Notes under the pieces: generated by a model
What the model was told of the DNA's origin: nothing
Seen by the model: the letters and a program-made list of their open reading frames with translations, nothing else
Databases searched by the model: none
Origin: Fibrobacterota bacterium
Lineage (GTDB): Bacteria; Fibrobacterota; Fibrobacteria; UBA11236; JADFYW01
Direction: 5' to 3'
NCBI GenBank assembly: GCA_042567505.1
Contig: JBHPJW010000005.1
Span: 9,964-73,963, forward strand
Length of the DNA stretch: 64,000 bases
Part shown: positions 1 through 64,000 of the stretch, piece by piece
Numbering within the stretch: position 1 is the stretch's first letter
How the letters are laid out: every line of letters starts with the position of its first letter
Made by a program: the position numbers and the translations under genes

Positions 1-3000
1 TTCGTCAAACAGGCCATGGGCGACCTGTCCCAGGAAAAAATACGGCATTTCATGTTCCGGACATAATTCCATTGCCCGGGTGCTGTGGGAGAACACCTTT
101 TTGTCTTCTCCCTTTTTCCAGAACACCTTGCACAGGGCGATCATGAGATCGCAGGAATTGGGATTTTCCTTCAGGGCTTTGTTGACTATCTTCAGGGCCG
201 GTCCGGATTTGCCCGCTGCCAGCAGGACTTCAGCTTTTGAAATTACGGACCGTGGATCTTCCGGCGACAGGGCAAGGGCCTTGGCCGCCCAGATTCCGGC
301 CTCTTTCTGCCGTTTGTTTTTTAAGGCCGCCAGGGTCAGCTGGTTATAGACTTCCGCTGATGGAGCGAGCTTCACAGCTTTTTTCAGATGCATTTCCATG
401 TTCTTGAAATCTTTTTCAATCTCGAAGATTCGCGCAAGACCCAGATGTCCTTTGGCATTCCAATTCTTTTCCTCGCTTTCGCACAGGTACTCAAAAGCTT
501 TACCGGCGGATTTTAAATTTTTCAACTTTAATTCACAAAGCCCCATATAATACCTGGCTTCGGGATATTCAGTCCGGTATTTGATGGCGGCGCGGAATTC
601 TCCCCTGGCCAATTCGAATTTCATGCGCTTATAATAACACAGGCCGTTCAAAAAGCGGTGTTCCGGGTTCTTCATGTATTTTGAAATCCATTTTTTTACC
701 CTTTTCTGCACTTCGGTCACCTTGCCCTGGGCCAGCTCGGCCTTGGCAATAGCCACCTGAATCCCCGGTTCATCGGCAAAATCCGAGCTCTTCGCCAGCC
801 CCAGGGCCGCATCCGGATTGTTTGTTTCGGTGTACAAATCCACCAGCCTGGAAACTAACTCAGCTGAAGGCTGCTGCTTATAAATGGCCCTGTATACCTC
901 AATGGCGCTCCCTATCTTTTTCGTGCGGATCAGCGCATCGGCATAATCCATCCGAGCGTCAGGCGGCAGCTCTGAGCTCACGGGGGCGAAAACCCTGATG
1001 GCCTCCTTCAGATCATTATTGGCATAGTATAATTTTCCCAGGTCCGCTGAGTATTCCACGTTGCCCTCATCATACCGGAGGGCCATGATGAGATAATTCT
1101 GGGCCAGTATGAATTCCTTTTTCATAATGGATATCCGGGCGAGCAGCTGATACACCTGGTGCTCATCTTCTTTTTGTCCCACAATGCCGGTCAATGACTC
1201 CTCGGCGCCGTCAATGTCGCCTTCTTCCATCTGGATTTTCGCCAGGTTAATCAGTAAGCGGTTTCCCTTTGAACCCAGCTGGACGGCGTTTTTAAAGGCT
1301 GTTCGAGCTTGAGAGATTTCACCGATTTCCAGCAGCGATATACCGTATTCTTCCCAGACCTTTGGATCTTTCTTTTCCGATTTCACTATTTTGGTATACA
1401 GCACGACGGCCGCAGGATAATTTTTTTCCCCGTATTGCTCACGGGCGGTATTAAGAGTGGCTTTCCTGTTGGCATAATACTTTTTATAAGCCTCTACAGA
1501 TTTCCGGTATTTCCCGGAGTGCTGAAAAGCGCTGCCCAGGTAAAAGTTTATCTTCTGGTTGTAATCTCCAGCCCCTTCTAACAATTCAATTGCCTTTTTC
1601 CAGTTTTTTTCCCGATGGGCAATCAATCCCAGATAGTAGTCAACGGCAGGTGAGGGCTTGGTTTCGTTGATATGATTCAGGATTTCTTTCGCCGCTTTTA
1701 TCTTCTTCTGTTCAAAGAATAATGTCGCCAGACTCAAGGAACTTTTAGCGCTCTCGGGGTATTTTTTCATAAGCTTTTGCCCGTATTTCGCCGCGGTTTT
1801 TATATTTTTTGTCTGGATATATGCTATCAGCAGCAGGAAAGACATTTCCTCATCGAGTTCAGGTTTAACAGTCGTTTGCTCCAGAATCTCGACTACAGCT
1901 TTAAAATTATTTGATTCAGCCTCCAGCCGGGCCATGGGATAGACGTATTTTTTGTCATAGGGCACTTTTTCATAAATGGTCCTCAGCGTCTTTCGTGCCT
2001 GAGCTTTATTTTTCTGGGCCAGATGGATTCGATACAGGCCGTAAGATATGTCCTCATCGAATTTTTTCTTTGAAACACATTCCTGTAAAAATTTTTTAGC
2101 TCTGCCGTATTCACCAATGTTCACCAGCATGAGTCCCAAATCCTTTTTATACTTCCTTTCTGCTTTTGGCAGCTTCACTATCATTTCCAGAGCTCGCAGC
2201 ATGCTTCCCGAATCGCTCTGCTGCCTGGTCAATTCGTAAAGGGCGATCACGTTGTGCTTATTATCGGGATTCTGGGAAACCAGTTCCTTAAAGTTCTCTA
2301 TGGCTTTGTCACTCTTGTCCTGTGTTTTATATTCCTCTGCCAGCTGCTGCTTGTAATCCTTGTGCCCGGGGTCCAGTTCAACGATTCTTTCCAGCACAGC
2401 GAGAGATTTGTCCTTGTTCCCGGATTTACGATAAATCTCCAGGACGATTTCCAAACTTTCAAGGTTGTCAGGGTCATTTTTTAGTTTACGCTCATAGACC
2501 GGCAGTAATTGGTCATGCCTTCCGGCTTTTAACAGGGCCTCAAGTACCATTGACTCGCTTTCGATAAAGCTTGAATCCATTTTCAGAACCTTTTCCCATT
2601 CCTCAGCCGATGAGGCATATTCTTTATTCAGGAAAAACGATTTGGCCAGCTTGACCCGGTCCATCATGGAGGCGGATTTCCCGCATATCTGGCGGAACAG
2701 CTTCAGGTTGGCCTTTATTTCCTTGTTGCCGTTTAATTGTTCTCCATAGGCCTGGGCGTATTCATGCCTGCTCGGCTCAAGTTCGTAAGCCTTTTTATAT
2801 TCTTCCCGGCCGGTGCTCTTGAACTGGGGTTGAGAGCGGATCTTGCCGAGCTTATACCATAGTTCAGCGTTTTTTGGATGTGACTTAGCGGCCCTGGCCA
2901 GCAGTTTTTCCGCTTCCTGGAGATTTCCCTCCTCGTATCTCAGCAGGCCCAGCTTCAGATTATCAACTGAAGAGCCCCCCGGTTCCAACTCCACCAGCTT

Positions 3001-3678
3001 TTCCAGGGCCATGGCATGAGTCCGGCTTTCTTTTTTATTATTGGCCGTTAAAGCTTTCAGCAACTTGTATCCTTCCACTGACTGGGGATGGTGTTTCACC
3101 CAGGATTTAGCATGCTTGATAGCGGAGGCATTATCTCCCATGGCGCGGTCTAGCCTGGCCAGTTTCAGCCACCAGTTATTATTCTCAGGATCGACCTTGA
3201 CCAGATCACTTATGGCTTGATGCATTTTATTATTGCCGGCCTTTGTGTTCTCATAACACTTCAACTGGATTTCGCGTATCTCCTTATCCCTGGGTTTGTA
3301 ATGCAGATAATTATCCGCCAGCTTGATGGTCAGGGAGTAATTCTTCCGGGCAAAAAGTACGCGGATAGCATCCAGGTTTCCCTGAAGGGCCTTTATATCT
3401 TCCTTGGCGACCTGTGAATAAAGCTGCGCTGCCTGTCGCAGTTCATTGTTCAGAGAATGACCCCTGGCGCAGAGGATTTTTACCCGGGACCCCGCACCAG
3501 GTTGTCCGGCAAGGGTTTTCAGCTTGTTAAAGTGCTGCTTTATCTGAATATCGCCTTGAATCTCATCAATGGCGAATTTCTTTTTCCCCCGCCCCTGGGT
3601 TTGGCCCTGGGCATATACCGCCCAGCAGCTCAATATGAGAAGAAATAGTTTTAAGAAGCGTCTTTCTGGAATCTGCAT
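1..3678 (-). CDS. Very large secreted TPR-repeat protein (partial, continues past the left edge; >1226 aa)
   Basis: Read manually, absent from the ORF track because it has no stop in the window. ATG at 3678 gives MQIPERRFLKLFLLILSCWAVYAQ (signal peptide), then many TPR-like helices (e.g. AELWYKLGKI, YYLGLIAH..NWKKAIELL, PEARYYMGLC). Frame spot-checked, not checked at every codon. Confidence 0.85.
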   Translation of the reverse strand, partial: MQIPERRFLKLFLLILSCWAVYAQGQTQGRGKKKFAIDEIQGDIQIKQHFNKLKTLAGQPGAGSRVKILCARGHSLNNELRQAAQLYSQVAKEDIKALQGNLDAIRVLFARKNYSLTIKLADNYLHYKPRDKEIREIQLKCYENTKAGNNKMHQAISDLVKVDPENNNWWLKLARLDRAMGDNASAIKHAKSWVKHHPQSVEGYKLLKALTANNKKESRTHAMALEKLVELEPGGSSVDNLKLGLLRYEEGNLQEAEKLLARAAKSHPKNAELWYKLGKIRSQPQFKSTGREEYKKAYELEPSRHEYAQAYGEQLNGNKEIKANLKLFRQICGKSASMMDRVKLAKSFFLNKEYASSAEEWEKVLKMDSSFIESESMVLEALLKAGRHDQLLPVYERKLKNDPDNLESLEIVLEIYRKSGNKDKSLAVLERIVELDPGHKDYKQQLAEEYKTQDKSDKAIENFKELVSQNPDNKHNVIALYELTRQQSDSGSMLRALEMIVKLPKAERKYKKDLGLMLVNIGEYGRAKKFLQECVSKKKFDEDISYGLYRIHLAQKNKAQARKTLRTIYEKVPYDKKYVYPMARLEAESNNFKAVVEILEQTTVKPELDEEMSFLLLIAYIQTKNIKTAAKYGQKLMKKYPESAKSSLSLATLFFEQKKIKAAKEILNHINETKPSPAVDYYLGLIAHREKNWKKAIELLEGAGDYNQKINFYLGSAFQHSGKYRKSVEAYKKYYANRKATLNTAREQYGEKNYPAAVVLYTKIVKSEKKDPKVWEEYGISLLEIGEISQARTAFKNAVQLGSKGNRLLINLAKIQMEEGDIDGAEESLTGIVGQKEDEHQVYQLLARISIMKKEFILAQNYLIMALRYDEGNVEYSADLGKLYYANNDLKEAIRVFAPVSSELPPDARMDYADALIRTKKIGSAIEVYRAIYKQQPSAELVSRLVDLYTETNNPDAALGLAKSSDFADEPGIQVAIAKAELAQGKVTEVQKRVKKWISKYMKNPEHRFLNGLCYYKRMKFELARGEFRAAIKYRTEYPEARYYMGLCELKLKNLKSAGKAFEYLCESEEKNWNAKGHLGLARIFEIEKDFKNMEMHLKKAVKLAPSAEVYNQLTLAALKNKRQKEAGIWAAKALALSPEDPRSVISKAEVLLAAGKSGPALKIVNKALKENPNSCDLMIALCKVFWKKGEDKKVFSHSTRAMELCPEHEMPYFFLGQVAHGLFDE

Positions 3679-3807
3679 AAAAAAGCTCCCGGCATTCTTG
3701 TTCTTTTTGTTAGAGGTGAATGTACCATTAGTGTCCGGGTAAAAAAAACGGGATATACATGATTTCTTCAGTCCATTCCATCCTGTCCATCCCGTCTTTT
3801 TTATCCG

Positions 3808-4779
3808 TCACTCTTCTTCCATCTCATACTTCTTAACCAGTTTTTTCAGGTGTGATTCAAATTCCGGGGAGCGGTCATCAAGCTGTCTCTCCAGCAGGTA
3901 ATCCACATCCATGCCGAATCGGTTTTTGGTTTCCGCAAGCTCTGTAACAAAATCAAGGGCCAGGTCGTCTCCTTCTATGCGCTGCAGGTTATACGATCTA
4001 ATTACCAGGTCGCCTTCTTCCGATTCATCGATGTCTTCCTGTTCGTCCAGGAAAAACAGGTTATAGTCATCCATCATTCTTTTTAACTCAGCCTCAAGGG
4101 ATCCGGTTTCTGCATCCAGTTCCCTGGCAATGGTGTAGGAGACATCAAATGAAAATTTTTCCCTTAAAGACTGCAGGTCGCTGGTCAGTTGGCTGGAGAA
4201 ACTTACGGATTCGTCCGGCCATAAAAAATAGCACTGGGAGTCCGCACCTTTTTCCACCATTTCAATATCTCCGGCCTGGTAATTCTCAATGTCAAAGTCC
4301 TCATCTGCCACCTGGAATTTCTCCCTGATCCATGCCAGTTTATCCTCCATTTGCCCTGTAAGGCTATCTACTTCTCTGAATATATGGAAACTCACCCCAA
4401 AACCGGATTTCTTCCAAAGTACGGAAAGATCGCTCGCAAAAGTAAAAGGAAGGAAATCTCCTTCTTTGGGATCTATGTCGTAATGACGCAATTCCCGGCC
4501 TTCTTCTGTTATTTCATCATTGATATCGATTTTTTCCAGCTGATATTTCTTTTCCAGAGCCATGAGCTCTTTTTCGAAGGTAACGGCATCCCCATCCTTT
4601 TCCCTGGTCAGAACATAAGAAAGCCCAAAACTGAATTTCCGGTAAAGCCCGTCCAGATCCTCAATTAATTCAGGGGCCAGGCCATTTTCATTTTCCAGGT
4701 AGAACCAGTATTCCCGGATAATCTGGCATTCTTCACCTGTTTTTATGGAGATCATAGATTCCGGTTTTTTTTTACTCAT
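3808..4779 (-). CDS. Acidic hypothetical protein built of four ~70-80 aa internal repeats
   Basis: 323-aa ORF, very D/E-rich. Motif DL..L..KF.F.VSY...RE.D....E..L..(KY) recurs four times. Confidence 0.8.
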   Translation of the reverse strand: MSKKKPESMISIKTGEECQIIREYWFYLENENGLAPELIEDLDGLYRKFSFGLSYVLTREKDGDAVTFEKELMALEKKYQLEKIDINDEITEEGRELRHYDIDPKEGDFLPFTFASDLSVLWKKSGFGVSFHIFREVDSLTGQMEDKLAWIREKFQVADEDFDIENYQAGDIEMVEKGADSQCYFLWPDESVSFSSQLTSDLQSLREKFSFDVSYTIARELDAETGSLEAELKRMMDDYNLFFLDEQEDIDESEEGDLVIRSYNLQRIEGDDLALDFVTELAETKNRFGMDVDYLLERQLDDRSPEFESHLKKLVKKYEMEEE

Positions 4780-4947
4780 TGCATACCCATTGTGGTGCTG
4801 TTCCTCACCCGGTTAAAAATATCTTACTTCGGTTCATTTTTCATAGGAAATCACGGAAATAAGAGTTCGTTTGATGTGCCTGTTCATTGTGTCCCTGTAA
4901 AGAGTTTGAAATACAGGCGGCATTCCTTGAATAGCGATATCAAGTTG

Positions 4948-4979
4948 ATTTTGTAACACCAATTATTATAATTAGTTAC
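4948..4979. promoter_or_regulatory. Quasi-palindromic site GTAAC-N17-GTTAC (copy 1 of a direct repeat)
   Basis: ATTTTGTAACACCaattattataattAGTTAC; the first 13 bp are identical to 5591-5603. Confidence 0.45.
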
Positions 4980-5040
4980 GGATTTCATCCAATATCTGAT
5001 TGTCAAGCCGCCTGGAAACAGGGGTGAAAGGAATAGGCAG

Positions 5041-5430
5041 ATGGCAGGAAGAATGAAAGCCGTGAAGAACGGTGAGGAACTGCAGAGGGTGGTGGTTGAT
5101 CTGGCAGAGGATCTCGGATTAAAAGCTGAGATAGAGGTGAAAGTAGGTCGAAGAATTTGGGGTGCGAAAAGAAGAATAGATGTGGTGCTGACCGATACCA
5201 GGACCGGCATGAAGCTGGGGATTGAATGCAAATACCAGGGGGCCTCAGGGACAGCCGAGGAAAAAATACCATCCACAATCCAGGACATAAAGGCCTGGCC
5301 CATCAAGGGAATAGTAGTCATAGCCGGACCGGGATTCTCCGACAATATGCGAGGCTTCTTAATATCCACGGGAATCGTGGTTGACTTTGAGGACTTGAAA
5401 GACTGGCTCAGGTTGTATTTTTCGCTTTAG
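5041..5430 (+). CDS. Small stand-alone PD-(D/E)XK (restriction endonuclease-like) nuclease
   Basis: 129 aa with G.ELQ, RRIDVVL and GIECKYQ catalytic-type motifs. No methyltransferase nearby. Confidence 0.8.
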   Translation: MAGRMKAVKNGEELQRVVVDLAEDLGLKAEIEVKVGRRIWGAKRRIDVVLTDTRTGMKLGIECKYQGASGTAEEKIPSTIQDIKAWPIKGIVVIAGPGFSDNMRGFLISTGIVVDFEDLKDWLRLYFSL

Positions 5431-5439
5431 CAGAGAAAT

Positions 5440-5571
5440 GCCCGGGTAGGGGCTCCGGGCTATCACAGGAAGCGGTAAAAAGTACCTGGTCCAGGTACCG
5501 TCATTGCGGACTCGCCGTCAGGGACCACTGTAGTTGGGTCTCTCCTACATCCGAGATGTGATGGCCCCACC
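5440..5571. ncRNA. Candidate structured non-coding RNA, family unknown
   Basis: GC-rich island in an AT-rich spacer. Pairings: 5457-5467/5557-5567, 5445-5453/5564-5571, hairpins 5440-5460 and 5482-5498, possible pseudoknot 5521-5549. Confidence 0.4.
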
Positions 5572-5590
5572 TTAAATATATTTTAATATA

Positions 5591-5622
5591 ATTTTGTAAC
5601 ACCTTTGTTTATAAAAAGTTGC
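5591..5622. promoter_or_regulatory. Quasi-palindromic site GTAAC-N17-GTTGC (copy 2)
   Basis: ATTTTGTAACACCtttgtttataaaaAGTTGC; 25 of 32 positions identical to 4948-4979. Confidence 0.45.
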
Positions 5623-5928
5623 AAAATACACGCTCGGTCGGGAATGAGGCTCAATTGACAGCAGGTAGAGCCTGAAAAAAAATAAAACAAATTGTTGTCC
5701 CTTATAAAAAATTAATAGTAAACTAACTAGAGACCCGGTCAAAGAATAATTTGCTTCCCGGGTAATTCCGCTATCTCATATAACTCAGATACAATCGGGG
5801 ATTGAGTATCAGCCTTTCAAGATTCATACCGTTCGCTGTACCAGTGATATGAAAAAATGACTGGTATCCTTGCTTTGAAGGATACAGGATTGGGGTTTGA
5901 TATACCTTTTGGGGAATAAGGGGGTAAG

Positions 5929-8745
5929 ATGAAAACTATTATCATGACCGCCGCTGTGGCTGCCGCGGCATTTTTTTGGTCGGGCTGTCTGGTGCAAACC
6001 GGCTTAAGCGATCCGCCTGAGCAAAAGAGTGAAAAGGAAATGGTCTCGTTTTCCTTTCGGGCAGCCGCCAATGAGGCCATCGGTTATACCGCCTCGGCGG
6101 AAATTTCCGGCAACTCCATTACCGTAACAGTGCCATCCGGAACTGATGTAACCAGCCTGGCCCCCCTGTTTTCTTTCCGGGGCGCGGCTGTGGAAGTAGA
6201 GGGCCTGGCACAGGAAAGCGGAATTACCTTCAATGATTTCACAGACCCGGTAGTCTATACGGTGTTTGCCGAAGACGGCAGCAGTATGGAGTATACCGTG
6301 ACGGTAATCGTTGCCTCCGCAGACCCGGACACTTCCAGGGAAATGACTGAGTTTTCCTTTTACGCGGCGAATAATGCAGGTCTTTCTGAGGACGCGGCAG
6401 GGATCATTACCGGAGCCGGTATATCGGCCGTGCTTCCGGCCGGAACGGATCTCACCGCCCTCACAGCCACTTTCGATATCACCGGGGAAAGGACAGACGT
6501 TGACGGCGTGGTGCAGGAAAGCGGCGTCACGGAAAATGACTTCTCATATCCGCTGATCTACTCGGTGATAGCGGAGGATGGAAATTCAAGGGAGTATACG
6601 GTAACCATTTTAGTGGCTCCGGAAAGCCTGGACACCTCAAAATCCATAATCGTTTTTGGTTTTGAAGCAGATAAAAATTCAAAACTGTCCGAAGAGATCA
6701 TGGGGGTATTGGAGGGAACAGAGATACGAGCTTTGCTGCCCTCCGACGCGGACCTGAGCGGGTTGACCGCCACCTTTAATATCACCGGCGGTACAGTTAA
6801 GGTAGGCGATGTGATTCAGGAGAGCGGAGTCACGGAAAACGACTTCACCAATTCTGTAATCTATACGGTGACTGCCGAAGACGGCAGCAGCGTGGAATAT
6901 ACCGTAATCATTACCTTGGAGTCTGAACAAGTGGACAATTCCAGGGAAGTAACAACGTTTTCTTTTTCCGCGGCTGATAACGAGGGTCTTTCTGAGGACG
7001 TGGCAGGGATCATCAATGGAACCGGTATATCGGCCGTGCTTCCGGCCGGGACTGATCTCACCACTCTCATAGCCACTTTTACTATCACCGGGGAAAGGGC
7101 AGAGGCAGATGGCGTGGTGCAGGAAAGCGGGATCTCCGCCAATGATTTCACCAATCCGGTTGTCTATACGGTATTTGCCGAAGACGGCAGCAGCGAAGAA
7201 TATACAGTGGCCACTTCTTTGGCCTCTGCCGACATGGATACCACTAAAGAAATTATTGCTTTTTCTTTTTCCGCAGCTGATAATCCAGGTCTTCCCGTTG
7301 ACCTGGCAGCGGATATTTCCGGTGCCTCGATATCGGCCGTACTTCCGGCCGAAGCGGACCCTGCCGGTCTCATTGCTGATTTTGAGTTTGCCGGTGAAAG
7401 GGTAGAAGTCGGCGGCTCAATCCAGGAGAGCGGAGCGAGCGTCAATGATTTTTCAGTCCCGGTCATCTATCTGGTTTTTGCCCAGGATGGAGCTGCTCGT
7501 GAATACACCGTGACTGTTGCCAGGGAAAGCCGGGACACCCTGAAAGCCATCATTGCCTTCGGATTTGAGGCGGAGAGGAACGCTTCATTATCCGTAGATG
7601 TCCTGGGAGAAATAAGTGGAAGTGATATAAATGTAGTCCTGCCTTATGGCTCAGGATTGAACGATTTGACCGCTACCTTTAATATCACCGGAGGAACGGT
7701 TAAAACAGGTGATGAGATTCAGGAGAGCGGTATTTCCCAAAACGACTTCTCAAGTCCGGTCATCTACACCGTAACTGCTGAAGACGGAAGCAGCCGTGAA
7801 TATGCCGTTATCGTTACCGTGGCTCCCGACACAGTAGTACCGGATACTTCTAAAGCCATAACCGGCTTTTCTTTCACCACGGCTGGGAATTCCCAGCTAG
7901 TGTCGGATATAACAGGAACCATCAGTGGAACCAGCATACAGTCCACGGTCCCGTTTGGCACGGACATCAGCATGCTGGTGGCCGACTTTTCCACTAGCGG
8001 AATTTATGTCATGGCGGGTAGTACTGTACAGGAAAGTGGGGTAACGGCAAATGATTTCACGGATGTTGTGATATACTCAGTGGAAGCCGAAGACGGCTCA
8101 ACCAGGGACTACCAGGTGACCGTAAGTGCTACGCCGGACACCTCCAGGCAACTGACGGCGTTTTCTTTTTCCGCAGCTGACAATGTCCAGTTGCAGGCGG
8201 ATGCGGCCGGAGATATCAATGGCACATCGGTAACGGCCACAGTGCCTACCGGTACGGACGTGACCTCCCTGGTGGCCGCCTTTTCAACCACGGGACGAGC
8301 GGTCCTGATAGACGGTTCAGCTCAGACCAGTGGAGTGACAGCCAATGATTTCAGCGGAACGGTTACCTACACGGTGGAAGCCGAAGATGGCTCAACCAGG
8401 GACTACCGGGTGACGGTGACCGTGGAGCCGGGCGATTTTGAAATAACCGGGACCTGGTCGTCATCAAGTCCCGTTTATACCATGATTATAACCGGCGGCA
8501 CCCTGACCTTGGAGCGGGTCGCGGACACGGCCTACGCTCAAATCACCTCGATGTCTGAGGCGGACACCAGGTGTTTGCTGAACTGGACAGTTAATCCTGA
8601 TGCCAACCAGCCATTCCAGAAAATGCAATGGCTGGTTCTGGGGCCCGACACAATGGTGGTCAGATGGTATGAATACAAGCCCCAGCCCAGCGCGGCAGAG
8701 AGCAATGAGAACGTTATTGCCACTCAAACGGTAACCAGGCAATAG
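5929..8745 (+). CDS. Surface lipoprotein with eight ~100-aa beta-sandwich repeats (DUF5018/cadherin-like)
   Basis: Lipobox FWSG-C. Eight repeats running from TS(K/R)..(T/A)FSF to QESG...NDF..PV.YTV.AEDGS..EYTVTV. Confidence 0.85.
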   Translation: MKTIIMTAAVAAAAFFWSGCLVQTGLSDPPEQKSEKEMVSFSFRAAANEAIGYTASAEISGNSITVTVPSGTDVTSLAPLFSFRGAAVEVEGLAQESGITFNDFTDPVVYTVFAEDGSSMEYTVTVIVASADPDTSREMTEFSFYAANNAGLSEDAAGIITGAGISAVLPAGTDLTALTATFDITGERTDVDGVVQESGVTENDFSYPLIYSVIAEDGNSREYTVTILVAPESLDTSKSIIVFGFEADKNSKLSEEIMGVLEGTEIRALLPSDADLSGLTATFNITGGTVKVGDVIQESGVTENDFTNSVIYTVTAEDGSSVEYTVIITLESEQVDNSREVTTFSFSAADNEGLSEDVAGIINGTGISAVLPAGTDLTTLIATFTITGERAEADGVVQESGISANDFTNPVVYTVFAEDGSSEEYTVATSLASADMDTTKEIIAFSFSAADNPGLPVDLAADISGASISAVLPAEADPAGLIADFEFAGERVEVGGSIQESGASVNDFSVPVIYLVFAQDGAAREYTVTVARESRDTLKAIIAFGFEAERNASLSVDVLGEISGSDINVVLPYGSGLNDLTATFNITGGTVKTGDEIQESGISQNDFSSPVIYTVTAEDGSSREYAVIVTVAPDTVVPDTSKAITGFSFTTAGNSQLVSDITGTISGTSIQSTVPFGTDISMLVADFSTSGIYVMAGSTVQESGVTANDFTDVVIYSVEAEDGSTRDYQVTVSATPDTSRQLTAFSFSAADNVQLQADAAGDINGTSVTATVPTGTDVTSLVAAFSTTGRAVLIDGSAQTSGVTANDFSGTVTYTVEAEDGSTRDYRVTVTVEPGDFEITGTWSSSSPVYTMIITGGTLTLERVADTAYAQITSMSEADTRCLLNWTVNPDANQPFQKMQWLVLGPDTMVVRWYEYKPQPSAAESNENVIATQTVTRQ

Positions 8746-8791
8746 CGACCCCGATAAAATTCCAGTTCCCCCCCATCTCCTCCCCAAAAAA

Positions 8792-8818
8792 GAAAGCGCT
8801 GCCTTTGGCAACGCTTTC
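8792..8818. terminator. Hairpin between convergent genes
   Basis: GAAAGCGcTGCC-ttt-GGCAaCGCTTTC with an adjacent A-tract. Confidence 0.55.
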
Positions 8819-8838
8819 GTCATTGGAATCGGTTTATC

Positions 8839-10683
8839 TCAGTCGGTTCGTTTGAGCTGGACCCGTCGGTTCCTCTCTCGCCCTTCCGCTGTGGTGTTGT
8901 CGGCAATGGGGACCGTCGGTCCGTAACCCACGGCCTTTAGGCGGCCGGGTTCGACTCCCTTCTGGATCAGGTAATTTCTGACAGATTCTGCCCTGGCCTG
9001 TGACAGTTTCATGTTGACTTCCATAGTGCCCGTATTATCGGTATGGCCCTGTATTTCCAGCTTGACGTCCTTCCATTCCGTCAGGGATTCAACCACCTGA
9101 TCGAGAATGGTATAGGAATTCACATTGAGCTTGGCATTGCCGGTCATGAAAGAGACATTCAGGAGCATGGGTTCGCCGCGTTTTATTTCCTGGGTCTTGG
9201 GGCAGCCCTGGTTTTCGGGCAGTCCTTTGTGGTTGGGGCACTTGTCCTCAGCGTCCCTCAGCCCGTCCGCGTCATTGTCAACGTCCGGGCACCCGTCGTT
9301 GTCCTCAAAACCGTCATCGTCTTCGGGTTTCTGCGGGCACTTGTCATCCGCGTCGAGAACCATGTCATTGTCGTTGTCATCATCAGGACATCCGTCTTCG
9401 TCCTGGAACTTGTCGAAGTCCTCTGCTTTTTCCGGGCACTTGTCGTCCTTGTTGTCTATGCCGTCCTTGTCCACATCCTCGACCGGACAGCCGTGGACCT
9501 CGGTGGGCGTGTTGGGGCATTTGTCCTTGGCGTCCAGCAGACCGTCATTATCATTGTCGATTTCAGGGCACCCGTCATCGTCTTCAAAACCGTCCATGTC
9601 TTCCTTGTCCTGGGGACATTTATCCAGCTTGTTTATGATGCCGTCCTTGTCGCTGTCCAGCAATTTGCGCAGTCCCGTCCATCCCAGGGAAAACTGAACT
9701 CCTATTAAAGGAGCTCCTTTGGTGGAAAATTCATATTTCCTTTCCCTCCATTCAGATCGGAATCCGTAGTCAGCTATGGCTATATCAACGGCCAGGGAAG
9801 CATGCATACCATTGGGAAATTCATATTTGACTCCGGGAGTAACAAGCCAGATATCGTTGTCAAAATAATAGAAGGAAAAATCATTGATATAATGAATGAC
9901 GCGGGATTCCCCGCTGGTCTCCAGAAAAAGGGAGAGGTTTTCCACAGGGAAATATTCCAGGCCTATGGCGGCGGTAACCGCACTGCTGCTGTTGATGGCG
10001 CCTCCGAAGTTCACATGCAGTTTAAGGGGGACATTGCCGTTCAGCCGGTCAAAATGCATGGTCCAGAGCATCATAGGATTAAACGCCCAATCGGTGGAAG
10101 CATAACTGTCTTTGATAGGGTCATCTTTCTGTTCTATATAATACGCGTGGCGGGGGAAATGACCGCTGCCCATTGCGCCGGTTGGCAAAGCCAGTCTCAC
10201 AAAATATGCGTGGTTAATAAAAAACTCATCCTGGTTGAACGGGTACCTGAGCTTCGAGGTGATTTCCAGGTTGCCGAAAGAGGTATGGTCCTGTCCCCAA
10301 CCGGTGCGGTCATGATATATGGGAAGGTCGATGCCGATGTCCCAGGCCTGGTGGAAACCGTAAACCAGATAAAGATCTCCGGAATACAGGTAGGAGGCAT
10401 CAAAGGTTTCATCCTGTCTCGTGTTGATATTAAATACAGTTTTATAATTTCCGTTGGGGCCTATGGCATACTCATCATCCCAGTCACCTTTTATCGCTCC
10501 GCCGAAGGTAAGTGCGCCCAAACCGTGAGTTTCGGTTGTCATGGTACGGATGAGGCCTTTTTCGCCGCCGGCGTTAATATTATTAGCAACGGCATTTCCT
10601 GTCAGCAAAGCTGTTGCCAGGATCAATAACCTTGTCATGCTTTTACAATCCATGATATGCTCCTTTTTATTTGATAGATCCAC
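8839..10683 (-). CDS. OmpA-family outer membrane protein with thrombospondin type-3 (Ca-binding) repeats; true start may be slightly downstream
   Basis: Signal peptide, beta-barrel-like N-half, repeated D.D.DG..D..DKCP motifs, C-terminal GHTD..G....N..LS..RA and NRRV OmpA motifs. Confidence 0.92.
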   Translation of the reverse strand: MDLSNKKEHIMDCKSMTRLLILATALLTGNAVANNINAGGEKGLIRTMTTETHGLGALTFGGAIKGDWDDEYAIGPNGNYKTVFNINTRQDETFDASYLYSGDLYLVYGFHQAWDIGIDLPIYHDRTGWGQDHTSFGNLEITSKLRYPFNQDEFFINHAYFVRLALPTGAMGSGHFPRHAYYIEQKDDPIKDSYASTDWAFNPMMLWTMHFDRLNGNVPLKLHVNFGGAINSSSAVTAAIGLEYFPVENLSLFLETSGESRVIHYINDFSFYYFDNDIWLVTPGVKYEFPNGMHASLAVDIAIADYGFRSEWRERKYEFSTKGAPLIGVQFSLGWTGLRKLLDSDKDGIINKLDKCPQDKEDMDGFEDDDGCPEIDNDNDGLLDAKDKCPNTPTEVHGCPVEDVDKDGIDNKDDKCPEKAEDFDKFQDEDGCPDDDNDNDMVLDADDKCPQKPEDDDGFEDNDGCPDVDNDADGLRDAEDKCPNHKGLPENQGCPKTQEIKRGEPMLLNVSFMTGNAKLNVNSYTILDQVVESLTEWKDVKLEIQGHTDNTGTMEVNMKLSQARAESVRNYLIQKGVEPGRLKAVGYGPTVPIADNTTAEGRERNRRVQLKRTD

Positions 10684-10937
10684 CCTGTGAGAAGAATTAA
10701 AAAATATAACTTTTTTAATAAGATTGGGCGGAATTACTTACTATGGATGGTAAGAAGAGTCCCTTCATCTGCGATTTAGTATACTCACACTGATAAAAGG
10801 AGAATGAACCAGTGTTATTAGAAATGGTAATTTTGAAAAAATTACAGCCATTTTAGGCAAATTATTAATAAAAAAAATTTGTAGATTTTATTTCCTTATA
10901 TGAGAAGAATAACCTCGAAAAAGTAACGGGAGATATT

Positions 10938-11561
10938 ATGAAAGCTATTTCAGGCATAGTACTTATTTGTGTGATTTTCCTGTGTTCCTGTGAGAAGATA
11001 AAGGAAAAGGAAACTTACTATCCAAACAAACAGCTGAAAGAACGATGGAACGTAACCTTGGATGCCGGAAAGGAGATAAAGAACGGTTTATATGAATCCT
11101 GGCATGATAACGGCAAAAGAAAATACGTCTCACATTATCTGGATGACCAGAAACATGGAGTTCACAAGGAATTTTATAAAGACGGAACAAAAAAGCGCCG
11201 GGAGATTTACCATTTTGGATCTCTAATGGGAAAACAGAAGAGATGGGACAAAGAGGGGAACATTGTCTCTGAAGCGGTATATAAGGACGGCAAGAAAAAC
11301 GGGAAATATCTGCAGTATTACAAGGGAGGGAAAATTCATAAGAAAATAAATTTTCTGGATGATAAAAAATTTGGTGTCCAGATTGAATACAAGGAAGACG
11401 GGAATCTGGTGAACGCCAGTTGGTACAAGGAGGGGAAACCGGTTGCGGCACCGGCTGATTCCGCTGCCGTAGTGGAGGCCGCGGTTAAAGAAGATACTGC
11501 CTCGGTCGAAATTTCCAAAGGAGAGCAGGACGAGGAAGAGGAAGAAGTGGCGGTGGAGTAA
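10938..11561 (+). CDS. MORN-variant repeat lipoprotein (YwqK-like)
   Basis: Lipobox LCSC. Repeats of KNG.Y..(W/Y)..NG..K....Y. Acidic tail. Confidence 0.85.
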   Translation: MKAISGIVLICVIFLCSCEKIKEKETYYPNKQLKERWNVTLDAGKEIKNGLYESWHDNGKRKYVSHYLDDQKHGVHKEFYKDGTKKRREIYHFGSLMGKQKRWDKEGNIVSEAVYKDGKKNGKYLQYYKGGKIHKKINFLDDKKFGVQIEYKEDGNLVNASWYKEGKPVAAPADSAAVVEAAVKEDTASVEISKGEQDEEEEEVAVE

Positions 11562-11573
11562 TACGGCCTGTCC

Positions 11574-11996
11574 TTGATGAGAATACTGGTCTTATGCACC
11601 GGCAATTCCTGCCGTTCCCAGATGACTCAGGGTTTTCTTGAGCAGCATACCGGTATTGACGCCTACAGTGCAGGAGTGTCGATCCACAGGGTGCATCCCG
11701 GGGCAATAAAGGTCATGCGGGAAAAGGGAATAGATATTTCCCATCACACCTCAAATCATGTGGATGAATACCTAGGACTGGATTTTGATTTGGTAATCAC
11801 CGTTTGTGATAACGCCAATGAAAAATGCCCGGTTTTCCCGGCCCGGACCAGGAGAATTCACAAGAATTTCCCTGACCCGGTTAGAGCCAAGGGCTCGAAG
11901 GAGGAGATCCTCAGTCAGTTCCGGCGTACCAGGGATATGATTAAGAGTTTTTGTGATGAACTGGTCGCTGAAATAAAAAAGGGCCGGGTTTCATAA
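11574..11996 (+). CDS. arsC: Thioredoxin-coupled arsenate reductase (LMW-PTP family)
   Basis: CTGNSCRSQM P-loop, ITVCD.A.E.CPVFP and DP motifs. Confidence 0.92.
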   Translation: MMRILVLCTGNSCRSQMTQGFLEQHTGIDAYSAGVSIHRVHPGAIKVMREKGIDISHHTSNHVDEYLGLDFDLVITVCDNANEKCPVFPARTRRIHKNFPDPVRAKGSKEEILSQFRRTRDMIKSFCDELVAEIKKGRVS

Positions 11997-12134
11997 CAGG
12001 GTGGATTTTTTGTTTATTCCTCTGTCCGCCGGCCCAGGATAGTCCGGACGGGGAAAGCCGACAGACAATCGCGGTCTTCACCATCTGTCATGCTTGCTTA
12101 GAGTTTGCAGGGAAGGCAGCATGAGTATGTTCCA

Positions 12135-13286
12135 TCACCTTTTAAAAGCAGTAATTAAACTTGGAAGAGATTTAAATCCAATGAAGAGGATAATTCCGGC
12201 CAGGAAGCCCACGGCGGCATTTGATATCACGATTACCAGAGCTGTTACAAAACCTGTGAGATGCTGCCTCAGCCCTTTGTTTTTAAGACCCGGACGGGAA
12301 AGCTCGATTCCGGACACGATGAGCAGCAGGCCCAGGACAGACGGGGGATAGTCCGCCAGCACCTTTATCACCGAGCTGCCAAGAAAAATTCCCACAGCCA
12401 TTTTAACCAATCCCATGAATACCATGCCTCCCCCGGAGCGGCTTCCGAACCGGTATTGGGCGGCCAGGCCGCCGGAACCGTGGCACATGGGCATGGCGCC
12501 GAACAGGCAGCCTACGTTCATGGCCGCCACGCTGTATGCCATCCTGGCATCCGGTATTCCCTTCCCGGGAAACAAGCCACGGGACAGGGCGCATATGGCG
12601 ATTACTGAATTTAAAACCGTTAGGGGGATCTGGGGCAGGCTTCCCTTCACGCATCCGGACAACCATTCGGACCCATTGGGAAAGGTGTATGAGAGCCCCT
12701 GCCATCCGAAGACGGTGTTTTCCAGGACCGCAGGAGATCCGCTGAAAACAGCAATCAATCCTATGGTGAAAACCAGGAGGGCTCCGGGCAGCTTCTTCAC
12801 TTTTAAACCCGTGATAATAAATACTATGCATAAAACCAGCAATGGCAGGTCCCAGAAAGCGGCGTATTTGTGTGAACTGAGCATGGTCAGCCCCTTAATG
12901 GCCAGGCTTGCTCCCACGCCCATTTGAATGCCCCTAATGATTTCCCGGGGTATAAACGGCACAATGTTCTTTAGCAGACGGCTGATTGCCATCAGAAAGA
13001 TGATAAGCCCCGTCACCAATCCGGCGGCGGCTATTTCTCCTGCGGTGAGCCTCTCGGCAATGGCGACGGCGGCGATAGCTTTCATGGGCTGTACCGGCAC
13101 CGGCAATCCGAATAGAAATCCAGTTGTAATGCTGAAAAAACCGGCCCAGAAAAAAACACTTCCCGCGTCGAGGTCACAGAGTATGATCATGGGCACAACC
13201 AATGGAATAAATGATCCAAGGTCGCCGAATGAACCGCTTATTTCAAGCGGGTTGAGCCGGATTCTGGAGTATATTCTGTTGCGCAT
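12135..13286 (-). CDS. MOT1-family molybdate/sulfate transporter
   Basis: GDLG..IP, PVQPMK and MPMCHGSGGLAAQYRFG motifs; hydrophobic. Confidence 0.88.
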   Translation of the reverse strand: MRNRIYSRIRLNPLEISGSFGDLGSFIPLVVPMIILCDLDAGSVFFWAGFFSITTGFLFGLPVPVQPMKAIAAVAIAERLTAGEIAAAGLVTGLIIFLMAISRLLKNIVPFIPREIIRGIQMGVGASLAIKGLTMLSSHKYAAFWDLPLLVLCIVFIITGLKVKKLPGALLVFTIGLIAVFSGSPAVLENTVFGWQGLSYTFPNGSEWLSGCVKGSLPQIPLTVLNSVIAICALSRGLFPGKGIPDARMAYSVAAMNVGCLFGAMPMCHGSGGLAAQYRFGSRSGGGMVFMGLVKMAVGIFLGSSVIKVLADYPPSVLGLLLIVSGIELSRPGLKNKGLRQHLTGFVTALVIVISNAAVGFLAGIILFIGFKSLPSLITAFKR

Positions 13287-13306
13287 GAGGATTTGTTGAT
13301 TTATAA

Positions 13307-14269
13307 TTATTCAAGTCCCCTCATCCTCTCATCGTCCTCGATCCTGGCTTTCAGCCGGGCAATATCATTGGCGTATTGTGCACGGCCTGAGATTGAGAGC
13401 GCCTGCTCGAATTTAGACAGGGCGTCGTGAAGTTCGCCTTTTGCCTCATCATAAATTCCCAGGTTATAAAGAGCCGCGGACTTGTCCTCCCGGTTGCCTG
13501 TTTTCAAGGCGGACTCCCATAAAAAGGCCGCCTCGGGCCATTTCCCCTTTCTGGCCGCCTTAACACCTTTCTTTATTGCTTTTGAGTCTCCTTTCTCCAG
13601 TACCCTGGTCTCCCAGACCGAGTAGGGCGCGATCCGGCGCAAGACGGCAGGGTGGCTGGCGGTAAGGGCCCGGTCGACTACCTTGTCCCAGTTTTCAGTG
13701 CCAATGAGGGCAGCGGCCCTGTTGTCCTTCCTGGTCTTGTCCCAGGCCCTGGCAGAGGCTTGTGAGGTTCCCAGAACATTTCCCTTCTTATCGGTTGCGG
13801 TTATTTCCACCCTGGTCTCAGCGCTGCGGGTAAGTTCATAATATTCTCTGCTCTGGCCTTTCTGGCTGGTGTCTTTTTTTAATGCGCCGGCGTCTTTGAC
13901 AGTATAGGTTATACTTCCTGAGAGCAGGGCGTCGAAATCCGCCCTGTCAGTTACCTTGAAAAAACCGTGAGAGCGCATGGCTTTTTTCAAGCCGTTCTGG
14001 TGCCTTCTGCTCATTTCAGGATGTTTTTTTTTCGCCAGTTTATTGGCGCCGGCATCCAGGGCAATATCGCTAATGGTACCCAGCACGCTTCCCTTCTCTT
14101 CAACAAGGTCCAGGTTCAAGGTCCCGTTAACCGGGAAATGCCCCACTTTTATGGTTTTTACACCCTTTAGATGCAGCTCGGGGGCGCGCTCGACTAAAAT
14201 TCTGACACTGGAAGAACATCCCGTAAACATAACAATCATCCAGCAGACTAAAACTCCGAAAGCTTTCAT
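13307..14269 (-). CDS. Lipoprotein with C-terminal TPR
   Basis: Start MKAFG after AAGGAG; lipobox FTG-C; AALYNLGIYDEAKG TPR. Confidence 0.8.
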   Translation of the reverse strand: MKAFGVLVCWMIVMFTGCSSSVRILVERAPELHLKGVKTIKVGHFPVNGTLNLDLVEEKGSVLGTISDIALDAGANKLAKKKHPEMSRRHQNGLKKAMRSHGFFKVTDRADFDALLSGSITYTVKDAGALKKDTSQKGQSREYYELTRSAETRVEITATDKKGNVLGTSQASARAWDKTRKDNRAAALIGTENWDKVVDRALTASHPAVLRRIAPYSVWETRVLEKGDSKAIKKGVKAARKGKWPEAAFLWESALKTGNREDKSAALYNLGIYDEAKGELHDALSKFEQALSISGRAQYANDIARLKARIEDDERMRGLE

Positions 14270-14476
14270 GGCAAGGCTCCTTCTTGAATAAAAATTATTA
14301 CCGGATGTCCGCGCAGGCATAGATAGTATAAATTACAATCTGAGGCCGAAAAATCCTAAGAGGCTGCTGACGATTCAAACGGAAGCTTTACTCCACCTCC
14401 GGTTTCTCTCCCCCCGGAAATTTTTCACCCATAGAACCAGTGTCAACGGCCGCCAGGGCAAGCAAAAGAACGGGTT

Positions 14477-15160
14477 TTATTCTTTTGCGTCCTCTATTTT
14501 TTTTATTTGCAGTTTTGCTCTTTCGAAGCTTTTGTCCATGTCCAGGGCTTTAGTAAACTTTTTCAGCGCTTCCTGGTGTTTTCCCCCGTCCAGCAGTTCC
14601 AGCCCTTCGGAATAGACCAGCAATACCTGCATGCTGACCTTGTCCGATTTCTCTATAAGTTTTTTGTCCTCTTTGGTAACCTTCACCTCCAGTTCGTCGG
14701 CGATTTTATAACTGAGTTTCTTGATGAGTTTGAAAAGCGCTTTGGCCTTGCCTGTCGCTTCCACCGCTTTTATCACTTCTCCGGTCTCAACCTTTACCAT
14801 GCGAATGTCTATCCGTATTTTCTTGCCCAGGTCTTTTACAAAACCGCCGAACATAAGGTGTTGGGCCCCCAAAAGTTTGCCGATTTTGGGCGCGGAAGAC
14901 ACATCGATGACATCACTCTGGGCCAGTTCGAGTTCGGTTAATACCGCCTCGAGCTTTTCACGCTCCAGCACTTTTAGGGCGGAAATCTTTTTCAGTTCTG
15001 TGACCATCATGTCACAGAGGCCTTTCTTCAGGCCGTCATAGGCCTCTTTTTCCATTAGGCTGTTGTTCTCAAATCTCAGGACGGCAACGGTAGGTTTCTG
15101 TTCCTGGCAGAAGATGCTGCTTACTATAACTAAAACGGAAAAGGTTATGTTTTTTATCAT
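14477..15160 (-). CDS. CsgG/FlgO/TolB-N-like domain protein with C-terminal TPR
   Basis: TVAVLRFEN, VLERE.LE.VL.EL.L, IGKLLGA and RMVKVETGEVI motifs; signal peptide. Confidence 0.85.
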   Translation of the reverse strand: MIKNITFSVLVIVSSIFCQEQKPTVAVLRFENNSLMEKEAYDGLKKGLCDMMVTELKKISALKVLEREKLEAVLTELELAQSDVIDVSSAPKIGKLLGAQHLMFGGFVKDLGKKIRIDIRMVKVETGEVIKAVEATGKAKALFKLIKKLSYKIADELEVKVTKEDKKLIEKSDKVSMQVLLVYSEGLELLDGGKHQEALKKFTKALDMDKSFERAKLQIKKIEDAKE

Positions 15161-15362
15161 GACCTAAATTTAGATTTTTCCAGTTTCTACACAAATAACT
15201 GACAGGATTAAACTATCACAGCAATACTTGCCGCGCATACCATATGGTAAGAAGTAGTATAAAGTGAGAATGCATTCCTGTCCTTCAAACGATGCACTTG
15301 CCGATGAAAGAGGGACGGCATTGATGATGAGGGAGTGCGGCTATTAATTCAGAATTGAGAAT

Positions 15363-15638
15363 TTATAATTCATAATTTTCTTTCCTCATCCCTTCAGTCT
15401 GCTTTTTCCATTCGTCAATTTCCAAGTTTCCCAGGCATTCCACGGCCTTGTCGCAGTAGGTAAGGCAGAGATTGCTCAGGTTGGGATTAAACATGGTTTT
15501 ACCACAATGTGAGCATGTCCTTTTGATATCGTCTTTCCAGAACTCAACCGTCGATCCGCAGGTGGGACACCGGCTTTCCTTGATGTCTTTCGGCTTCCAG
15601 AAGCTCGGATTCATTCCAGGGCATTTGTGTAATGACAT
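15363..15638 (-). CDS. Small Cys-rich zinc-ribbon-like protein
   Basis: CPG, CPTCG, CSHCG and CLTYC...C; RBS GAGGA upstream. Confidence 0.8.
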   Translation of the reverse strand: MSLHKCPGMNPSFWKPKDIKESRCPTCGSTVEFWKDDIKRTCSHCGKTMFNPNLSNLCLTYCDKAVECLGNLEIDEWKKQTEGMRKENYEL

Positions 15639-15683
15639 TGTTATCCTCTACCTTCCATTATAATAATTTCCTTAGGCATTTGA

Positions 15684-15763
15684 GGGATCAGGAATCAGTA
15701 GTCAGGGATCAGTTTGGAGCCTATACTATCTGACTCCTGACACCTGACAACTGACTCCTGATC
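15684..15763. repeat. Inverted arrays of 7-mer repeats (GGRATCA / TGACTCC)
   Basis: gggatca ggaatca gtagtca gggatca ... tgactcc tgacacc tgacaac tgactcc. Confidence 0.75.
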
Positions 15764-15867
15764 ACTACTCACCTCTGTCCTCTGTCTTCTACCTTTTATC
15801 TTCTTTCCCATGACGGTCTTTATACTAATTCAGAATTCATAATTATTCTGTCATCTCATTTCTGTAG

Positions 15868-15913
15868 ATCGAATGTTTGAATGTTTGAATGTTCGAATGA
15901 TCGAATGATCGAT
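15868..15913. repeat. Tandem 8-mer repeats (GAATGWTY)
   Basis: gatcgaatgtttgaatgtttgaatgttcgaatgatcgaatgatcga. Confidence 0.75.
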
Positions 15914-15929
15914 ATTCAAATGATCCACC

Positions 15930-16775
15930 CTACACCCACTCTTCCTGCAGGATCTCTCCCCGTATACCAACAGTCACGCTCTTTACGGGAATTTTTCTGG
16001 AAGCTTCCTGTGCGGCTTTCTGGGCCAGCGCCAGCAATCCGTGACAGCAGGGGACCTGCATAATCATCACGGTCAGGGTGTTGATGTTAGCTTCGTCAAT
16101 CAGGGTCTTCAGCTTCTCCGTATATACATCCTGCTCGGAGTCCAGTTTGGGGCAGGCTATGGCCAGGGTCTTGCCCTTCAGGTATTCCTTGTGAAAATCC
16201 CCCAGGGAATAGGCAACGCAGTCCGCGGCCAGCAATACGTCCGTTCCCTCAAAATGCGGAGCATGGGGAGAGATTAAATGCAGCTGGATAGGCCAGTGGG
16301 TTAACTGAGTGGGCCGTTTGCCCTCCTCTGAACCTGTCTGATTTTCTTCCCGGTCAAAAGCCATGGTTCTGGCTCCCGGACATCCGGACATGGTGGGTGT
16401 GGTCATGAGTTCCTCCTTTTCTTTGATTTCAATATTCTGTTCTTTCAAATATTCCTCGGCCTGTTTTAAAAAATCATCCTGGTTGTGTTCCCTCAGATGT
16501 TGTATATGGGCCCTGATGGTGTTGTCACCCTGTTTTACAATGTTCTCCATTACTTTTTTCTCGTCATAAGGCTCTGCTTCCCGTTCCTCAATGGTGATAG
16601 CGCCCTCGGGACAGTGACCCAAACAGGCGCCAAGTCCGTCGCAGGCCAGGTCGCTTACCAGCCTGGCTTTACCATCGATTATCTGCAGGGCGCCCTCCGG
16701 GCAGTTGGGTATGCAGTCCTCGCATCCCGTGCACTTGTCCTCGTCTATGTGGATTATTTTTCTTTTCATGTTCAT
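15930..16775 (-). CDS. 4Fe-4S dicluster ferredoxin-domain protein with CPKLD C-terminal domain
   Basis: CTGCEDCIPNCPEG, CDGLGACLGHCP, WPIQL, CPKLD and VPCC; start placed at MNMKRKII. Confidence 0.88.
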   Translation of the reverse strand: MNMKRKIIHIDEDKCTGCEDCIPNCPEGALQIIDGKARLVSDLACDGLGACLGHCPEGAITIEEREAEPYDEKKVMENIVKQGDNTIRAHIQHLREHNQDDFLKQAEEYLKEQNIEIKEKEELMTTPTMSGCPGARTMAFDREENQTGSEEGKRPTQLTHWPIQLHLISPHAPHFEGTDVLLAADCVAYSLGDFHKEYLKGKTLAIACPKLDSEQDVYTEKLKTLIDEANINTLTVMIMQVPCCHGLLALAQKAAQEASRKIPVKSVTVGIRGEILQEEWV

Positions 16776-16842
16776 TTCTCTTTTTACAGTTAATCTGATC
16801 CAGTTTCTGTTTATAGTATATCTATATCTGGGGGATGATAAA

Positions 16843-16856
16843 TTGACTTGAATCAA
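16843..16856. promoter_or_regulatory. FNR/HcpR-type binding site
   Basis: TTGAC-ttga-ATCAA versus FNR consensus TTGAT-N4-ATCAA, lying between the Fe-S gene and the divergent Crp/Fnr gene. Confidence 0.7.
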
Positions 16857-16965
16857 GAAATACGCGATTAGGTATGGGAAAATGGTTAAATATGGCCCGG
16901 AATATATTGAATTGAGGATTTAGGCGATTTACAAAAGCCGTTTTTTAAATAGCTTTATACCCGTT

Positions 16966-17628
16966 ATGAAGGCGGTTGACAAAGCGGAGATCCTGGCGCG
17001 AACACACCTTTTTAAGGAAAGCTCAAAAGAGAGCCTATCCGACCTGACGGAGATCTGCCTATCCAAAACCCTGCAGAAAAAGGACATACTGTTCCGGGAA
17101 GGCGACGACGGCCACTCCATCTATGTTTTGATTTCAGGGAGTATTCAATTATATAAAATCGCCCCGGACGGCCGGGAAATTGTAATCAAACTGGTAAAAC
17201 CGGGTGAGATGTTCGCCGAAGCAATACTCTTTGAACGATCCCGATACCCAGTCAGCGCCGTGGCACTTTCCACCAGTCATGTGTACATGCTTCCCCGGCG
17301 CCAGTTCTCCTGCCTGCTGGAAGACCAGAGGTTCCGTGAGGATTTTCTGGGCATGATGATGAAGAAGGTGAGATACCTTACCAACCAGATTAATTACCTC
17401 AGTTCCCATGACGTGGAAGAGCGGCTGTTCCTTTTTCTGGAAGAGCAGTTCGGGAGGAAAGAATCAATAACCGTTTCCATCTCCAAAAAAGACATTGCCG
17501 CCGCCATCCGCACCACCCCCGAAACCCTCTCCCGGTTGCTGCTGCGCCTGAAAGACGAAGGAAAACTATCCTGGGAAGGGAAGAAGATCGCGGTGTCCCC
17601 GGACGTGTGGGATAAACTTGAGACCTGA
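16966..17628 (+). CDS. Crp/Fnr-family transcriptional regulator (HcpR/Dnr-like)
   Basis: cNMP-binding fold (LFREGD, GEMFAE) and HTH TPETLSR; no N-terminal Cys cluster. Confidence 0.92.
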   Translation: MKAVDKAEILARTHLFKESSKESLSDLTEICLSKTLQKKDILFREGDDGHSIYVLISGSIQLYKIAPDGREIVIKLVKPGEMFAEAILFERSRYPVSAVALSTSHVYMLPRRQFSCLLEDQRFREDFLGMMMKKVRYLTNQINYLSSHDVEERLFLFLEEQFGRKESITVSISKKDIAAAIRTTPETLSRLLLRLKDEGKLSWEGKKIAVSPDVWDKLET

Positions 17629-18349
17629 GCTTCTCAGCTCGTTCAACATTCCGGTTTCGGAAGGAACATTACTAAAAAGATATCAGCGGTTTCTCACCGA
17701 TGTGAATGTTCCTTCTTTGGCTCTTCCATTGACCGTGCACTGTCCGAATACAGGCAGCATGATGGGACTGGATACTCCGGGAAGCAGGGTGCTGATTTCC
17801 TATTCAGGCAATGAAAAGCGAAAGTACCCTTATACGCTCGAATGTGTGAAATCAGGAAGATCCTGGGTGTGTGTCAACACCCTGAGGGCAAACCAGCTGG
17901 CGGGAATGATGCTGGAACAACATATGATTGCCGGGCTCGGCGGGTATGCCCGGATTGAGCCGGAACCCCGGTACCGGAAAGACACCCGGTTCGACTTTTT
18001 TCTGCGGCCGAACGGATCAGGGGGCATGGGAGCGTATGTGGAGGTTAAATCAGTTACTCTTGCGTTGGGTGGAGGCCTGGCCGGTTTCCCTGATTCGGTC
18101 ACTGAACGGGGACGCAAACATTTGCGCATGTTGATGTCAGCGACGGCTGAAGGATTTCAGGCCGTGTTGCTTTTTATATGTTTCCGGAGCGATTGCGGTA
18201 AAGTGGCCGCGGCCGCCCATATTGATCCGGAATACGCCTCATTGCTTGAGATGGCATGGAAAAAGGGAGTACGGGTGCTGGCGATAAAGGTTCGAGTAAC
18301 CAAACGGGGCTTTTGGAAGCCCGACGGATTGATGAAGGTTGAGTTATGA
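17618..18349 (+). CDS. sfsA: SfsA nuclease (sugar fermentation stimulation protein)
   Basis: RYQRFL, HCPNTGSM, RFDF, VEVKSVTL and FPDSVTERGRKHL. Confidence 0.92.
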   Translation: MRPELLSSFNIPVSEGTLLKRYQRFLTDVNVPSLALPLTVHCPNTGSMMGLDTPGSRVLISYSGNEKRKYPYTLECVKSGRSWVCVNTLRANQLAGMMLEQHMIAGLGGYARIEPEPRYRKDTRFDFFLRPNGSGGMGAYVEVKSVTLALGGGLAGFPDSVTERGRKHLRMLMSATAEGFQAVLLFICFRSDCGKVAAAAHIDPEYASLLEMAWKKGVRVLAIKVRVTKRGFWKPDGLMKVEL

Positions 18350-18402
18350 CCTCAAACAACTTGCTCATGATCCCTTACGCTTTATACCTCGGCACCGCGG
18401 AC

Positions 18403-19230
18403 TTATGCCGCCTGGCATTCCGGGCAGTAGACCGTTCCCCTCTGTGCGATGGAGGTTTTTAACAGGACAGCGCCGCATGCATAACATTCTTTTCCGCCCC
18501 GGCCATATACCTGCAACTGTTCCTGGTTGGAGCCCAAAGAGCCATCCGGCTTGCGATAATCGGAAAAACTTGTCCCGAGGTTCTTGATTGCCTTTTGCAG
18601 CACCTTTTTCACTATTCGTATCAGGTTCCTCCAATCCTGCTGGGAGAGCGTGTCAACTGTCCGGGCCGGGTGAAGGCCGGATAGGAACAGGGTTTCGTCG
18701 CAGTATATATTGCCTATGCCGCTGAGGAAAGACTGGTCGAGCAGCAGGCTCTTAATCGAACGGTGGCTGGAATGAGGAATATAGTGTTTCAGGAATGTTC
18801 CCGGCGTAATGTCCAGAGGCTCCGGCCCAAGCTTTTGTATTCTGGGATGGGACCGCCAGTCTCCACCCGGGACACAGATAATCTTCCCAAAGGTCCGGGG
18901 ATCTTTGAAAAGCAACTGGCGGTTCCCGGTAAACGAGATGATAATCCGGACATGTTTATCAGACCTGTTCTGCCACTGGGAAGAAAACAGCAGCTGGCCG
19001 GTCATTCCCAGATGAAAAATCAAAGCGTCTTTTTCCAGCTCAAATACAATATATTTTCCCCTTCTGATGAGGTCGGTAATCTTCTGTCCGGAGATTGTGC
19101 CAGCAATTAGTCTTGGCTTAAGACCTATTACCATCTGCGGCCTCCTGACGCGGATCCCGGCAATGGTCAAGTTGGCCACATCCGGCGCCAGCAGGCGGCG
19201 AATGGTTTCAACTTCAGGAAGTTCAGGCAT
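18403..19230 (-). CDS. mutM: Formamidopyrimidine-DNA glycosylase
   Basis: MPELPEVET, HLGMTG, GIGNIY and C-terminal Zn finger. Confidence 0.97.
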   Translation of the reverse strand: MPELPEVETIRRLLAPDVANLTIAGIRVRRPQMVIGLKPRLIAGTISGQKITDLIRRGKYIVFELEKDALIFHLGMTGQLLFSSQWQNRSDKHVRIIISFTGNRQLLFKDPRTFGKIICVPGGDWRSHPRIQKLGPEPLDITPGTFLKHYIPHSSHRSIKSLLLDQSFLSGIGNIYCDETLFLSGLHPARTVDTLSQQDWRNLIRIVKKVLQKAIKNLGTSFSDYRKPDGSLGSNQEQLQVYGRGGKECYACGAVLLKTSIAQRGTVYCPECQAA

Positions 19231-19247
19231 GGATAGTACCAGGTTTT

Positions 19248-19470
19248 TTTTTCAGACAGGATAACAGGATAAACATGAATAGGTAGTAATTCTGGGATTT
19301 GAGTTCTCCGGGATTTTTTCTCACGGAAATAAAAAGATACTTTTCCATTGAATCACCTGATGTATTACACATGTACAAAAGCAGTGACTTCGGTGCCAAG
19401 TAGAAACCCGGTTTAAAAAAGAGCGTTTTTGCAATTATATTTGGTACATTCTGTTATCCTGTCTGAAAAA
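19248..19470. mobile_element. MITE-like cassette bounded by perfect 20-bp inverted repeats
   Basis: TTTTTCAGACAGGATAACAG (19248-19267) / CTGTTATCCTGTCTGAAAAA (19451-19470); no evident gene inside. Confidence 0.55.
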
Positions 19471-19512
19471 AGGGTTTGACGCTTTGGCCGACTCATAAGT
19501 ATTCCACAGGTA

Positions 19513-19578
19513 ATAGTTTCAAACTATTACTTCCATTGAAACAAACGATTGGAGAATCTTCGCGGCAGAAAGTATTCT
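19513..19578 (+). promoter_or_regulatory. OxyR box plus sigma-70 promoter of ahpC
   Basis: ATAG-N7-CTAT-N7-ATTG-N7-CGAT (19513-19549), then TTGGAG-N18-TATTCT. Confidence 0.85.
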
Positions 19579-19621
19579 ATGGTAGGAAAGGACTGGAAAA
19601 CATTAACGACGGAGGTTTGTC

Positions 19622-20215
19622 ATGGGAGTTCTCGTGGGAAAAGAAGCGCCTGATTTTTCTGCCACGGCGGTAGAGGCGGGACAGATAAAAGAAGGGTTTA
19701 CCCTGTCGCAGTTCAAGGGAGATAAGTATGTGGTACTTTTTTTCTACCCATTGGATTTTACTTTTGTGTGTCCAACGGAGCTTCACGCTTTTCAGGCTAA
19801 ATCAGGAGAGTTTGCCAAGAGGAATACTCAGGTTATAGGGGTGTCGACTGATTCTCATCATTCGCATTACGCCTGGCTGCAGACTCCCAAGAGCAAGGGC
19901 GGGATTGAAGGAGTGGTTTATCCGTTAGTGGCGGATTTCACTAAAACCATATCCCGTGACTATGATGTTTTACTTGAGGAATCGGGAAAGGCGCAGCGGG
20001 GTCTGTTTTTAATTGATAAAGAAGGGATTGTTCAGCATCAGGTGGTGAATAATCTGGATTTGGGCAGAAATGTCGATGAGGTTATCCGCATGGTGGACGC
20101 CCTGCAATTCACCGAGGAACATGGGGAGGTATGTCCCGCCAACTGGAACAAAGGTGACAGATCCATGAGGGCCAGCAGGGAAGGAGTGGAGGAATTCTTT
20201 GGGCAGGAGCAGTGA
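19622..20215 (+). CDS. ahpC: 2-Cys peroxiredoxin
   Basis: FYPLDFTFVCPTE and GEVCPANW. Confidence 0.96.
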   Translation: MGVLVGKEAPDFSATAVEAGQIKEGFTLSQFKGDKYVVLFFYPLDFTFVCPTELHAFQAKSGEFAKRNTQVIGVSTDSHHSHYAWLQTPKSKGGIEGVVYPLVADFTKTISRDYDVLLEESGKAQRGLFLIDKEGIVQHQVVNNLDLGRNVDEVIRMVDALQFTEEHGEVCPANWNKGDRSMRASREGVEEFFGQEQ

Positions 20216-20328
20216 GGCGTGCGTAATTATGGATTATGAATTCTGGATTTTTAATTATGTAAAAATCCTTAAGGAGACAGAATATATGCCATAATAATCT
20301 TTTTTGTTGTCATCGTCGAAATGGGGTC

Positions 20329-20874
20329 ATGAATTACTTGGATAAGGAATACAATAAAATGAACATTTACGATTTTGCCATGAAAATGGAAAAAGACGGG
20401 GAAGAGTACCTGCGTCGAGCGGCGGAGAGAGCCCCAACCATGGAGTTGAAGCTCATCCTGGGCATGCTCGCCGAAGAGGAAGTGCGGCATTATGAGACCA
20501 TTAAGGCCATGAAACAAAAAGAAAAAGATCCCGGCGGGGCGGAAGATTCGGGCCTCATCGGAGTGAAAAATATTTTTCAGCAAATGATGGAGAAGGAAAG
20601 ACCGCAGCCGGGGCCGAAAATATATGAAAATATGTTCATGGATGACGGTGATCTGAATATGTACAGGGAACTGGTTAACATGGAAAGCTACAGTTTCGCC
20701 TTTTACAGGACGAAAGCCAGGGAGGAGGAGCGGGAAGAAATCAGGAAATTATTTTTCAGCCTCGCAGAGGAAGAGAAAGAACATGAAAAAATAATGAACA
20801 ATTTAGTTACCTTTATACTAGAATCCCGGAACAGGCCGGTCCCGGCGCTTGGTGTAGAGGAATTGGAGGGTTGA
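20329..20874 (+). CDS. Rubrerythrin-like ferritin-family protein
   Basis: A.KME..G..Y, EEEVRH and EEEKEH di-iron motifs. Confidence 0.85.
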   Translation: MNYLDKEYNKMNIYDFAMKMEKDGEEYLRRAAERAPTMELKLILGMLAEEEVRHYETIKAMKQKEKDPGGAEDSGLIGVKNIFQQMMEKERPQPGPKIYENMFMDDGDLNMYRELVNMESYSFAFYRTKAREEEREEIRKLFFSLAEEEKEHEKIMNNLVTFILESRNRPVPALGVEELEG

Positions 20875-20981
20875 GACAGGAATAGAAGGGCATGGGACGA
20901 GTGGAATGAATGCAATGATAAAGCCTTTCATAACTTCTCGGGAAAGGTCTTTTTAAAACAGGCAAAAAGAGGAAAAATTTT

Positions 20982-22496
20982 ATGACGCAGGAACACAATT
21001 TTGTCATTTTCGGCGCCTCAGGAGACCTGACCGCCCGTAAGCTTATGCCGGCGCTTTACTCACTTTATAAGCGCAAGCAGCTTCCTGAACGCTTTGGGGT
21101 CCTGGGCGTAAGCCGCACCAAATGGGACGACGTTACGTTCAGAGAACAGATGGAAAAGGCCATAAAGAGTTTTTCCAGCGATGATCCTGACGTAAAACCA
21201 ATACAAAGCTTTATCAAACACTTGTATTATCAATCCATAAATACACTGGCAGGGGAGGAGTATTCTCAGGTAAAGACAAAACTGGAGCAGGTCGACCAAG
21301 AAGTGAAGACCGGGCCAAACAGTATATTTTATCTCTCGACACCCCCCAGCTTGTACGGGGTGATTCCCGAATACCTGGCGCAGCAGGGTTTGAACAATGC
21401 AGATGGCGGCTGGAAACGGCTGATAATTGAAAAACCCTTTGGCTATAACCTGGAAACTGCCAGAGAATTGAACCGGCAGGTTCTGGAACACTTTAAGGAA
21501 GACCAGGTGTACCGCATCGATCATTATCTGGGCAAGGAAACCGTGCAGAACATTCTAGTGTTCAGGTTTGCAAATGAGATTATGGACACGATCTGGGATT
21601 ATCAGCATATTGACTTTGTGGAAATAACCTCATCCGAGCACATAGGGGTGGGGAGCCGGGGGGGCTATTACGACCAATCCGGAGCGACACGGGACATGGT
21701 GCAGAATCACCTGTTGCAGGTGCTTGCCATGATAACTCTGGAACCTCCGGTGACATTTGACGCGGACAGCGTGCGCTATGAGACGCTCAAGGTATTTAAG
21801 AGCCTCCGGCGCTTGAAGAAATCCAACATCCCCAACCATGCTGTGTTTGGACAGTACACGGCCTCAACCATAAGGGGAGAAAAAGTTAATGGATACAGGC
21901 AGGAGCCCGGTGTGCCTAAGAAATCCAAGACAGACACCTATGCGGCCTTCAAGATGTTCATCGATAATTCCCGCTGGTTCAAGGTTCCGTTTTACCTGAG
22001 AGTGGGGAAGCGGCTGCCCACCAGGGTTACAGAAGTGGTAATTCACTTCAAGAAAACTCCTCATCCCGCTTTCGGTGTCCGGACTGGTATCCATGGTGAA
22101 CAAAACCTGCTGGTTATGCGCATTCAGCCGGATGAGGGTATCCAGCTTAAATTCGGCATGAAGTCCCCCGGGGCGGGTTTTAAGGTCAAATCTCAGGACT
22201 TGAATTTTCATTATTCCCAGGACTCGGATCTGGCGATTCCCGAATCATATGAAAGGCTTTTGCTGGACTGCATGCTGGGTGATGCCACCTTGTACATCAG
22301 GGGGGACGCGGTGGAACAGTGCTGGGAATTTATCGATCCCTATTTGGAATACAAGGAAAGCCAAGCGAAAATATACGGCTATCCGGCCGGGACTTGGGGC
22401 CCGAAGGAGGCGGATGCCTTGATTAACCGGGACCGCCGAGAGTGGAGATATCCCTGCAAGAACCTGGCTAATGACGGGGAGTACTGCGAGCTTTAA
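20982..22496 (+). CDS. zwf: Glucose-6-phosphate 1-dehydrogenase
   Basis: GASGDL, EKPFG and RIDHYLGKE. Confidence 0.97.
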   Translation: MTQEHNFVIFGASGDLTARKLMPALYSLYKRKQLPERFGVLGVSRTKWDDVTFREQMEKAIKSFSSDDPDVKPIQSFIKHLYYQSINTLAGEEYSQVKTKLEQVDQEVKTGPNSIFYLSTPPSLYGVIPEYLAQQGLNNADGGWKRLIIEKPFGYNLETARELNRQVLEHFKEDQVYRIDHYLGKETVQNILVFRFANEIMDTIWDYQHIDFVEITSSEHIGVGSRGGYYDQSGATRDMVQNHLLQVLAMITLEPPVTFDADSVRYETLKVFKSLRRLKKSNIPNHAVFGQYTASTIRGEKVNGYRQEPGVPKKSKTDTYAAFKMFIDNSRWFKVPFYLRVGKRLPTRVTEVVIHFKKTPHPAFGVRTGIHGEQNLLVMRIQPDEGIQLKFGMKSPGAGFKVKSQDLNFHYSQDSDLAIPESYERLLLDCMLGDATLYIRGDAVEQCWEFIDPYLEYKESQAKIYGYPAGTWGPKEADALINRDRREWRYPCKNLANDGEYCEL

Positions 22497-22513
22497 AACA
22501 TATTTTAAATAAT

Positions 22514-23242
22514 ATGCCTAACTCATTGATATTCAACAACATAGAAGACCTGTCTAAACGTTTGTCGGAGGATCTGCTGAGCTCTGTCGCAAGCAAAGCG
22601 CAGCAAGGCGGGGCCTTTCATATGGCTTTGTCAGGGGGAAATACTCCCAGGAAACTCTTCAAAATGCTTGCTGATGATTACAATAAAAGAATCAATTGGG
22701 GTGCGGTGCAATTCTGGTGGGGTGATGAACGATGCGTGCCTGCTGACGACCCGGAGAGCAACTTTGGATCAGCAAGGGAGACTTTACTTTCCTGGATTGA
22801 TATGCCGGAGGTTAATATCCATCCCATGCTTGGAGAGACAGACCCGGAAGTTGAAGCGGTGCGCTATGCAAAAGAGCTGAAATCCATGCTACCGTTAAAT
22901 CAGGAAGGAGTACCTGTTTTCGACTGGATATTGCTGGGTATTGGAAGTGACGGGCATACTGCCTCCCTGTTTCCCTCCGATCTACCCCTGGACTATAAAG
23001 CAGTTACATTGGCGTCCAGGAATCCCCGGACAGGGCAAAGGAGGATATCATTGGGAGCGACGGTCATATGTTCCGCCCTAAAAGTTAGCATTATGGCCAG
23101 CGGCAGTTCCAAGGCAGGTGTGGTTGAGAGGGTTTTTAAGAAAAGCGCTGAAGCGGAGTCTTATCCCATATTCCAGATTACCAGGGAGTGTGAGCATGCG
23201 GAATGGCTGCTTGACAGGGAAGCGGCTTCCGGTTTGGTGTAA
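22514..23242 (+). CDS. pgl: 6-phosphogluconolactonase
   Basis: LSGGNTP, GDERCVP and DGHTASLFP. Confidence 0.95.
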   Translation: MPNSLIFNNIEDLSKRLSEDLLSSVASKAQQGGAFHMALSGGNTPRKLFKMLADDYNKRINWGAVQFWWGDERCVPADDPESNFGSARETLLSWIDMPEVNIHPMLGETDPEVEAVRYAKELKSMLPLNQEGVPVFDWILLGIGSDGHTASLFPSDLPLDYKAVTLASRNPRTGQRRISLGATVICSALKVSIMASGSSKAGVVERVFKKSAEAESYPIFQITRECEHAEWLLDREAASGLV

Positions 23243-23276
23243 GATTTTTTATCAGGAGAATTAAGGGTAAGGTTTG

Positions 23277-23486
23277 GAGTAGGGAGAAAGGAGTAAGGAG
23301 TGGTAAGAGATACGTCATTGCGGGCACGAACTCTGTAAAACGGACTCTGCGAAGCAATCTCTCTATGGAACAATGTTCTTCAGGGAGATTGCCTCACTCA
23401 GGAATTCATTCTCTGGCAGGTGTTCGCAATGGCGGGACTATTTACTCAATCCGAACAGGCTCATTACTCCATCACTCCAATACTCC
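23277..23486. repeat. Composite repeat: GGAGT-type arrays in inverted orientation enclosing a GTCATTGCG...GCAATGGC palindromic element
   Basis: ggagtagggagaaaggagtaaggagt ... cgtcattgcg..gaagcaatctc..gagattgcctc..cgcaatggcg ... tactccatcactccaatactcc. Confidence 0.65.
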
Positions 23487-23528
23487 AAAAGATGATTATT
23501 TAAGGGCTTTAAAAAAAGGAGGATCAAT

Positions 23529-24044
23529 ATGATAAACAAAAAAGTAGAACAGGCCATAAACAAGCAGATAAACGCGGAGCTGTTCTCCTCCTATCTGTAC
23601 ATTTCCATGGCAGCCTGGTTTGAGGCCAAGAACCTCAAGGGCTTTGCCAATTGGATGCGGGTGCAGGCTCAGGAGGAAATCGTTCATGCCATGAAGTTTT
23701 TTAATTTCGTCATTGACCGGGGAGGTAAGGCAATAATGACCGCTATTGACGCTCCCAAGGTCAATTGGAAAAACTCTATTGAAATATACCACGATGCTTT
23801 AAAGCACGAACAAAAGGTGACTTCACTCATAAACAACCTCCTGACTTTGGCAGAAAAGGAAAATGACCATGCTTCCTCCAGTCTTCTGCAGTGGTTCGTG
23901 GATGAGCAGGTAGAGGAGGAGGCCAGCGCTTCTGACATGCTGGAACAATTGAAACTGGTCAATGGCAGGGGTTCCGGACTTTTTATTCTGGACAGGGAGG
24001 CCAGGCAGAGGGTGTTTACACCGCCGGTTGATACAACTCAATAA
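23529..24044 (+). CDS. ftnA: Non-heme ferritin
   Basis: QINAELFSSYLY, EE..HAMK and WFVDEQVEEE. Confidence 0.93.
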   Translation: MINKKVEQAINKQINAELFSSYLYISMAAWFEAKNLKGFANWMRVQAQEEIVHAMKFFNFVIDRGGKAIMTAIDAPKVNWKNSIEIYHDALKHEQKVTSLINNLLTLAEKENDHASSSLLQWFVDEQVEEEASASDMLEQLKLVNGRGSGLFILDREARQRVFTPPVDTTQ

Positions 24045-24245
24045 CCATTAATTTTGCGCATGCCAAACTGGAATACACCTGGCCCGCCGAAGGTTTGTAA
24101 AGTTACCCGGGGCGAGTCTATTTCAGAATTCCCCCAAGTCTTTTTGTAGTAAATAAAGAAACAAAAAACCGCTTTGACGTCCTTTGCCGTTTAAAGGTCT
24201 GTGTCAAGTATAAACGAAAAGGAAGCGCAAGTCCTAATGCGTGTG

Positions 24246-25145
24246 TCAGGATAAAACTTTGCGAGTTTCCTGGATAATAATATCAGCGATTTTTACCAGG
24301 CAGGATTTCCTGAGGCTGGACTTGCGCCACAGGATGCCGATCTTTCTTCCGGGTACGGGATCAGAGAAGGGAATGTACCGAATTGAATGAGGATCAGAAA
24401 GATCCCTTTTTACGGCCAGGTCAGGTATCAGGGTAATGCCGGTTCCCACGGACACCATCTGCCTGAGGGTCTCCAGGCTGGAAGCGCGGAAACCGAGTTG
24501 TTCCCGGGCGCCTGCGTAAGCACAAACATCCAGAGCGTTGTTTCTTAAACAGTGGCCGTCTTCCAGGAGCAAAAGGGCCTCTCCCTTAAGATCGGTCTGC
24601 ATTATTTTTTTACGCTTGGCGAAAGTGTGCTTTGGGGGGACGGCAAGGCAGAAAGGCTCCTCAAACAGTTCATGCACTTCGAGTTCCTCATGGAGTTCCG
24701 GCAGAGCCAGGATAACAGCGTCCAGTTTGCCATCTTTGACCATTTGCAGGATGCGCCTGGTCTGTTCCTCCACCAGGTACAGGTTCAGTTTGGGGAATTC
24801 CTTCTGGATGGGATGAACAATATAGGGAAGCAGGTAGGGCCCCAGCGTGGGAAAGACGCCTAATTTCATGGGACCGGCAAAAGGATCTTTGCCGGTCTTC
24901 GCCAGGTCCATGATATGCGCGGCTTTCGTAAGGACCCTGTCCGCCTGCCTGGCGATCTCTTCCCCCAGGGGGGTTAAAAAGACCTTGTGTTTGGTGCGCT
25001 CTATCAGTTGCACTCCCAGCTCTTCTTCCAGTTTTTTCAGCTGTCCGCTCAAGGTAGGCTGGCTCACGCAGCAGCGCTCGGCCGCCTTGCGGAAATGCTT
25101 GAGATCGGCTACGGCGACCAGGTATTCCAAGTCACGAATGTTCAT
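24246..25145 (-). CDS. oxyR: Hydrogen peroxide sensor OxyR (LysR family)
   Basis: MNIRDLEYLVA, SQPTLSGQ, EDGHCLR....DVC (both redox cysteines) and SLETLRQMV. Confidence 0.95.
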   Translation of the reverse strand: MNIRDLEYLVAVADLKHFRKAAERCCVSQPTLSGQLKKLEEELGVQLIERTKHKVFLTPLGEEIARQADRVLTKAAHIMDLAKTGKDPFAGPMKLGVFPTLGPYLLPYIVHPIQKEFPKLNLYLVEEQTRRILQMVKDGKLDAVILALPELHEELEVHELFEEPFCLAVPPKHTFAKRKKIMQTDLKGEALLLLEDGHCLRNNALDVCAYAGAREQLGFRASSLETLRQMVSVGTGITLIPDLAVKRDLSDPHSIRYIPFSDPVPGRKIGILWRKSSLRKSCLVKIADIIIQETRKVLS

Positions 25146-25163
25146 CCTCTTAGCTCCCCTTTA

Positions 25164-25229
25164 ATAGAACCTGACTATTAAATCCATTGAATCAAACGAT
25201 TGGATTAATATTCCAGTAAAACATATCAT
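25164..25229 (+). promoter_or_regulatory. OxyR box plus promoter of the sigma-factor gene (overlaps the oxyR upstream region)
   Basis: ATAG-N7-CTAT-N7-ATTG-N7-CGAT (25164-25200), then TTGGAT-N18-TATCAT. Confidence 0.85.
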
Positions 25230-25308
25230 TAAATATGAAATGTGACAACCCGGACGAGAGCGAGTCGGCTGGAAAATTCAGGGGACTCAAGAAAGGCAGG
25301 GTGCAATC

Positions 25309-26127
25309 ATGGCAGCGGAAAAATCAAGCAAGAGCCTCGGGCTTTATATCAAGGACATCAAGGGGAGCAGTCATTTCAGTTTGAAAGAGGAACAGGAGCT
25401 GTTCGCTCTCTTGCGGAAGGGCAGCCGGACAGCCCGCGACATGCTGTTACGGTCCAATATGCGGTTCGTACTCAAAGTAGCTCTGCAATATCAGAAGAGC
25501 CCGCTTCCCCTATCGGACCTTATAAGCGAGGGCGCCATGGGCCTTATCATGGCGATAGATAATTTTGATCCTTCGCGGGGCATTAAGTTTATCTCCTACG
25601 CAGTATGGTGGATAAAAGCCTATATCACCAGGTCCATAAATGAGCACAGCTCACTTATAAGAATTCCCTCCAACCAGGCCTTAAAAATGCGAAAAGCATT
25701 GAGATCCGGTCTTCCCAAGGATCAGCTGGACGATGATATAAAAGAATTAATCCGGTTGTGCGAGAGAGGACTTTCACTTGACGCTCCGGTCAACGGTGAG
25801 GCCGGCAATCTGTTATATGAAACCATAGTTGACGATAATTTCGAGTCGCCGGACAACCTGGCCCAGAGTAATTCCGTGAAGAAATACGCAAGGTCCCTGC
25901 TGGCCAGGCTTCCCGAACGGGAAGCCGAAGTGCTGAAGGCGTGTTACGGCCTGGACAACGGGGTACCCGGAAGTCTGAGGGAAGTAGGAGACAGGCTGGA
26001 TCTTTCCAATGAGCGGGTAAGGCAACTGCGCAATAAGGCCATCCAGCGTTTACAGCAGGATTCGGAAATAGTAAATTGGGCCTTTAACGTTTACCGGATG
26101 AACGGGCCGGAAGACAAGAGAGATTAA
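25309..26127 (+). CDS. Alternative sigma-70 factor, RpoD/RpoS family, lacking region 1.1
   Basis: SNMRFVLKVA, DLISEG, KFISYAVWWI and ERVRQL. Confidence 0.92.
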   Translation: MAAEKSSKSLGLYIKDIKGSSHFSLKEEQELFALLRKGSRTARDMLLRSNMRFVLKVALQYQKSPLPLSDLISEGAMGLIMAIDNFDPSRGIKFISYAVWWIKAYITRSINEHSSLIRIPSNQALKMRKALRSGLPKDQLDDDIKELIRLCERGLSLDAPVNGEAGNLLYETIVDDNFESPDNLAQSNSVKKYARSLLARLPEREAEVLKACYGLDNGVPGSLREVGDRLDLSNERVRQLRNKAIQRLQQDSEIVNWAFNVYRMNGPEDKRD

Positions 26128-26139
26128 AAGGAGGAGCAT

Positions 26140-26592
26140 ATGAGCAGTACTGATTTTGGGGAAATCATCGACTTTGCCATTGAGGAAGAGGTGAAAGCTT
26201 ATACCCTGTATGAAGAAACCGCCGGCAAGACTGATGATAATAGCCTTAAGTCATTATTGACTGACATGGCAGACATGGAACGGGGCCATGAGGCCAGATT
26301 AAAGGCCTTTAAGAAGGGCAAGATTGAAAGTATCGGTTCGGTCCAGGTAGAAGATCTCAAAATAGGCGACTACCTGGTGGATGTTGAAATCAACGAAAAC
26401 AGCAGCGTTCAGGACATTCTCCTCTTTGCTATCAAGGCCGAGATGAAAGCGCATGAGCTGTACACCCAGTTGGAACGGCTGTACGCGGAGCCGGAGGAAC
26501 GAGCCCTTTTTCAGAAACTGGCAAACGAGGAACTGCAGCATAAGAATGACCTGGAAAAGGTTTATGATGATTATGTGTATAAAGAGAATTAG
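26140..26592 (+). CDS. Rubrerythrin-like ferritin-family protein
   Basis: FAIEEE..AY.LY, ME.GH, AIKAE and EE..HK. Confidence 0.88.
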   Translation: MSSTDFGEIIDFAIEEEVKAYTLYEETAGKTDDNSLKSLLTDMADMERGHEARLKAFKKGKIESIGSVQVEDLKIGDYLVDVEINENSSVQDILLFAIKAEMKAHELYTQLERLYAEPEERALFQKLANEELQHKNDLEKVYDDYVYKEN

Positions 26593-26640
26593 GTGAATTG
26601 TAGCGGCGTGCCGCCTGCACGCCGTTACAAATTCCTTTCT

Positions 26641-26814
26641 TCAAATCTTTGCGATAAGCAACCCCATCACAGCTCCGTAAATTGTGCTTATCCACGGATT
26701 GGATGTTATGGGGCAGGCGCCTGAGGCACAGCCGATAAACTTATAGTATCCAAAACCCGCCGCCGCGCCGATGAGAACTCCCATGATTATTTTTACAGAT
26801 AGGAAAGAAAGCAT
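26641..26814 (-). CDS. Small membrane protein (DUF6132-like)
   Basis: YYKFIGCASGACPITSNPW; RBS AAGGAG. Confidence 0.8.
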   Translation of the reverse strand: MLSFLSVKIIMGVLIGAAAGFGYYKFIGCASGACPITSNPWISTIYGAVMGLLIAKI

Positions 26815-26863
26815 AATTAACTCCTTGGTATTTAATATAACATAAATCGGCAATGGGAATGAT

Positions 26864-26892
26864 GAAGCGGGAAGTTAACCACTTCCCGCTTC
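26864..26892 (-). terminator. Hairpin downstream of hsp20
   Basis: GAAGCGGGAAGT-taacc-ACTTCCCGCTTC, a perfect 12-bp stem. Confidence 0.7.
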
Positions 26893-26913
26893 CCCCTTCT
26901 TACTTTTCACTTT

Positions 26914-27324
26914 TTATTTAACCGTAATCTGCTTGGGTTTGGCTTTTTCCTTTTTGGCCAGCTCCAGTCTCAGGACTCCGTTTTCGAAATTGGCTTTTAT
27001 GTTTTCCGCCTCAATTTCTTCATTGAGCCTGAATGACCGCTTATACTCGCCGTAGGAAATCTCATTCAGATAACGGCCTTTGGATTTTTCTTCTTTTTTG
27101 GCTTCCTTCTTGGCTGAAACGGTGAGTACACCATTATCAACCTCGACTTTGAGATCTTTTTTATCCACTCCGGGCAGTTCGAACCTGAGGTTATAGTTGC
27201 TCTCTCCTTCGGTGATTTCTACCCTGGGCGAGATCTCCCGGTTTTCGATATAAGGCTGAGCAAAGAATTCGTCCCAGAGGTCATGCCATAAAACAGGGTG
27301 GTTTCTATAGGTTGTCAGTGTCAT
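26914..27324 (-). CDS. Hsp20/alpha-crystallin small heat-shock protein
   Basis: ELPGV.K.D, YGEYKRSF and A.FENGVL; start MTLTT after AAGGAGG. Confidence 0.93.
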   Translation of the reverse strand: MTLTTYRNHPVLWHDLWDEFFAQPYIENREISPRVEITEGESNYNLRFELPGVDKKDLKVEVDNGVLTVSAKKEAKKEEKSKGRYLNEISYGEYKRSFRLNEEIEAENIKANFENGVLRLELAKKEKAKPKQITVK

Positions 27325-27367
27325 TTTATCCTCCTTGTTGAAGTTTGTGTATATGCCTGCAAAGTAA

Positions 27368-27384
27368 CGCAAAGCCTGTGCCAG
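27368..27384 (-). promoter_or_regulatory. Sigma-54 -24/-12 promoter of hsp20
   Basis: CTGGCACA-GGCT-TTGCG on the minus strand. Confidence 0.75.
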
Positions 27385-27511
27385 ACAGATTCTCATGAAT
27401 AAAGGCCGTTTTAATGGTTTTTACAGGGGGATTTGTTTCAAATTGGATGAAACAGGTTTTTAAATTGGAGCAGTGCTTTGGTTTTTGGAATTATAGGTGT
27501 GAGGATTCATT

Positions 27512-27678
27512 TGTCATTAAGTCATTAAGTCATTAGGTCATTTTGCGCCTCCCACCTTCGCCGAGGCTTCGGAAGGCAGGTCGGCGCGTCATTAATTGAA
27601 GATAATCTACCATTAATGACCAATGACGCGCCCATTATCGCATGTTGTTTGAAAGGGGGCGCATAATGACTAATGACG
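27512..27678. repeat. Inverted GTCATT/AATGAC short-repeat arrays with a nested palindrome
   Basis: gtcattaagtcattaagtcattaggtcatt ... ccttcgccgaggcttcggaagg ... aatgaccaatgac ... aatgactaatgac. Confidence 0.65.
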
Positions 27679-27750
27679 TGCCCAATTCCATATGATGATT
27701 GCATAGGGGCGAATAAGGACAAATGACACCCCACAACCAGGGGGGCACAT

Positions 27751-28563
27751 TTATACAAACAACAGCAAACTCACCGCCATCACCATCATTCCAGACACCA
27801 ATCCGTAAACGGCCAAATGAGCCTCGCCATATTCTATGGCGGTGGGCAGCAGTTCGTCAAGGGAGACAAACACCATAATACCCGCCACTGCGGCAAACAG
27901 GATGCCGAACATGATGTCGTTGAAAAAGGAAAACAGGATGGCATATCCCAGGGCCGCTCCTATTGGTTCGGACAGTCCCGAGGCAAAAGAATACAGGAAA
28001 GCCTTTTTTCGGCTGCCGGTAGCATAATAAATCGGCACCGAGACAGCGATTCCTTCGGGGATGTTGTGTATGGCGATGGCGACGGCAATGGCAATGCCGA
28101 TGGAAGGATCCTTGAGAGCGGCTGTGAAAGTGGCGAGACCTTCAGGGAAATTATGTATGGCAATGGCCAGGGCGGTAAACATGCCCATCTTATACAGATT
28201 GTTGTACCTGGCGGCCTGTTCGGCGTTGTCCATAGCCTCAACCTTCTGTACAGCGTGGGGGTTTTCAAAAGAAGGGACGAATTTATCTATGAGGGCAATG
28301 AAGATAATGCCTCCAAAGAAAGAAAGGACCGTCGCCCAGTATCCTTTTACGTCTCCCAGTTCCCCGGTCAGGGTATCTTTTGCCTTGAAAAAAATCTCAA
28401 TAAAGGAGACATAAATCATAACGCCGGCGGAAAAGCCCAGGGCCAGGGAAAGGAATCTGGTATTGGTACGCCGCGCAAAGAAAGCCAGGGCGCTGCCGAT
28501 ACCGGTGGATAATCCGGCAAACAGGGTCAGTCCGAAAGCGAAGAGAACAGTGTTAATATCCAT
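27751..28563 (-). CDS. zupT: ZIP-family divalent metal transporter
   Basis: HNFPEG and HNIPEG motifs, SAGVMIYVSF. Confidence 0.93.
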   Translation of the reverse strand: MDINTVLFAFGLTLFAGLSTGIGSALAFFARRTNTRFLSLALGFSAGVMIYVSFIEIFFKAKDTLTGELGDVKGYWATVLSFFGGIIFIALIDKFVPSFENPHAVQKVEAMDNAEQAARYNNLYKMGMFTALAIAIHNFPEGLATFTAALKDPSIGIAIAVAIAIHNIPEGIAVSVPIYYATGSRKKAFLYSFASGLSEPIGAALGYAILFSFFNDIMFGILFAAVAGIMVFVSLDELLPTAIEYGEAHLAVYGLVSGMMVMAVSLLLFV

Positions 28564-28609
28564 AACGGGCTTTTTCCTGAAAAAATAATAAATCAATTAA
28601 ATACTAATC

Positions 28610-28675
28610 ATAGATATTTCCTATCACTTTCATAAAATCAAACGATTGGATAAATCCCCGTTATAAACCTATACT
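28610..28675 (+). promoter_or_regulatory. OxyR box plus promoter of the DHODH-like/nifU pair
   Basis: ATAG-N7-CTAT-N7-ATAA-N7-CGAT (28610-28646), then TTGGAT-N18-TATACT. Confidence 0.8.
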
Positions 28676-28708
28676 AAGAACAAAAGCAAATCCTGGAAGG
28701 AAGCGGAA

Positions 28709-29701
28709 ATGGCGGATTTATCAACAGAGTACATGGGATTGAAACTTGCACATCCCATTGTTCCGGGAGCATCTCCCCTGACAAAAACCATTGATGGCAT
28801 TAAGGAGCTTGAGGACGCCGGAGCGCCGGCGATGGTATTGTATTCCATCTTCGAGGAACAGCTGCGGGCCGAATCAAGCCGGCTTGATCATTTCCTCAAC
28901 TACGGATCAGAGACCTTTGCCGAGGCGGTGAATTATTTCCCAAACCTTGACCTGTATAATCTTGGCCCTGAGGAGTATCTCGAGCACATTCGCCGGGCCA
29001 AGGAAGCCGTTGCCATACCTGTGATTGCCAGTCTGAATGGCGTTTCACTTGAGGGATGGACCGACTATGCTAAAAGTATGCAGCAGGCCGGGGCGGACGG
29101 CCTGGAGTTGAACATGTATTACCTGGCGGCACATCAGGATATAGACGGATATACCGTTGAGGAACGTTACCTGAAGGTAATCAAGGCCGTGAAGGGAAGC
29201 GTTACCATCCCCGTGGCCATGAAGCTCAGTCCTTTCTTCAGCTCCGTCTCCCACATGTCTAACCAGTTAAGCAGGGCCGGAGCAGACGCTCTGGTGTTAT
29301 TTAACCGGTTTTACCAACCGGAAATCAATATCAATGAATTATCCGTAGAACCGCATCTGGTCCTGAGTAATTCGAATGAAAAAAACCTTCCCCTGCGGTG
29401 GATCGCGATTTTACACGGCAGGATATTCGCAGATATTGCCGCCAGCACCGGGATCCACTCCGTCGATGACGTGATAGCGATGGTGATGGCAGGGGCGAAC
29501 ATCACTCAGGTGACATCAGTCCTTCTGGACAAAAACCTCAACTGGATTTCAAGTTCTATACGGGAATTGGGGAACTGGCTGGAAAAACGGGGATATAATT
29601 CCCTGGAAGAGATTACAGGATTATTGAGTCAGCAGAAATGCGCTGAGCCGGCGGCTTATGAGCGGGCTAATTACGTAAAAACACTCATGAGTTTCAGTTA
29701 G
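28709..29701 (+). CDS. Dihydroorotate dehydrogenase-like FMN protein
   Basis: LST.YMGL.L..P, SIFEEQ, KLSPFFS, LFNRFYQP and YERANY. Confidence 0.88.
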   Translation: MADLSTEYMGLKLAHPIVPGASPLTKTIDGIKELEDAGAPAMVLYSIFEEQLRAESSRLDHFLNYGSETFAEAVNYFPNLDLYNLGPEEYLEHIRRAKEAVAIPVIASLNGVSLEGWTDYAKSMQQAGADGLELNMYYLAAHQDIDGYTVEERYLKVIKAVKGSVTIPVAMKLSPFFSSVSHMSNQLSRAGADALVLFNRFYQPEININELSVEPHLVLSNSNEKNLPLRWIAILHGRIFADIAASTGIHSVDDVIAMVMAGANITQVTSVLLDKNLNWISSSIRELGNWLEKRGYNSLEEITGLLSQQKCAEPAAYERANYVKTLMSFS

Positions 29702-29785
29702 GATGGCACGGGCAGGCTCCGGGACTGAAAAATATGAGTGTTTTTATTATTATGGATTAAGCAAACAAGATTGAGGAGGCACACC

Positions 29786-30013
29786 ATGGATAAGCAACAA
29801 GTACAGGAAGCATTAAATGAGATCAGGCCCATGCTGCAGGCCGATGGTGGTGATGTTTCCCTGGTGGATGTAACAGAAGATGGAATTGTGAAGGTTCAGC
29901 TCACCGGCGCATGCGGAGGCTGTCCCATGTCCCAGATGACCCTGAGCCGGGGAATAGAAACCAGATTAAAGGCCAAGATCCCGGAAGTGAAACAGGTAGT
30001 CTCGGCAAATTGA
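29786..30013 (+). CDS. NifU/Nfu-type Fe-S carrier
   Basis: IRPMLQADGGDV and GACGGCPMS; RBS GAGGAGG. Confidence 0.93.
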   Translation: MDKQQVQEALNEIRPMLQADGGDVSLVDVTEDGIVKVQLTGACGGCPMSQMTLSRGIETRLKAKIPEVKQVVSAN

Positions 30014-30020
30014 CAGACCA

Positions 30021-30812
30021 TTAAAAAACGATTTCGTCCCGGTTTCTTTTCAGCAGTCCTTCCTTTTCCATTTTGTCGAGAACCATTGATAATTGGTTGC
30101 TTTCAAACTTGTTATTGAGACTGGAAATGTTTACGCGCTTGCACTTGACCAGAAGTTTAACCAGACGGCCCCGCACCCATCTGTCAGATCCTTCAAACCG
30201 GCCTTGTTTAGTCAGCGGCGCTATCCCGGTTTTCCGGGCGGTAGCTACGGCTGAACCGTAATCCATCAGTGCATTGTGCCAGACGCGAGACTTTCCCTTT
30301 GGTATAAGCCCGTCGGCCAGTTTTTCAAGTTCAGATGTTGAAATAGTTTCGGGCAGATGCAACTTACTTATGAAGACCCGGCGGATATTGGTGTCTATCA
30401 CCGGAATTGACGCGTTAAAGGCAAAGGCCATTATAGCGCTTGCCGAATAAGGGCCTATGCCGGGTAAAGAGAGCAGGGACTTCCGGTACCGTGGGACCTT
30501 ACCCTGGAACTGATTGACCAGGATCCGGGCCAATTCCCTGAGCCTGAGGGCCCGGTTGTTATATCCCAGCCCCGACCAGAATCGCAGGAGTGCCGGCTTG
30601 CGGGCCCTGGCCAGAGAGGCAGGGGTAGGATACTGGTTCAGAAATCTTGTATAATACCCGATGGCCCTGGACACCTGTGTCTGCTGAAGCATGATTTCAG
30701 ATACCAGTACGGCATAAGGATCATTTGCATTTCTCCAGGGCAGGTCTCTTTTATGGGTACGATACCAGGCGAGTATCTTTTTCTGTAATCTTGACCTCTG
30801 GATGGCCTTCAT
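30021..30812 (-). CDS. mutY: A/G-specific adenine glycosylase, short form lacking the 4Fe-4S cysteines
   Basis: RDLPWR, VSEIMLQQTQV, GLGY..RA, LPGIGPY and DTNIRRV; no CX6CX2CX5C. Confidence 0.88.
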   Translation of the reverse strand: MKAIQRSRLQKKILAWYRTHKRDLPWRNANDPYAVLVSEIMLQQTQVSRAIGYYTRFLNQYPTPASLARARKPALLRFWSGLGYNNRALRLRELARILVNQFQGKVPRYRKSLLSLPGIGPYSASAIMAFAFNASIPVIDTNIRRVFISKLHLPETISTSELEKLADGLIPKGKSRVWHNALMDYGSAVATARKTGIAPLTKQGRFEGSDRWVRGRLVKLLVKCKRVNISSLNNKFESNQLSMVLDKMEKEGLLKRNRDEIVF

Positions 30813-30836
30813 GGCGCGGAGTTCAGGGGAGCACGG

Positions 30837-31730
30837 TTACAGGTTTAAGCGGGGCAGAACAGCCGCTGAAAGTGCGTTCAGGATGAAGACCGCCATGAAA
30901 GCAAAGGCATATACATTAAGCATGAGCGCCGCTTGCTTATACAGCTTCTTGTCAAGTTGAGGTTTGAAGAGAAATGAGGCGACATAAATGAGGGCGAGGG
31001 AAAGCGCGATAATCACCAGTTTATACACGGGAAACAACGGGATAAACACTGCCATGGTCATGCCCGAAAAAGCCGTTGCCGCCACCCATATAAAAAAGAG
31101 GCGCTTGGTCTGAACAGTATTCAGGATTCCGCTCAAGGTGGGAAAACCGGCAGCCTGGTAGTCCTGGTGGTGGACGTACTGGCTTAGCCAGAAATGAGGG
31201 ATCTGCCAGACCATGAAAAATAAGGCGATAATCAGGACCCTGGAGTCCCACAGGGGAATGTCCGAGGCAGACATACCCATCAGCGGGGGCACAGCGCCCA
31301 CCAGCGCTCCCGGTACCACTGTGAAAGGGCTTCTCCGCTTTAAACCGGTGTAGATGCCATTATACCACAATATACCCGCCGCACCGAGAAAACACACCGC
31401 CAGGTGATTACTGTTTATCAGTAATAAACATCCAAATCCTAGTGACAGCATACCCAGCGTCACACCAACCGCGGTACTTTTTTTCATGGTACCGGCGGCC
31501 AGGGGCCTCATCCGGGTCCGGTTCATGAGGCTGTCGTATTTTCGTTCCTGATACTGGTTTGCTGCTGAAGCTGCGCAGGCCAGCAGGAATACTCCGCAAC
31601 TCAAATAGGCCATTTCGGAGAGGCGGTTCCGGTTCCCCAGGAGGTATCCCGTCAAGGCGGACAGACTGACTGCCAAACTCACTTTTATTTTTAATAGCGA
31701 AGACAGGTTTGTAAGGAGACGGAGGATCAT
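30837..31730 (-). CDS. cyoE: Protoheme IX farnesyltransferase (heme o synthase)
   Basis: NQYQE...D.LM.RT..RPL, YT.LKR, GAVPPLMG, WQIPHF and DY..AG. Confidence 0.92.
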   Translation of the reverse strand: MILRLLTNLSSLLKIKVSLAVSLSALTGYLLGNRNRLSEMAYLSCGVFLLACAASAANQYQERKYDSLMNRTRMRPLAAGTMKKSTAVGVTLGMLSLGFGCLLLINSNHLAVCFLGAAGILWYNGIYTGLKRRSPFTVVPGALVGAVPPLMGMSASDIPLWDSRVLIIALFFMVWQIPHFWLSQYVHHQDYQAAGFPTLSGILNTVQTKRLFFIWVAATAFSGMTMAVFIPLFPVYKLVIIALSLALIYVASFLFKPQLDKKLYKQAALMLNVYAFAFMAVFILNALSAAVLPRLNL

Positions 31731-31745
31731 GTACTGTTTCTCATG

Positions 31746-32090
31746 TTATTCAACCGCAGCTTCCCGTACCATAATCTCCATGGCTTTTTCGATGGGCAGG
31801 GTCTTCCTGGGCTTGCGGACCTTGTCCAGTTGAAAATCTATCACCAACCTTTCGATGTCTGTGTCCGAATCCACAGGCCGTTGGCTGCCGGAAGCAAAGG
31901 ATGCCACCTTGTGGACCAGAGCAAACCGGTCCCATGGGGACAGGTTGTCAAAGGAGCGCATCTGGGTGCCCTCGATTCCCCGGCTGATAGTGCGGAATAT
32001 TTCCGTGAGACTGGTCCCGCGTTTCCAGTTATCCAGGGTGGTGAAATCCCGGGCTTCTGAAACCCCCAGTCCTCTACCGTTCCCGCCGTG
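31746..32090 (-). pseudogene. 5'-truncated class I cytochrome c
   Basis: HG.NG.G...ARDFT...WK.G...IF.TI..GI.GT.M.SF..LS; the CxxCH is destroyed at the junction (reads CNRYH) and there is no own start or signal. Confidence 0.7.
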
Positions 32091-32235
32091 GTACCGGTTG
32101 CAGGGGCTCATACCCAACCGATACATTGGGCGGCCACAGGGCATACGCCGCGAAAGCCCCGCCGATTAAGAGGGATATAACAGCCATGCCGATGAATATA
32201 TAGACACGCCGGTCGAATTCTTTTGTAAACATCAT
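32074..32235 (-). pseudogene. N-terminal fragment of an ActA-like (alternative complex III) multiheme cytochrome c
   Basis: One TM helix, then VGYEPLQPVP (ActA-type GY.P.QP.PFSH..H), cut off just before FSH and terminating 5 codons later. Confidence 0.65.
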
Positions 32236-32465
32236 GCGGCTATGATCAGATTGGGTTATCAGATGGTGAGTTTTCCTAGTAATCCCGTCCAGAGGCATTT
32301 GTGGATAGACGCCGGGTGCCGGCTGCCTTTGTCACAGGCGAGTCCGGTGTGACCATAGAAGCCGGTCCTCCCTCACACCTCATTCCTCACACATGTACAA
32401 ACTTGCCCTAGAGAAAAACCCTGCGCTTGCTTGTTAAGGTAACTAATTCCTTGGGTGCTCGACTA

Positions 32466-33842
32466 TCAACTTTCCTTGAAATTCGCCACCAGGCCCTGGA
32501 CGCTTTCTTTGGCGTCGCCGAACAGCATGCGGGTGTTCTCCTTAAAGAATAAGGCGTTTTGAATCCCCGCGAAACCCGCGGCCATTGATCGCTTCAGCAC
32601 GAACACGGTCCTGGCCTTGTCCACATCTATGATGGGCATGCCGTAAATGGGACTGGACTCTGTTTCCCGGGCAGCAGGATTCACCACATCATTTGCCCCG
32701 ATGACCAGGGCTACGTCCGCGGTTTCCATGGTGGGATTCACCGCGTCCATTTCATAAAGCTGATCATAAGAAACATTGGCCTCGGCCAATAACACGTTCA
32801 TGTGTCCCGGCATGCGGCCAGCCACCGGATGTATGGCGTATTTAACCTCGGCTCCGTTATTCTCCAGCAGCTCTCCCAGTTCCCTGACCACGTGCTGAGC
32901 CTGGGCCACGGCCAGTCCGTATCCGGGGACAATCACTACCGAGCTGGCGGCTTCGAGAATGAGAAAAGCGTCATCGGCATTGATGGGCTTGACCTCTCCT
33001 TCTACTTTTTCTCCTTTGGCGGCGCTTCCGGCGGCCCCGAAACCGCTGAATAGCACGTTCGCCAGGGAGCGGTTCATGGCCTTGCACATGATGTTGGTGA
33101 GAATGATGCCGCTGGCGCCCACCAGGGAACCGGCCACAATCAGCAGTAAGTTATTAATGGCAAAGCCCGCGGCCGCGGCCGCAAGTCCCGAGTAGCTGTT
33201 CAGGAGAGAAATCACCACGGGCATGTCGGCGCCTCCGATGGGAATGACGGAAAGCACTCCCAGCAGACCGGCCAGTGATAGACAAATAGTGAAGTACAGA
33301 CCGCCGTTGGCGGGGTCCAGGCAGAACAATATTCCGCAGGCAATCAGGGCCAGCACGATAAGGCTGTTTATTATCCTCTGTCCGGTGTACAGGACAGCCT
33401 TGGAATAGATGAATTCGCCGAGTTTGCCCCAGGCGATAATGCTGCCGGTAAAGGTAATACCGCCGATGAGAACCGAAAGCAGCACCGTGATGGCGGTCAG
33501 CGGAGCAAGAGAGGGCGTGTTGATATACACGGCCCAGCCCACCAACAGGCTGGATATGCCGCCGAATCCATTTAACAGGGCCACCATTTCCGGCATGCGT
33601 GTCATGGCAATCAGCCGGGCTCCCATTATGCCGGCCAGCGTCCCGGTGAGAAGGCCAGCGGTTATCCATTTATAGTCCAGGCCCTGATGAAGCAGGGTCA
33701 CCACAATGGCAAGCAGCATTCCCAGGGCCGAGAGCAGATTTCCCCGCTTTGCCAGGTGGGTCTTTCCCAGCATTTTGAGGCCGAGCACAAAAAGCAGGGC
33801 GGATATAACGTAGACGAAAATTTCTATTGAATGAGAAGTCAT
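32466..33842 (-). CDS. pntB: NAD(P) transhydrogenase beta subunit
   Basis: MPEMVALLNGFGG, GGADMPVVISLLNSYSG and HPVAGRMPGHMNV. Confidence 0.97.
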   Translation of the reverse strand: MTSHSIEIFVYVISALLFVLGLKMLGKTHLAKRGNLLSALGMLLAIVVTLLHQGLDYKWITAGLLTGTLAGIMGARLIAMTRMPEMVALLNGFGGISSLLVGWAVYINTPSLAPLTAITVLLSVLIGGITFTGSIIAWGKLGEFIYSKAVLYTGQRIINSLIVLALIACGILFCLDPANGGLYFTICLSLAGLLGVLSVIPIGGADMPVVISLLNSYSGLAAAAAGFAINNLLLIVAGSLVGASGIILTNIMCKAMNRSLANVLFSGFGAAGSAAKGEKVEGEVKPINADDAFLILEAASSVVIVPGYGLAVAQAQHVVRELGELLENNGAEVKYAIHPVAGRMPGHMNVLLAEANVSYDQLYEMDAVNPTMETADVALVIGANDVVNPAARETESSPIYGMPIIDVDKARTVFVLKRSMAAGFAGIQNALFFKENTRMLFGDAKESVQGLVANFKES

Positions 33843-34120
33843 GCTTTTTTGTCCTCTTTCTTCTTGAACATGCTGAGCATACGATTGGTCACCAGGTATC
33901 CACCCACCACGTTTGTGGTGGCAAACGCCACTGCCAGGGCTCCCAGGATGGAGGACAGCAGGGAATTGCCCGCCCCGGCCGCCACGATTGCGCCCAGCAC
34001 GGTGATGCCCGAAATGGCGTTGGAGCCGGACATCAGGGGGGTGTGCAGGGTGGACGGGACCTTTGAGATCAGCTCAAATCCCAGGAAAATGGCCAGCATG
34101 AGAATAAAGAGAAGTTCCAT
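33839..34120 (-). CDS. pntA: NAD(P) transhydrogenase alpha subunit, membrane part (alpha-2)
   Basis: VPSTLHTPLMSGSNAISGI and RMLSMF. Confidence 0.95.
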   Translation of the reverse strand: MELLFILMLAIFLGFELISKVPSTLHTPLMSGSNAISGITVLGAIVAAGAGNSLLSSILGALAVAFATTNVVGGYLVTNRMLSMFKKKEDKKA

Positions 34121-34121
34121 G

Positions 34122-35264
34122 TTAATTCTCTCCTGTTGTCAAGTCCTTGATGACTTCGTTGACAATTCCGCCTTTATGTGTGATGAGGCAGCCTTTTAAA
34201 ATTTCATCTTCAGTTTTTATCGCATACGATTTGGATTCAGGGTCCCAGCTGTCCTCCAGCAAATTGAAAAAGTTTGCTGAAAGCATTTGACTGGCGTGAT
34301 AGGGGGTCTTTCCGGCCAGGTTTTCCAGTCCCATGATGGCTACCCCGTTTTGCTCCACAATTTCCCCGCATCTGGATCCCTCCACATTGCCCCCTGATTC
34401 CACCGCCATATCCACGATAAGGCTGCCTGGCCTCATCTTTTTGACCATGTCTCCCGTGATAATCAGCGGCGCCTTCCTGCCAAAAAGCTGGGCAGTGGTT
34501 ATGACTACGTCGGCAAGGGCGCAATGCTTTGCCATCACTTCCCTCTGCTTCTGGATCTGCTCCTCTGTCAGGGCTTTGGCATACCCGTCTTTGGTCTGGC
34601 CGGTTTCGCCCAGGTCCACTTTCACGAATTTGGCTCCCAGGGACTTTACCTGCTCTTCCACCACTGGCCGGGTGTCAAAGGCCTCTACTCTGGCCCCCAG
34701 TCGTTTGGCGGTGGCAATGGCCTGCAGGCCGGCTACGCCTGCGCCAATCACAAATATCCTGGAGGGAGAAATCGTGCCTGCCGGTGTCATCATCATGGGA
34801 AAGACCTTTGGGAGCCGGCCGGCCGCCAGAAGCACTGCGTTGTAGCCGGCAATGCTGGCCTGGGAACTCAGGGCATCCATTTTCTGGGCCCTGGTGATCC
34901 TGGGCACCATCTCGAGGCTGATGGCGCTCATCCCGGCCGAAGCCATTTTGTTCACCAGTTCGAGGTTGTTGAAGGGATCGAGGTAACTGATATGTACCAC
35001 TCCCTGTTTCCAGGTGTCGACTTCGCCGAGGTCCGGCTTCCTGATTCTTACAATGATATCAGTGGCAGCCAGATCCTTCTGCCGGTCCTCAGAAATGCCG
35101 GCGCCTGCTTTCCGGTAGTCAGCATCGGGGTAACCGGCTCTTTCTCCCAAGCCTGATTCGACTGTGATTTCCGCTCCCTTTTTTATCAGCTTATCAACAT
35201 CAGCCGGTATTAGAGCCGTCCTTGTTTCTGCCGGGTGAGTTTCTTTAACAACGAGTATTTTCAT
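34122..35264 (-). CDS. pntA: NAD(P) transhydrogenase alpha subunit, NAD-binding part (alpha-1)
   Basis: PRITRAQKMDALSSQ and GAGVAGLQAIATA. Confidence 0.96.
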   Translation of the reverse strand: MKILVVKETHPAETRTALIPADVDKLIKKGAEITVESGLGERAGYPDADYRKAGAGISEDRQKDLAATDIIVRIRKPDLGEVDTWKQGVVHISYLDPFNNLELVNKMASAGMSAISLEMVPRITRAQKMDALSSQASIAGYNAVLLAAGRLPKVFPMMMTPAGTISPSRIFVIGAGVAGLQAIATAKRLGARVEAFDTRPVVEEQVKSLGAKFVKVDLGETGQTKDGYAKALTEEQIQKQREVMAKHCALADVVITTAQLFGRKAPLIITGDMVKKMRPGSLIVDMAVESGGNVEGSRCGEIVEQNGVAIMGLENLAGKTPYHASQMLSANFFNLLEDSWDPESKSYAIKTEDEILKGCLITHKGGIVNEVIKDLTTGEN

Positions 35265-35380
35265 AATGTTTTGATATATGGTGGGTAAAGATGAGCCTGT
35301 TTTATCTCTTCGAACATGGTAATAGATAGTATTTTTTTAAAACAATTGTCATACCGCTTATTTAAAACGAAGGAAGATGC

Positions 35381-35815
35381 TTAAACCTTCTTTCTGCCGG
35401 CTTTCTTATCCGGATTTTGGGAGAACTGGAGCAGGTCTTTATTCAGGATGGCTTTTATCCTGCTCTTTATCTTTTTCCATTCAGAATGGGCGTAGCACGA
35501 TTCGTCCTTTTCGCATTTTCCCAGACCCAGCATGCAGCCTTCCAGAAAACCCGGTCCATCGATGGATTCAATAATTTCAATGAGTTTAATTCTTTTTGCA
35601 GGTCTTCCCAGTTTGAACCCTCCGTTTTTCCCTTTAACGGAGATGATGAGATCCTTTTTTGATAAAGTCTGCAGAATCTTACCAATGAAATGATGGGGCA
35701 CACCAGCTCTTCTGGCGATTATTCCCTGGGAGAAAAAAGTGTCATCAGGCTGACCTGCCAGAAACACAACAGCGTTTACAGCGTATTCACAGGTCTTGTT
35801 CAACAGTCCATGCAT
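35381..35815 (-). CDS. Rrf2-family transcriptional regulator (3-Cys)
   Basis: CEYAV, KILQ.L, S.KG.NGGF.L and CMLG...C.....C..H. Confidence 0.9.
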   Translation of the reverse strand: MHGLLNKTCEYAVNAVVFLAGQPDDTFFSQGIIARRAGVPHHFIGKILQTLSKKDLIISVKGKNGGFKLGRPAKRIKLIEIIESIDGPGFLEGCMLGLGKCEKDESCYAHSEWKKIKSRIKAILNKDLLQFSQNPDKKAGRKKV

Positions 35816-35961
35816 TTTTTTTTCTCCGGTGTTAAAAGGTAAAAATTGGCATGAGATAAAAAAAGTAGGAGAATTCCTCATCGGAAGTCACGGCTTTCGC
35901 CGTGGCGGGTGTTAAAGAGGGCGGAATGGCATGACTTCTCCCGGGCATTTATTCCAGGAGA

Positions 35962-38900
35962 TTACTCTCTAAGCAGGACCTTGATGGTTTTTTTAAATTC
36001 CCGGGCCCGCATGTTGCAGAGGTACAGCTGGGAGCCCAGACCGCTTTCCCGTCTTAAAGGCTGCCGGTAGAATCCGGGCACGGCAGGTTTGTTCCAGAGT
36101 TCGCGTACCATCTTTCCCTTCATGTTGTACAGGTTTATCTTCAGAGGCACCGGTGTCATGCCGTTTAAGGGCGGTACATCGAAATGAAGGTTATCGCCGT
36201 ACACCGACAAGTCAAATCTCGTCGGCAGCAAACCTCTGCTTAAAAGGATGGATACCAGGTTATCAAATTCCGCCGCGATGGTCACAGGCTCGGTTATTAC
36301 GGCCCTGGCCTGTTCATCCATATTGTCCCAGAGGACAGCGCTACCGGAAATAACGTTCCATTCCAGAAGGCCGTAAGTCTCCTCGGGGATGGCAGTAAGT
36401 GTCAGGGTGTCCCCGTGCAGCACAAGGGTGTCGGGGTAGGGGGAGACAGCTCCCCCGGTACCCGCCTGCAGGGTCACGAGATATGACTTCCTCTGGAACA
36501 CTGCCTGTACGGCCGCCTCTCCCGAAGTCAGCGTGACGGTGGTGGTGTCGCTGGCGGAGTCGGCAATGTCAGCGCTGCCGTCGACGACGGCCCACCTGTC
36601 CAGTTCATGTCCATCACCAGGAACAGCGATTACTTGAGTAGCTGCTCCATGGTTGACTGTTTGTATGACGGCAGGCAGGGTTGTGCCGGTCCCTCTGCTG
36701 GATATGGTCAATTGATAGGTCTTTAAGGTGAATTCGGCCCGCACTTCCGCGTTCCCGGAAGAAAGGGTGATGTAAGTGGTGTCGTCGAAGACCTCGGCGA
36801 TATCCGCGCTGCCGTTAACCACGGTCCATCTCCAGAAATTATATCCCGTATTGGGGGCGGCGATTATCCGGTCCGCCACTCCGTGTTCCAGGCTCTGCAC
36901 GCCGGTGGGGATGGTGCTTCCGTTGCCGTCGGTGCTTAAGGTGAGATCATAATTAATGAGTCCGAATTCGGCCGTGACCGTGGCGTCGCCCGAGGTCAGG
37001 GTGACAGTGGTGACGGTGCTGGTGGAATCGGCGATAACGGCACTGCCCGAACTCACGTACCATCGTTCCAGTTCATACAGGGGACTGGGCGTGGCGGTTA
37101 TCTGGGTGGCCACGCCGTGGTCCACGGTCTGGGAGAAGAAGGGATTGACGGTCCCGTTGCCGGCGGAGGTAACGGAAAGCGAATAGGTTTTTATAGCAAA
37201 GTTCGCACGGATAGTGGCATCTCCTGAAGACAGGGTAGCGGTGGTCGTATCGTCTGTCGCCATGGCAATATTTGCATTTCCGGCGGTAGTTTCCCAGTAA
37301 TTAAAATCATATCCCGTGTTGGGGACAGCTATAATCTGCTGGGCCACGCTGTGCTCCACGCTCGCCAGCCCGGCGGGGATGGTGGTCCCGTTGCCGTCGG
37401 CGGTCATGGTAAGGGAGTAACTGGCGAACCTGAACTCGGCCGTGATCGTGGCGCTGCCGGAGGTGAGGGTCACGTTGGTGGTGTTATCGGCAGTGTCGGC
37501 GATGGCGGCGCTGCCGGAGGTGAGGGTCCACCTGGCGAATTCATATCCAAAACCAGGTGTCGCGGTTATCTGCCTGGCCACGCCGTGGTTTACGACCTGC
37601 AGGCCGGAAGGATTAGTGCTTCCGTTGCCGTCATTATTGACGGTCAGCTGATAGGATTTCAGCATGAAATCTGCCCGGACTTCCCCGTCTCCCGAATTAA
37701 GAGTGACAGTAGTAGTATCATTGGAAGGATCAAACACCGATGGAATTCCGGAGACTGTAGTCCAGGTGAAGAAATCATACCCCGGATTTGCCAAAGCGAT
37801 GATGGTGGTCGGATCGCCCTGGCTTGCCTGTTGATCGCCGGCAGGACTGGTAGCTCCATTGCCGTCATTGGATACCGTGAGGGTGTAGGGGGCCAGCACA
37901 AAGTTGGCCCGGACAAAGGCGCTTTCTGTAAACAGGGAAACCGTGGTGGTGTCGTTGAGGGAATCGGCGACAACGGCCGTGCCGGAGGCGACGTCCCAGT
38001 GGCTGAACAGGTATCCGGAGTTTGGTGTGGCTATGACCTGGGTGGGGGCGCCGAAGTTGACGGACTGAGTGCCTGATGGATTTGTGAAACCGTTTATATC
38101 GCCGCTTACAGTCAGTGAGAAAGTTATGGGCCGGAAATAGGCGTGGACCGTGGCGTCGCTGGTTGAGATGGTTATAGTTGTGGTGTCATTATTAGCATCG
38201 TCAATGGTCCCGGCCCCGCTGGAAAGGTTCCACCGGAAAAACTCATTGCCCGTGTCCGGATCGGCGATAAGCTGAACTATGTCGCCATAGTAGACCGTCT
38301 GGGCTCCCGCCGGGGTAGTGGTTCCGTATCCGGTGTCAGATACCGTGAGGGTATAGGGAATCCTGGAAAAGTTGGCCCGGACTTCCGAGTCATACACAGA
38401 AAGGGTGACTTCGGCCGGGTTGGCCGTGGTGTCGTCGAATACCGGGGTTCCATTAACCGTTGACCAGTGGGAAAAGGCGTATCCGCTGTTCGGAAAGGCC
38501 TGAATGGTCTGCCCACCCCCGTTATTTACCGGCATGGTACCGTCCACATTGGTGGTCCCATTGCCGTCGTCGCCCACGGTGAGGTTGAAATACTGGGGCT
38601 TGAAATTCGCTTTAATAGTGGCGGGACCGCTGGAAAGGGTGACATCAGTGAAAGAGGCGGTGGAATCGCCGAAGGCCGCGCCGCCGACGGTAACGGACCA
38701 GTGGGAGAAGATGTAGTTGGCGCCCGGGCTGCAGCTGATGTTTTGCGCCACGTTGTGATATACAGTCTGGGTATCGGCGGGGGTAGTTATCCCGTTTCCG
38801 TCGTTGGTTACGGTGAGAAGATAATCATAGGGTGTGAACACGGCCCGGATGGTTGAACTCGGCCAGGTGGTGGTGAGGGTGGTGGTGTCGTTATTGGCGT

Positions 38901-41016
38901 CGTCGATGGTGACGATGCCGTTTACATTGTCCCAGTAGCTGAAATTATATCCGGTGTCGGGAATGGCTATAATGGTTTCAGCGCTGTCATACCGGGCCCA
39001 CAGGGTGTCAATCGGGATGGTTACCCCCCCGTTTTCCTGCTGCATGACCACGGGATTGGTTATTATCCCGAACTGCGCCAGAACGGTCGCGGGACCATTT
39101 GTCAAAGCGATAGTGGTATTGGGATTGGTTGAATCTGCGACAGAAGCTTCCCCGCTGGTGACCGTCCAGTACAGGAACTCATATCCGGCCTGTGAAACAC
39201 TAGCCCTGATGGGAACGGGAGAGCCGTGATCGACCGTAACTCCCGGAGTGGGGCTGACCCTTCCGCCCTGGGAAGCATTTACGGTTAAGTAATACTGCTT
39301 GATGGAGAAATTGGCCTGCACTGTAGCATCACCCGATGACAAAGTAGCTGTGGTGGAGGAATCATTGGCATTTCCAAACGAGGCAGAACCGGAAGTGACG
39401 GTCCAGTTGTCGAACTGGTAGCCCTCATCCGGGGCGGCCGTGACGCCCACCGGCACTCCATGGCCTGCCCCGGTAGCGCCTGACGGATCAGTAACGCCGT
39501 TGCCGCCGGAAGACACGGTAAGCGTGTAGTCGTTAAGCACGAAATTCGCCTGCACCGCGGCGTCCCCCGAAGCCAGGGCCACGGTAGTGGTATCGTCCAG
39601 GGAATCGGAGATGGCGGCAGTGCCTGATGTTACGGTCCATTTGGAGAAGGAATAGCCGGGATTGGGCGCGGCGCCTATCTGGGTGGCGGCTCCGTAGTCC
39701 ACGGTCTGGCTGCCCGAAGGGTTGGTGGAGCCATTGCCGTCATTTTCAACCGTGAGCGAGTAGGTGATGATGGAAAACATGGCCCGAACCTCCGCGTCAC
39801 CTGTCAGGGTAACGGTAGTGGAGGCGCTGGTGGAATCGGCGATATCCGGACTGCCGGCCCTGGTGGCCCAGTAGGAAAACAGGTACCCGGTGGAAGGCGA
39901 GGCGGAAATCGCATTAGCCACCCCGTGCTTGACGGTCTGCTGGCCGGAGGGGGTGGTGGTGCCGTTGCCGTCGTCGTCGATTTCCAGGGTGTAGGTGCTG
40001 GTGTCGAAATTGGCCTGGATGGCGGCGTCGCCGGCAGTCAATGTTACGGTCGTGGTATCATTGCCCGTGTCATTTATGGAGGCTGTACCGCTGGTGGCGG
40101 CCCAGTGGGAAAAAGTATAACCTGTGCCGGCGGAAGCGATTACCTGATTGGTGTCGTTGTGATAGACGGTCTGGCTGCCGGAGGGATTGGTAGTGCCTCT
40201 TCCGTCGTTATTGACCGTCAGGGTGTAGGGCACTCCCTGGAAATTGGCCTGGGCGGTAACTCTGAGGCTGGATTGCAGGACAATGGAGGTGGATGAGGAT
40301 GATGTGTCCAGGATTACTCCATCTCCGCTGGTTACCATCCATCTGGAAAAAGTATATCCGGGATTTGCCGTGGCTGATATGGCCACGGTGTTGCCCTGTT
40401 CATCGACTGTGTCCGCGGCCGGGGTCACGGTGCCGTTGCCGTCACTGACCACTGAAAGGGTGCAGGCCTGGGTGCCCCAGATTTCTATGTCGTCTATATA
40501 GGCTCCGCCTCGAAGGCTGTAATCATAGATGCTGCAGTAAAACCGGAACCTTATCCGCACCACTTGCCCTATATAGGAATTGAGGTTGATGGTGTTGGAA
40601 TGCCATTGCGCGGCGTTTGGGCCGCCCTCATGGGTGTCATATCCGGTGTGGTACAGTTCCAGCAGCGTCCAGTTATTGCCCTGGTCTGTAGAGATGTAAA
40701 CGCCCAGGCGGTCCCAGGTCTCCACCATGTCGAGCCAGTAATTATACCTGAGCTCCGCTTTAGCCCAGCCGACGAAACTGAAGTCCTTGTAAAGCGAGGA
40801 TGAGAAATAGGCCGTTCTATCGCAGTGCATGGAAGCGTAACCCGAGGTGTAATAAGCTCCGCTGCGTTCCCAGCTGGGCCAGCCGCTGATGCTCCAGCCG
40901 TCAAAGTCGCTGGTAAACTGATAGCTGTATATCTGCCTGATGGCGGCTTGGGTAGGTACGGCCGCCAGGACCACGGCGCAGAGAACTATTATGGCAATAG
41001 AGTAACCCCGATTCAT
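35962..41016 (-). CDS. Large secreted protein: N-terminal jelly-roll-like domain, 18 InlB-B/Flg_new-like repeats, C-terminal sorting-like domain
   Basis: Signal peptide; WHSNTINLNSY.GQ.VRIRFRF..GAYIDDI; 18 x ~78-aa YTLTV..DGNG.T.P...GY.F..W repeats; tail INLYNMKGKMVREL..YLCNM. Confidence 0.88.
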   Translation of the reverse strand: MNRGYSIAIIVLCAVVLAAVPTQAAIRQIYSYQFTSDFDGWSISGWPSWERSGAYYTSGYASMHCDRTAYFSSSLYKDFSFVGWAKAELRYNYWLDMVETWDRLGVYISTDQGNNWTLLELYHTGYDTHEGGPNAAQWHSNTINLNSYIGQVVRIRFRFYCSIYDYSLRGGAYIDDIEIWGTQACTLSVVSDGNGTVTPAADTVDEQGNTVAISATANPGYTFSRWMVTSGDGVILDTSSSSTSIVLQSSLRVTAQANFQGVPYTLTVNNDGRGTTNPSGSQTVYHNDTNQVIASAGTGYTFSHWAATSGTASINDTGNDTTTVTLTAGDAAIQANFDTSTYTLEIDDDGNGTTTPSGQQTVKHGVANAISASPSTGYLFSYWATRAGSPDIADSTSASTTVTLTGDAEVRAMFSIITYSLTVENDGNGSTNPSGSQTVDYGAATQIGAAPNPGYSFSKWTVTSGTAAISDSLDDTTTVALASGDAAVQANFVLNDYTLTVSSGGNGVTDPSGATGAGHGVPVGVTAAPDEGYQFDNWTVTSGSASFGNANDSSTTATLSSGDATVQANFSIKQYYLTVNASQGGRVSPTPGVTVDHGSPVPIRASVSQAGYEFLYWTVTSGEASVADSTNPNTTIALTNGPATVLAQFGIITNPVVMQQENGGVTIPIDTLWARYDSAETIIAIPDTGYNFSYWDNVNGIVTIDDANNDTTTLTTTWPSSTIRAVFTPYDYLLTVTNDGNGITTPADTQTVYHNVAQNISCSPGANYIFSHWSVTVGGAAFGDSTASFTDVTLSSGPATIKANFKPQYFNLTVGDDGNGTTNVDGTMPVNNGGGQTIQAFPNSGYAFSHWSTVNGTPVFDDTTANPAEVTLSVYDSEVRANFSRIPYTLTVSDTGYGTTTPAGAQTVYYGDIVQLIADPDTGNEFFRWNLSSGAGTIDDANNDTTTITISTSDATVHAYFRPITFSLTVSGDINGFTNPSGTQSVNFGAPTQVIATPNSGYLFSHWDVASGTAVVADSLNDTTTVSLFTESAFVRANFVLAPYTLTVSNDGNGATSPAGDQQASQGDPTTIIALANPGYDFFTWTTVSGIPSVFDPSNDTTTVTLNSGDGEVRADFMLKSYQLTVNNDGNGSTNPSGLQVVNHGVARQITATPGFGYEFARWTLTSGSAAIADTADNTTNVTLTSGSATITAEFRFASYSLTMTADGNGTTIPAGLASVEHSVAQQIIAVPNTGYDFNYWETTAGNANIAMATDDTTTATLSSGDATIRANFAIKTYSLSVTSAGNGTVNPFFSQTVDHGVATQITATPSPLYELERWYVSSGSAVIADSTSTVTTVTLTSGDATVTAEFGLINYDLTLSTDGNGSTIPTGVQSLEHGVADRIIAAPNTGYNFWRWTVVNGSADIAEVFDDTTYITLSSGNAEVRAEFTLKTYQLTISSRGTGTTLPAVIQTVNHGAATQVIAVPGDGHELDRWAVVDGSADIADSASDTTTVTLTSGEAAVQAVFQRKSYLVTLQAGTGGAVSPYPDTLVLHGDTLTLTAIPEETYGLLEWNVISGSAVLWDNMDEQARAVITEPVTIAAEFDNLVSILLSRGLLPTRFDLSVYGDNLHFDVPPLNGMTPVPLKINLYNMKGKMVRELWNKPAVPGFYRQPLRRESGLGSQLYLCNMRAREFKKTIKVLLRE

Positions 41017-41321
41017 ATGTCACCTCATTATTTAATGGTAACGCTTTGGAAAAGTCCTTACCCATTATACAGGCAAGGTCAGGGCCCAGTCAATGAAATT
41101 GAGATATAACAGGGACTATCTGGATTGGGTGATTATCCCTGCAAAATGCCTGGTGAGGAATCCTCCAGCTTGTCTGGGACGTGTTTCCTATTTAATGTGT
41201 AATGTCAATACCCGTAAAGCGACCAATAAAAACTTTTCCGGATCACCGCAGATTTAGAAAAGCTTGGGGAAAGTCAAAGAAGGAAAAATGGCAAAACGGG
41301 GCCGGATTTGGCTGTAATTGG

Positions 41322-41338
41322 TTGGCATATCGATTGCT
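41322..41338 (+). promoter_or_regulatory. Sigma-54 -24/-12 promoter
   Basis: TTGGCATA-TCGA-TTGCT, 47 bp upstream of the aldo/keto reductase ATG. Confidence 0.75.
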
Positions 41339-41384
41339 TATTTTGATCTTTAACTAATATCCATCAACCTGGAGAAAGGGAAAA

Positions 41385-42428
41385 ATGAGGTACAAACTAT
41401 TCGGAAAAAGCGGGCTTCGGGTCTCGGAGATTTGCCTGGGCACCATGACCTTCGGATTGGAATGGGGCTGGGGCGCCTCAAAAGCCGAGAGCCGGAAGAT
41501 GTTTGACAGGTTCGCGGACACGGGGGGCAACTTTATTGACACAGCCAATATGTATACAGATGGGACCAGCGAAAAACTGACCGGAGAGTTTATCCGCGCG
41601 GACCGGGAGCATTTTGTGCTGGCCACTAAATACAGTCTCAGCATGAGGAAGGGAGATCCGAATTTTTCAGGAAACCATCGGAAAAACATGGTCCAATCCC
41701 TTGAAGCGTCTTTAAAAAGGCTTAAAACAGAGTACGTGGATATCTATTGGGTGCATGCCTGGGACTTCATGACCCCCATTGAAGAGGTGATGAGGGGTCT
41801 GGACGACCTGGTCCACGCGGGAAAGGTGCATTATATCGGCATATCAGATACTCCAGCCTGGATTGTCGCAAGGGCCAATACCATGGCAGGATTAAAAGAC
41901 TGGACTGCCTTCACAGGCATGCAGATAAAATACAGCCTGGCCGAACGCACGGCCGAACGGGACCTGCTGCCCCTGACCAGGGAGGACGGCATGGCAGTGA
42001 CGGTCTGGGGCGCCCTGGCCTCAGGACTGCTCAGCGGGAAATTCCATAACAGGAAAAAGCGAATGTCTCAGAAAAAAAATACAAGAATAAATCCCGCTAC
42101 TGATTCCAAGTTTTTTACGGAAAAGAACCTGGCCGTCACCGGTAAAATTATGGAAATCGCAGAAGCCATGGACCGGCCTCCGGCTCAGATTGCCCTCAAC
42201 TGGGTACGTCAGCAGCAGGGAACCATTATACCCATTGTGGGAGCCAGGAATGACAAGCAGTTGAAGGAGAACCTTGAATGCCTGGAATTTAACCTGGATA
42301 AGGAACAGTTGTGGGCACTGGATGACGTGTCCCGGATTGAGCTCGGGTTCCCCCATGAGTTCCTGCGAACAGAAACCGTGCTGCAGAAGCTATATGGAGG
42401 AACACTGGACTCAATCGATTTGGAATGA
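41385..42428 (+). CDS. Aldo/keto reductase
   Basis: SGLRVSEICLGTMTFG, GGNFIDTAN.Y and SLKRL.TEYVD. Confidence 0.95.
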   Translation: MRYKLFGKSGLRVSEICLGTMTFGLEWGWGASKAESRKMFDRFADTGGNFIDTANMYTDGTSEKLTGEFIRADREHFVLATKYSLSMRKGDPNFSGNHRKNMVQSLEASLKRLKTEYVDIYWVHAWDFMTPIEEVMRGLDDLVHAGKVHYIGISDTPAWIVARANTMAGLKDWTAFTGMQIKYSLAERTAERDLLPLTREDGMAVTVWGALASGLLSGKFHNRKKRMSQKKNTRINPATDSKFFTEKNLAVTGKIMEIAEAMDRPPAQIALNWVRQQQGTIIPIVGARNDKQLKENLECLEFNLDKEQLWALDDVSRIELGFPHEFLRTETVLQKLYGGTLDSIDLE

Positions 42429-42479
42429 GTTGAAATCAAGCTGTAAAGAACAGAAATTTACATTTGGGAGAACGGTAAA

Positions 42480-42944
42480 ATGATAACAGCGGAAGAACTC
42501 CTTCGGGACAAGGGAAGAGAACTCATTGGTGTTTCCCCGGACGCTTCTATCAGAGATGCGCTGAAAGTAATGGTAGAAAAAAAAATTGGCTCAATTCTCA
42601 TCAAGGAAAACGGGAAAGTGGCCGGTATCTGGACAGAGCGGGACTTCATGCAGAATATCCTGTCGGAGGGATTTGACCTGGACAGATCCCGGGTGGGTGA
42701 TTACATGACCACCAAACTGCAATATGCCCGCATATCGGATCCGTTACATATATTAATGGACAAGTTCCTGGGATTGGGAATCCGCCATTTGCTCATAGAA
42801 AAGAATGGAGAGTGTGTGGGTGTGCTTTCCACCAGGGACGTGGTCAGGTCCAACCTGCATGAAAAATTTCAGGAACTAAAAAAAGAAAATGCTGAGACCA
42901 GCTGGGAATACTATGAAAACTGGAAATGGACACCCGGTAGCTGA
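42480..42944 (+). CDS. CBS-domain protein
   Basis: Two CBS motifs (GIWTERD, IRHL.I). Confidence 0.9.
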   Translation: MITAEELLRDKGRELIGVSPDASIRDALKVMVEKKIGSILIKENGKVAGIWTERDFMQNILSEGFDLDRSRVGDYMTTKLQYARISDPLHILMDKFLGLGIRHLLIEKNGECVGVLSTRDVVRSNLHEKFQELKKENAETSWEYYENWKWTPGS

Positions 42945-42948
42945 ACTG

Positions 42949-43014
42949 ATAGTCCTGTTCTATTAACAAGATTGAAACAAACAATTAGATAATAATATGC
43001 GTTCTATATATTCT
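42949..43014 (+). promoter_or_regulatory. OxyR box plus promoter of transaldolase
   Basis: ATAG-N7-CTAT-N7-ATTG-N7-CAAT (42949-42985), then TTAGAT-N18-TATTCT. Confidence 0.8.
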
Positions 43015-43021
43015 AGGTATA

Positions 43022-43172
43022 TGAGGAGTGAGGAGTGAGGAGTGAATACTGTCATTCCGTGCTTGATCCGGCGTCTTGTCATGCCGGGCACCGACCCGGC
43101 ATCTTACCACAGTAAATTTAACTGGGAAAGATTCCGGCATTCGCCGGAATGACAGGCGGAGGCCGGCGTGAC
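43022..43172. repeat. 7-mer array (TGAGGAG) plus GTCATTCCG...CGGAATGAC REP-like palindromes in the tal leader
   Basis: tgaggagtgaggagtgaggagtga; gtcattccg..; atgccggg..cccggcat; attccggc-attc-gccggaat. Confidence 0.65.
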
Positions 43173-43206
43173 ATTAATGGAATTCTATTAACCACGGAGG
43201 CAAATT

Positions 43207-44169
43207 ATGAATATTCTAGAGCAGCTTAAGTCGATGACAAAAGTAGTGGCTGATACCGGGGATTTTGAATCTATGAAGGAATATAAACCCATTGACGCCA
43301 CCACTAATCCAACGCTTATCCACGCCGCTGTCCAGGATGGGAAATACCAGCACTTGGTGGAAGACGCCCTGGCATACTGCAGGGAAGAAGCTGCGGACCT
43401 GCAGGGGCAGGTCCGTGTATGCCTGGACAAACTCGCAGTCAATTTCGGGTTGGAAATCCTCAAAATCGTGCCGGGCAGGGTTTCAACTGAAGTGGATTCC
43501 CGACTGTCTTTTGACACAGAGGCCACTATACAAAGGGCCAGGGAACTGATAAGCCTGTATGAGGCCGCCGGGACGGGAAGGGAGAGGATTCTCATCAAGA
43601 TTGCCTCCACCTGGGACGGTATAATGGCTGCTGAAGCGCTGGAGAAAGAAGGCATTCACTGCAACCTGACCCTTCTCTTCAGTCAGGTCCAGGCCATTTC
43701 TTGCGCGGAAGCCGGCATCACCCTCATCTCTCCCTTTGTGGGGCGCATCATGGATTGGCATAAAAAGGCCCGGGGCGTCGATACCATACCAGCGCCTGAG
43801 GACCCAGGGGTACATTCTGTCACTAACATCTACAATTATTTCAAAAAGTTTGGTTATCAGACCGAGGTGATGGGCGCCAGTTTCAGAAACGCCGACGAGA
43901 TTATCGAACTCGCCGGCTGCGATCTGCTGACCATTTCGCCCAAGCTCCTGGGGGAATTGGAAGGCAGGGAAGGAAAGCTGGAAATGAAACTCGATGAGGA
44001 GAAATCGAAAAGTATGGATGTTGAAAAAATTGAGCTTGATGAAAAGCGTTTCCGGTGGCTGCTGAATGAAGATGCCATGGCCACGGAAAAACTGGCCGAA
44101 GGTATCAGGAACTTCACCAAAGACCTATTAAAACTGGAAAAGATTGTTGTTCAGAAGTTGAGTAGCTAG
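43207..44169 (+). CDS. tal: Transaldolase
   Basis: [22 protein letters not shown] and ISPFVGRI. Confidence 0.97.
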
Positions 44170-44186
44170 ATTGATCCAAGGCAATT

Positions 44187-44430
44187 GAGTAAGGAGTAGG
44201 GAGTAGGGAGTAGGGAGTTATGAGTTGTAAGGAAGGAGCGACTTCCAATTTCACGCCGGGCTTGCCTGCCACGGCGACAAACGGGACCCGGCGTCTATCC
44301 ACAGCAACCTTTGGCCGAGGTTTCTATGGAAAGATTCCGGCTGGAGTTTACCCCGGCCACCGAGCCGGGGCAGGAATGATAATCTTGACAAGACGACCCT
44401 TCTTCCTCCTTACTCCCCACTCCCCACTCA
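44187..44430. repeat. Inverted GGAGT 7-mer arrays enclosing nested REP-like palindromes
   Basis: gagtaaggagtagggagtagggagtagggagt ... ctccttactccccactccccactc. Confidence 0.65.
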
Positions 44431-44466
44431 CAACTAATTTGTCACACCCGAGATACTTATCTAAAC

Positions 44467-45825
44467 ATGACAACCTTTAAAATAAAAAAAGGACGAACGC
44501 TCAATATAAAAGGAACACCCGAGCGGGAAGTTTCTGTGGCGTCGAGCGGCAAGAGATTTGCCCTGCTCCCCCCAGACTTTGCCGGCATTAAAGGAAAACT
44601 GTCGGTCAATGTGGGAGATAAAGTGCAGATAGGGGAGCCCCTTATGTATAACCGTTCTTACCCGGAAATGGTTTTTACTTCACCTGCCGGGGGCAAAGTG
44701 GTTGAGATCAATCGGGGGGACAGGCGCGTGTTGCTTGAGGTGGTTGTTGAGGCGGACAGCGAAGAGGAGTTCAAAGATTTTCCATCTTTTGACCTGCCCG
44801 GCATTGAAAAACTGGGACGGCCGGAACTGGTAAGCCATTTGCTGGCATCGGGCATGTGGCCCTACCTCATCCAGAGGCCGTTTTCAAAGATTGCGGACCC
44901 ATCGGCCATGCCCAAGTCCATTTTTATCAATGCCATGGATACAGAACCCAATTGCGCGGACAAAGAGTTCCTATTGCAGGGAAAAAGGGCCGAGTTTCAG
45001 GCCGGTGTGCATGCTTTAAAGCGCCTTACCGAGGGAAAACTGTTTCTCTGTTATGGGGGAGGCGATGAGAAATCCGTACCGGAAGTCTTTGATATTGAAG
45101 GAGCGGAGACCCATCAGTTCACAGGCCCTCATCCGGCGGGCAATGTGGGTACCCACATACATTACCTGGATCCCATTAACAAGGGTGAGGTGATATGGCA
45201 TATATCCGCTGAGCACCTGGCCCTGATTGGCGGTTTTCTGTTGAGAGGAAAAATACCTGTTGAGCGCGTGGTGGCATTGTCCGGTTCTTCAGCGCTGAAT
45301 CCCCGATACGTTAAAACCCGCATGGGGGCGGATCTCAAATCTATTGTAAATGACCAGGTTGAGAAGGGCGAGGTGAGGTTTATTAACGGGGGAGTATTAA
45401 CCGGCAGGCAGGTCCCGGCCGGTAGTTACCTGGGTTTTTATAACTCCACCGTCACCCTCATACCCGAGGGACGGGGCAAGGAGACGGCTGGATGGCTGAA
45501 ACCGGGATTGGACAAACCAAGCTTTTCAAGAATGTTTTTCTCAGCCATTACTCCCTTTAAAAAAAATACCATGGACACCAGGATAAACGGGGAGGCCCGG
45601 CCTCTGGTGGCTACTCATGTCTATGATTCTCTGGTGGCCCTGGATGTATATACGGAGTTCCTGGTGAAGGCCTGCCTGGCTCAGGACGTTGAGGCCATGG
45701 AGGAACTCGGCATACTGGAATGCGCGCCCGAGGACTTTTCCCTTTGTACTTATGCTTGTGTGTCCAAGCTGGAAGTTGATACTATCATACGGGAAGGCCT
45801 TGAACTCATGGAAAAAGAGGGATAG
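44467..45825 (+). CDS. nqrA: Na+-translocating NADH:quinone oxidoreductase subunit A
   Basis: KIKKG..L.I.G, RPFSK, GPHPAGNVGTHIH and EDF.LC...C.SK. Confidence 0.95.
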   Translation: MTTFKIKKGRTLNIKGTPEREVSVASSGKRFALLPPDFAGIKGKLSVNVGDKVQIGEPLMYNRSYPEMVFTSPAGGKVVEINRGDRRVLLEVVVEADSEEEFKDFPSFDLPGIEKLGRPELVSHLLASGMWPYLIQRPFSKIADPSAMPKSIFINAMDTEPNCADKEFLLQGKRAEFQAGVHALKRLTEGKLFLCYGGGDEKSVPEVFDIEGAETHQFTGPHPAGNVGTHIHYLDPINKGEVIWHISAEHLALIGGFLLRGKIPVERVVALSGSSALNPRYVKTRMGADLKSIVNDQVEKGEVRFINGGVLTGRQVPAGSYLGFYNSTVTLIPEGRGKETAGWLKPGLDKPSFSRMFFSAITPFKKNTMDTRINGEARPLVATHVYDSLVALDVYTEFLVKACLAQDVEAMEELGILECAPEDFSLCTYACVSKLEVDTIIREGLELMEKEG

Positions 45826-45832
45826 CGCTTAT

Positions 45833-47020
45833 ATGAAGATCAAAAAACTTCTGGATGCTCTGGAGGAGAAGTCTAAACCAGGAGGACCGCTGCACAGGCT
45901 TCATCCCCTTATTGAGGCGCAGGACACCTTTGTCCGCACGCCGGACACCAGGACCGGCCAGGGCCCGCATGTGCGTGACTTTGCCAGCCTGAAGCGGATG
46001 ATGGTGCTGGTGGTGGCTGCACTGGCCCCGTGTATATTTATGGGTATCTATAACGCAGGCTATCAGAGGTTTTCGGCCTTGGGCCAGGAGGCCGCATTTA
46101 TCCAGTGCATGGTTGAAGGGGCAAAGCTTTTTGTTCCCATCCTGCTGGTATCTTATGTGGTGGGCGGTTTGTGGGAGCTCCTTTTTGCCCTGGTGAGGAA
46201 ACATGAAATTACCGAGGGATTCTTTGTCACCGGCCTGCTGTTTCCGCTCACCCTGCCTCCCACCATCCCACTCTGGCAGGTGGCGGTGGGCATCAGTTTC
46301 GGGGTGGTGATAGGCAAGGAAGTGTTCGGCGGCACGGGCATGAACATCCTGAACCCGGCCCTGACTGCCCGGGCCTTCATCTTTTTCGCCTACCCGGCCA
46401 GGATGTCCGGAGACAATGTATGGGTGGCGGTCAATAGCGCCAAAGAAACGCTGGTGGACGGGTTCTCAGGCGCCTCACCGCTGGGAGTGGCCTTTGGCGG
46501 GACAGCGGGGGAGGGGGCAGTGCAATTGTTGAGCGATGCGGGCATCACCTTAAAAGCGCTCTTCCTGGGACTGGTCCCGGGTTCGGTAGGGGAGACTTCG
46601 GTGCTGGCCTGCCTGATAGGGACGGGAATACTGCTGGCAACGGGCGTGGCTTCCTGGAAGATAATGGCCTCCATGCTGGCCGGAGGGACATTGACAGCTT
46701 TGCTTCTGAATATGGCGGCGGGGCCGGAATCATCGGCGCTCATGGCGCTTCCCTTTTATTACCATCTCAGCATGGGGGGCTTTGCCTTCGGGCTGGTATA
46801 CATGGCCACCGACCCGGTCACAGCGGCCTCCACGGAAACCGGCAAGTATATATATGGTTTTTTAACGGGCTGCCTGGCCATAACTATCCGGGCCCTGAAT
46901 CCCGCCTATCCCGAAGGCGTAATGCTGGCCATCCTGTTCATGAACATCTTCTCACCGTTAATAGATTATTACGTGGTTCAGGAAAATGTTAAAAAAAGGC
47001 TCAGACGTGCGAAGCGATAG
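45833..47020 (+). CDS. nqrB: Na+-NQR subunit B
   Basis: KEVFGGTG.N.LNPAL, FAYPA.MSGD, MATDPV and AYPEG.MLAIL; start MKIKK. Confidence 0.95.
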   Translation: MKIKKLLDALEEKSKPGGPLHRLHPLIEAQDTFVRTPDTRTGQGPHVRDFASLKRMMVLVVAALAPCIFMGIYNAGYQRFSALGQEAAFIQCMVEGAKLFVPILLVSYVVGGLWELLFALVRKHEITEGFFVTGLLFPLTLPPTIPLWQVAVGISFGVVIGKEVFGGTGMNILNPALTARAFIFFAYPARMSGDNVWVAVNSAKETLVDGFSGASPLGVAFGGTAGEGAVQLLSDAGITLKALFLGLVPGSVGETSVLACLIGTGILLATGVASWKIMASMLAGGTLTALLLNMAAGPESSALMALPFYYHLSMGGFAFGLVYMATDPVTAASTETGKYIYGFLTGCLAITIRALNPAYPEGVMLAILFMNIFSPLIDYYVVQENVKKRLRRAKR

Positions 47021-47702
47021 ATATACCTTCCTGTTCGCCGCGGCGGTCTGCATAGTGTGCAGTGTTTTGCTGGCCGTGGCTGCCAGTTCCCTGAAGCCCC
47101 TGCAGGAATTTAATGTATCCATAGACAGAAAGACCAATATTCTCAAGGCCCTGGGATTGTATGATCAAAAGTCCGGACAGCTTCCCGCTTATGAAATAGA
47201 GAAAATCTTTTCACAAAGGATTATGGAGAAAGCCATGGATGCCATGGGCAATGAGGTTGCGATTGATCTGAGGGGCGAAAAAAGGGAAGGCGGTTATTTA
47301 CCGTACTATGTCCGCAGTGACAATAACTCCATTGCCATTCCCATCGAGGGCATGGGCCTGTGGTCGCTGCTGCAGGGCTACCTAGCCCTGGAAAGCGACG
47401 GACGAACGGTTAAGGGCTTAACCTTTTATGAGCACAAGGAAACCCCGGGCCTGGGCGCTGAAATTGAAGAGGACTGGTTTACCGGCAATTTTGTGGGCAA
47501 GGACATTCTTAACAAGGCTGGTGAGTTGGTTTCCATTACCGCGGTCAGGGGCAAGGCCGGGGAATACGCGGGGCAGGACCTGGACAACCTGGTGGACGGC
47601 ATCTCGGGCGCCAGCATGACGGTGCGGGGAGTTAATGATCTCCTGCTGGCTGGACTTAAAGACTATGAACAGTATTTGAAGAGACTGTGGAAAGATAGGT
47701 GA
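47007..47702 (+). CDS. nqrC: Na+-NQR subunit C (GTG start assumed; ATG at 46986 possible)
   Basis: G.GLWS, H.ETPGLGAEI and VDGISGAS.T..GV. Confidence 0.93.
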   Translation: MRSDRYTFLFAAAVCIVCSVLLAVAASSLKPLQEFNVSIDRKTNILKALGLYDQKSGQLPAYEIEKIFSQRIMEKAMDAMGNEVAIDLRGEKREGGYLPYYVRSDNNSIAIPIEGMGLWSLLQGYLALESDGRTVKGLTFYEHKETPGLGAEIEEDWFTGNFVGKDILNKAGELVSITAVRGKAGEYAGQDLDNLVDGISGASMTVRGVNDLLLAGLKDYEQYLKRLWKDR

Positions 47703-47743
47703 AAAAAAACGCGCAGCGGCCGCAGACCGGTCAGAGAAGAATA

Positions 47744-47901
47744 TCGCGCAGAGAACGCAGAGAAATTATTGATTTAAAATGTTTGGCATGACAATACAAG
47801 GAATTAAAAAATCATCTTTAAATGATTTCTTTCTTATAAGTATTTTTCCCAATAATTGGATAAAAAAAACATTCTCTGCGATCTCTGCGTTCTCTGCGCG
47901 A
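47744..47901. mobile_element. MITE-like cassette with perfect 20-bp inverted repeats between nqrC and nqrD
   Basis: TCGCGCAGAGAACGCAGAGA / TCTCTGCGTTCTCTGCGCGA around an AT-rich interior. Confidence 0.6.
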
Positions 47902-47944
47902 GAAAAAAAGGAAACTATAAGAAACGAATCAGGATTCGATTTTA

Positions 47945-48571
47945 ATGTTTACTAAAAGCGAAAGAAAACTGGTCACCGGTCCGCTGTGGGAAAACAACCC
48001 AATCACCGTGCAGGTGCTGGGGATCTGTTCCGCGCTGGCGGTCACCACCCTGGTGAAACCGGCCCTGGTCATGTCAATCGCCCTGACCCTGGTGATAGTA
48101 TTTTCCAACCTGTCCGTATCCATACTGAGGAACTACATACCCAACAGGATCCGCATCATTGTGGAGCTTTCCATTATCGCCACCCTGGTGATCCTCATCG
48201 ACCAGTTCCTCAAGGCCTATATGTATGAACAGAGCAAGATCCTGAGCGTGTTCGTGGGACTGATCATAACCAACTGCATAGTGATGGGGCGCGCCGAGTC
48301 ATTTGCCATGGGAAACAATCCCTGGAGGGCGGTGCTGGACGGGGTGGGAAACGGCCTGGGTTACGGCGCCATACTGATAGGCGTGGCAATCTTCCGGGAG
48401 GTGCTGGGCAAGGGGACCCTGTTCGGATATAAAGTGGTACCCCAATTTCTCTATAATCTGGGGTATGAGGACAATATTATGATGGTGCTTTCTCCCGCGG
48501 CGTTTTTTCTGATAGGGCTTTTCATCTGGCTGCAGCGCAGCATTTCCGGCAAATTGGTGGAAAAGGAGTAA
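47945..48571 (+). CDS. nqrD: Na+-NQR subunit D
   Basis: QVLGICSALAVT and SVFVGLIITNCIVMGR. Confidence 0.96.
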   Translation: MFTKSERKLVTGPLWENNPITVQVLGICSALAVTTLVKPALVMSIALTLVIVFSNLSVSILRNYIPNRIRIIVELSIIATLVILIDQFLKAYMYEQSKILSVFVGLIITNCIVMGRAESFAMGNNPWRAVLDGVGNGLGYGAILIGVAIFREVLGKGTLFGYKVVPQFLYNLGYEDNIMMVLSPAAFFLIGLFIWLQRSISGKLVEKE

Positions 48572-48574
48572 GCG

Positions 48575-49183
48575 GTGGAACACTACCTTAGCATTGCCGT
48601 CAAGTCGATATTTGTGGAGAACATCCTGCTTTCGCTCTTCCTGGGAATGTGCTCCTTCCTGGCGGTATCCAAGAGGGTGAAGACTGCCACGGGACTGGGC
48701 ATGGCCGTCATCTTTGTGCTGGCCTGCACGGCCCCCATCAACTGGCTCATCAACCGTTTCTTCCTGGCCGACGGCGCCCTGGCCTGGGCCGGCAAGGGGG
48801 ACATTGATCTCTCCTTCCTCCAGTTTATCACCTTCATAGCCGTGATTGCGGCCTTTGTCCAGTTAGTTGAAATGATCCTGGACAAATTCAGCCAGCCACT
48901 ATATAACGCGTTGGGAATATACCTGCCCCTGATAGCGGTCAACTGTTCCATCCTGGGAGTGTCCCTGTTCATGGTTAAACGGGACTATAGCCTGCCCGAG
49001 TCAGTGGCCTTCTCGCTGGGGTCCGGCATAGGCTGGGCCCTGGCTATTATGGGATTGGCTGCCATCCGGCAGAAAATGGTTTATTCCAACGTGCCGGAAG
49101 GACTGCGCGGCCTGGGCATTACTTTTATTATAACGGGTTTAATGGCCATGGGATTCATGTGTTTTGCGGGGATCAGTTTGTGA
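48575..49183 (+). CDS. nqrE: Na+-NQR subunit E
   Basis: [12 protein letters not shown] and LPLIAVNC. Confidence 0.96.
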
Positions 49184-49189
49184 GGTAGC

Positions 49190-50413
49190 ATGGAAATCGG
49201 GTTTATCGTCATAAGCGTCAGCGTGTTCACCGGCAACATCCTGCTGCTGGTGTTTTTCCTCAGCATGGCTGAAAAAAAATTGGTCAAGCAGGAGGCCTGT
49301 AAGATTGTGGTGAACAATGATGAGGACCATCCGTTCCAGGTGCCTGCCGGGGGCACCCTGCTCAGTTCCCTCACCGACCAGAAGGTGCTGCTTCCCGCGG
49401 CCTGCGGCGGCAACGGCATATGCTCATTGTGCCGCTGCCAGGTGACCGAAAACAACCAGGGCATATTAGACACCGAGAAGGGTATTATCAGCCATAAGGA
49501 CGCCCGGGAGGGCTGGCGCCTGGCCTGCCAGGTGAAGGTGAGGGACGACCTGAAAATCCAGGTCCCGGAAAGCGTTTTCAACATCCGGAAATACAACTGC
49601 ACAGTAAGGTCCAATGCAAACGTTGCGACCTTTATCAAGGAACTGGTGCTTGATCTCGATCCTGGACAGCAACTTGATTTTCGGGCGGGCAGTTACATCC
49701 AGATAGATATTCCCGAATACAGCCTGAACTTCAGGGATTTTGACATTGAGGATAAATACCGTTCCGACTGGGACAAACTCAATCTTTGGGAATTAAAGGC
49801 CGAAAATCATGAACCGATATTCAGAGCCTATTCAATGGCCAACCATCCGGCCGAGGGAAGCATCATCATGCTTAACGTGCGCATCGCCACACCGCCCATC
49901 CAGGAAGACTTCCTTCCCGGCATTGCCTCGTCTTATGTGTTCAAGCTGAAGCCCGGAGATAAAGCGGTGATCTCCGGCCCCTACGGTGATTTCCTGGCCA
50001 GGGACACGGACCGGGAGATGGTATACATCGGGGGCGGGGCTGGTATGGCCCCCATGCGCTCCCACCTTTTTGACCTGTTTAAAACCAAAAGGACAAAAAG
50101 AAAAGTGAGTTTCTGGTACGGCGCCAGGTCGGAGAAGGAGAACTTCTACCAGGAGGACTTTTTCGGGCTGGACAAAGATTTTGAAAACTTCAGGTATACC
50201 GTGGCCTTGTCAGATCCCCTGCCTGAAGATAAGTGGTCCGGGCCGGTGGGATTCATCCACCAGGTGCTGTACGACGAGTACCTTAAGGACCATCCCGAAC
50301 CCGAGGAACTGGAATATTACGTATGTGGCCCGCCCATGATGGTGGACGCCATTATCAATATGCTTCACGGCCTGGGAGTTGAGGATGATATGATAATGTT
50401 TGATATGTTTTAA
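49190..50413 (+). CDS. nqrF: Na+-NQR subunit F
   Basis: CGG.G.C..C, RLACQ, RAYSMAN.P, GGGAGMAPMRSH and CGPP. Confidence 0.96.
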   Translation: MEIGFIVISVSVFTGNILLLVFFLSMAEKKLVKQEACKIVVNNDEDHPFQVPAGGTLLSSLTDQKVLLPAACGGNGICSLCRCQVTENNQGILDTEKGIISHKDAREGWRLACQVKVRDDLKIQVPESVFNIRKYNCTVRSNANVATFIKELVLDLDPGQQLDFRAGSYIQIDIPEYSLNFRDFDIEDKYRSDWDKLNLWELKAENHEPIFRAYSMANHPAEGSIIMLNVRIATPPIQEDFLPGIASSYVFKLKPGDKAVISGPYGDFLARDTDREMVYIGGGAGMAPMRSHLFDLFKTKRTKRKVSFWYGARSEKENFYQEDFFGLDKDFENFRYTVALSDPLPEDKWSGPVGFIHQVLYDEYLKDHPEPEELEYYVCGPPMMVDAIINMLHGLGVEDDMIMFDMF

Positions 50414-50609
50414 TACCATCCGAACTTAAACGAAGGTGCTTGCCAGACTGACGTCTCATATACCTACCGGTTCTCGGAGTGGTTTTCGTACCACCTGATG
50501 GCACCAGAAGAACCAGAGAGCACGTACATGTCGTCGCCGCAGCTTTTTTTTTATAAAATTTCAGAGGAGTTGTATAAAAAACTTTAAAAATTGCCTATTT
50601 ACATCAGAT

Positions 50610-50670
50610 TTCGGCAAACAGTTCCTAATAGTTCCGAATTATTTTATTCGGAACTACCAAGTCTGCCGAA
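50610..50670. repeat. Extended inverted repeat with an 11-6-11 perfect core
   Basis: TTCGGCAAAC..TAGTTCCGAAT-tatttt-ATTCGGAACTA..GTCTGCCGAA. Confidence 0.6.
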
Positions 50671-50773
50671 TACTTTATTTTAATGGGGAAAAACAATTCA
50701 TAGGATAAAAAACCTGTTATGTTACTAAGGCCATTTTTCAGCTCTACAAAAGTAAAGGAGGCTCTCATAGCTT

Positions 50774-52072
50774 TCACCACAACCTGCTGTACAAGGGCAG
50801 AAATTTCAGTCTTTGTTCCTTGAGCAGTTCTATATTCCGGGTTGAAAGGACAACTCCAAAGGGCGAATCCTTGAACTGTATCAGAGCCTGGTGCATGCTG
50901 CGAAGTCTACCCGCCTTATCGCTTTTTACTTCAATCGGAACAACCGGGTTGCGCTCAATAAGGAAATCGATTTCCGCTTCCCCGCCTTGTTCCCGCCTGG
51001 TCCAGTAATATAATTCCGGCGGGGTCGATGTATATCCTGCAATTAACTCCTGGCCTACAAACTGTTCCGCCAGAGCCCCCTCAAATGTAGCCATCAAATC
51101 CGCTTCTAGTATGGATTCCTCAAAGCTTACACCGCATGCAGTCTGCATGAGTCCTATATCCAGGAAGGCGAGTTTGAGAAGTTTTCGGTTGGACGATACC
51201 TTGAATGGATGCTCGCCATTGGAGGCGTATACCGGATGTACCAGCAGAATTTTATAAAATTTTTCAACAACAGCTTTTACCCTTTCACTGCGCTCTCCCT
51301 TTACCAACCTTGCATACTTTGTCTGTCTGCCCACATTCCTGGCACAATTAAAAAAAACCTGGGAAATTAGCTCCTTATCAGTTCGGGGGTAATGCTTTGC
51401 AATATCCTCAATGTATGAGAATATGATTGAGCGATGTATTTCCGCGACCCTTGTGAATGAAGGATCGTCTATATATGTCTGGACTGCTTCCGGCATGCCG
51501 CCGATGATGTAATACTCTTTGAGACTATCCAGCAGTTTTTCATGAATAAGGTCCGGGACTGGTTCTGTTGAATCCAGGTCAGGGATAGACGGTGTCAAAG
51601 GGCCTGTCTTTTTCGCATGTAAAAACTCCATGAACGTAATTGGATACATCCAGTAGAAATCAACTCTTCCTACCGGAAATGAAAAATTTGAGAAGTTGAA
51701 TTCCAGCAGTGAGCCGGCCGCTATTACGCATATTTCCGGGAATTTCTCATAATAATAACGGAGCGCCTTGATTGCTTCCGGGCATTCCTGAATCTCATCA
51801 AAAAAAAGCAGGGTCGTTTCCGGGCTGAGAGGAACACCCCGCAGCGCGCAAATCTGGGCGGTAATTTTTTTTACATCCAGATCCTTTTCAAACAGTTTTT
51901 TATATGAAGGTGATTCTTCGAAATCAACTTTGATATAGTTTTTAAAAGACTTTCCAAACTGGTCCACCGAAAAGGTTTTTCCTACCTGCCTTGCACCGCG
52001 AATTATCAAGGGCTTTCTTATTTCCTTTGAAATCCATTGCTCCAGGAAAGTATCCACTGTCCGTTTAATCAT
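50774..52072 (-). CDS. AAA+ ATPase with DUF4143/PD-(D/E)XK C-terminus
   Basis: GARQVGKT, FFDEIQ, AGSLL, GGMPE and EIDF...PIEVKS. Confidence 0.92.
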   Translation of the reverse strand: MIKRTVDTFLEQWISKEIRKPLIIRGARQVGKTFSVDQFGKSFKNYIKVDFEESPSYKKLFEKDLDVKKITAQICALRGVPLSPETTLLFFDEIQECPEAIKALRYYYEKFPEICVIAAGSLLEFNFSNFSFPVGRVDFYWMYPITFMEFLHAKKTGPLTPSIPDLDSTEPVPDLIHEKLLDSLKEYYIIGGMPEAVQTYIDDPSFTRVAEIHRSIIFSYIEDIAKHYPRTDKELISQVFFNCARNVGRQTKYARLVKGERSERVKAVVEKFYKILLVHPVYASNGEHPFKVSSNRKLLKLAFLDIGLMQTACGVSFEESILEADLMATFEGALAEQFVGQELIAGYTSTPPELYYWTRREQGGEAEIDFLIERNPVVPIEVKSDKAGRLRSMHQALIQFKDSPFGVVLSTRNIELLKEQRLKFLPLYSRLW

Positions 52073-52488
52073 ATTATACCCTTTAGGTTTATATTTTTAC
52101 TATAATATTACCCCCTTAAAAATACAAGATGATTGTGCATTTTACCCCTTTAATTATACAATTTAATTAGAAGCCGAAAAATAATTCTGAAATTAATTTC
52201 CAGTGAATATTGCCACTATGGCGTAACAAACCGCGTAATTTGTCTTAAAATTCAACATATTCACCATATGGAGACGGTTCATAATCCCGCAAAACGGGAT
52301 CGAAGGGTCACTGATTCCATGGATGAACAAAGCTAATTCATCCCTGAAAAGCGGTGCAAGGCAAGTAGCCAAAACAACGAAGTAATCGGCACATTTGGCT
52401 AGATATAAATGGTAGCAATGAATACGGTAATTGGAAGAAACCGGATTAAAAGTATAAGATTACCTTGAAATTATGCATTTAAGTATAG

Positions 52489-52803
52489 TTGTTTCAAGGT
52501 AAAACCAGTTGTGAAACAAAACAATGCCGCCTTCTTTCACCCGCCCCAGCCATGTATCATTGGCATACACATGCCGGAGCCGAAGTTGATTTGCTGCTTA
52601 ATTACGATGGCGTGTTTTATCCAGTTGAGGTAAAATCCAGTTCCCATCCGACTAAACATGATGCCAGGGGGCTAAGAGCTTTCCGGGAGACATATCCTGA
52701 TCTGTCTGTGGGACCGGGATTTATTGCGTCCTCCGTTGAAAGAGCTTACCAATTGACGGAAAATGACTACGTGGTACCCTGGAATAGTTCCGGGGAAGTT
52801 TAG
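52489..52803 (+). pseudogene. C-terminal fragment of a second AAA-DUF4143 protein
   Basis: YHW.T..GAEVDLL...PVEVK, with no ATPase domain upstream. Confidence 0.7.
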
Positions 52804-52970
52804 ATTCCATACACCGGAAAACATCTTTATATACATTTGCCGATATGGTCACACAACAATATTTACTGGCGGAATTGGATGTGCAATAACGCCACGCGGC
52901 ACATTATCAATGTATGTTTAGATTTGTTTCCTCATCATGCTCTACCGTGACTGCTAACAACCAGATCATT

Positions 52971-53045
52971 ATGGTTGACGCAGTTATTACTATGCTCCAC
53001 GGCCTGGGAGTAGAGGATGATATGATAATGTTTGATATATTTTAG
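52971..53045 (+). repeat. Diverged duplicate of the nqrF 3' end (50339-50413)
   Basis: 66/75 nt identical; encodes MVDAVITMLHGLGVEDDMIMFDIF* versus MVDAIINMLHGLGVEDDMIMFDMF*. Confidence 0.9.
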
Positions 53046-53168
53046 AGAAAACGCAGTGGAAATTATTCAAAGTAAATGATTACTCGGTAGTGAAAAGAAA
53101 CAAATCCCCGATGTCTGCACGAGAATCCTAGAATTTTGTTATTATGGATGTAAACGGAGTATGAAAGA

Positions 53169-53759
53169 ATGGTAAAAACTACATCTTTGGCTTTATTGAT
53201 GTTACTGAACCTGGCCCTGACTGCTGCCCATGGAAGCCGGGAAACCTTGCCGGATAATCCGACAAGGGCAGAAGGAGCCTCTGCCGCTGTTGATTCGGCC
53301 AAAGCAATCGCCCGAATAGTTCCGGAAACATCCTTCGATTCCCTTTAGTGGCTCTACCTGAAAACTCATGGGTTCCTCTTTGAAGAGAACATGGTGCAGG
53401 CAAGAGCGGTCTCAAGGGCAATGGCAAAGTATCTATCGTCCCTGTCAGATCAGGAGCTCCACGGCGTTTCCAGGAAGAAAATGGCAAAGAGTTTGAAGAA
53501 AATGGCCGGGGCTAAAAAGCTAAGAAGGTTCAGGAAAGAGTATAACAACATCAGTCTCATGTTGATAGACATCATGAAGGAGAAGAAAGATATCGGACCA
53601 TTCAACCCGATAATCTTTCACTGCCCAGTAGGCGAAATCCGCAAAGGCTCCTATTGGCTGCAAGAACACGATGAACTTCAAAATCCATACCATAAGGGTC
53701 ATGGCCATGGTATGCACAGCTGCGGTAGGATGGTGGGATATGTCAAGGGCAATAAATGA
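53169..53759 (+). pseudogene. DUF3347-like secreted metal-binding protein interrupted by an in-frame TAG
   Basis: ATG 53169 gives a signal peptide; TAG at 53346-53348; the same frame continues to FHCP...YWLQ....QNPY...MHSCG. Confidence 0.7.
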
Positions 53760-53802
53760 TTTTCCCAAGGACCGCTTGATTTGAAAGACTAGACCTTGAA
53801 GG

Positions 53803-55236
53803 CTAGCCGCGCTGTAAATACTGGTTAATGCTTTTAGCGGCTTCCCGGCCGTGCCAGATTGCCCTCACTACCAGTGATGCGCCTGTGGCGGCATCCCCTG
53901 CTGCGAACACACCAGGAACGGCAGTAGCGTAATGGTCATCCGTGGAAATGTTCCCGTGTTCGTCATAGGTGATTCCGAACCCCTCGAGCAGTGGGTGGCG
54001 CTCCACATGTACAAACCCCAGGGCAAGCAGAACCAGGTCGATTTCCAAAGAAAAGTGAGTTTCCGGTTTTTCCTTCATGATGTAATTTTCCGCAGCAGGA
54101 TCTTTTAGCCAGTCAACCTCAATGAACTCACCTTTTCGCAATTTACCGTTTTCACCGGAGAATTCTTTGGTTAGCACGCTCCAGCGTCTCTCACACCCTT
54201 CCTGGTGAGATGACGAAGCGCGCAGGACAGACGGCCAGTCCGGCCATTCCGGGTTCCAGTCCTGGTTCCATTCTCTTGGCTTGGGCATGATTTCGAATTG
54301 ATACACTTTTTTCGCTCCCTGGCGAATTGCCGTACCCACACAGTCCGACCCGGTATCTCCTCCGCCGAGAACAAGCACGTTTTTGCCTTTTGCGGAAATG
54401 ATTTCACCTCGTTCAAGGCTGCCGGAAACATATTGGTTCGAAAGAGTAAGATAGTCCATAGCGAGATGTATACCATCCAAATCTCTTCCCGGGACCTCCA
54501 ATTCCCTGGCCCGCCCCGCTCCCATGGTGAGAAGCACGGCGTTGAATTCCCTTGTAAGGCTGCTCAAGGGATAATCTTTATCCAATACCGTGTTTGTTTC
54601 AAACCTAATTCCCTCGGCTATCAGCTGAGCCAGTCTCCTGTCCAGGATGTGTTTTTCCAGCTTAAAATCAGGTATGCCATATCTAAGCAAGCCGCCAATC
54701 TCACGGGCCTTTTCCATAACGGTCACCTGGTGGCCGGCTCTCCTCAACTGTTGGGCCGCGGCCAGTCCACAAGGCCCCGAACCGATGATCGCCACGTTTT
54801 TTCCGGTTTCAAAGGCGGGAGGCCTGGGCTTAACCCAGCCCTTTGAAAAGGCATGTTCTATGATGGCCAGTTCAAGTTGTTTTATGGTGACCGGGCTGGA
54901 ATTAATGGAAAGCGTGCAGGCTGATTCACAGGGCGCCGGACATAACCTTCCGGTTATCTCAGGAAAATTATTGGTTTTTTCCAGGCGCTTATAGGCGCCA
55001 AACCATCGCTTGTGGTATACGAAATCATTCCATTCAGGGATAAGATTATAGACTGGACATCCATAGGAGGAATGACAAAATGGTACTCCGCAATCCATGC
55101 ATCTTCCGGCCTGTTCCCGCATCTTTTCCCATGATCGTGTTCTGGTAAACTCCCGGTAATCCCTGATTCTCTCTTCCACGGGCCGGTAATGGAAATTTTC
55201 CCGGGCATGTTCCAGGAAACCGGTTATTTTGCCCAT
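53803..55236 (-). CDS. gltD: Glutamate synthase small subunit
   Basis: MGK.TGF, RCMDCGVPFCH, GRLCPAPCE and GGGDTGSDC. Confidence 0.96.
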   Translation of the reverse strand: MGKITGFLEHARENFHYRPVEERIRDYREFTRTRSWEKMREQAGRCMDCGVPFCHSSYGCPVYNLIPEWNDFVYHKRWFGAYKRLEKTNNFPEITGRLCPAPCESACTLSINSSPVTIKQLELAIIEHAFSKGWVKPRPPAFETGKNVAIIGSGPCGLAAAQQLRRAGHQVTVMEKAREIGGLLRYGIPDFKLEKHILDRRLAQLIAEGIRFETNTVLDKDYPLSSLTREFNAVLLTMGAGRARELEVPGRDLDGIHLAMDYLTLSNQYVSGSLERGEIISAKGKNVLVLGGGDTGSDCVGTAIRQGAKKVYQFEIMPKPREWNQDWNPEWPDWPSVLRASSSHQEGCERRWSVLTKEFSGENGKLRKGEFIEVDWLKDPAAENYIMKEKPETHFSLEIDLVLLALGFVHVERHPLLEGFGITYDEHGNISTDDHYATAVPGVFAAGDAATGASLVVRAIWHGREAAKSINQYLQRG

Positions 55237-58200
55237 TATCTAAAAACCTCTTCGGTGATTGGAAGTGTTTCGGTTTCTTTACATTCCCCTTGCTTCATTC
55301 GCTCCAGGGCGTTGCGGTATTCAACGGGAATTACTTTTACGAACCGCATGCTCATTTCAGTCCAATCCCGTAAAATGCTTCCCGCGTATTCGCTTTTGGT
55401 ATAGTACACATGCCTGTGTATGAGGGAAAAAAGCGTGTCAAAGTCTTCTTTCTCAGTAATCGGTTCAATGTCCACCATTTCTAGATTGCACTTGGTGTCA
55501 AACAGTTGGTCCTCATCCAGCACGTAGGCTATGCCGCCGCTCATTCCCGCCGCAAAGTTGAGGCCTGTTTTGCCCAGAACCGCCACAATACCGCCGGTCA
55601 TGTATTCACATCCGTGATCGCCTACCCCTTCCACCACAGCCGTCGCCCCGCTGTTCCGCACGGCAAAGCGCTCCCCGGCCACGCCATTGATATAGGCTTC
55701 TCCGGATATGGCCCCATACAGGTTTACATTGCCGGTAATAATGTTATTCTGGGGCCTGAAACGCGCCAGCCGGGGGGGATAAACCACCAGGCATCCACCG
55801 GATAGGCCTTTGCCCACATAATCATTGGCGTCTCCTTCCAGTTCGAGCATGATGCCCGGCGCCAGGAATGCCCCGAAACTCTGCCCGGCTGATCCCTTAA
55901 AGGAAAAATGTATGGTTTCCACAGGCAGGCCCCTGGAACCATAACGTTTAGACACCTCAGCGCTCAGCATGGCTCCCACTGTTCGATCATAATTGTGTAT
56001 AGGCAGATAGTGATGTATATGTTTTTTATCTTTCAGGGCATCGCCGGACATCTCTATCAGGTCTAGATCAAGGACACTGGATAGATCGAATCCACGGGAT
56101 GTTGTACAGCTGAGCGGTCCCCGGGTCAATTCTTCGGGAGGCCTTACTATTCTGGAAAGATCCAGCCCCCGGCTTTTCCAATGCTGGAGGGCATGTGTAG
56201 TTTCCAGCAAATCGGTCCTGCCTGTCAGTTCATCCAGGGTCCTGGCTCCGAGCTGCGCCATAATTTCCCGCACGTCCCTGGCAACGAACTTCAAAAAGTT
56301 TATAAGGTATTCGGGCTTACCTGCAAATTTTTTCCTCAATCCGGGATCCTGGGTCGCCACACCAACCGGGCAGGTGTTCAGGTGGCACTTGCGCATCATG
56401 ATACATCCCAGGGTAACAACGGAAATGGTTCCGAATCCGAATTCCTCAGCCCCGAGGAGGGCGCCTATGACCACGTCGCGCCCGGTCATCAGTTTTCCAT
56501 CGACCTGGATGCGGATTCGGTCTCTCAGTCCATTCAGGATGAGTGTCTGCTGGGTCTCGGCCAGGCCTATTTCCCAGGGTATTCCGGCATGTTTAATGGA
56601 AGATACCGGTGATGCGCCAGTCCCGCCATCGTGCCCGCTGATTAACACCATGTCTGCCCTGGCCTTTGCCACCCCGGCCGCCACGGTGCCTACTCCCGTT
56701 TCCGCCACCAGTTTTACCGAGATCCTGGCGCTGGGACTGGCATTTCTTAAATCGAAAATAAGCTGGGCCAGATCCTCTATGGAATAGATATCATGATGGG
56801 GCGGGGGAGAGATGAGCATAACTCCCGGCGTGGCGTTTCGCACTTTGGCTATTATCTCATCGACTTTGTATCCGGGGAGCTGTCCCCCTTCCCCGGGTTT
56901 GGCGCCCTGGGATATTTTAATTTGAAGCTCACTGGCATGCACCAGGTAATTACTGCTGACACCAAATCTGGCGGAAGCGACCTGCCTTGTCATGCTTTTG
57001 GCGGTTTCCCCGTCGGGAAGGGGATGATTGCGGTTTTCATCTTCTCCTCCCTCCCCGGAATTACTCGACAATCCCAAACGGTTCATGGCAATGGCCATGG
57101 TCCTATGGGTTTCTTCGCTGATGGAACCCAGGGACATGGCGGGGGTGACAAAGCGCTTCATGATGACGTCTTCCCCTTCAACTTCGTCGAGCGGAACAGG
57201 CCTGACGGTTTTAAACCTGAAAAGACCGCGCAGGGTGCATAAATTTCCCGAGGCATCGTTGACTTTTGCTGAGAACTCCCGGTATAATGAATAATCATTC
57301 ATCCTGGTGGCTTTCTGGATCAGCGCAATGGCTTCCGGATTCAGCAGATGCTTTTCCGAGTGGCTTCGGAAATGGATGTTTCCGCCGGAATCCAGAGAAT
57401 ATCTCTGCTCGCGTATTTTGGAAAACGCCTGACGGTGCCGGGCTAATGATTCTTCGGCGACGGTCTCAAGCGATATTCCCTCGATTCTGGAGGGCGTCCC
57501 CGGGAAGTAAGCATTTATCAATCCGGAGTCTAAACCCACAGCTTCGAATATCTGCGCGCCCCGGTAGCTCCTGATGGTGGAAATTCCCATTTTAGACATG
57601 ATTTTAAGGATGCCTTTTTTTATGGCAGTGATATAATTATTAATTCCTGTTTCAATGGAAAATTCATCGGAGACATCTCCGTGGCTCAACAGATCAGCGA
57701 TAGTTTCAAAGGCCAGATAGGGATTGATGGCGCTGGCGCCAAAACCGATCAGCATGGCAAAATGCATTACCTCCCTGGCCTCACCCGTCTCGATGATGAG
57801 ACCGCTTAGCTGCCTTTTCCCCGCCTTCACCAGGTGATGATGGACAGCGGAAACCGCCAGCACCGCCGGTATGGGTACCCGGTCTTCATCCGCGACCCTG
57901 TCACTCAAGACAATGAGTGAATAGCCCTCATCAACTCTCCTCTCCGTTTCGCTGCAGATGGAATTGAGTCCTTTTTCCATACCGTCAGGCCCATCTTCGG
58001 TCCGGAAGAAAATGGGGACCACGGCCGGCCGCAGGAGGCTGTCATCCAGGCCGCGGATTTTATCCATGTCATCGTTCGAGAGGATGGGATGAGGCAGCCT
58101 GAGCTGCCGGCAATGCAGGGATGTTTCCTCCATCAGGTTCCGTTCCCGGCCGATAAAACTCATAAGCGACATTACCAGGTGTTCACGATAAGGATCTATG

Positions 58201-59780
58201 GGAGGATTTGTGACCTGTGCAAACTGCTGTTTGAAATAATTATACAGCAAAAGCGGACGGTCCGACAGGACTGCCAGAGCCGCGTCATTACCCATGGATC
58301 CGACAGGTTCCTGGGCATTGGTCGCCATGGGCATGATGATCTGGTTGAGGTCTTCCAGCGTATATCCAAAGGCGTTCTGCCCGGTCTTTAATTCTTTTCT
58401 CGTTCTCTTTACCCGGCCAGGGGCCTGAACCAGCGTCCTGAGTTCAATGCGGTTGCCTTCAAGCCATCTCCGGTAGGGTTTTTTTCTGGATACAGATGCT
58501 TTGATCTCGTTATCGTAAATGATCCTTCCCTTTTGGGTGTCAACCAGAATCATCTTTCCCGGCCCCAGCCGCCCTTTGTGCACAACCTCTCCCGGCTCAA
58601 TGTCCAGGACTCCGGTTTCCGAGGCCATGATAAGCCGTCCTTTTCTGGTGACCGTGTACCTGGCGGGCCGCAGGCCGTTCCTGTCCAGCGTTGCCCCAAT
58701 TTTTACCCCATCTGTGAACGCCAGAGCGGCGGGCCCGTCCCAGGGTTCCATGACAGCGGCATGGTATTCATAAAATGCCCGTTTATCCTGGCTGATATGG
58801 TATCTGGAGCCGAAAGCCTCCGGAATCATCATCATGACGGAATGTTCCAGGGATCGGCCGCTCCTGTATAATAGCTCAAGCACATTATCAAAAGTCCCGG
58901 AATCACTCATGGTTTCATTAATGACAGGGAGAATTTTCCTTATATCATCTTTGAACACTTCAGAGGTTAAAGTTTGTTCCCTTGCTTTCATTTTATTGAT
59001 ATTCCCCCTCAGCGTGTTTATCTCCCCGTTATGGGCCACATGCCGGAAGGGTTGGGCCAGGTGCCAGGAAGGGAATGTGTTGGTGCTGAACCGCTGGTGC
59101 ACCAGCGCAAGGGCGCTCTTGAATTCCCTGCGGGCGAGATCAGGATAAAACTCCTGTAACTGGTATGCCAGGAGCATGCCTTTGTAAACCACTGTCCTGG
59201 AAGAGAAAGAGCATACATAAAATTCATGCAATCCATAACCTTCCTGAGCGGCCCTCCGCTCCATGCTTTTCCTCACCAGGAAGAGCTTGGTCTCCAGTGA
59301 TTGCCGGGATTGCGAGGGAAAACTGACAAACAACTGATGAATTTCAGGAAGAGTCTGACGGGAAAGTTCACCGAGGCAGGCGGGATTCCCAGGAACCTTT
59401 CTCCAGCCAAGCACGGATCCCTGTTCAAGGGAAAGGACCTCTTCAATGAGAGACACAGCCTTCTCTCTGGATCCGCTCCGGTGGGGGAGGAACAGCGAGG
59501 CCACGCCATATTCACCCTGCTGGGGCAGTTCGAACCCGAGTTTGCGGCATTCCAGCCGGAAGAATTCATCGGGAATCTGGGTGAGTATTCCAGCTCCATC
59601 GCCGGTTTTTTCATCTCCTCCCACAGCGCCCCGGTGGGCGAGGTTCATAAGGATGGTCAGCCCGTCAGAGACAATTTGGTGTGAAACGCCCCCCTTTACG
59701 TCGACGACAAATCCCACGCCGCAGCTGTCGTGTTCGTACCGGGGATCATAGAGACCCTGTTTTTTCATGTATCCTTTCAT
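55236..59780 (-). CDS. gltB: Glutamate synthase large subunit
   Basis: EHDSCGVG, HNGEINT, QGAKPGEGGQLP and CIMMRKCHLNTCPVG. Confidence 0.98.
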   Translation of the reverse strand: MKGYMKKQGLYDPRYEHDSCGVGFVVDVKGGVSHQIVSDGLTILMNLAHRGAVGGDEKTGDGAGILTQIPDEFFRLECRKLGFELPQQGEYGVASLFLPHRSGSREKAVSLIEEVLSLEQGSVLGWRKVPGNPACLGELSRQTLPEIHQLFVSFPSQSRQSLETKLFLVRKSMERRAAQEGYGLHEFYVCSFSSRTVVYKGMLLAYQLQEFYPDLARREFKSALALVHQRFSTNTFPSWHLAQPFRHVAHNGEINTLRGNINKMKAREQTLTSEVFKDDIRKILPVINETMSDSGTFDNVLELLYRSGRSLEHSVMMMIPEAFGSRYHISQDKRAFYEYHAAVMEPWDGPAALAFTDGVKIGATLDRNGLRPARYTVTRKGRLIMASETGVLDIEPGEVVHKGRLGPGKMILVDTQKGRIIYDNEIKASVSRKKPYRRWLEGNRIELRTLVQAPGRVKRTRKELKTGQNAFGYTLEDLNQIIMPMATNAQEPVGSMGNDAALAVLSDRPLLLYNYFKQQFAQVTNPPIDPYREHLVMSLMSFIGRERNLMEETSLHCRQLRLPHPILSNDDMDKIRGLDDSLLRPAVVPIFFRTEDGPDGMEKGLNSICSETERRVDEGYSLIVLSDRVADEDRVPIPAVLAVSAVHHHLVKAGKRQLSGLIIETGEAREVMHFAMLIGFGASAINPYLAFETIADLLSHGDVSDEFSIETGINNYITAIKKGILKIMSKMGISTIRSYRGAQIFEAVGLDSGLINAYFPGTPSRIEGISLETVAEESLARHRQAFSKIREQRYSLDSGGNIHFRSHSEKHLLNPEAIALIQKATRMNDYSLYREFSAKVNDASGNLCTLRGLFRFKTVRPVPLDEVEGEDVIMKRFVTPAMSLGSISEETHRTMAIAMNRLGLSSNSGEGGEDENRNHPLPDGETAKSMTRQVASARFGVSSNYLVHASELQIKISQGAKPGEGGQLPGYKVDEIIAKVRNATPGVMLISPPPHHDIYSIEDLAQLIFDLRNASPSARISVKLVAETGVGTVAAGVAKARADMVLISGHDGGTGASPVSSIKHAGIPWEIGLAETQQTLILNGLRDRIRIQVDGKLMTGRDVVIGALLGAEEFGFGTISVVTLGCIMMRKCHLNTCPVGVATQDPGLRKKFAGKPEYLINFLKFVARDVREIMAQLGARTLDELTGRTDLLETTHALQHWKSRGLDLSRIVRPPEELTRGPLSCTTSRGFDLSSVLDLDLIEMSGDALKDKKHIHHYLPIHNYDRTVGAMLSAEVSKRYGSRGLPVETIHFSFKGSAGQSFGAFLAPGIMLELEGDANDYVGKGLSGGCLVVYPPRLARFRPQNNIITGNVNLYGAISGEAYINGVAGERFAVRNSGATAVVEGVGDHGCEYMTGGIVAVLGKTGLNFAAGMSGGIAYVLDEDQLFDTKCNLEMVDIEPITEKEDFDTLFSLIHRHVYYTKSEYAGSILRDWTEMSMRFVKVIPVEYRNALERMKQGECKETETLPITEEVFR

Positions 59781-60329
59781 ATTGGGTCAGGGCCGTTAAC
59801 GCGCACATTGCCCGAACAACAGGGAAACAGGTTTATGGGCGTTTTTCTTCCAATCACTTGCTGCCATAAAGATAGATTACTGCTGATGTGAAAATTGTAG
59901 CTTTTAAAAAAATATTTTACTGTTGTTTGCCCTCCGGGGGGCCAGCCGCTTCCCCCCAGCCAAACAGTCTGAGGCGGAATTGAGGAGAGAGAATCGCCTC
60001 TTTTTATGTAAGTATAAAAATACACGCCCCGGTTTTTAACGTGCATGCTATCCGGAAATAACTTTTTTCACCCTGGTGAGAATAGTTTCCATCTTCTCGA
60101 GGTACATTCTCCTCTTTGTCAACCGGGGCGATTGCCTGTGTTCCTTTTCCAATTGCATGAATTTTATGTATGCCCTTTCCTTCCTCTCTCAGTGCGAATT
60201 ACATTACCTTGGGACGTGAATGTTTCAGCCTTATCCTTGCATCTTCTAATGTACAGCGGAAAACACACTAATTCTAATTGTTTGTTTCGATGTCCTTAAT
60301 AGGCGGTATCAATGGAAGCCAAAACGCCG

Positions 60330-61307
60330 TCAATCAGTCTTCATTTCCTCCGGTACAATTGCCAGCTTCATTCTTTGGGTGTGCCGGATGACGGAAATGG
60401 TGGTTTTTCTGTTTATGAGTTTTTCCTTCAGTAATCCCTGCAGGCTCTCAAGGCTGTTAACAGGCAGATTATGAAAGCCGATAATAAAGTCCCCATCCCG
60501 CAGGCCCGCTTTTTCCGCGGGACTGCCCTGCCCCACGCTGGTTACAAAGACGCATTGTTCCTGGACCAGATGGTGATGCCTTACCAGTTGACGGGGGAGC
60601 GGGACATTCTGCCCGCTCAGTCCGAGATAACTTCTGATAATCCGTCCTTCTTTCATCAATTTTGCCGTAACAAAACGGACCGTATTAACGGCAATGGCAA
60701 AACAGATGCCCTGAGCAGGCCTTATGATGGCCGTGTTCAATCCTATCACGTCGCCATCGGCATCCACCAGGGGCCCCCCTGAATTCCCCGGATTGAGCGC
60801 TGCATCGGTCTGAATAACATTTTCAATAATCCTGCCGGATGGCGTTTCCAGGGACCTTCCCAAGGCGCTTATTACTCCTGTAGTCACGGAGCATTGAAAT
60901 CCAAAGGGATTTCCCACCGCAATGGCCATCTGCCCAACCTGCAGCAGCTTTGAGTCGCCGAAATGGGCGGCCGTCAAGCCGGGAGCGTCAATGCGGATAA
61001 TGGCAATATCCGTAAATGGATCATTGCCAACCAGTTGGGACTGAAACCGGTTTCCATTGAGCAAGGTAACGTTTGCGGTGTCTGCTTTTCCGATGACATG
61101 ACTGTTGGTTATCACATAACCGTCCGGAGCTATGATAAAACCAGATCCGCTTCCCCCTCTTTCCGGTCTGGCGCCTTCTTTGTGGCGGCCTTTCTTCATG
61201 TTTTCCGGGGGCACATCGATTTTAACCACGGACGGGCTTATTTTTGAGGACGCGCTGATAACAGCCTGCGAATAGGCGTCCATGAGTTTTAGGTCTGCTT
61301 TCACCAT
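60330..61307 (-). CDS. HtrA/DegQ-like serine protease with one PDZ domain, no signal peptide
   Basis: GSGF, TNSHV, DIA and NPGNSGGPL; PDZ SPAEKAGL. Confidence 0.93.
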   Translation of the reverse strand: MVKADLKLMDAYSQAVISASSKISPSVVKIDVPPENMKKGRHKEGARPERGGSGSGFIIAPDGYVITNSHVIGKADTANVTLLNGNRFQSQLVGNDPFTDIAIIRIDAPGLTAAHFGDSKLLQVGQMAIAVGNPFGFQCSVTTGVISALGRSLETPSGRIIENVIQTDAALNPGNSGGPLVDADGDVIGLNTAIIRPAQGICFAIAVNTVRFVTAKLMKEGRIIRSYLGLSGQNVPLPRQLVRHHHLVQEQCVFVTSVGQGSPAEKAGLRDGDFIIGFHNLPVNSLESLQGLLKEKLINRKTTISVIRHTQRMKLAIVPEEMKTD

Positions 61308-61364
61308 GAGATTGTTTGTTATTTACCTGATGTTTTTGGATGGTCCTCTATTCTGATTATACAT

Positions 61365-61381
61365 ATCAAAGATCATGCCAG
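61365..61381 (-). promoter_or_regulatory. Possible sigma-54 promoter of the HtrA-like gene
   Basis: CTGGCATG-ATCT-TTGAT, one mismatch at the -12 GC. Confidence 0.45.
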
Positions 61382-61637
61382 GCGGACATCAGGAACCCTG
61401 TACAGGCATAGGAGGAGTATGCTGTTGATTTTATGGTTTTTCATGCTGGTTTACGCGTCCGGACCTGTGACACTGTCCCAAAATGAGAATTAGCAACGGC
61501 CCCTAAGCGTTCCATCATGGTACTTGTGTTCCTGGTTGGTTAATAATTTGTTATTTATCAAGAAACTGACTTATATTATGGACCATTAAAGTGGAACATT
61601 ATTTGCATTTATGAGTTCTGTCTGAGGAGGCGATATC

Positions 61638-62528
61638 GTGACAATGGAAGACTGGATAAACAAAGCGCTGCCGGAAATAACTTCTCAACTGGAAAAGAAC
61701 ATAAAAAGCGGCGTGCATGTGGAAACGGAAGGAGGATTGAACATCTCCGGACGGCAGGCGATTTATGACCTCCTTGATGACATGCTGTCCGCTCTGTTTC
61801 CCAGTGTTTTCAGTGCTGAAAGAGTGCCCAACAAGGACCTGAATTTTTTCCTGGGAGACGTTCTCAGACACGTCTGTTATAAACTGAGCAAGGTAACCAG
61901 GGAAGTGCTGGAATACCACTGCGCCAAGAACGACTGTGACGACTGCGATTGCGAGAACATTGCTGAAGAATCCACAAGGGCCGTTATGAAGTCTCTGCCT
62001 GAAATCCGCGTCAGGCTGACGGAAGACATATCTTCAGCTTATGAAGGAGATCCGGCGGCGGGTTCCGCCGATGAAATCCTGCTGGGATACCCATGTATAG
62101 AAGCGATTGCCACCTATCGCATCGCCCATGTGTTATATGAAATGGAGATCCCTATCATCCCCCGCATCATGGCTGAAAGGGCCCATTCAAAAACCGGCAT
62201 AGACATTCATCCTGGCGCCCGTATAGGAAAGCGTTTTTTCATCGACCATGGCACCGGCGTGGTTATCGGAGAGACCTGCACTATTGGAAATAACGTCAAG
62301 CTTTACCAGGGAGTGACCCTGGGGGCCCTGTCCCCATTTGACAAGGACGGAAAGCCCCTCAAGGGAAAGAAGCGCCATCCGGATATTCAAGATGACGTCA
62401 TTATTTATGCCAACGCCACTATTCTGGGAGGAGAAACCGTTATAGGAAAAGGCTCCATTATCGGAGGAAACACCTGGATTACCAGGTCTGTTCCGCCGGG
62501 GGAAGTTGTTTATAATAAGAACAAGTAA
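61638..62528 (+). CDS. cysE: Serine O-acetyltransferase (EpsC-type)
   Basis: GDPAA, TGIDIHPGA.IG..FFIDHGTGVVIGET and KRHP. Confidence 0.93.
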   Translation: MTMEDWINKALPEITSQLEKNIKSGVHVETEGGLNISGRQAIYDLLDDMLSALFPSVFSAERVPNKDLNFFLGDVLRHVCYKLSKVTREVLEYHCAKNDCDDCDCENIAEESTRAVMKSLPEIRVRLTEDISSAYEGDPAAGSADEILLGYPCIEAIATYRIAHVLYEMEIPIIPRIMAERAHSKTGIDIHPGARIGKRFFIDHGTGVVIGETCTIGNNVKLYQGVTLGALSPFDKDGKPLKGKKRHPDIQDDVIIYANATILGGETVIGKGSIIGGNTWITRSVPPGEVVYNKNK

Positions 62529-62652
62529 GTTGCCGAAGAACGGTAACGTCTGGCGGTGATAATGCCCGGGTTTATAATCGGTGACGGTTACGTAATCAAC
62601 GTATGGTTTCTTTGTTGTTGAATACGGTATAAACACTTGAAATACATAATGA

Positions 62653-62994
62653 TTAGGCATACAGCTTGTCGGTCTTGGCGGCCATGATGAAGTCATTCCT
62701 GTGCAGGCCTCTGATTTTATGCGACCACCAGGATACCTCCACTTTGCCATATTCCGTCACGATACTCGGGTGGTGTCCTTCCTCTTCAGCAATGACTCCC
62801 ACCTTTCCCGTAAAGGTCAAAGACTGGATGAAATCAGGGAATCTGAAGGTACGGACCAGGCGTTTTATTCCTCCAATCTCAACAATCTCCCAATCAAGTA
62901 CCTGGGAGTGGAGCGAGAGTTCCTCTTCCTCTGTCACCCGCGGAGCTCCCGCCCGGCAGGCCTCGCAGCTTGTCTCGGCAATGCTTTCCATCAT
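62653..62994 (-). CDS. phhB: Pterin-4a-carbinolamine dehydratase
   Basis: CEAC, AEEEGHHP and LH.NDFIMAAK.D. Confidence 0.92.
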   Translation of the reverse strand: MMESIAETSCEACRAGAPRVTEEEELSLHSQVLDWEIVEIGGIKRLVRTFRFPDFIQSLTFTGKVGVIAEEEGHHPSIVTEYGKVEVSWWSHKIRGLHRNDFIMAAKTDKLYA

Positions 62995-63088
62995 CCTTTT
63001 CCGTCTCAATCCTTTTTCCTATTAGTCTCATGACCATGTTTCTTCTTACGGCATTTCCGCACAGGTAAGGATTACGGGATTCTCCGGT

Positions 63089-63574
63089 TCAGGACCAGGT
63101 ATCAGCCAGTCCCCTGAATTTCGCGTCATTTAGCATGACGGTCATCAGAACCTTCACATGTTTTCTTTCCGCGTAAATAATGGCTTTGAGCCATTCGCTC
63201 TGCAGGGTCTCATTCAGTGTCATGTAGTGGAGCAACGAAGCCCTTTCAAAATTGAGCGCGCGCGCTAGTGCGTCCTTTGCTTCAAGTGTGGTGTCAACCC
63301 TCATAAGGTCAGGAGTAAAAAAAGCAGAAGGGGCGGTAGCCTGCAGGACCAGGGACTGTTCATCGTCCTCTTCAGGTGATTCTTCCGGAATTGAGTCCAG
63401 AATCCTGGTGAATTGCTGCTCATGGTCGGTTTCGTCTTTTGACAGTCGACTGAAAATTTCCGTCAGGTCCTCGTCATCTGCAAAGCGGTCCGCAAGCGCT
63501 CCATAAAAATCCGCGCCTTTTCGCTCGGTCTTAATTGCCTGTTCAATGGCTTTCTTTCCAGTAAATTTTGCCAT
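63089..63574 (-). CDS. Rubrerythrin-like ferritin-family protein
   Basis: AI.TE..G..FY, DE..H, ALNFE and ERKH. Confidence 0.85.
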   Translation of the reverse strand: MAKFTGKKAIEQAIKTERKGADFYGALADRFADDEDLTEIFSRLSKDETDHEQQFTRILDSIPEESPEEDDEQSLVLQATAPSAFFTPDLMRVDTTLEAKDALARALNFERASLLHYMTLNETLQSEWLKAIIYAERKHVKVLMTVMLNDAKFRGLADTWS

Positions 63575-63600
63575 AATAGTTTCATCCTTTCGTATTGAAA

Positions 63601-63999
63601 TTAAGTGGTTGCAAGGTTCTTGATAATATTTTTTATATGTCCGGGAGAGAGAGGTTTCTCAAAATAAAAATCAGCTCCGGCATCAAAGGAGTTCTTTTTT
63701 GTGTCACCAGTGCCATGTGCGGTCCAGAGTATGACAATAGATTCGGGATTTCGCGCTTTGGCATACCTGGTCAGCTTGAATCCGTCACTATTGAGGGAAT
63801 TTCCCAGTCTTAAATCAGTCAGCACCATTTTATAATTGTTCTGATCTATCAGGGTTCTGGCTGTTTCCAATGATGAACAGGTGTCGATGGCCATTTTTCT
63901 GGTTTTAAAGAGATTCCTGAAGGCAAAGGTCAAGGCATCCTCGTCATCGGCCATGAGCATCCGGTTGTCTAAAGTAGTATTTTCCCTTATCGCTTCCAT
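63601..63999 (-). CDS. Single-domain response regulator (may extend past the right edge)
   Basis: ADDE, TDLRL, TAHG and YFEKP. Confidence 0.88.
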   Translation of the reverse strand: MEAIRENTTLDNRMLMADDEDALTFAFRNLFKTRKMAIDTCSSLETARTLIDQNNYKMVLTDLRLGNSLNSDGFKLTRYAKARNPESIVILWTAHGTGDTKKNSFDAGADFYFEKPLSPGHIKNIIKNLATT

Positions 64000-64000
64000 A

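Follow-up and report, generated by a model that had tools for sequence, protein, structure and literature searches.

A candidate OxyR regulon of at least eleven operator-promoter modules, with NADPH-supply genes among its possible targets, in a Fibrobacterota bacterium

Genes and boxes of the locus

The stretch of DNA that was analysed as a whole (64 kb, hereafter the window) carries a LysR-type regulator gene, oxyR, together with five copies of a promoter-proximal box and the genes that follow them. These are listed by position, with box scores taken from a weight matrix that is described below.

19513..19549, + strand: box 1, ATAG-N7-CTAT-N7-ATTG-N7-CGAT, 57.7 bits
19549..19578, + strand: predicted promoter 1, with -35 TTGGAG at 19549-19554, an 18-nt spacer and -10 TATTCT at 19573-19578
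19622..20215, + strand: 2-Cys peroxiredoxin of the AhpC/Prx family (ahpC), first gene behind box 1
20329..20874, + strand: ferritin-like/rubrerythrin-like protein, 181 aa
20982..22496, + strand: zwf, glucose-6-phosphate dehydrogenase
22514..23242, + strand: pgl, 6-phosphogluconolactonase, 17 nt past zwf
23529..24044, + strand: non-haem ferritin (ftn), with a 286-nt spacer holding a dispersed repeat in front
24246..25145, - strand: oxyR, LysR-type regulator, 49% identical to E. coli OxyR, divergent from box 2
25164..25200, + strand: box 2, 58.5 bits, 19 nt from the oxyR start codon
25224..25229, + strand: -10 of predicted promoter 2, TATCAT
25309..26127, + strand: alternative sigma-70-family factor with regions 2, 3 and 4, behind box 2
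26140..26592, + strand: ferritin-like/rubrerythrin-like protein, 150 aa, following the sigma gene
27751..28596, - strand: ZIP-family metal transporter, divergent from box 3
28610..28646, + strand: box 3, 53.8 bits, -10 TATACT at 28670-28675
28709..29701, + strand: dihydroorotate-dehydrogenase-like (DHODH-like) protein (NF005741, 446.6 bits), behind box 3
29738..30013, + strand: NifU/Nfu-type Fe-S cluster carrier
42949..42985, + strand: box 4, 50.5 bits, -35 TTAGAT, -10 TATTCT at 43009-43014
43015..43206, + strand: long, strongly structured leader of tal (z = -5.06)
43207..44169, + strand: tal, transaldolase (TIGR00874, 487.7 bits)
53803..55236, - strand: gltD, glutamate synthase operon behind box 5
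55236..59780, - strand: gltB, same operon
59777..60046, - strand: ORF of 89 aa behind box 5, start of the glutamate synthase operon (53803..60046)
60277..60313, - strand: box 5, 46.8 bits, first element ATTG, -35 TTAGAA, -10 TACATT at 60248-60253

An earlier, sequence-only reading of this DNA had described four 37-bp boxes at 19513, 25164, 28610 and 42949, each joined to a promoter of the same geometry, and both descriptions hold. The pattern ATAG-N7-CTAT-N7-AT-N9-CNAT has four exact matches in the window, all on the plus strand at these positions, against an expectation of 0 from 100 dinucleotide-preserving shuffles of the window. In all four boxes the final T is base 1 of the -35 hexamer (TTGGAG, TTGGAT, TTGGAT and TTAGAT in boxes 1 to 4), and the -10 follows exactly 18 nt on; transcription from promoter 1 would begin about 7-9 nt past its -10. 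Box 5, on the minus strand at 60277-60313, was overlooked in that reading, as was the LysR/OxyR gene on the minus strand at 24246-25145, 19 nt from box 2.

The genes behind the boxes are redox-defence genes, as had been proposed. Transaldolase lies directly behind box 4 with no intervening gene, so that its control, likewise proposed earlier, follows from position; its leader owes its strong structure to a copy of a dispersed repeat family, and no terminator-like site was found between tal and nqrA. Dispersed intergenic repeats are abundant in this genome. The sigma factor behind box 2 resembles RpoS and RpoH and scores under the cut-offs of both, and the strongest terminator-like hairpin of the region (26598-26630) follows the 150-aa ferritin-like gene. 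The ZIP-family transporter is a possible second target of box 3. The enzyme encoded behind box 5, glutamate synthase (GOGAT), consumes NADPH and is an odd member of a peroxide-defence regulon.

The regulator and its genome-wide set of modules

Judged by its sequence, the regulator adjoining box 2 is a bona fide OxyR orthologue. It comprises the domains PF00126 (residues 3-62, 3e-22) and PF03466 (residues 89-283, 1.4e-47), and reaches 335.3 bits on the NCBIfam OxyR equivalog NF008361, whose cut-off of 329 leaves a margin of only 6 bits; the next family, a Francisella-type OxyR, gives 240.5 bits against a cut-off of 500. In an ungapped alignment to E. coli OxyR, the local protein keeps Cys199 and Cys208, in the context LEDGHCLR with the second cysteine nine residues on, and the recognition helix SQPTLSGQ is identical; the roles of the two cysteines in OxyR are given in PMC3378865. 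The top PDB match is 4x6g_A, named OxyR (5.5e-64), and the seven best matches are all named OxyR or hydrogen peroxide-inducible genes activator. With the local OxyR as query, a single match was obtained in its own genome at E <= 1e-40.

A weight matrix was built from 11 sites and run over the genome, an assembly of 235 contigs that is 66.29% complete, and over three shuffled genomes. It recovers exactly 11 sites in this 66%-complete genome, at 45.5-58.5 bits, with the next best position at 11.3 bits and a maximum of 18.0 bits in the three shuffles. Five of the sites lie inside the window and six elsewhere, and all 11 fall on three of the 235 contigs. Thus, the four promoters first counted as the regulon are too few, and at least 11 are indicated by the matrix scan, a check that had been called for at the time together with a search of relatives. 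The clustering was read correctly as an oxygen-defence island, as these three contigs hold the sites along with many further O2-defence genes. The candidate targets are a peroxiredoxin and ferritin-like gene, with transcription probably running on into zwf-pgl; the sigma factor and ferritin-like gene; the DHODH-like gene and Nfu; tal; a small ORF and gltBD; a small ORF and superoxide reductase; a small ORF, thioredoxin and a flavoprotein disulfide reductase; a ferredoxin and peroxiredoxin; yceI, ygbA and a PIG-L gene; a DUF255 thioredoxin-domain protein; and a small ORF upstream of a cation-efflux gene.

Across the 11 sites, four ATAG-type elements stand one helical turn apart, at box positions 1-4, 12-15, 23-26 and 34-37. 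Most element positions carry 2.0 bits of information (0.6-1.6 bits at positions 1, 3, 13, 25, 26 and 35). T-T-x-x-A at positions 37-41 and TAnnnT at positions 61-66 are found in 11 of 11 sites, and the 18-nt spacer and non-consensus -35 are invariant. Positions 23-41 are almost invariant (AT-t-GAAAcAAACGATTGGA), including positions 27-33 inside the second dyad. These last are more invariant than OxyR contacts alone would need, and a second constraint is therefore possible, such as DNA bending, the alpha subunit of the polymerase or another factor.

The same arrangement is found at E. coli oxyS, where ATAG, CGAT, ATAG and CGAT stand at positions 1, 12, 23 and 34, the -10 GATAAT occupies positions 61-66 as TAnnnT does here, and the 5' end of OxyS RNA falls at position 75 (Rfam placement); for the modules described here the starts are predicted. 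In both organisms the operator points away from oxyR and begins close to its start codon (19 nt here, 22 nt in E. coli). The best matrix position in 8.9 kb of the E. coli locus is the oxyR-oxyS spacer, yet it scores only -2.1 bits, and E. coli OxyR operators show much less uniformity than the 11 described here. The divergent partner of oxyR also differs, being an alternative sigma factor gene here and the sRNA OxyS in E. coli; no Rfam family matched in the window.

We scanned 80 OxyR loci of other lineages (680 kb) with the 11-site matrix. It gave 41 matches above 10 bits, 35 of them within 80 nt upstream of oxyR and pointing away from it, and this spot was the best position of the whole locus in 58 of the 80. 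Within the order, we searched 39 genomes, which are related and hence not independent, for the tetramer pattern and a reversed control. The pattern occurs in eight of the 39 and the control in none; OxyR at >=50% identity is present in seven of these eight related genomes, and a strict match is absent from three of the 10 genomes of this set that have such an OxyR. Six genomes of one genus have a single site on the same contig as oxyR, 0.8-2.1 kb away, and the gene behind it is rubrerythrin in both annotated genomes of the six. One genome of a sister genus (G004) has at least six boxes. They precede orthologues of the small ORF and thioredoxin gene (66% and 50% identity) and of the DUF255 gene (58%), and stand also ahead of a sigma factor gene and of pntAA-pntAB-pntB; OxyR was not found there at E <= 1e-40, in an assembly that is 79% complete. 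Box placement is thus conserved in one sister genus and, with a single promoter in the neighbouring family against eleven here, an expansion of the regulon seems likely.

The boxes had been taken for OxyR-type operators, and this identification is upheld by the four ATAG-type elements and their end on the -35, both shared with E. coli oxyS, by the oxyR gene beside box 2 and by the oxyR-adjacent operators that the matrix finds elsewhere. We propose, with a probability of about 0.85, that each box is a composite OxyR operator and promoter module, and that the modules make up a regulon of at least 11 promoters under the local OxyR, with box 2 autoregulating oxyR. The local OxyR, a LysR-type tetramer, would be oxidised by peroxide at Cys199 and Cys208, and the oxidised form would occupy four successive major grooves (ATAG, CTAT, ATtG, CGAT), with a footprint of roughly -74 to -38. 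Its last contact would abut a weak sigma-70-type -35 (TTGGAt), 18 nt from the TAnnnT -10, a position from which the regulator would recruit RNA polymerase in the manner of E. coli oxyS. It is the geometry of the modules from which we infer activation as the mode of control, and OxyR binding, transcription starts and operon extents are likewise predicted. Box 2 probably serves twice, for activation of the sigma gene and for autoregulation of oxyR; lying over the oxyR leader and promoter, it would also let OxyR act on its own gene, and its placement 19 nt from the start codon fits such an operator.

Reach of the ahpC promoter

The sequence-only reading had placed ahpC, the ferritin-like gene, zwf, pgl and perhaps ftn under box 1. 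This stands for ahpC, directly behind the box; it is less secure for zwf-pgl, which OxyR would reach solely through an operon, and for ftn, behind its repeat-filled spacer. For zwf-pgl, we infer such control because the ahpC promoter lies 1.4 kb upstream in the same orientation and no clear terminator intervenes. A serious competitor, which we rate at somewhat under an even chance, is that OxyR controls ahpC and tal while zwf-pgl and ftn have promoters of their own, box-1 transcription ending or being attenuated after ahpC. If so, peroxide sensing would be tied only in appearance to the oxidative branch of the pentose phosphate pathway. An AU-rich hairpin and then a U-run lie immediately 3' of ahpC, and a promoter-like TGAACA-18-TAGAAT is present at 20795-20824 ahead of zwf; however, a scan of the plus strand from 20215 to 23218 gave no terminator-like site, both spacer folds are no better than shuffles (z = -0.22 and 0.33), and the genes from ahpC to pgl are all on one strand, with gaps of 113, 107 and 17 nt. 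None of 29 zwf loci of relatives has a box within ~1.5 kb (best 6.6 bits), a structured dispersed repeat sits inside the pgl-ftn spacer, and 6-phosphogluconate dehydrogenase (PF00393) was not found in the 66%-complete assembly, all of which would suit separate promoters. On the other side, tal, of the same pathway, has a box of its own, and another NADPH source, pntAB, lies behind a box in the sister genus.

To our knowledge, tal, zwf-pgl, GOGAT and superoxide reductase are not targets of E. coli OxyR. In E. coli, zwf is a SoxRS target, through which glucose-6-phosphate dehydrogenase raises the NADPH supply (PMC3378865), whereas here NADPH supply via zwf is a candidate OxyR function, which operon fusion behind ahpC would place under a peroxide sensor. 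SoxR (TIGR01950) was not found in the genome, although at 66.29% completeness this does not imply its absence. In Pseudomonas aeruginosa, Table 1 of PMC3378865 records OxyR by ChIP-chip at ahpC, at the NAD(P) transhydrogenase gene pntAA and at a gene for a probable ECF sigma factor, and hence offers a precedent for OxyR at NADPH-supply and sigma genes; zwf figures in that paper only as an E. coli SoxRS target, and neither zwf nor tal is seen among the bound regions of Table 1.

Mode of action and comparison with known systems

A feed-forward loop would leave OxyR bound at the boxes but make transcription depend on the alternative sigma factor of the island, which would read TTGGAt-18-TAnnnT and the conserved upstream stretch. 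We regard this as unlikely. The sigma gene is boxed in both genera, the GAAAcAAACGATTGGA block is conserved past the needs of four ATAG-type contacts, and the spacer length and non-consensus -35 do not vary, all of which speak for the loop. However, the promoter of the sigma gene bears the same module, and therefore another holoenzyme must fire that gene first; the sigma proteins of the two genera are only 30% identical, and the stretch AAACGATT recurs at oxyR-adjacent sites in Photobacterium and Enterobacterales. Equal spacing and a similar stretch, AACGATTA, are found at E. coli oxyS, which is a sigma-70 promoter.

Equally unlikely in our view is that reduced OxyR mainly represses at the boxes and oxidation relieves this, with inducibility kept by a different mechanism. 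In Corynebacterium, the reduced form of OxyR represses and oxidation relieves the repression. OxyR is described as a negative regulator in that genus (PMC3306370), E. coli OxyR keeps its own gene repressed whether oxidised or reduced (PMC3378865), and box 2 overlaps the oxyR leader. Against repression, the box stops at the -35 and leaves the -10 and start site uncovered, its position is that of the box at the activated oxyS promoter, and a weak -35 with an 18-nt spacer is what would be expected of activator-dependent promoters. We consider it very improbable that another regulator (for example, another LysR-type protein) binds the boxes, or that a mobile promoter cassette has been copied there, with no regulator common to the copies. 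Dispersed intergenic repeats abound in the genome and G004 (79% complete) has boxes with OxyR undetected, but functional positions alone are conserved while the N7 spacers, linker and flanks vary, the matrix finds oxyR-adjacent operators across phyla, the OxyR query matched once in the genome at E <= 1e-40, and boxes precede orthologous genes in two genera.

On the composite operator and promoter reading, the mechanism would be that of textbook OxyR, its way of working unchanged. The motif given in PMC3378865 is ATAG-N7-CTAT-N7-ATAG-N7-CTAT, and an ATAG-type dyad is shared with P. aeruginosa, where the sites are degenerate and scattered according to that source rather than near-identical and clustered as here. 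Aeration switches OxyR on in obligate anaerobes of the Bacteroides group, and PMC5210497 names rubrerythrins, AhpC, iron-storage proteins, cytochrome bd oxidase and rubredoxin:oxygen oxidoreductase in their defence. Genes of the same kinds surround the boxes here, in a different phylum, Fibrobacterota; the passages of PMC5210497 on the Bacteroides-group defence show no map of operators, and name neither a pentose phosphate gene nor a sigma factor among the targets.

What would be new is the gene list, which takes in NADPH-supplying sugar-pathway genes. Beyond the textbook are the NADPH genes behind boxes (tal, probably zwf-pgl, and pntAB in the sister genus) and the sigma factor gene in the divergent slot beside oxyR. 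Taken together, we tentatively suggest, at odds slightly against, that in this anaerobic Fibrobacterota lineage OxyR has taken the role that SoxRS has in E. coli, directly raising NADPH under peroxide through zwf-pgl behind ahpC and through tal (pntAB in the sister genus); that a second-tier sigma factor fills the slot of OxyS; and that a regulon which began with one rubrerythrin promoter, a state seen in the neighbouring family, came to hold at least 11 near-identical modules in an oxygen-defence island. A search of a limited library of literature returned no report of zwf or tal as direct OxyR targets, nor any study of OxyR in Fibrobacter. The result is a testable wiring map of oxygen survival in an uncultured anaerobe, with one sensor, one operator and at least 11 promoters, and the operator is uniform enough for searches of related genomes to meet almost no background.

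Putative operator sites and promoter geometry

The 37-bp pattern described in the sequence-only reading occurs exactly four times in the window (19513, 25164, 28610 and 42949; boxes 1 to 4), always on the plus strand, against an expectation of 0 from 100 dinucleotide-preserving shuffles. The promoter geometry claimed for it also held: in boxes 1 to 4 the final T of the box is the first base of the -35 element (TTGGAG, TTGGAT, TTGGAT and TTAGAT, respectively), and the spacing to the -10 element (TATTCT, TATCAT, TATACT and TATTCT) is exactly 18 nt. Since positions 23-41, counted from the first ATAG-type element, are nearly invariant in an alignment of the four sites, conservation extends well beyond the skeleton of that pattern.

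A weight matrix first built from these four sites was run over the whole assembly of the window's own genome (3.23 Mb, 235 contigs, 66.29% complete) and returned exactly 11 matches above threshold, compared with the four sites noted earlier. When the matrix was rebuilt from all 11, these sites scored 45.5-58.5 bits and the next best position in the genome 11.3 bits; the maxima in three shuffled-genome controls were 18.0, 14.6 and 10.9 bits. The fifth site of the window, box 5, escaped the original pattern because its start reads ATTG. Five of the 11 sites lie within the window, a sixth lies just past it on the same contig (C181), and the others fall on C153 (three) and C172 (two); none of 200,000 random placements gave three contigs or fewer. 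All 11 sites carry TAnnnT at box positions 61-66. A reading of the modules as sigma-32-type promoters was rejected, as a CCCC-type element is present only at box 3 and the fixed-position TAnnnT is common to all 11.

Sites and the genes behind them (window coordinates for boxes 1 to 5)
Box 1, from 19513 (+): peroxiredoxin gene (ahpC) and ferritin-like gene, followed on that strand by zwf, pgl and ftn
Box 2, from 25164 (+): sigma factor gene and ferritin-like gene, ending at the region's strongest terminator-like hairpin
Box 3, from 28610 (+): DHODH-like gene and Nfu gene
Box 4, from 42949 (+): tal
Box 5, 60277-60313 (-): 89-aa ORF, gltB and gltD
C181, past the window: 147-aa ORF and desulfoferrodoxin gene
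C172, one site: 61-aa ORF, thioredoxin, 2-hydroxyacid dehydrogenase, DUF2064 and 816-aa flavoprotein disulfide reductase with Fe-S domains
C172, other site: 65-aa ORF with a cation-efflux gene downstream of it
C153, one site: 63-aa ferredoxin and peroxiredoxin
C153, one site: yceI, ygbA and PIG-L-type deacetylase gene
C153, one site: DUF255 protein gene, with a Ni-superoxide dismutase gene divergent

Compared with each other, the ferritin-like proteins of the box 1 and box 2 units gave E 0.053 and are thus not closely paralogous.

The OxyR regulator and its putative operators

Transcription of the candidate regulator gene (24246-25145, -) leads away from box 2, which lies 19 nt from the gene start; the gene has a promoter-like site of its own at 25248-25220 (-), TTGTCA-17-TATGTT. 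Its product has the LysR HTH and substrate domains, scores 335.3 bits on the NCBI OxyR equivalog model (cut-off 329), and shares 49% identity with E. coli OxyR across 294 residues; both cysteines, Cys199 (within LEDGHCLR) and Cys208, are conserved, as is the recognition helix SQPTLSGQ. The closest solved structures are OxyR proteins, and as a query against the genome it gave a single match at E <= 1e-40.

Three independent lines of sequence evidence favor reading the boxes as OxyR operators. The boxes place ATAG-type tetrads at positions 1-4, 12-15, 23-26 and 34-37, one helical turn from each other, which is the motif defined for OxyR (PMC3378865). The geometry was also compared with that of a validated promoter: in the E. 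coli locus (8.9 kb) the top matrix position of the whole locus is the oxyR-oxyS spacer, where the tetrads stand at the same four positions as in our modules and GATAAT occupies positions 61-66. The OxyS 5' end (Rfam) corresponds to position 75, and therefore the E. coli operator spans -74 to -38; the layout of the modules is the same as that of the E. coli oxyR-oxyS operator-promoter. The matrix from the window's genome only was also applied to 80 OxyR loci outside this lineage (680 kb); the best OxyR matches in the genome collection are only 46-54% identical and show no close synteny. There, 35 of the 41 matches above 10 bits lay at most 80 nt upstream of oxyR, pointing away from it, and in 58 of the 80 no other position of the locus scored higher than this spot. 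Among a further 80 OxyR loci from the metagenome collection (1.09 Mb; best OxyR match 55% identical), there were eight matches above 15 bits, never more than one per locus, and no second island of this kind.

Classical LysR/OxyR activation is the best-supported reading of the modules. An OxyR tetramer would fill four major grooves between about -74 and -38 and contact a weak -35 element with its 18-nt spacer. Box 2, over the oxyR leader, would also serve for autoregulation. For all modules, OxyR binding and activation, the transcription starts and the extents of the operons are predictions. Within the second dyad, positions 27-33 are more invariant than four tetrad contacts explain. A similar stretch, AAACGATT, is also present at sites beside oxyR in Photobacterium and Enterobacterales, so the invariant stretch appears to be typical of strong OxyR sites in general rather than local.

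Within the order, the generic tetramer pattern had 16 matches in 8 of 39 genomes, and its reversed control had 0. The counts over relatives take in G027, a genome marked unpublished, as presence or absence only, and nothing claimed here depends on that genome alone. Six genomes of one genus (G013, G017, G018, G020, G022 and G030) each have one strict site on the same contig as OxyR, 0.8-2.1 kb away, and their OxyR is 50-54% identical to that of the window; the gene behind the site encodes rubrerythrin in both annotated genomes (2/2). The single oxyR-adjacent operator per genome in this genus suggests that the regulon grew in the window's lineage, from one promoter to 11 or more. In another genus, neither OxyR nor the motif was found in any of 12 genomes. 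G004, a 79%-complete genome of a sister genus in the same family, has at least six sites. Some precede orthologues of predicted targets in the window's genome, namely the small ORF with thioredoxin (50% and 66% identity) and the DUF255 thioredoxin-domain protein (58%); others precede genes for a sigma factor, a CDGSH protein and a CIA30-domain protein, and a pntAA-pntAB-pntB transhydrogenase operon. OxyR was not found at E <= 1e-40 in this incomplete assembly, the sole exception among the genomes with the motif, and incompleteness may account for it.

Predicted regulon membership and a possible NADPH link

The sequence-only reading tied peroxide sensing to the pentose phosphate pathway. tal lies directly behind box 4 (258 nt from box to ATG, a distance inflated by a dispersed-repeat copy); for zwf-pgl the evidence is one of position. 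The box 1-side genes through zwf and pgl share a strand with gaps of 113, 107 and 17 nt; no terminator-like site was found on the plus strand across the ahpC-to-pgl genes, and spacer folds on the ahpC-to-zwf stretch are no better than those of shuffles. However, an AU-rich hairpin with a U-run follows ahpC, and the end of the ferritin-like gene contains a promoter-like site. There is no box upstream of zwf (20200-21000; best -14.7 bits), nor one of its own upstream of ftn (-13.5 bits). zwf is present in 37 of 41 genomes, the window's own included (40-46% identity for full-length matches), and a box was found in none of 29 zwf loci of relatives, which also speaks against the link. gnd (6PGD, PF00393) was likewise not found in the 66%-complete assembly, from which its absence does not follow. 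In favor of a link between OxyR and NADPH supply, a box precedes pntAB in G004, and pntAA is among the bound regions in Table 1 of a P. aeruginosa OxyR ChIP-chip study (PMC3378865). On balance, we give co-transcription of zwf-pgl from the OxyR promoter somewhat better than an even chance.

The system can be read from its sequence as an OxyR family member that works like the E. coli oxyR-oxyS region. New here are the phylum, modules this uniform and clustered, a divergent sigma factor gene next to oxyR and, as predicted members, tal, probably zwf-pgl, GOGAT and superoxide reductase. Our literature search returned no report of OxyR at zwf or tal, although the supplementary tables of PMC3378865 might list further targets, and none on OxyR in Fibrobacter; the passages of PMC8859910 consulted make no OxyR-zwf link.

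Gene content of the island and its surroundings

Many further defense and redox genes stand beside the boxes on the three contigs without a box of their own. Genes for a flavodiiron protein and cytochrome bd oxidase, msrAB and another three members of the rubrerythrin family serve oxygen and peroxide defense. DNA repair is represented by fpg and an endonuclease-III-like gene, redox supply and respiration by Na+-NQR and a pntAB operon behind an Rrf2 regulator, and other stress functions by hsp20 and an HtrA-like protease. The earlier description as an oxygen-defense island is therefore borne out for gene content, spread over three contigs. Searches of the 66%-complete assembly for SoxR (TIGR01950) and the Fur/PerR family (PF01475) found neither, which does not prove them absent. 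The window has no Rfam family match, and thus no OxyS-like known sRNA.

The window's pntAA-pntAB-pntB operon behind the Rrf2-family gene (32466-35881, -) has no box, nor does the Rrf2 gene (best -7.2 bits), whereas the pnt operon of G004 has one; one NADPH-supply function may here have changed its regulator. A ZIP-family metal transporter gene (27751-28596, -) is divergent from box 3 as well. E. coli OxyR induces the manganese importer mntH, and the ZIP gene could therefore be an analogous metal-import target. Behind box 5 (53803-60313, -), the 89-aa ORF overlaps the start of gltB by 4 nt; glutamate synthase, an NADPH-consuming Fe-S enzyme, is an unexpected regulon member.

Small ORFs come first behind several boxes. 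The 61-aa acidic ORF on C172 (locus L012), with a good ribosome-binding site, sits between the predicted OxyR promoter and trx and is conserved in G004 (locus L005, 1589-1720; 50% over 44 aa, E 1e-8); it matched no family tested. The 63-aa ferredoxin and the 65-aa ORF are first genes behind two other boxes.

A 1684-aa protein with ~17 Flg_new_2 (InlB B-repeat-like) units is encoded mid-island (35962-41016, -), and on C153 a Cus-type efflux operon has as its neighbor a gene for a 23S rRNA intervening-sequence protein (family PF05635; locus L099, 18649-19059). The spacers 23243-23528 (pgl-ftn), 43015-43206 (tal leader) and 44170-44466 (tal-nqrA) hold copies of a single dispersed repeat family with strong structure, in which GGAGT-type 7-8-mers and their complements form runs at the ends. 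With blastn, each repeat-bearing spacer had 28-39 matches (E < 1e-4, self included) on dozens of contigs. The 86-aa ORF at 44220-44480, inside one repeat copy, is probably not a gene.
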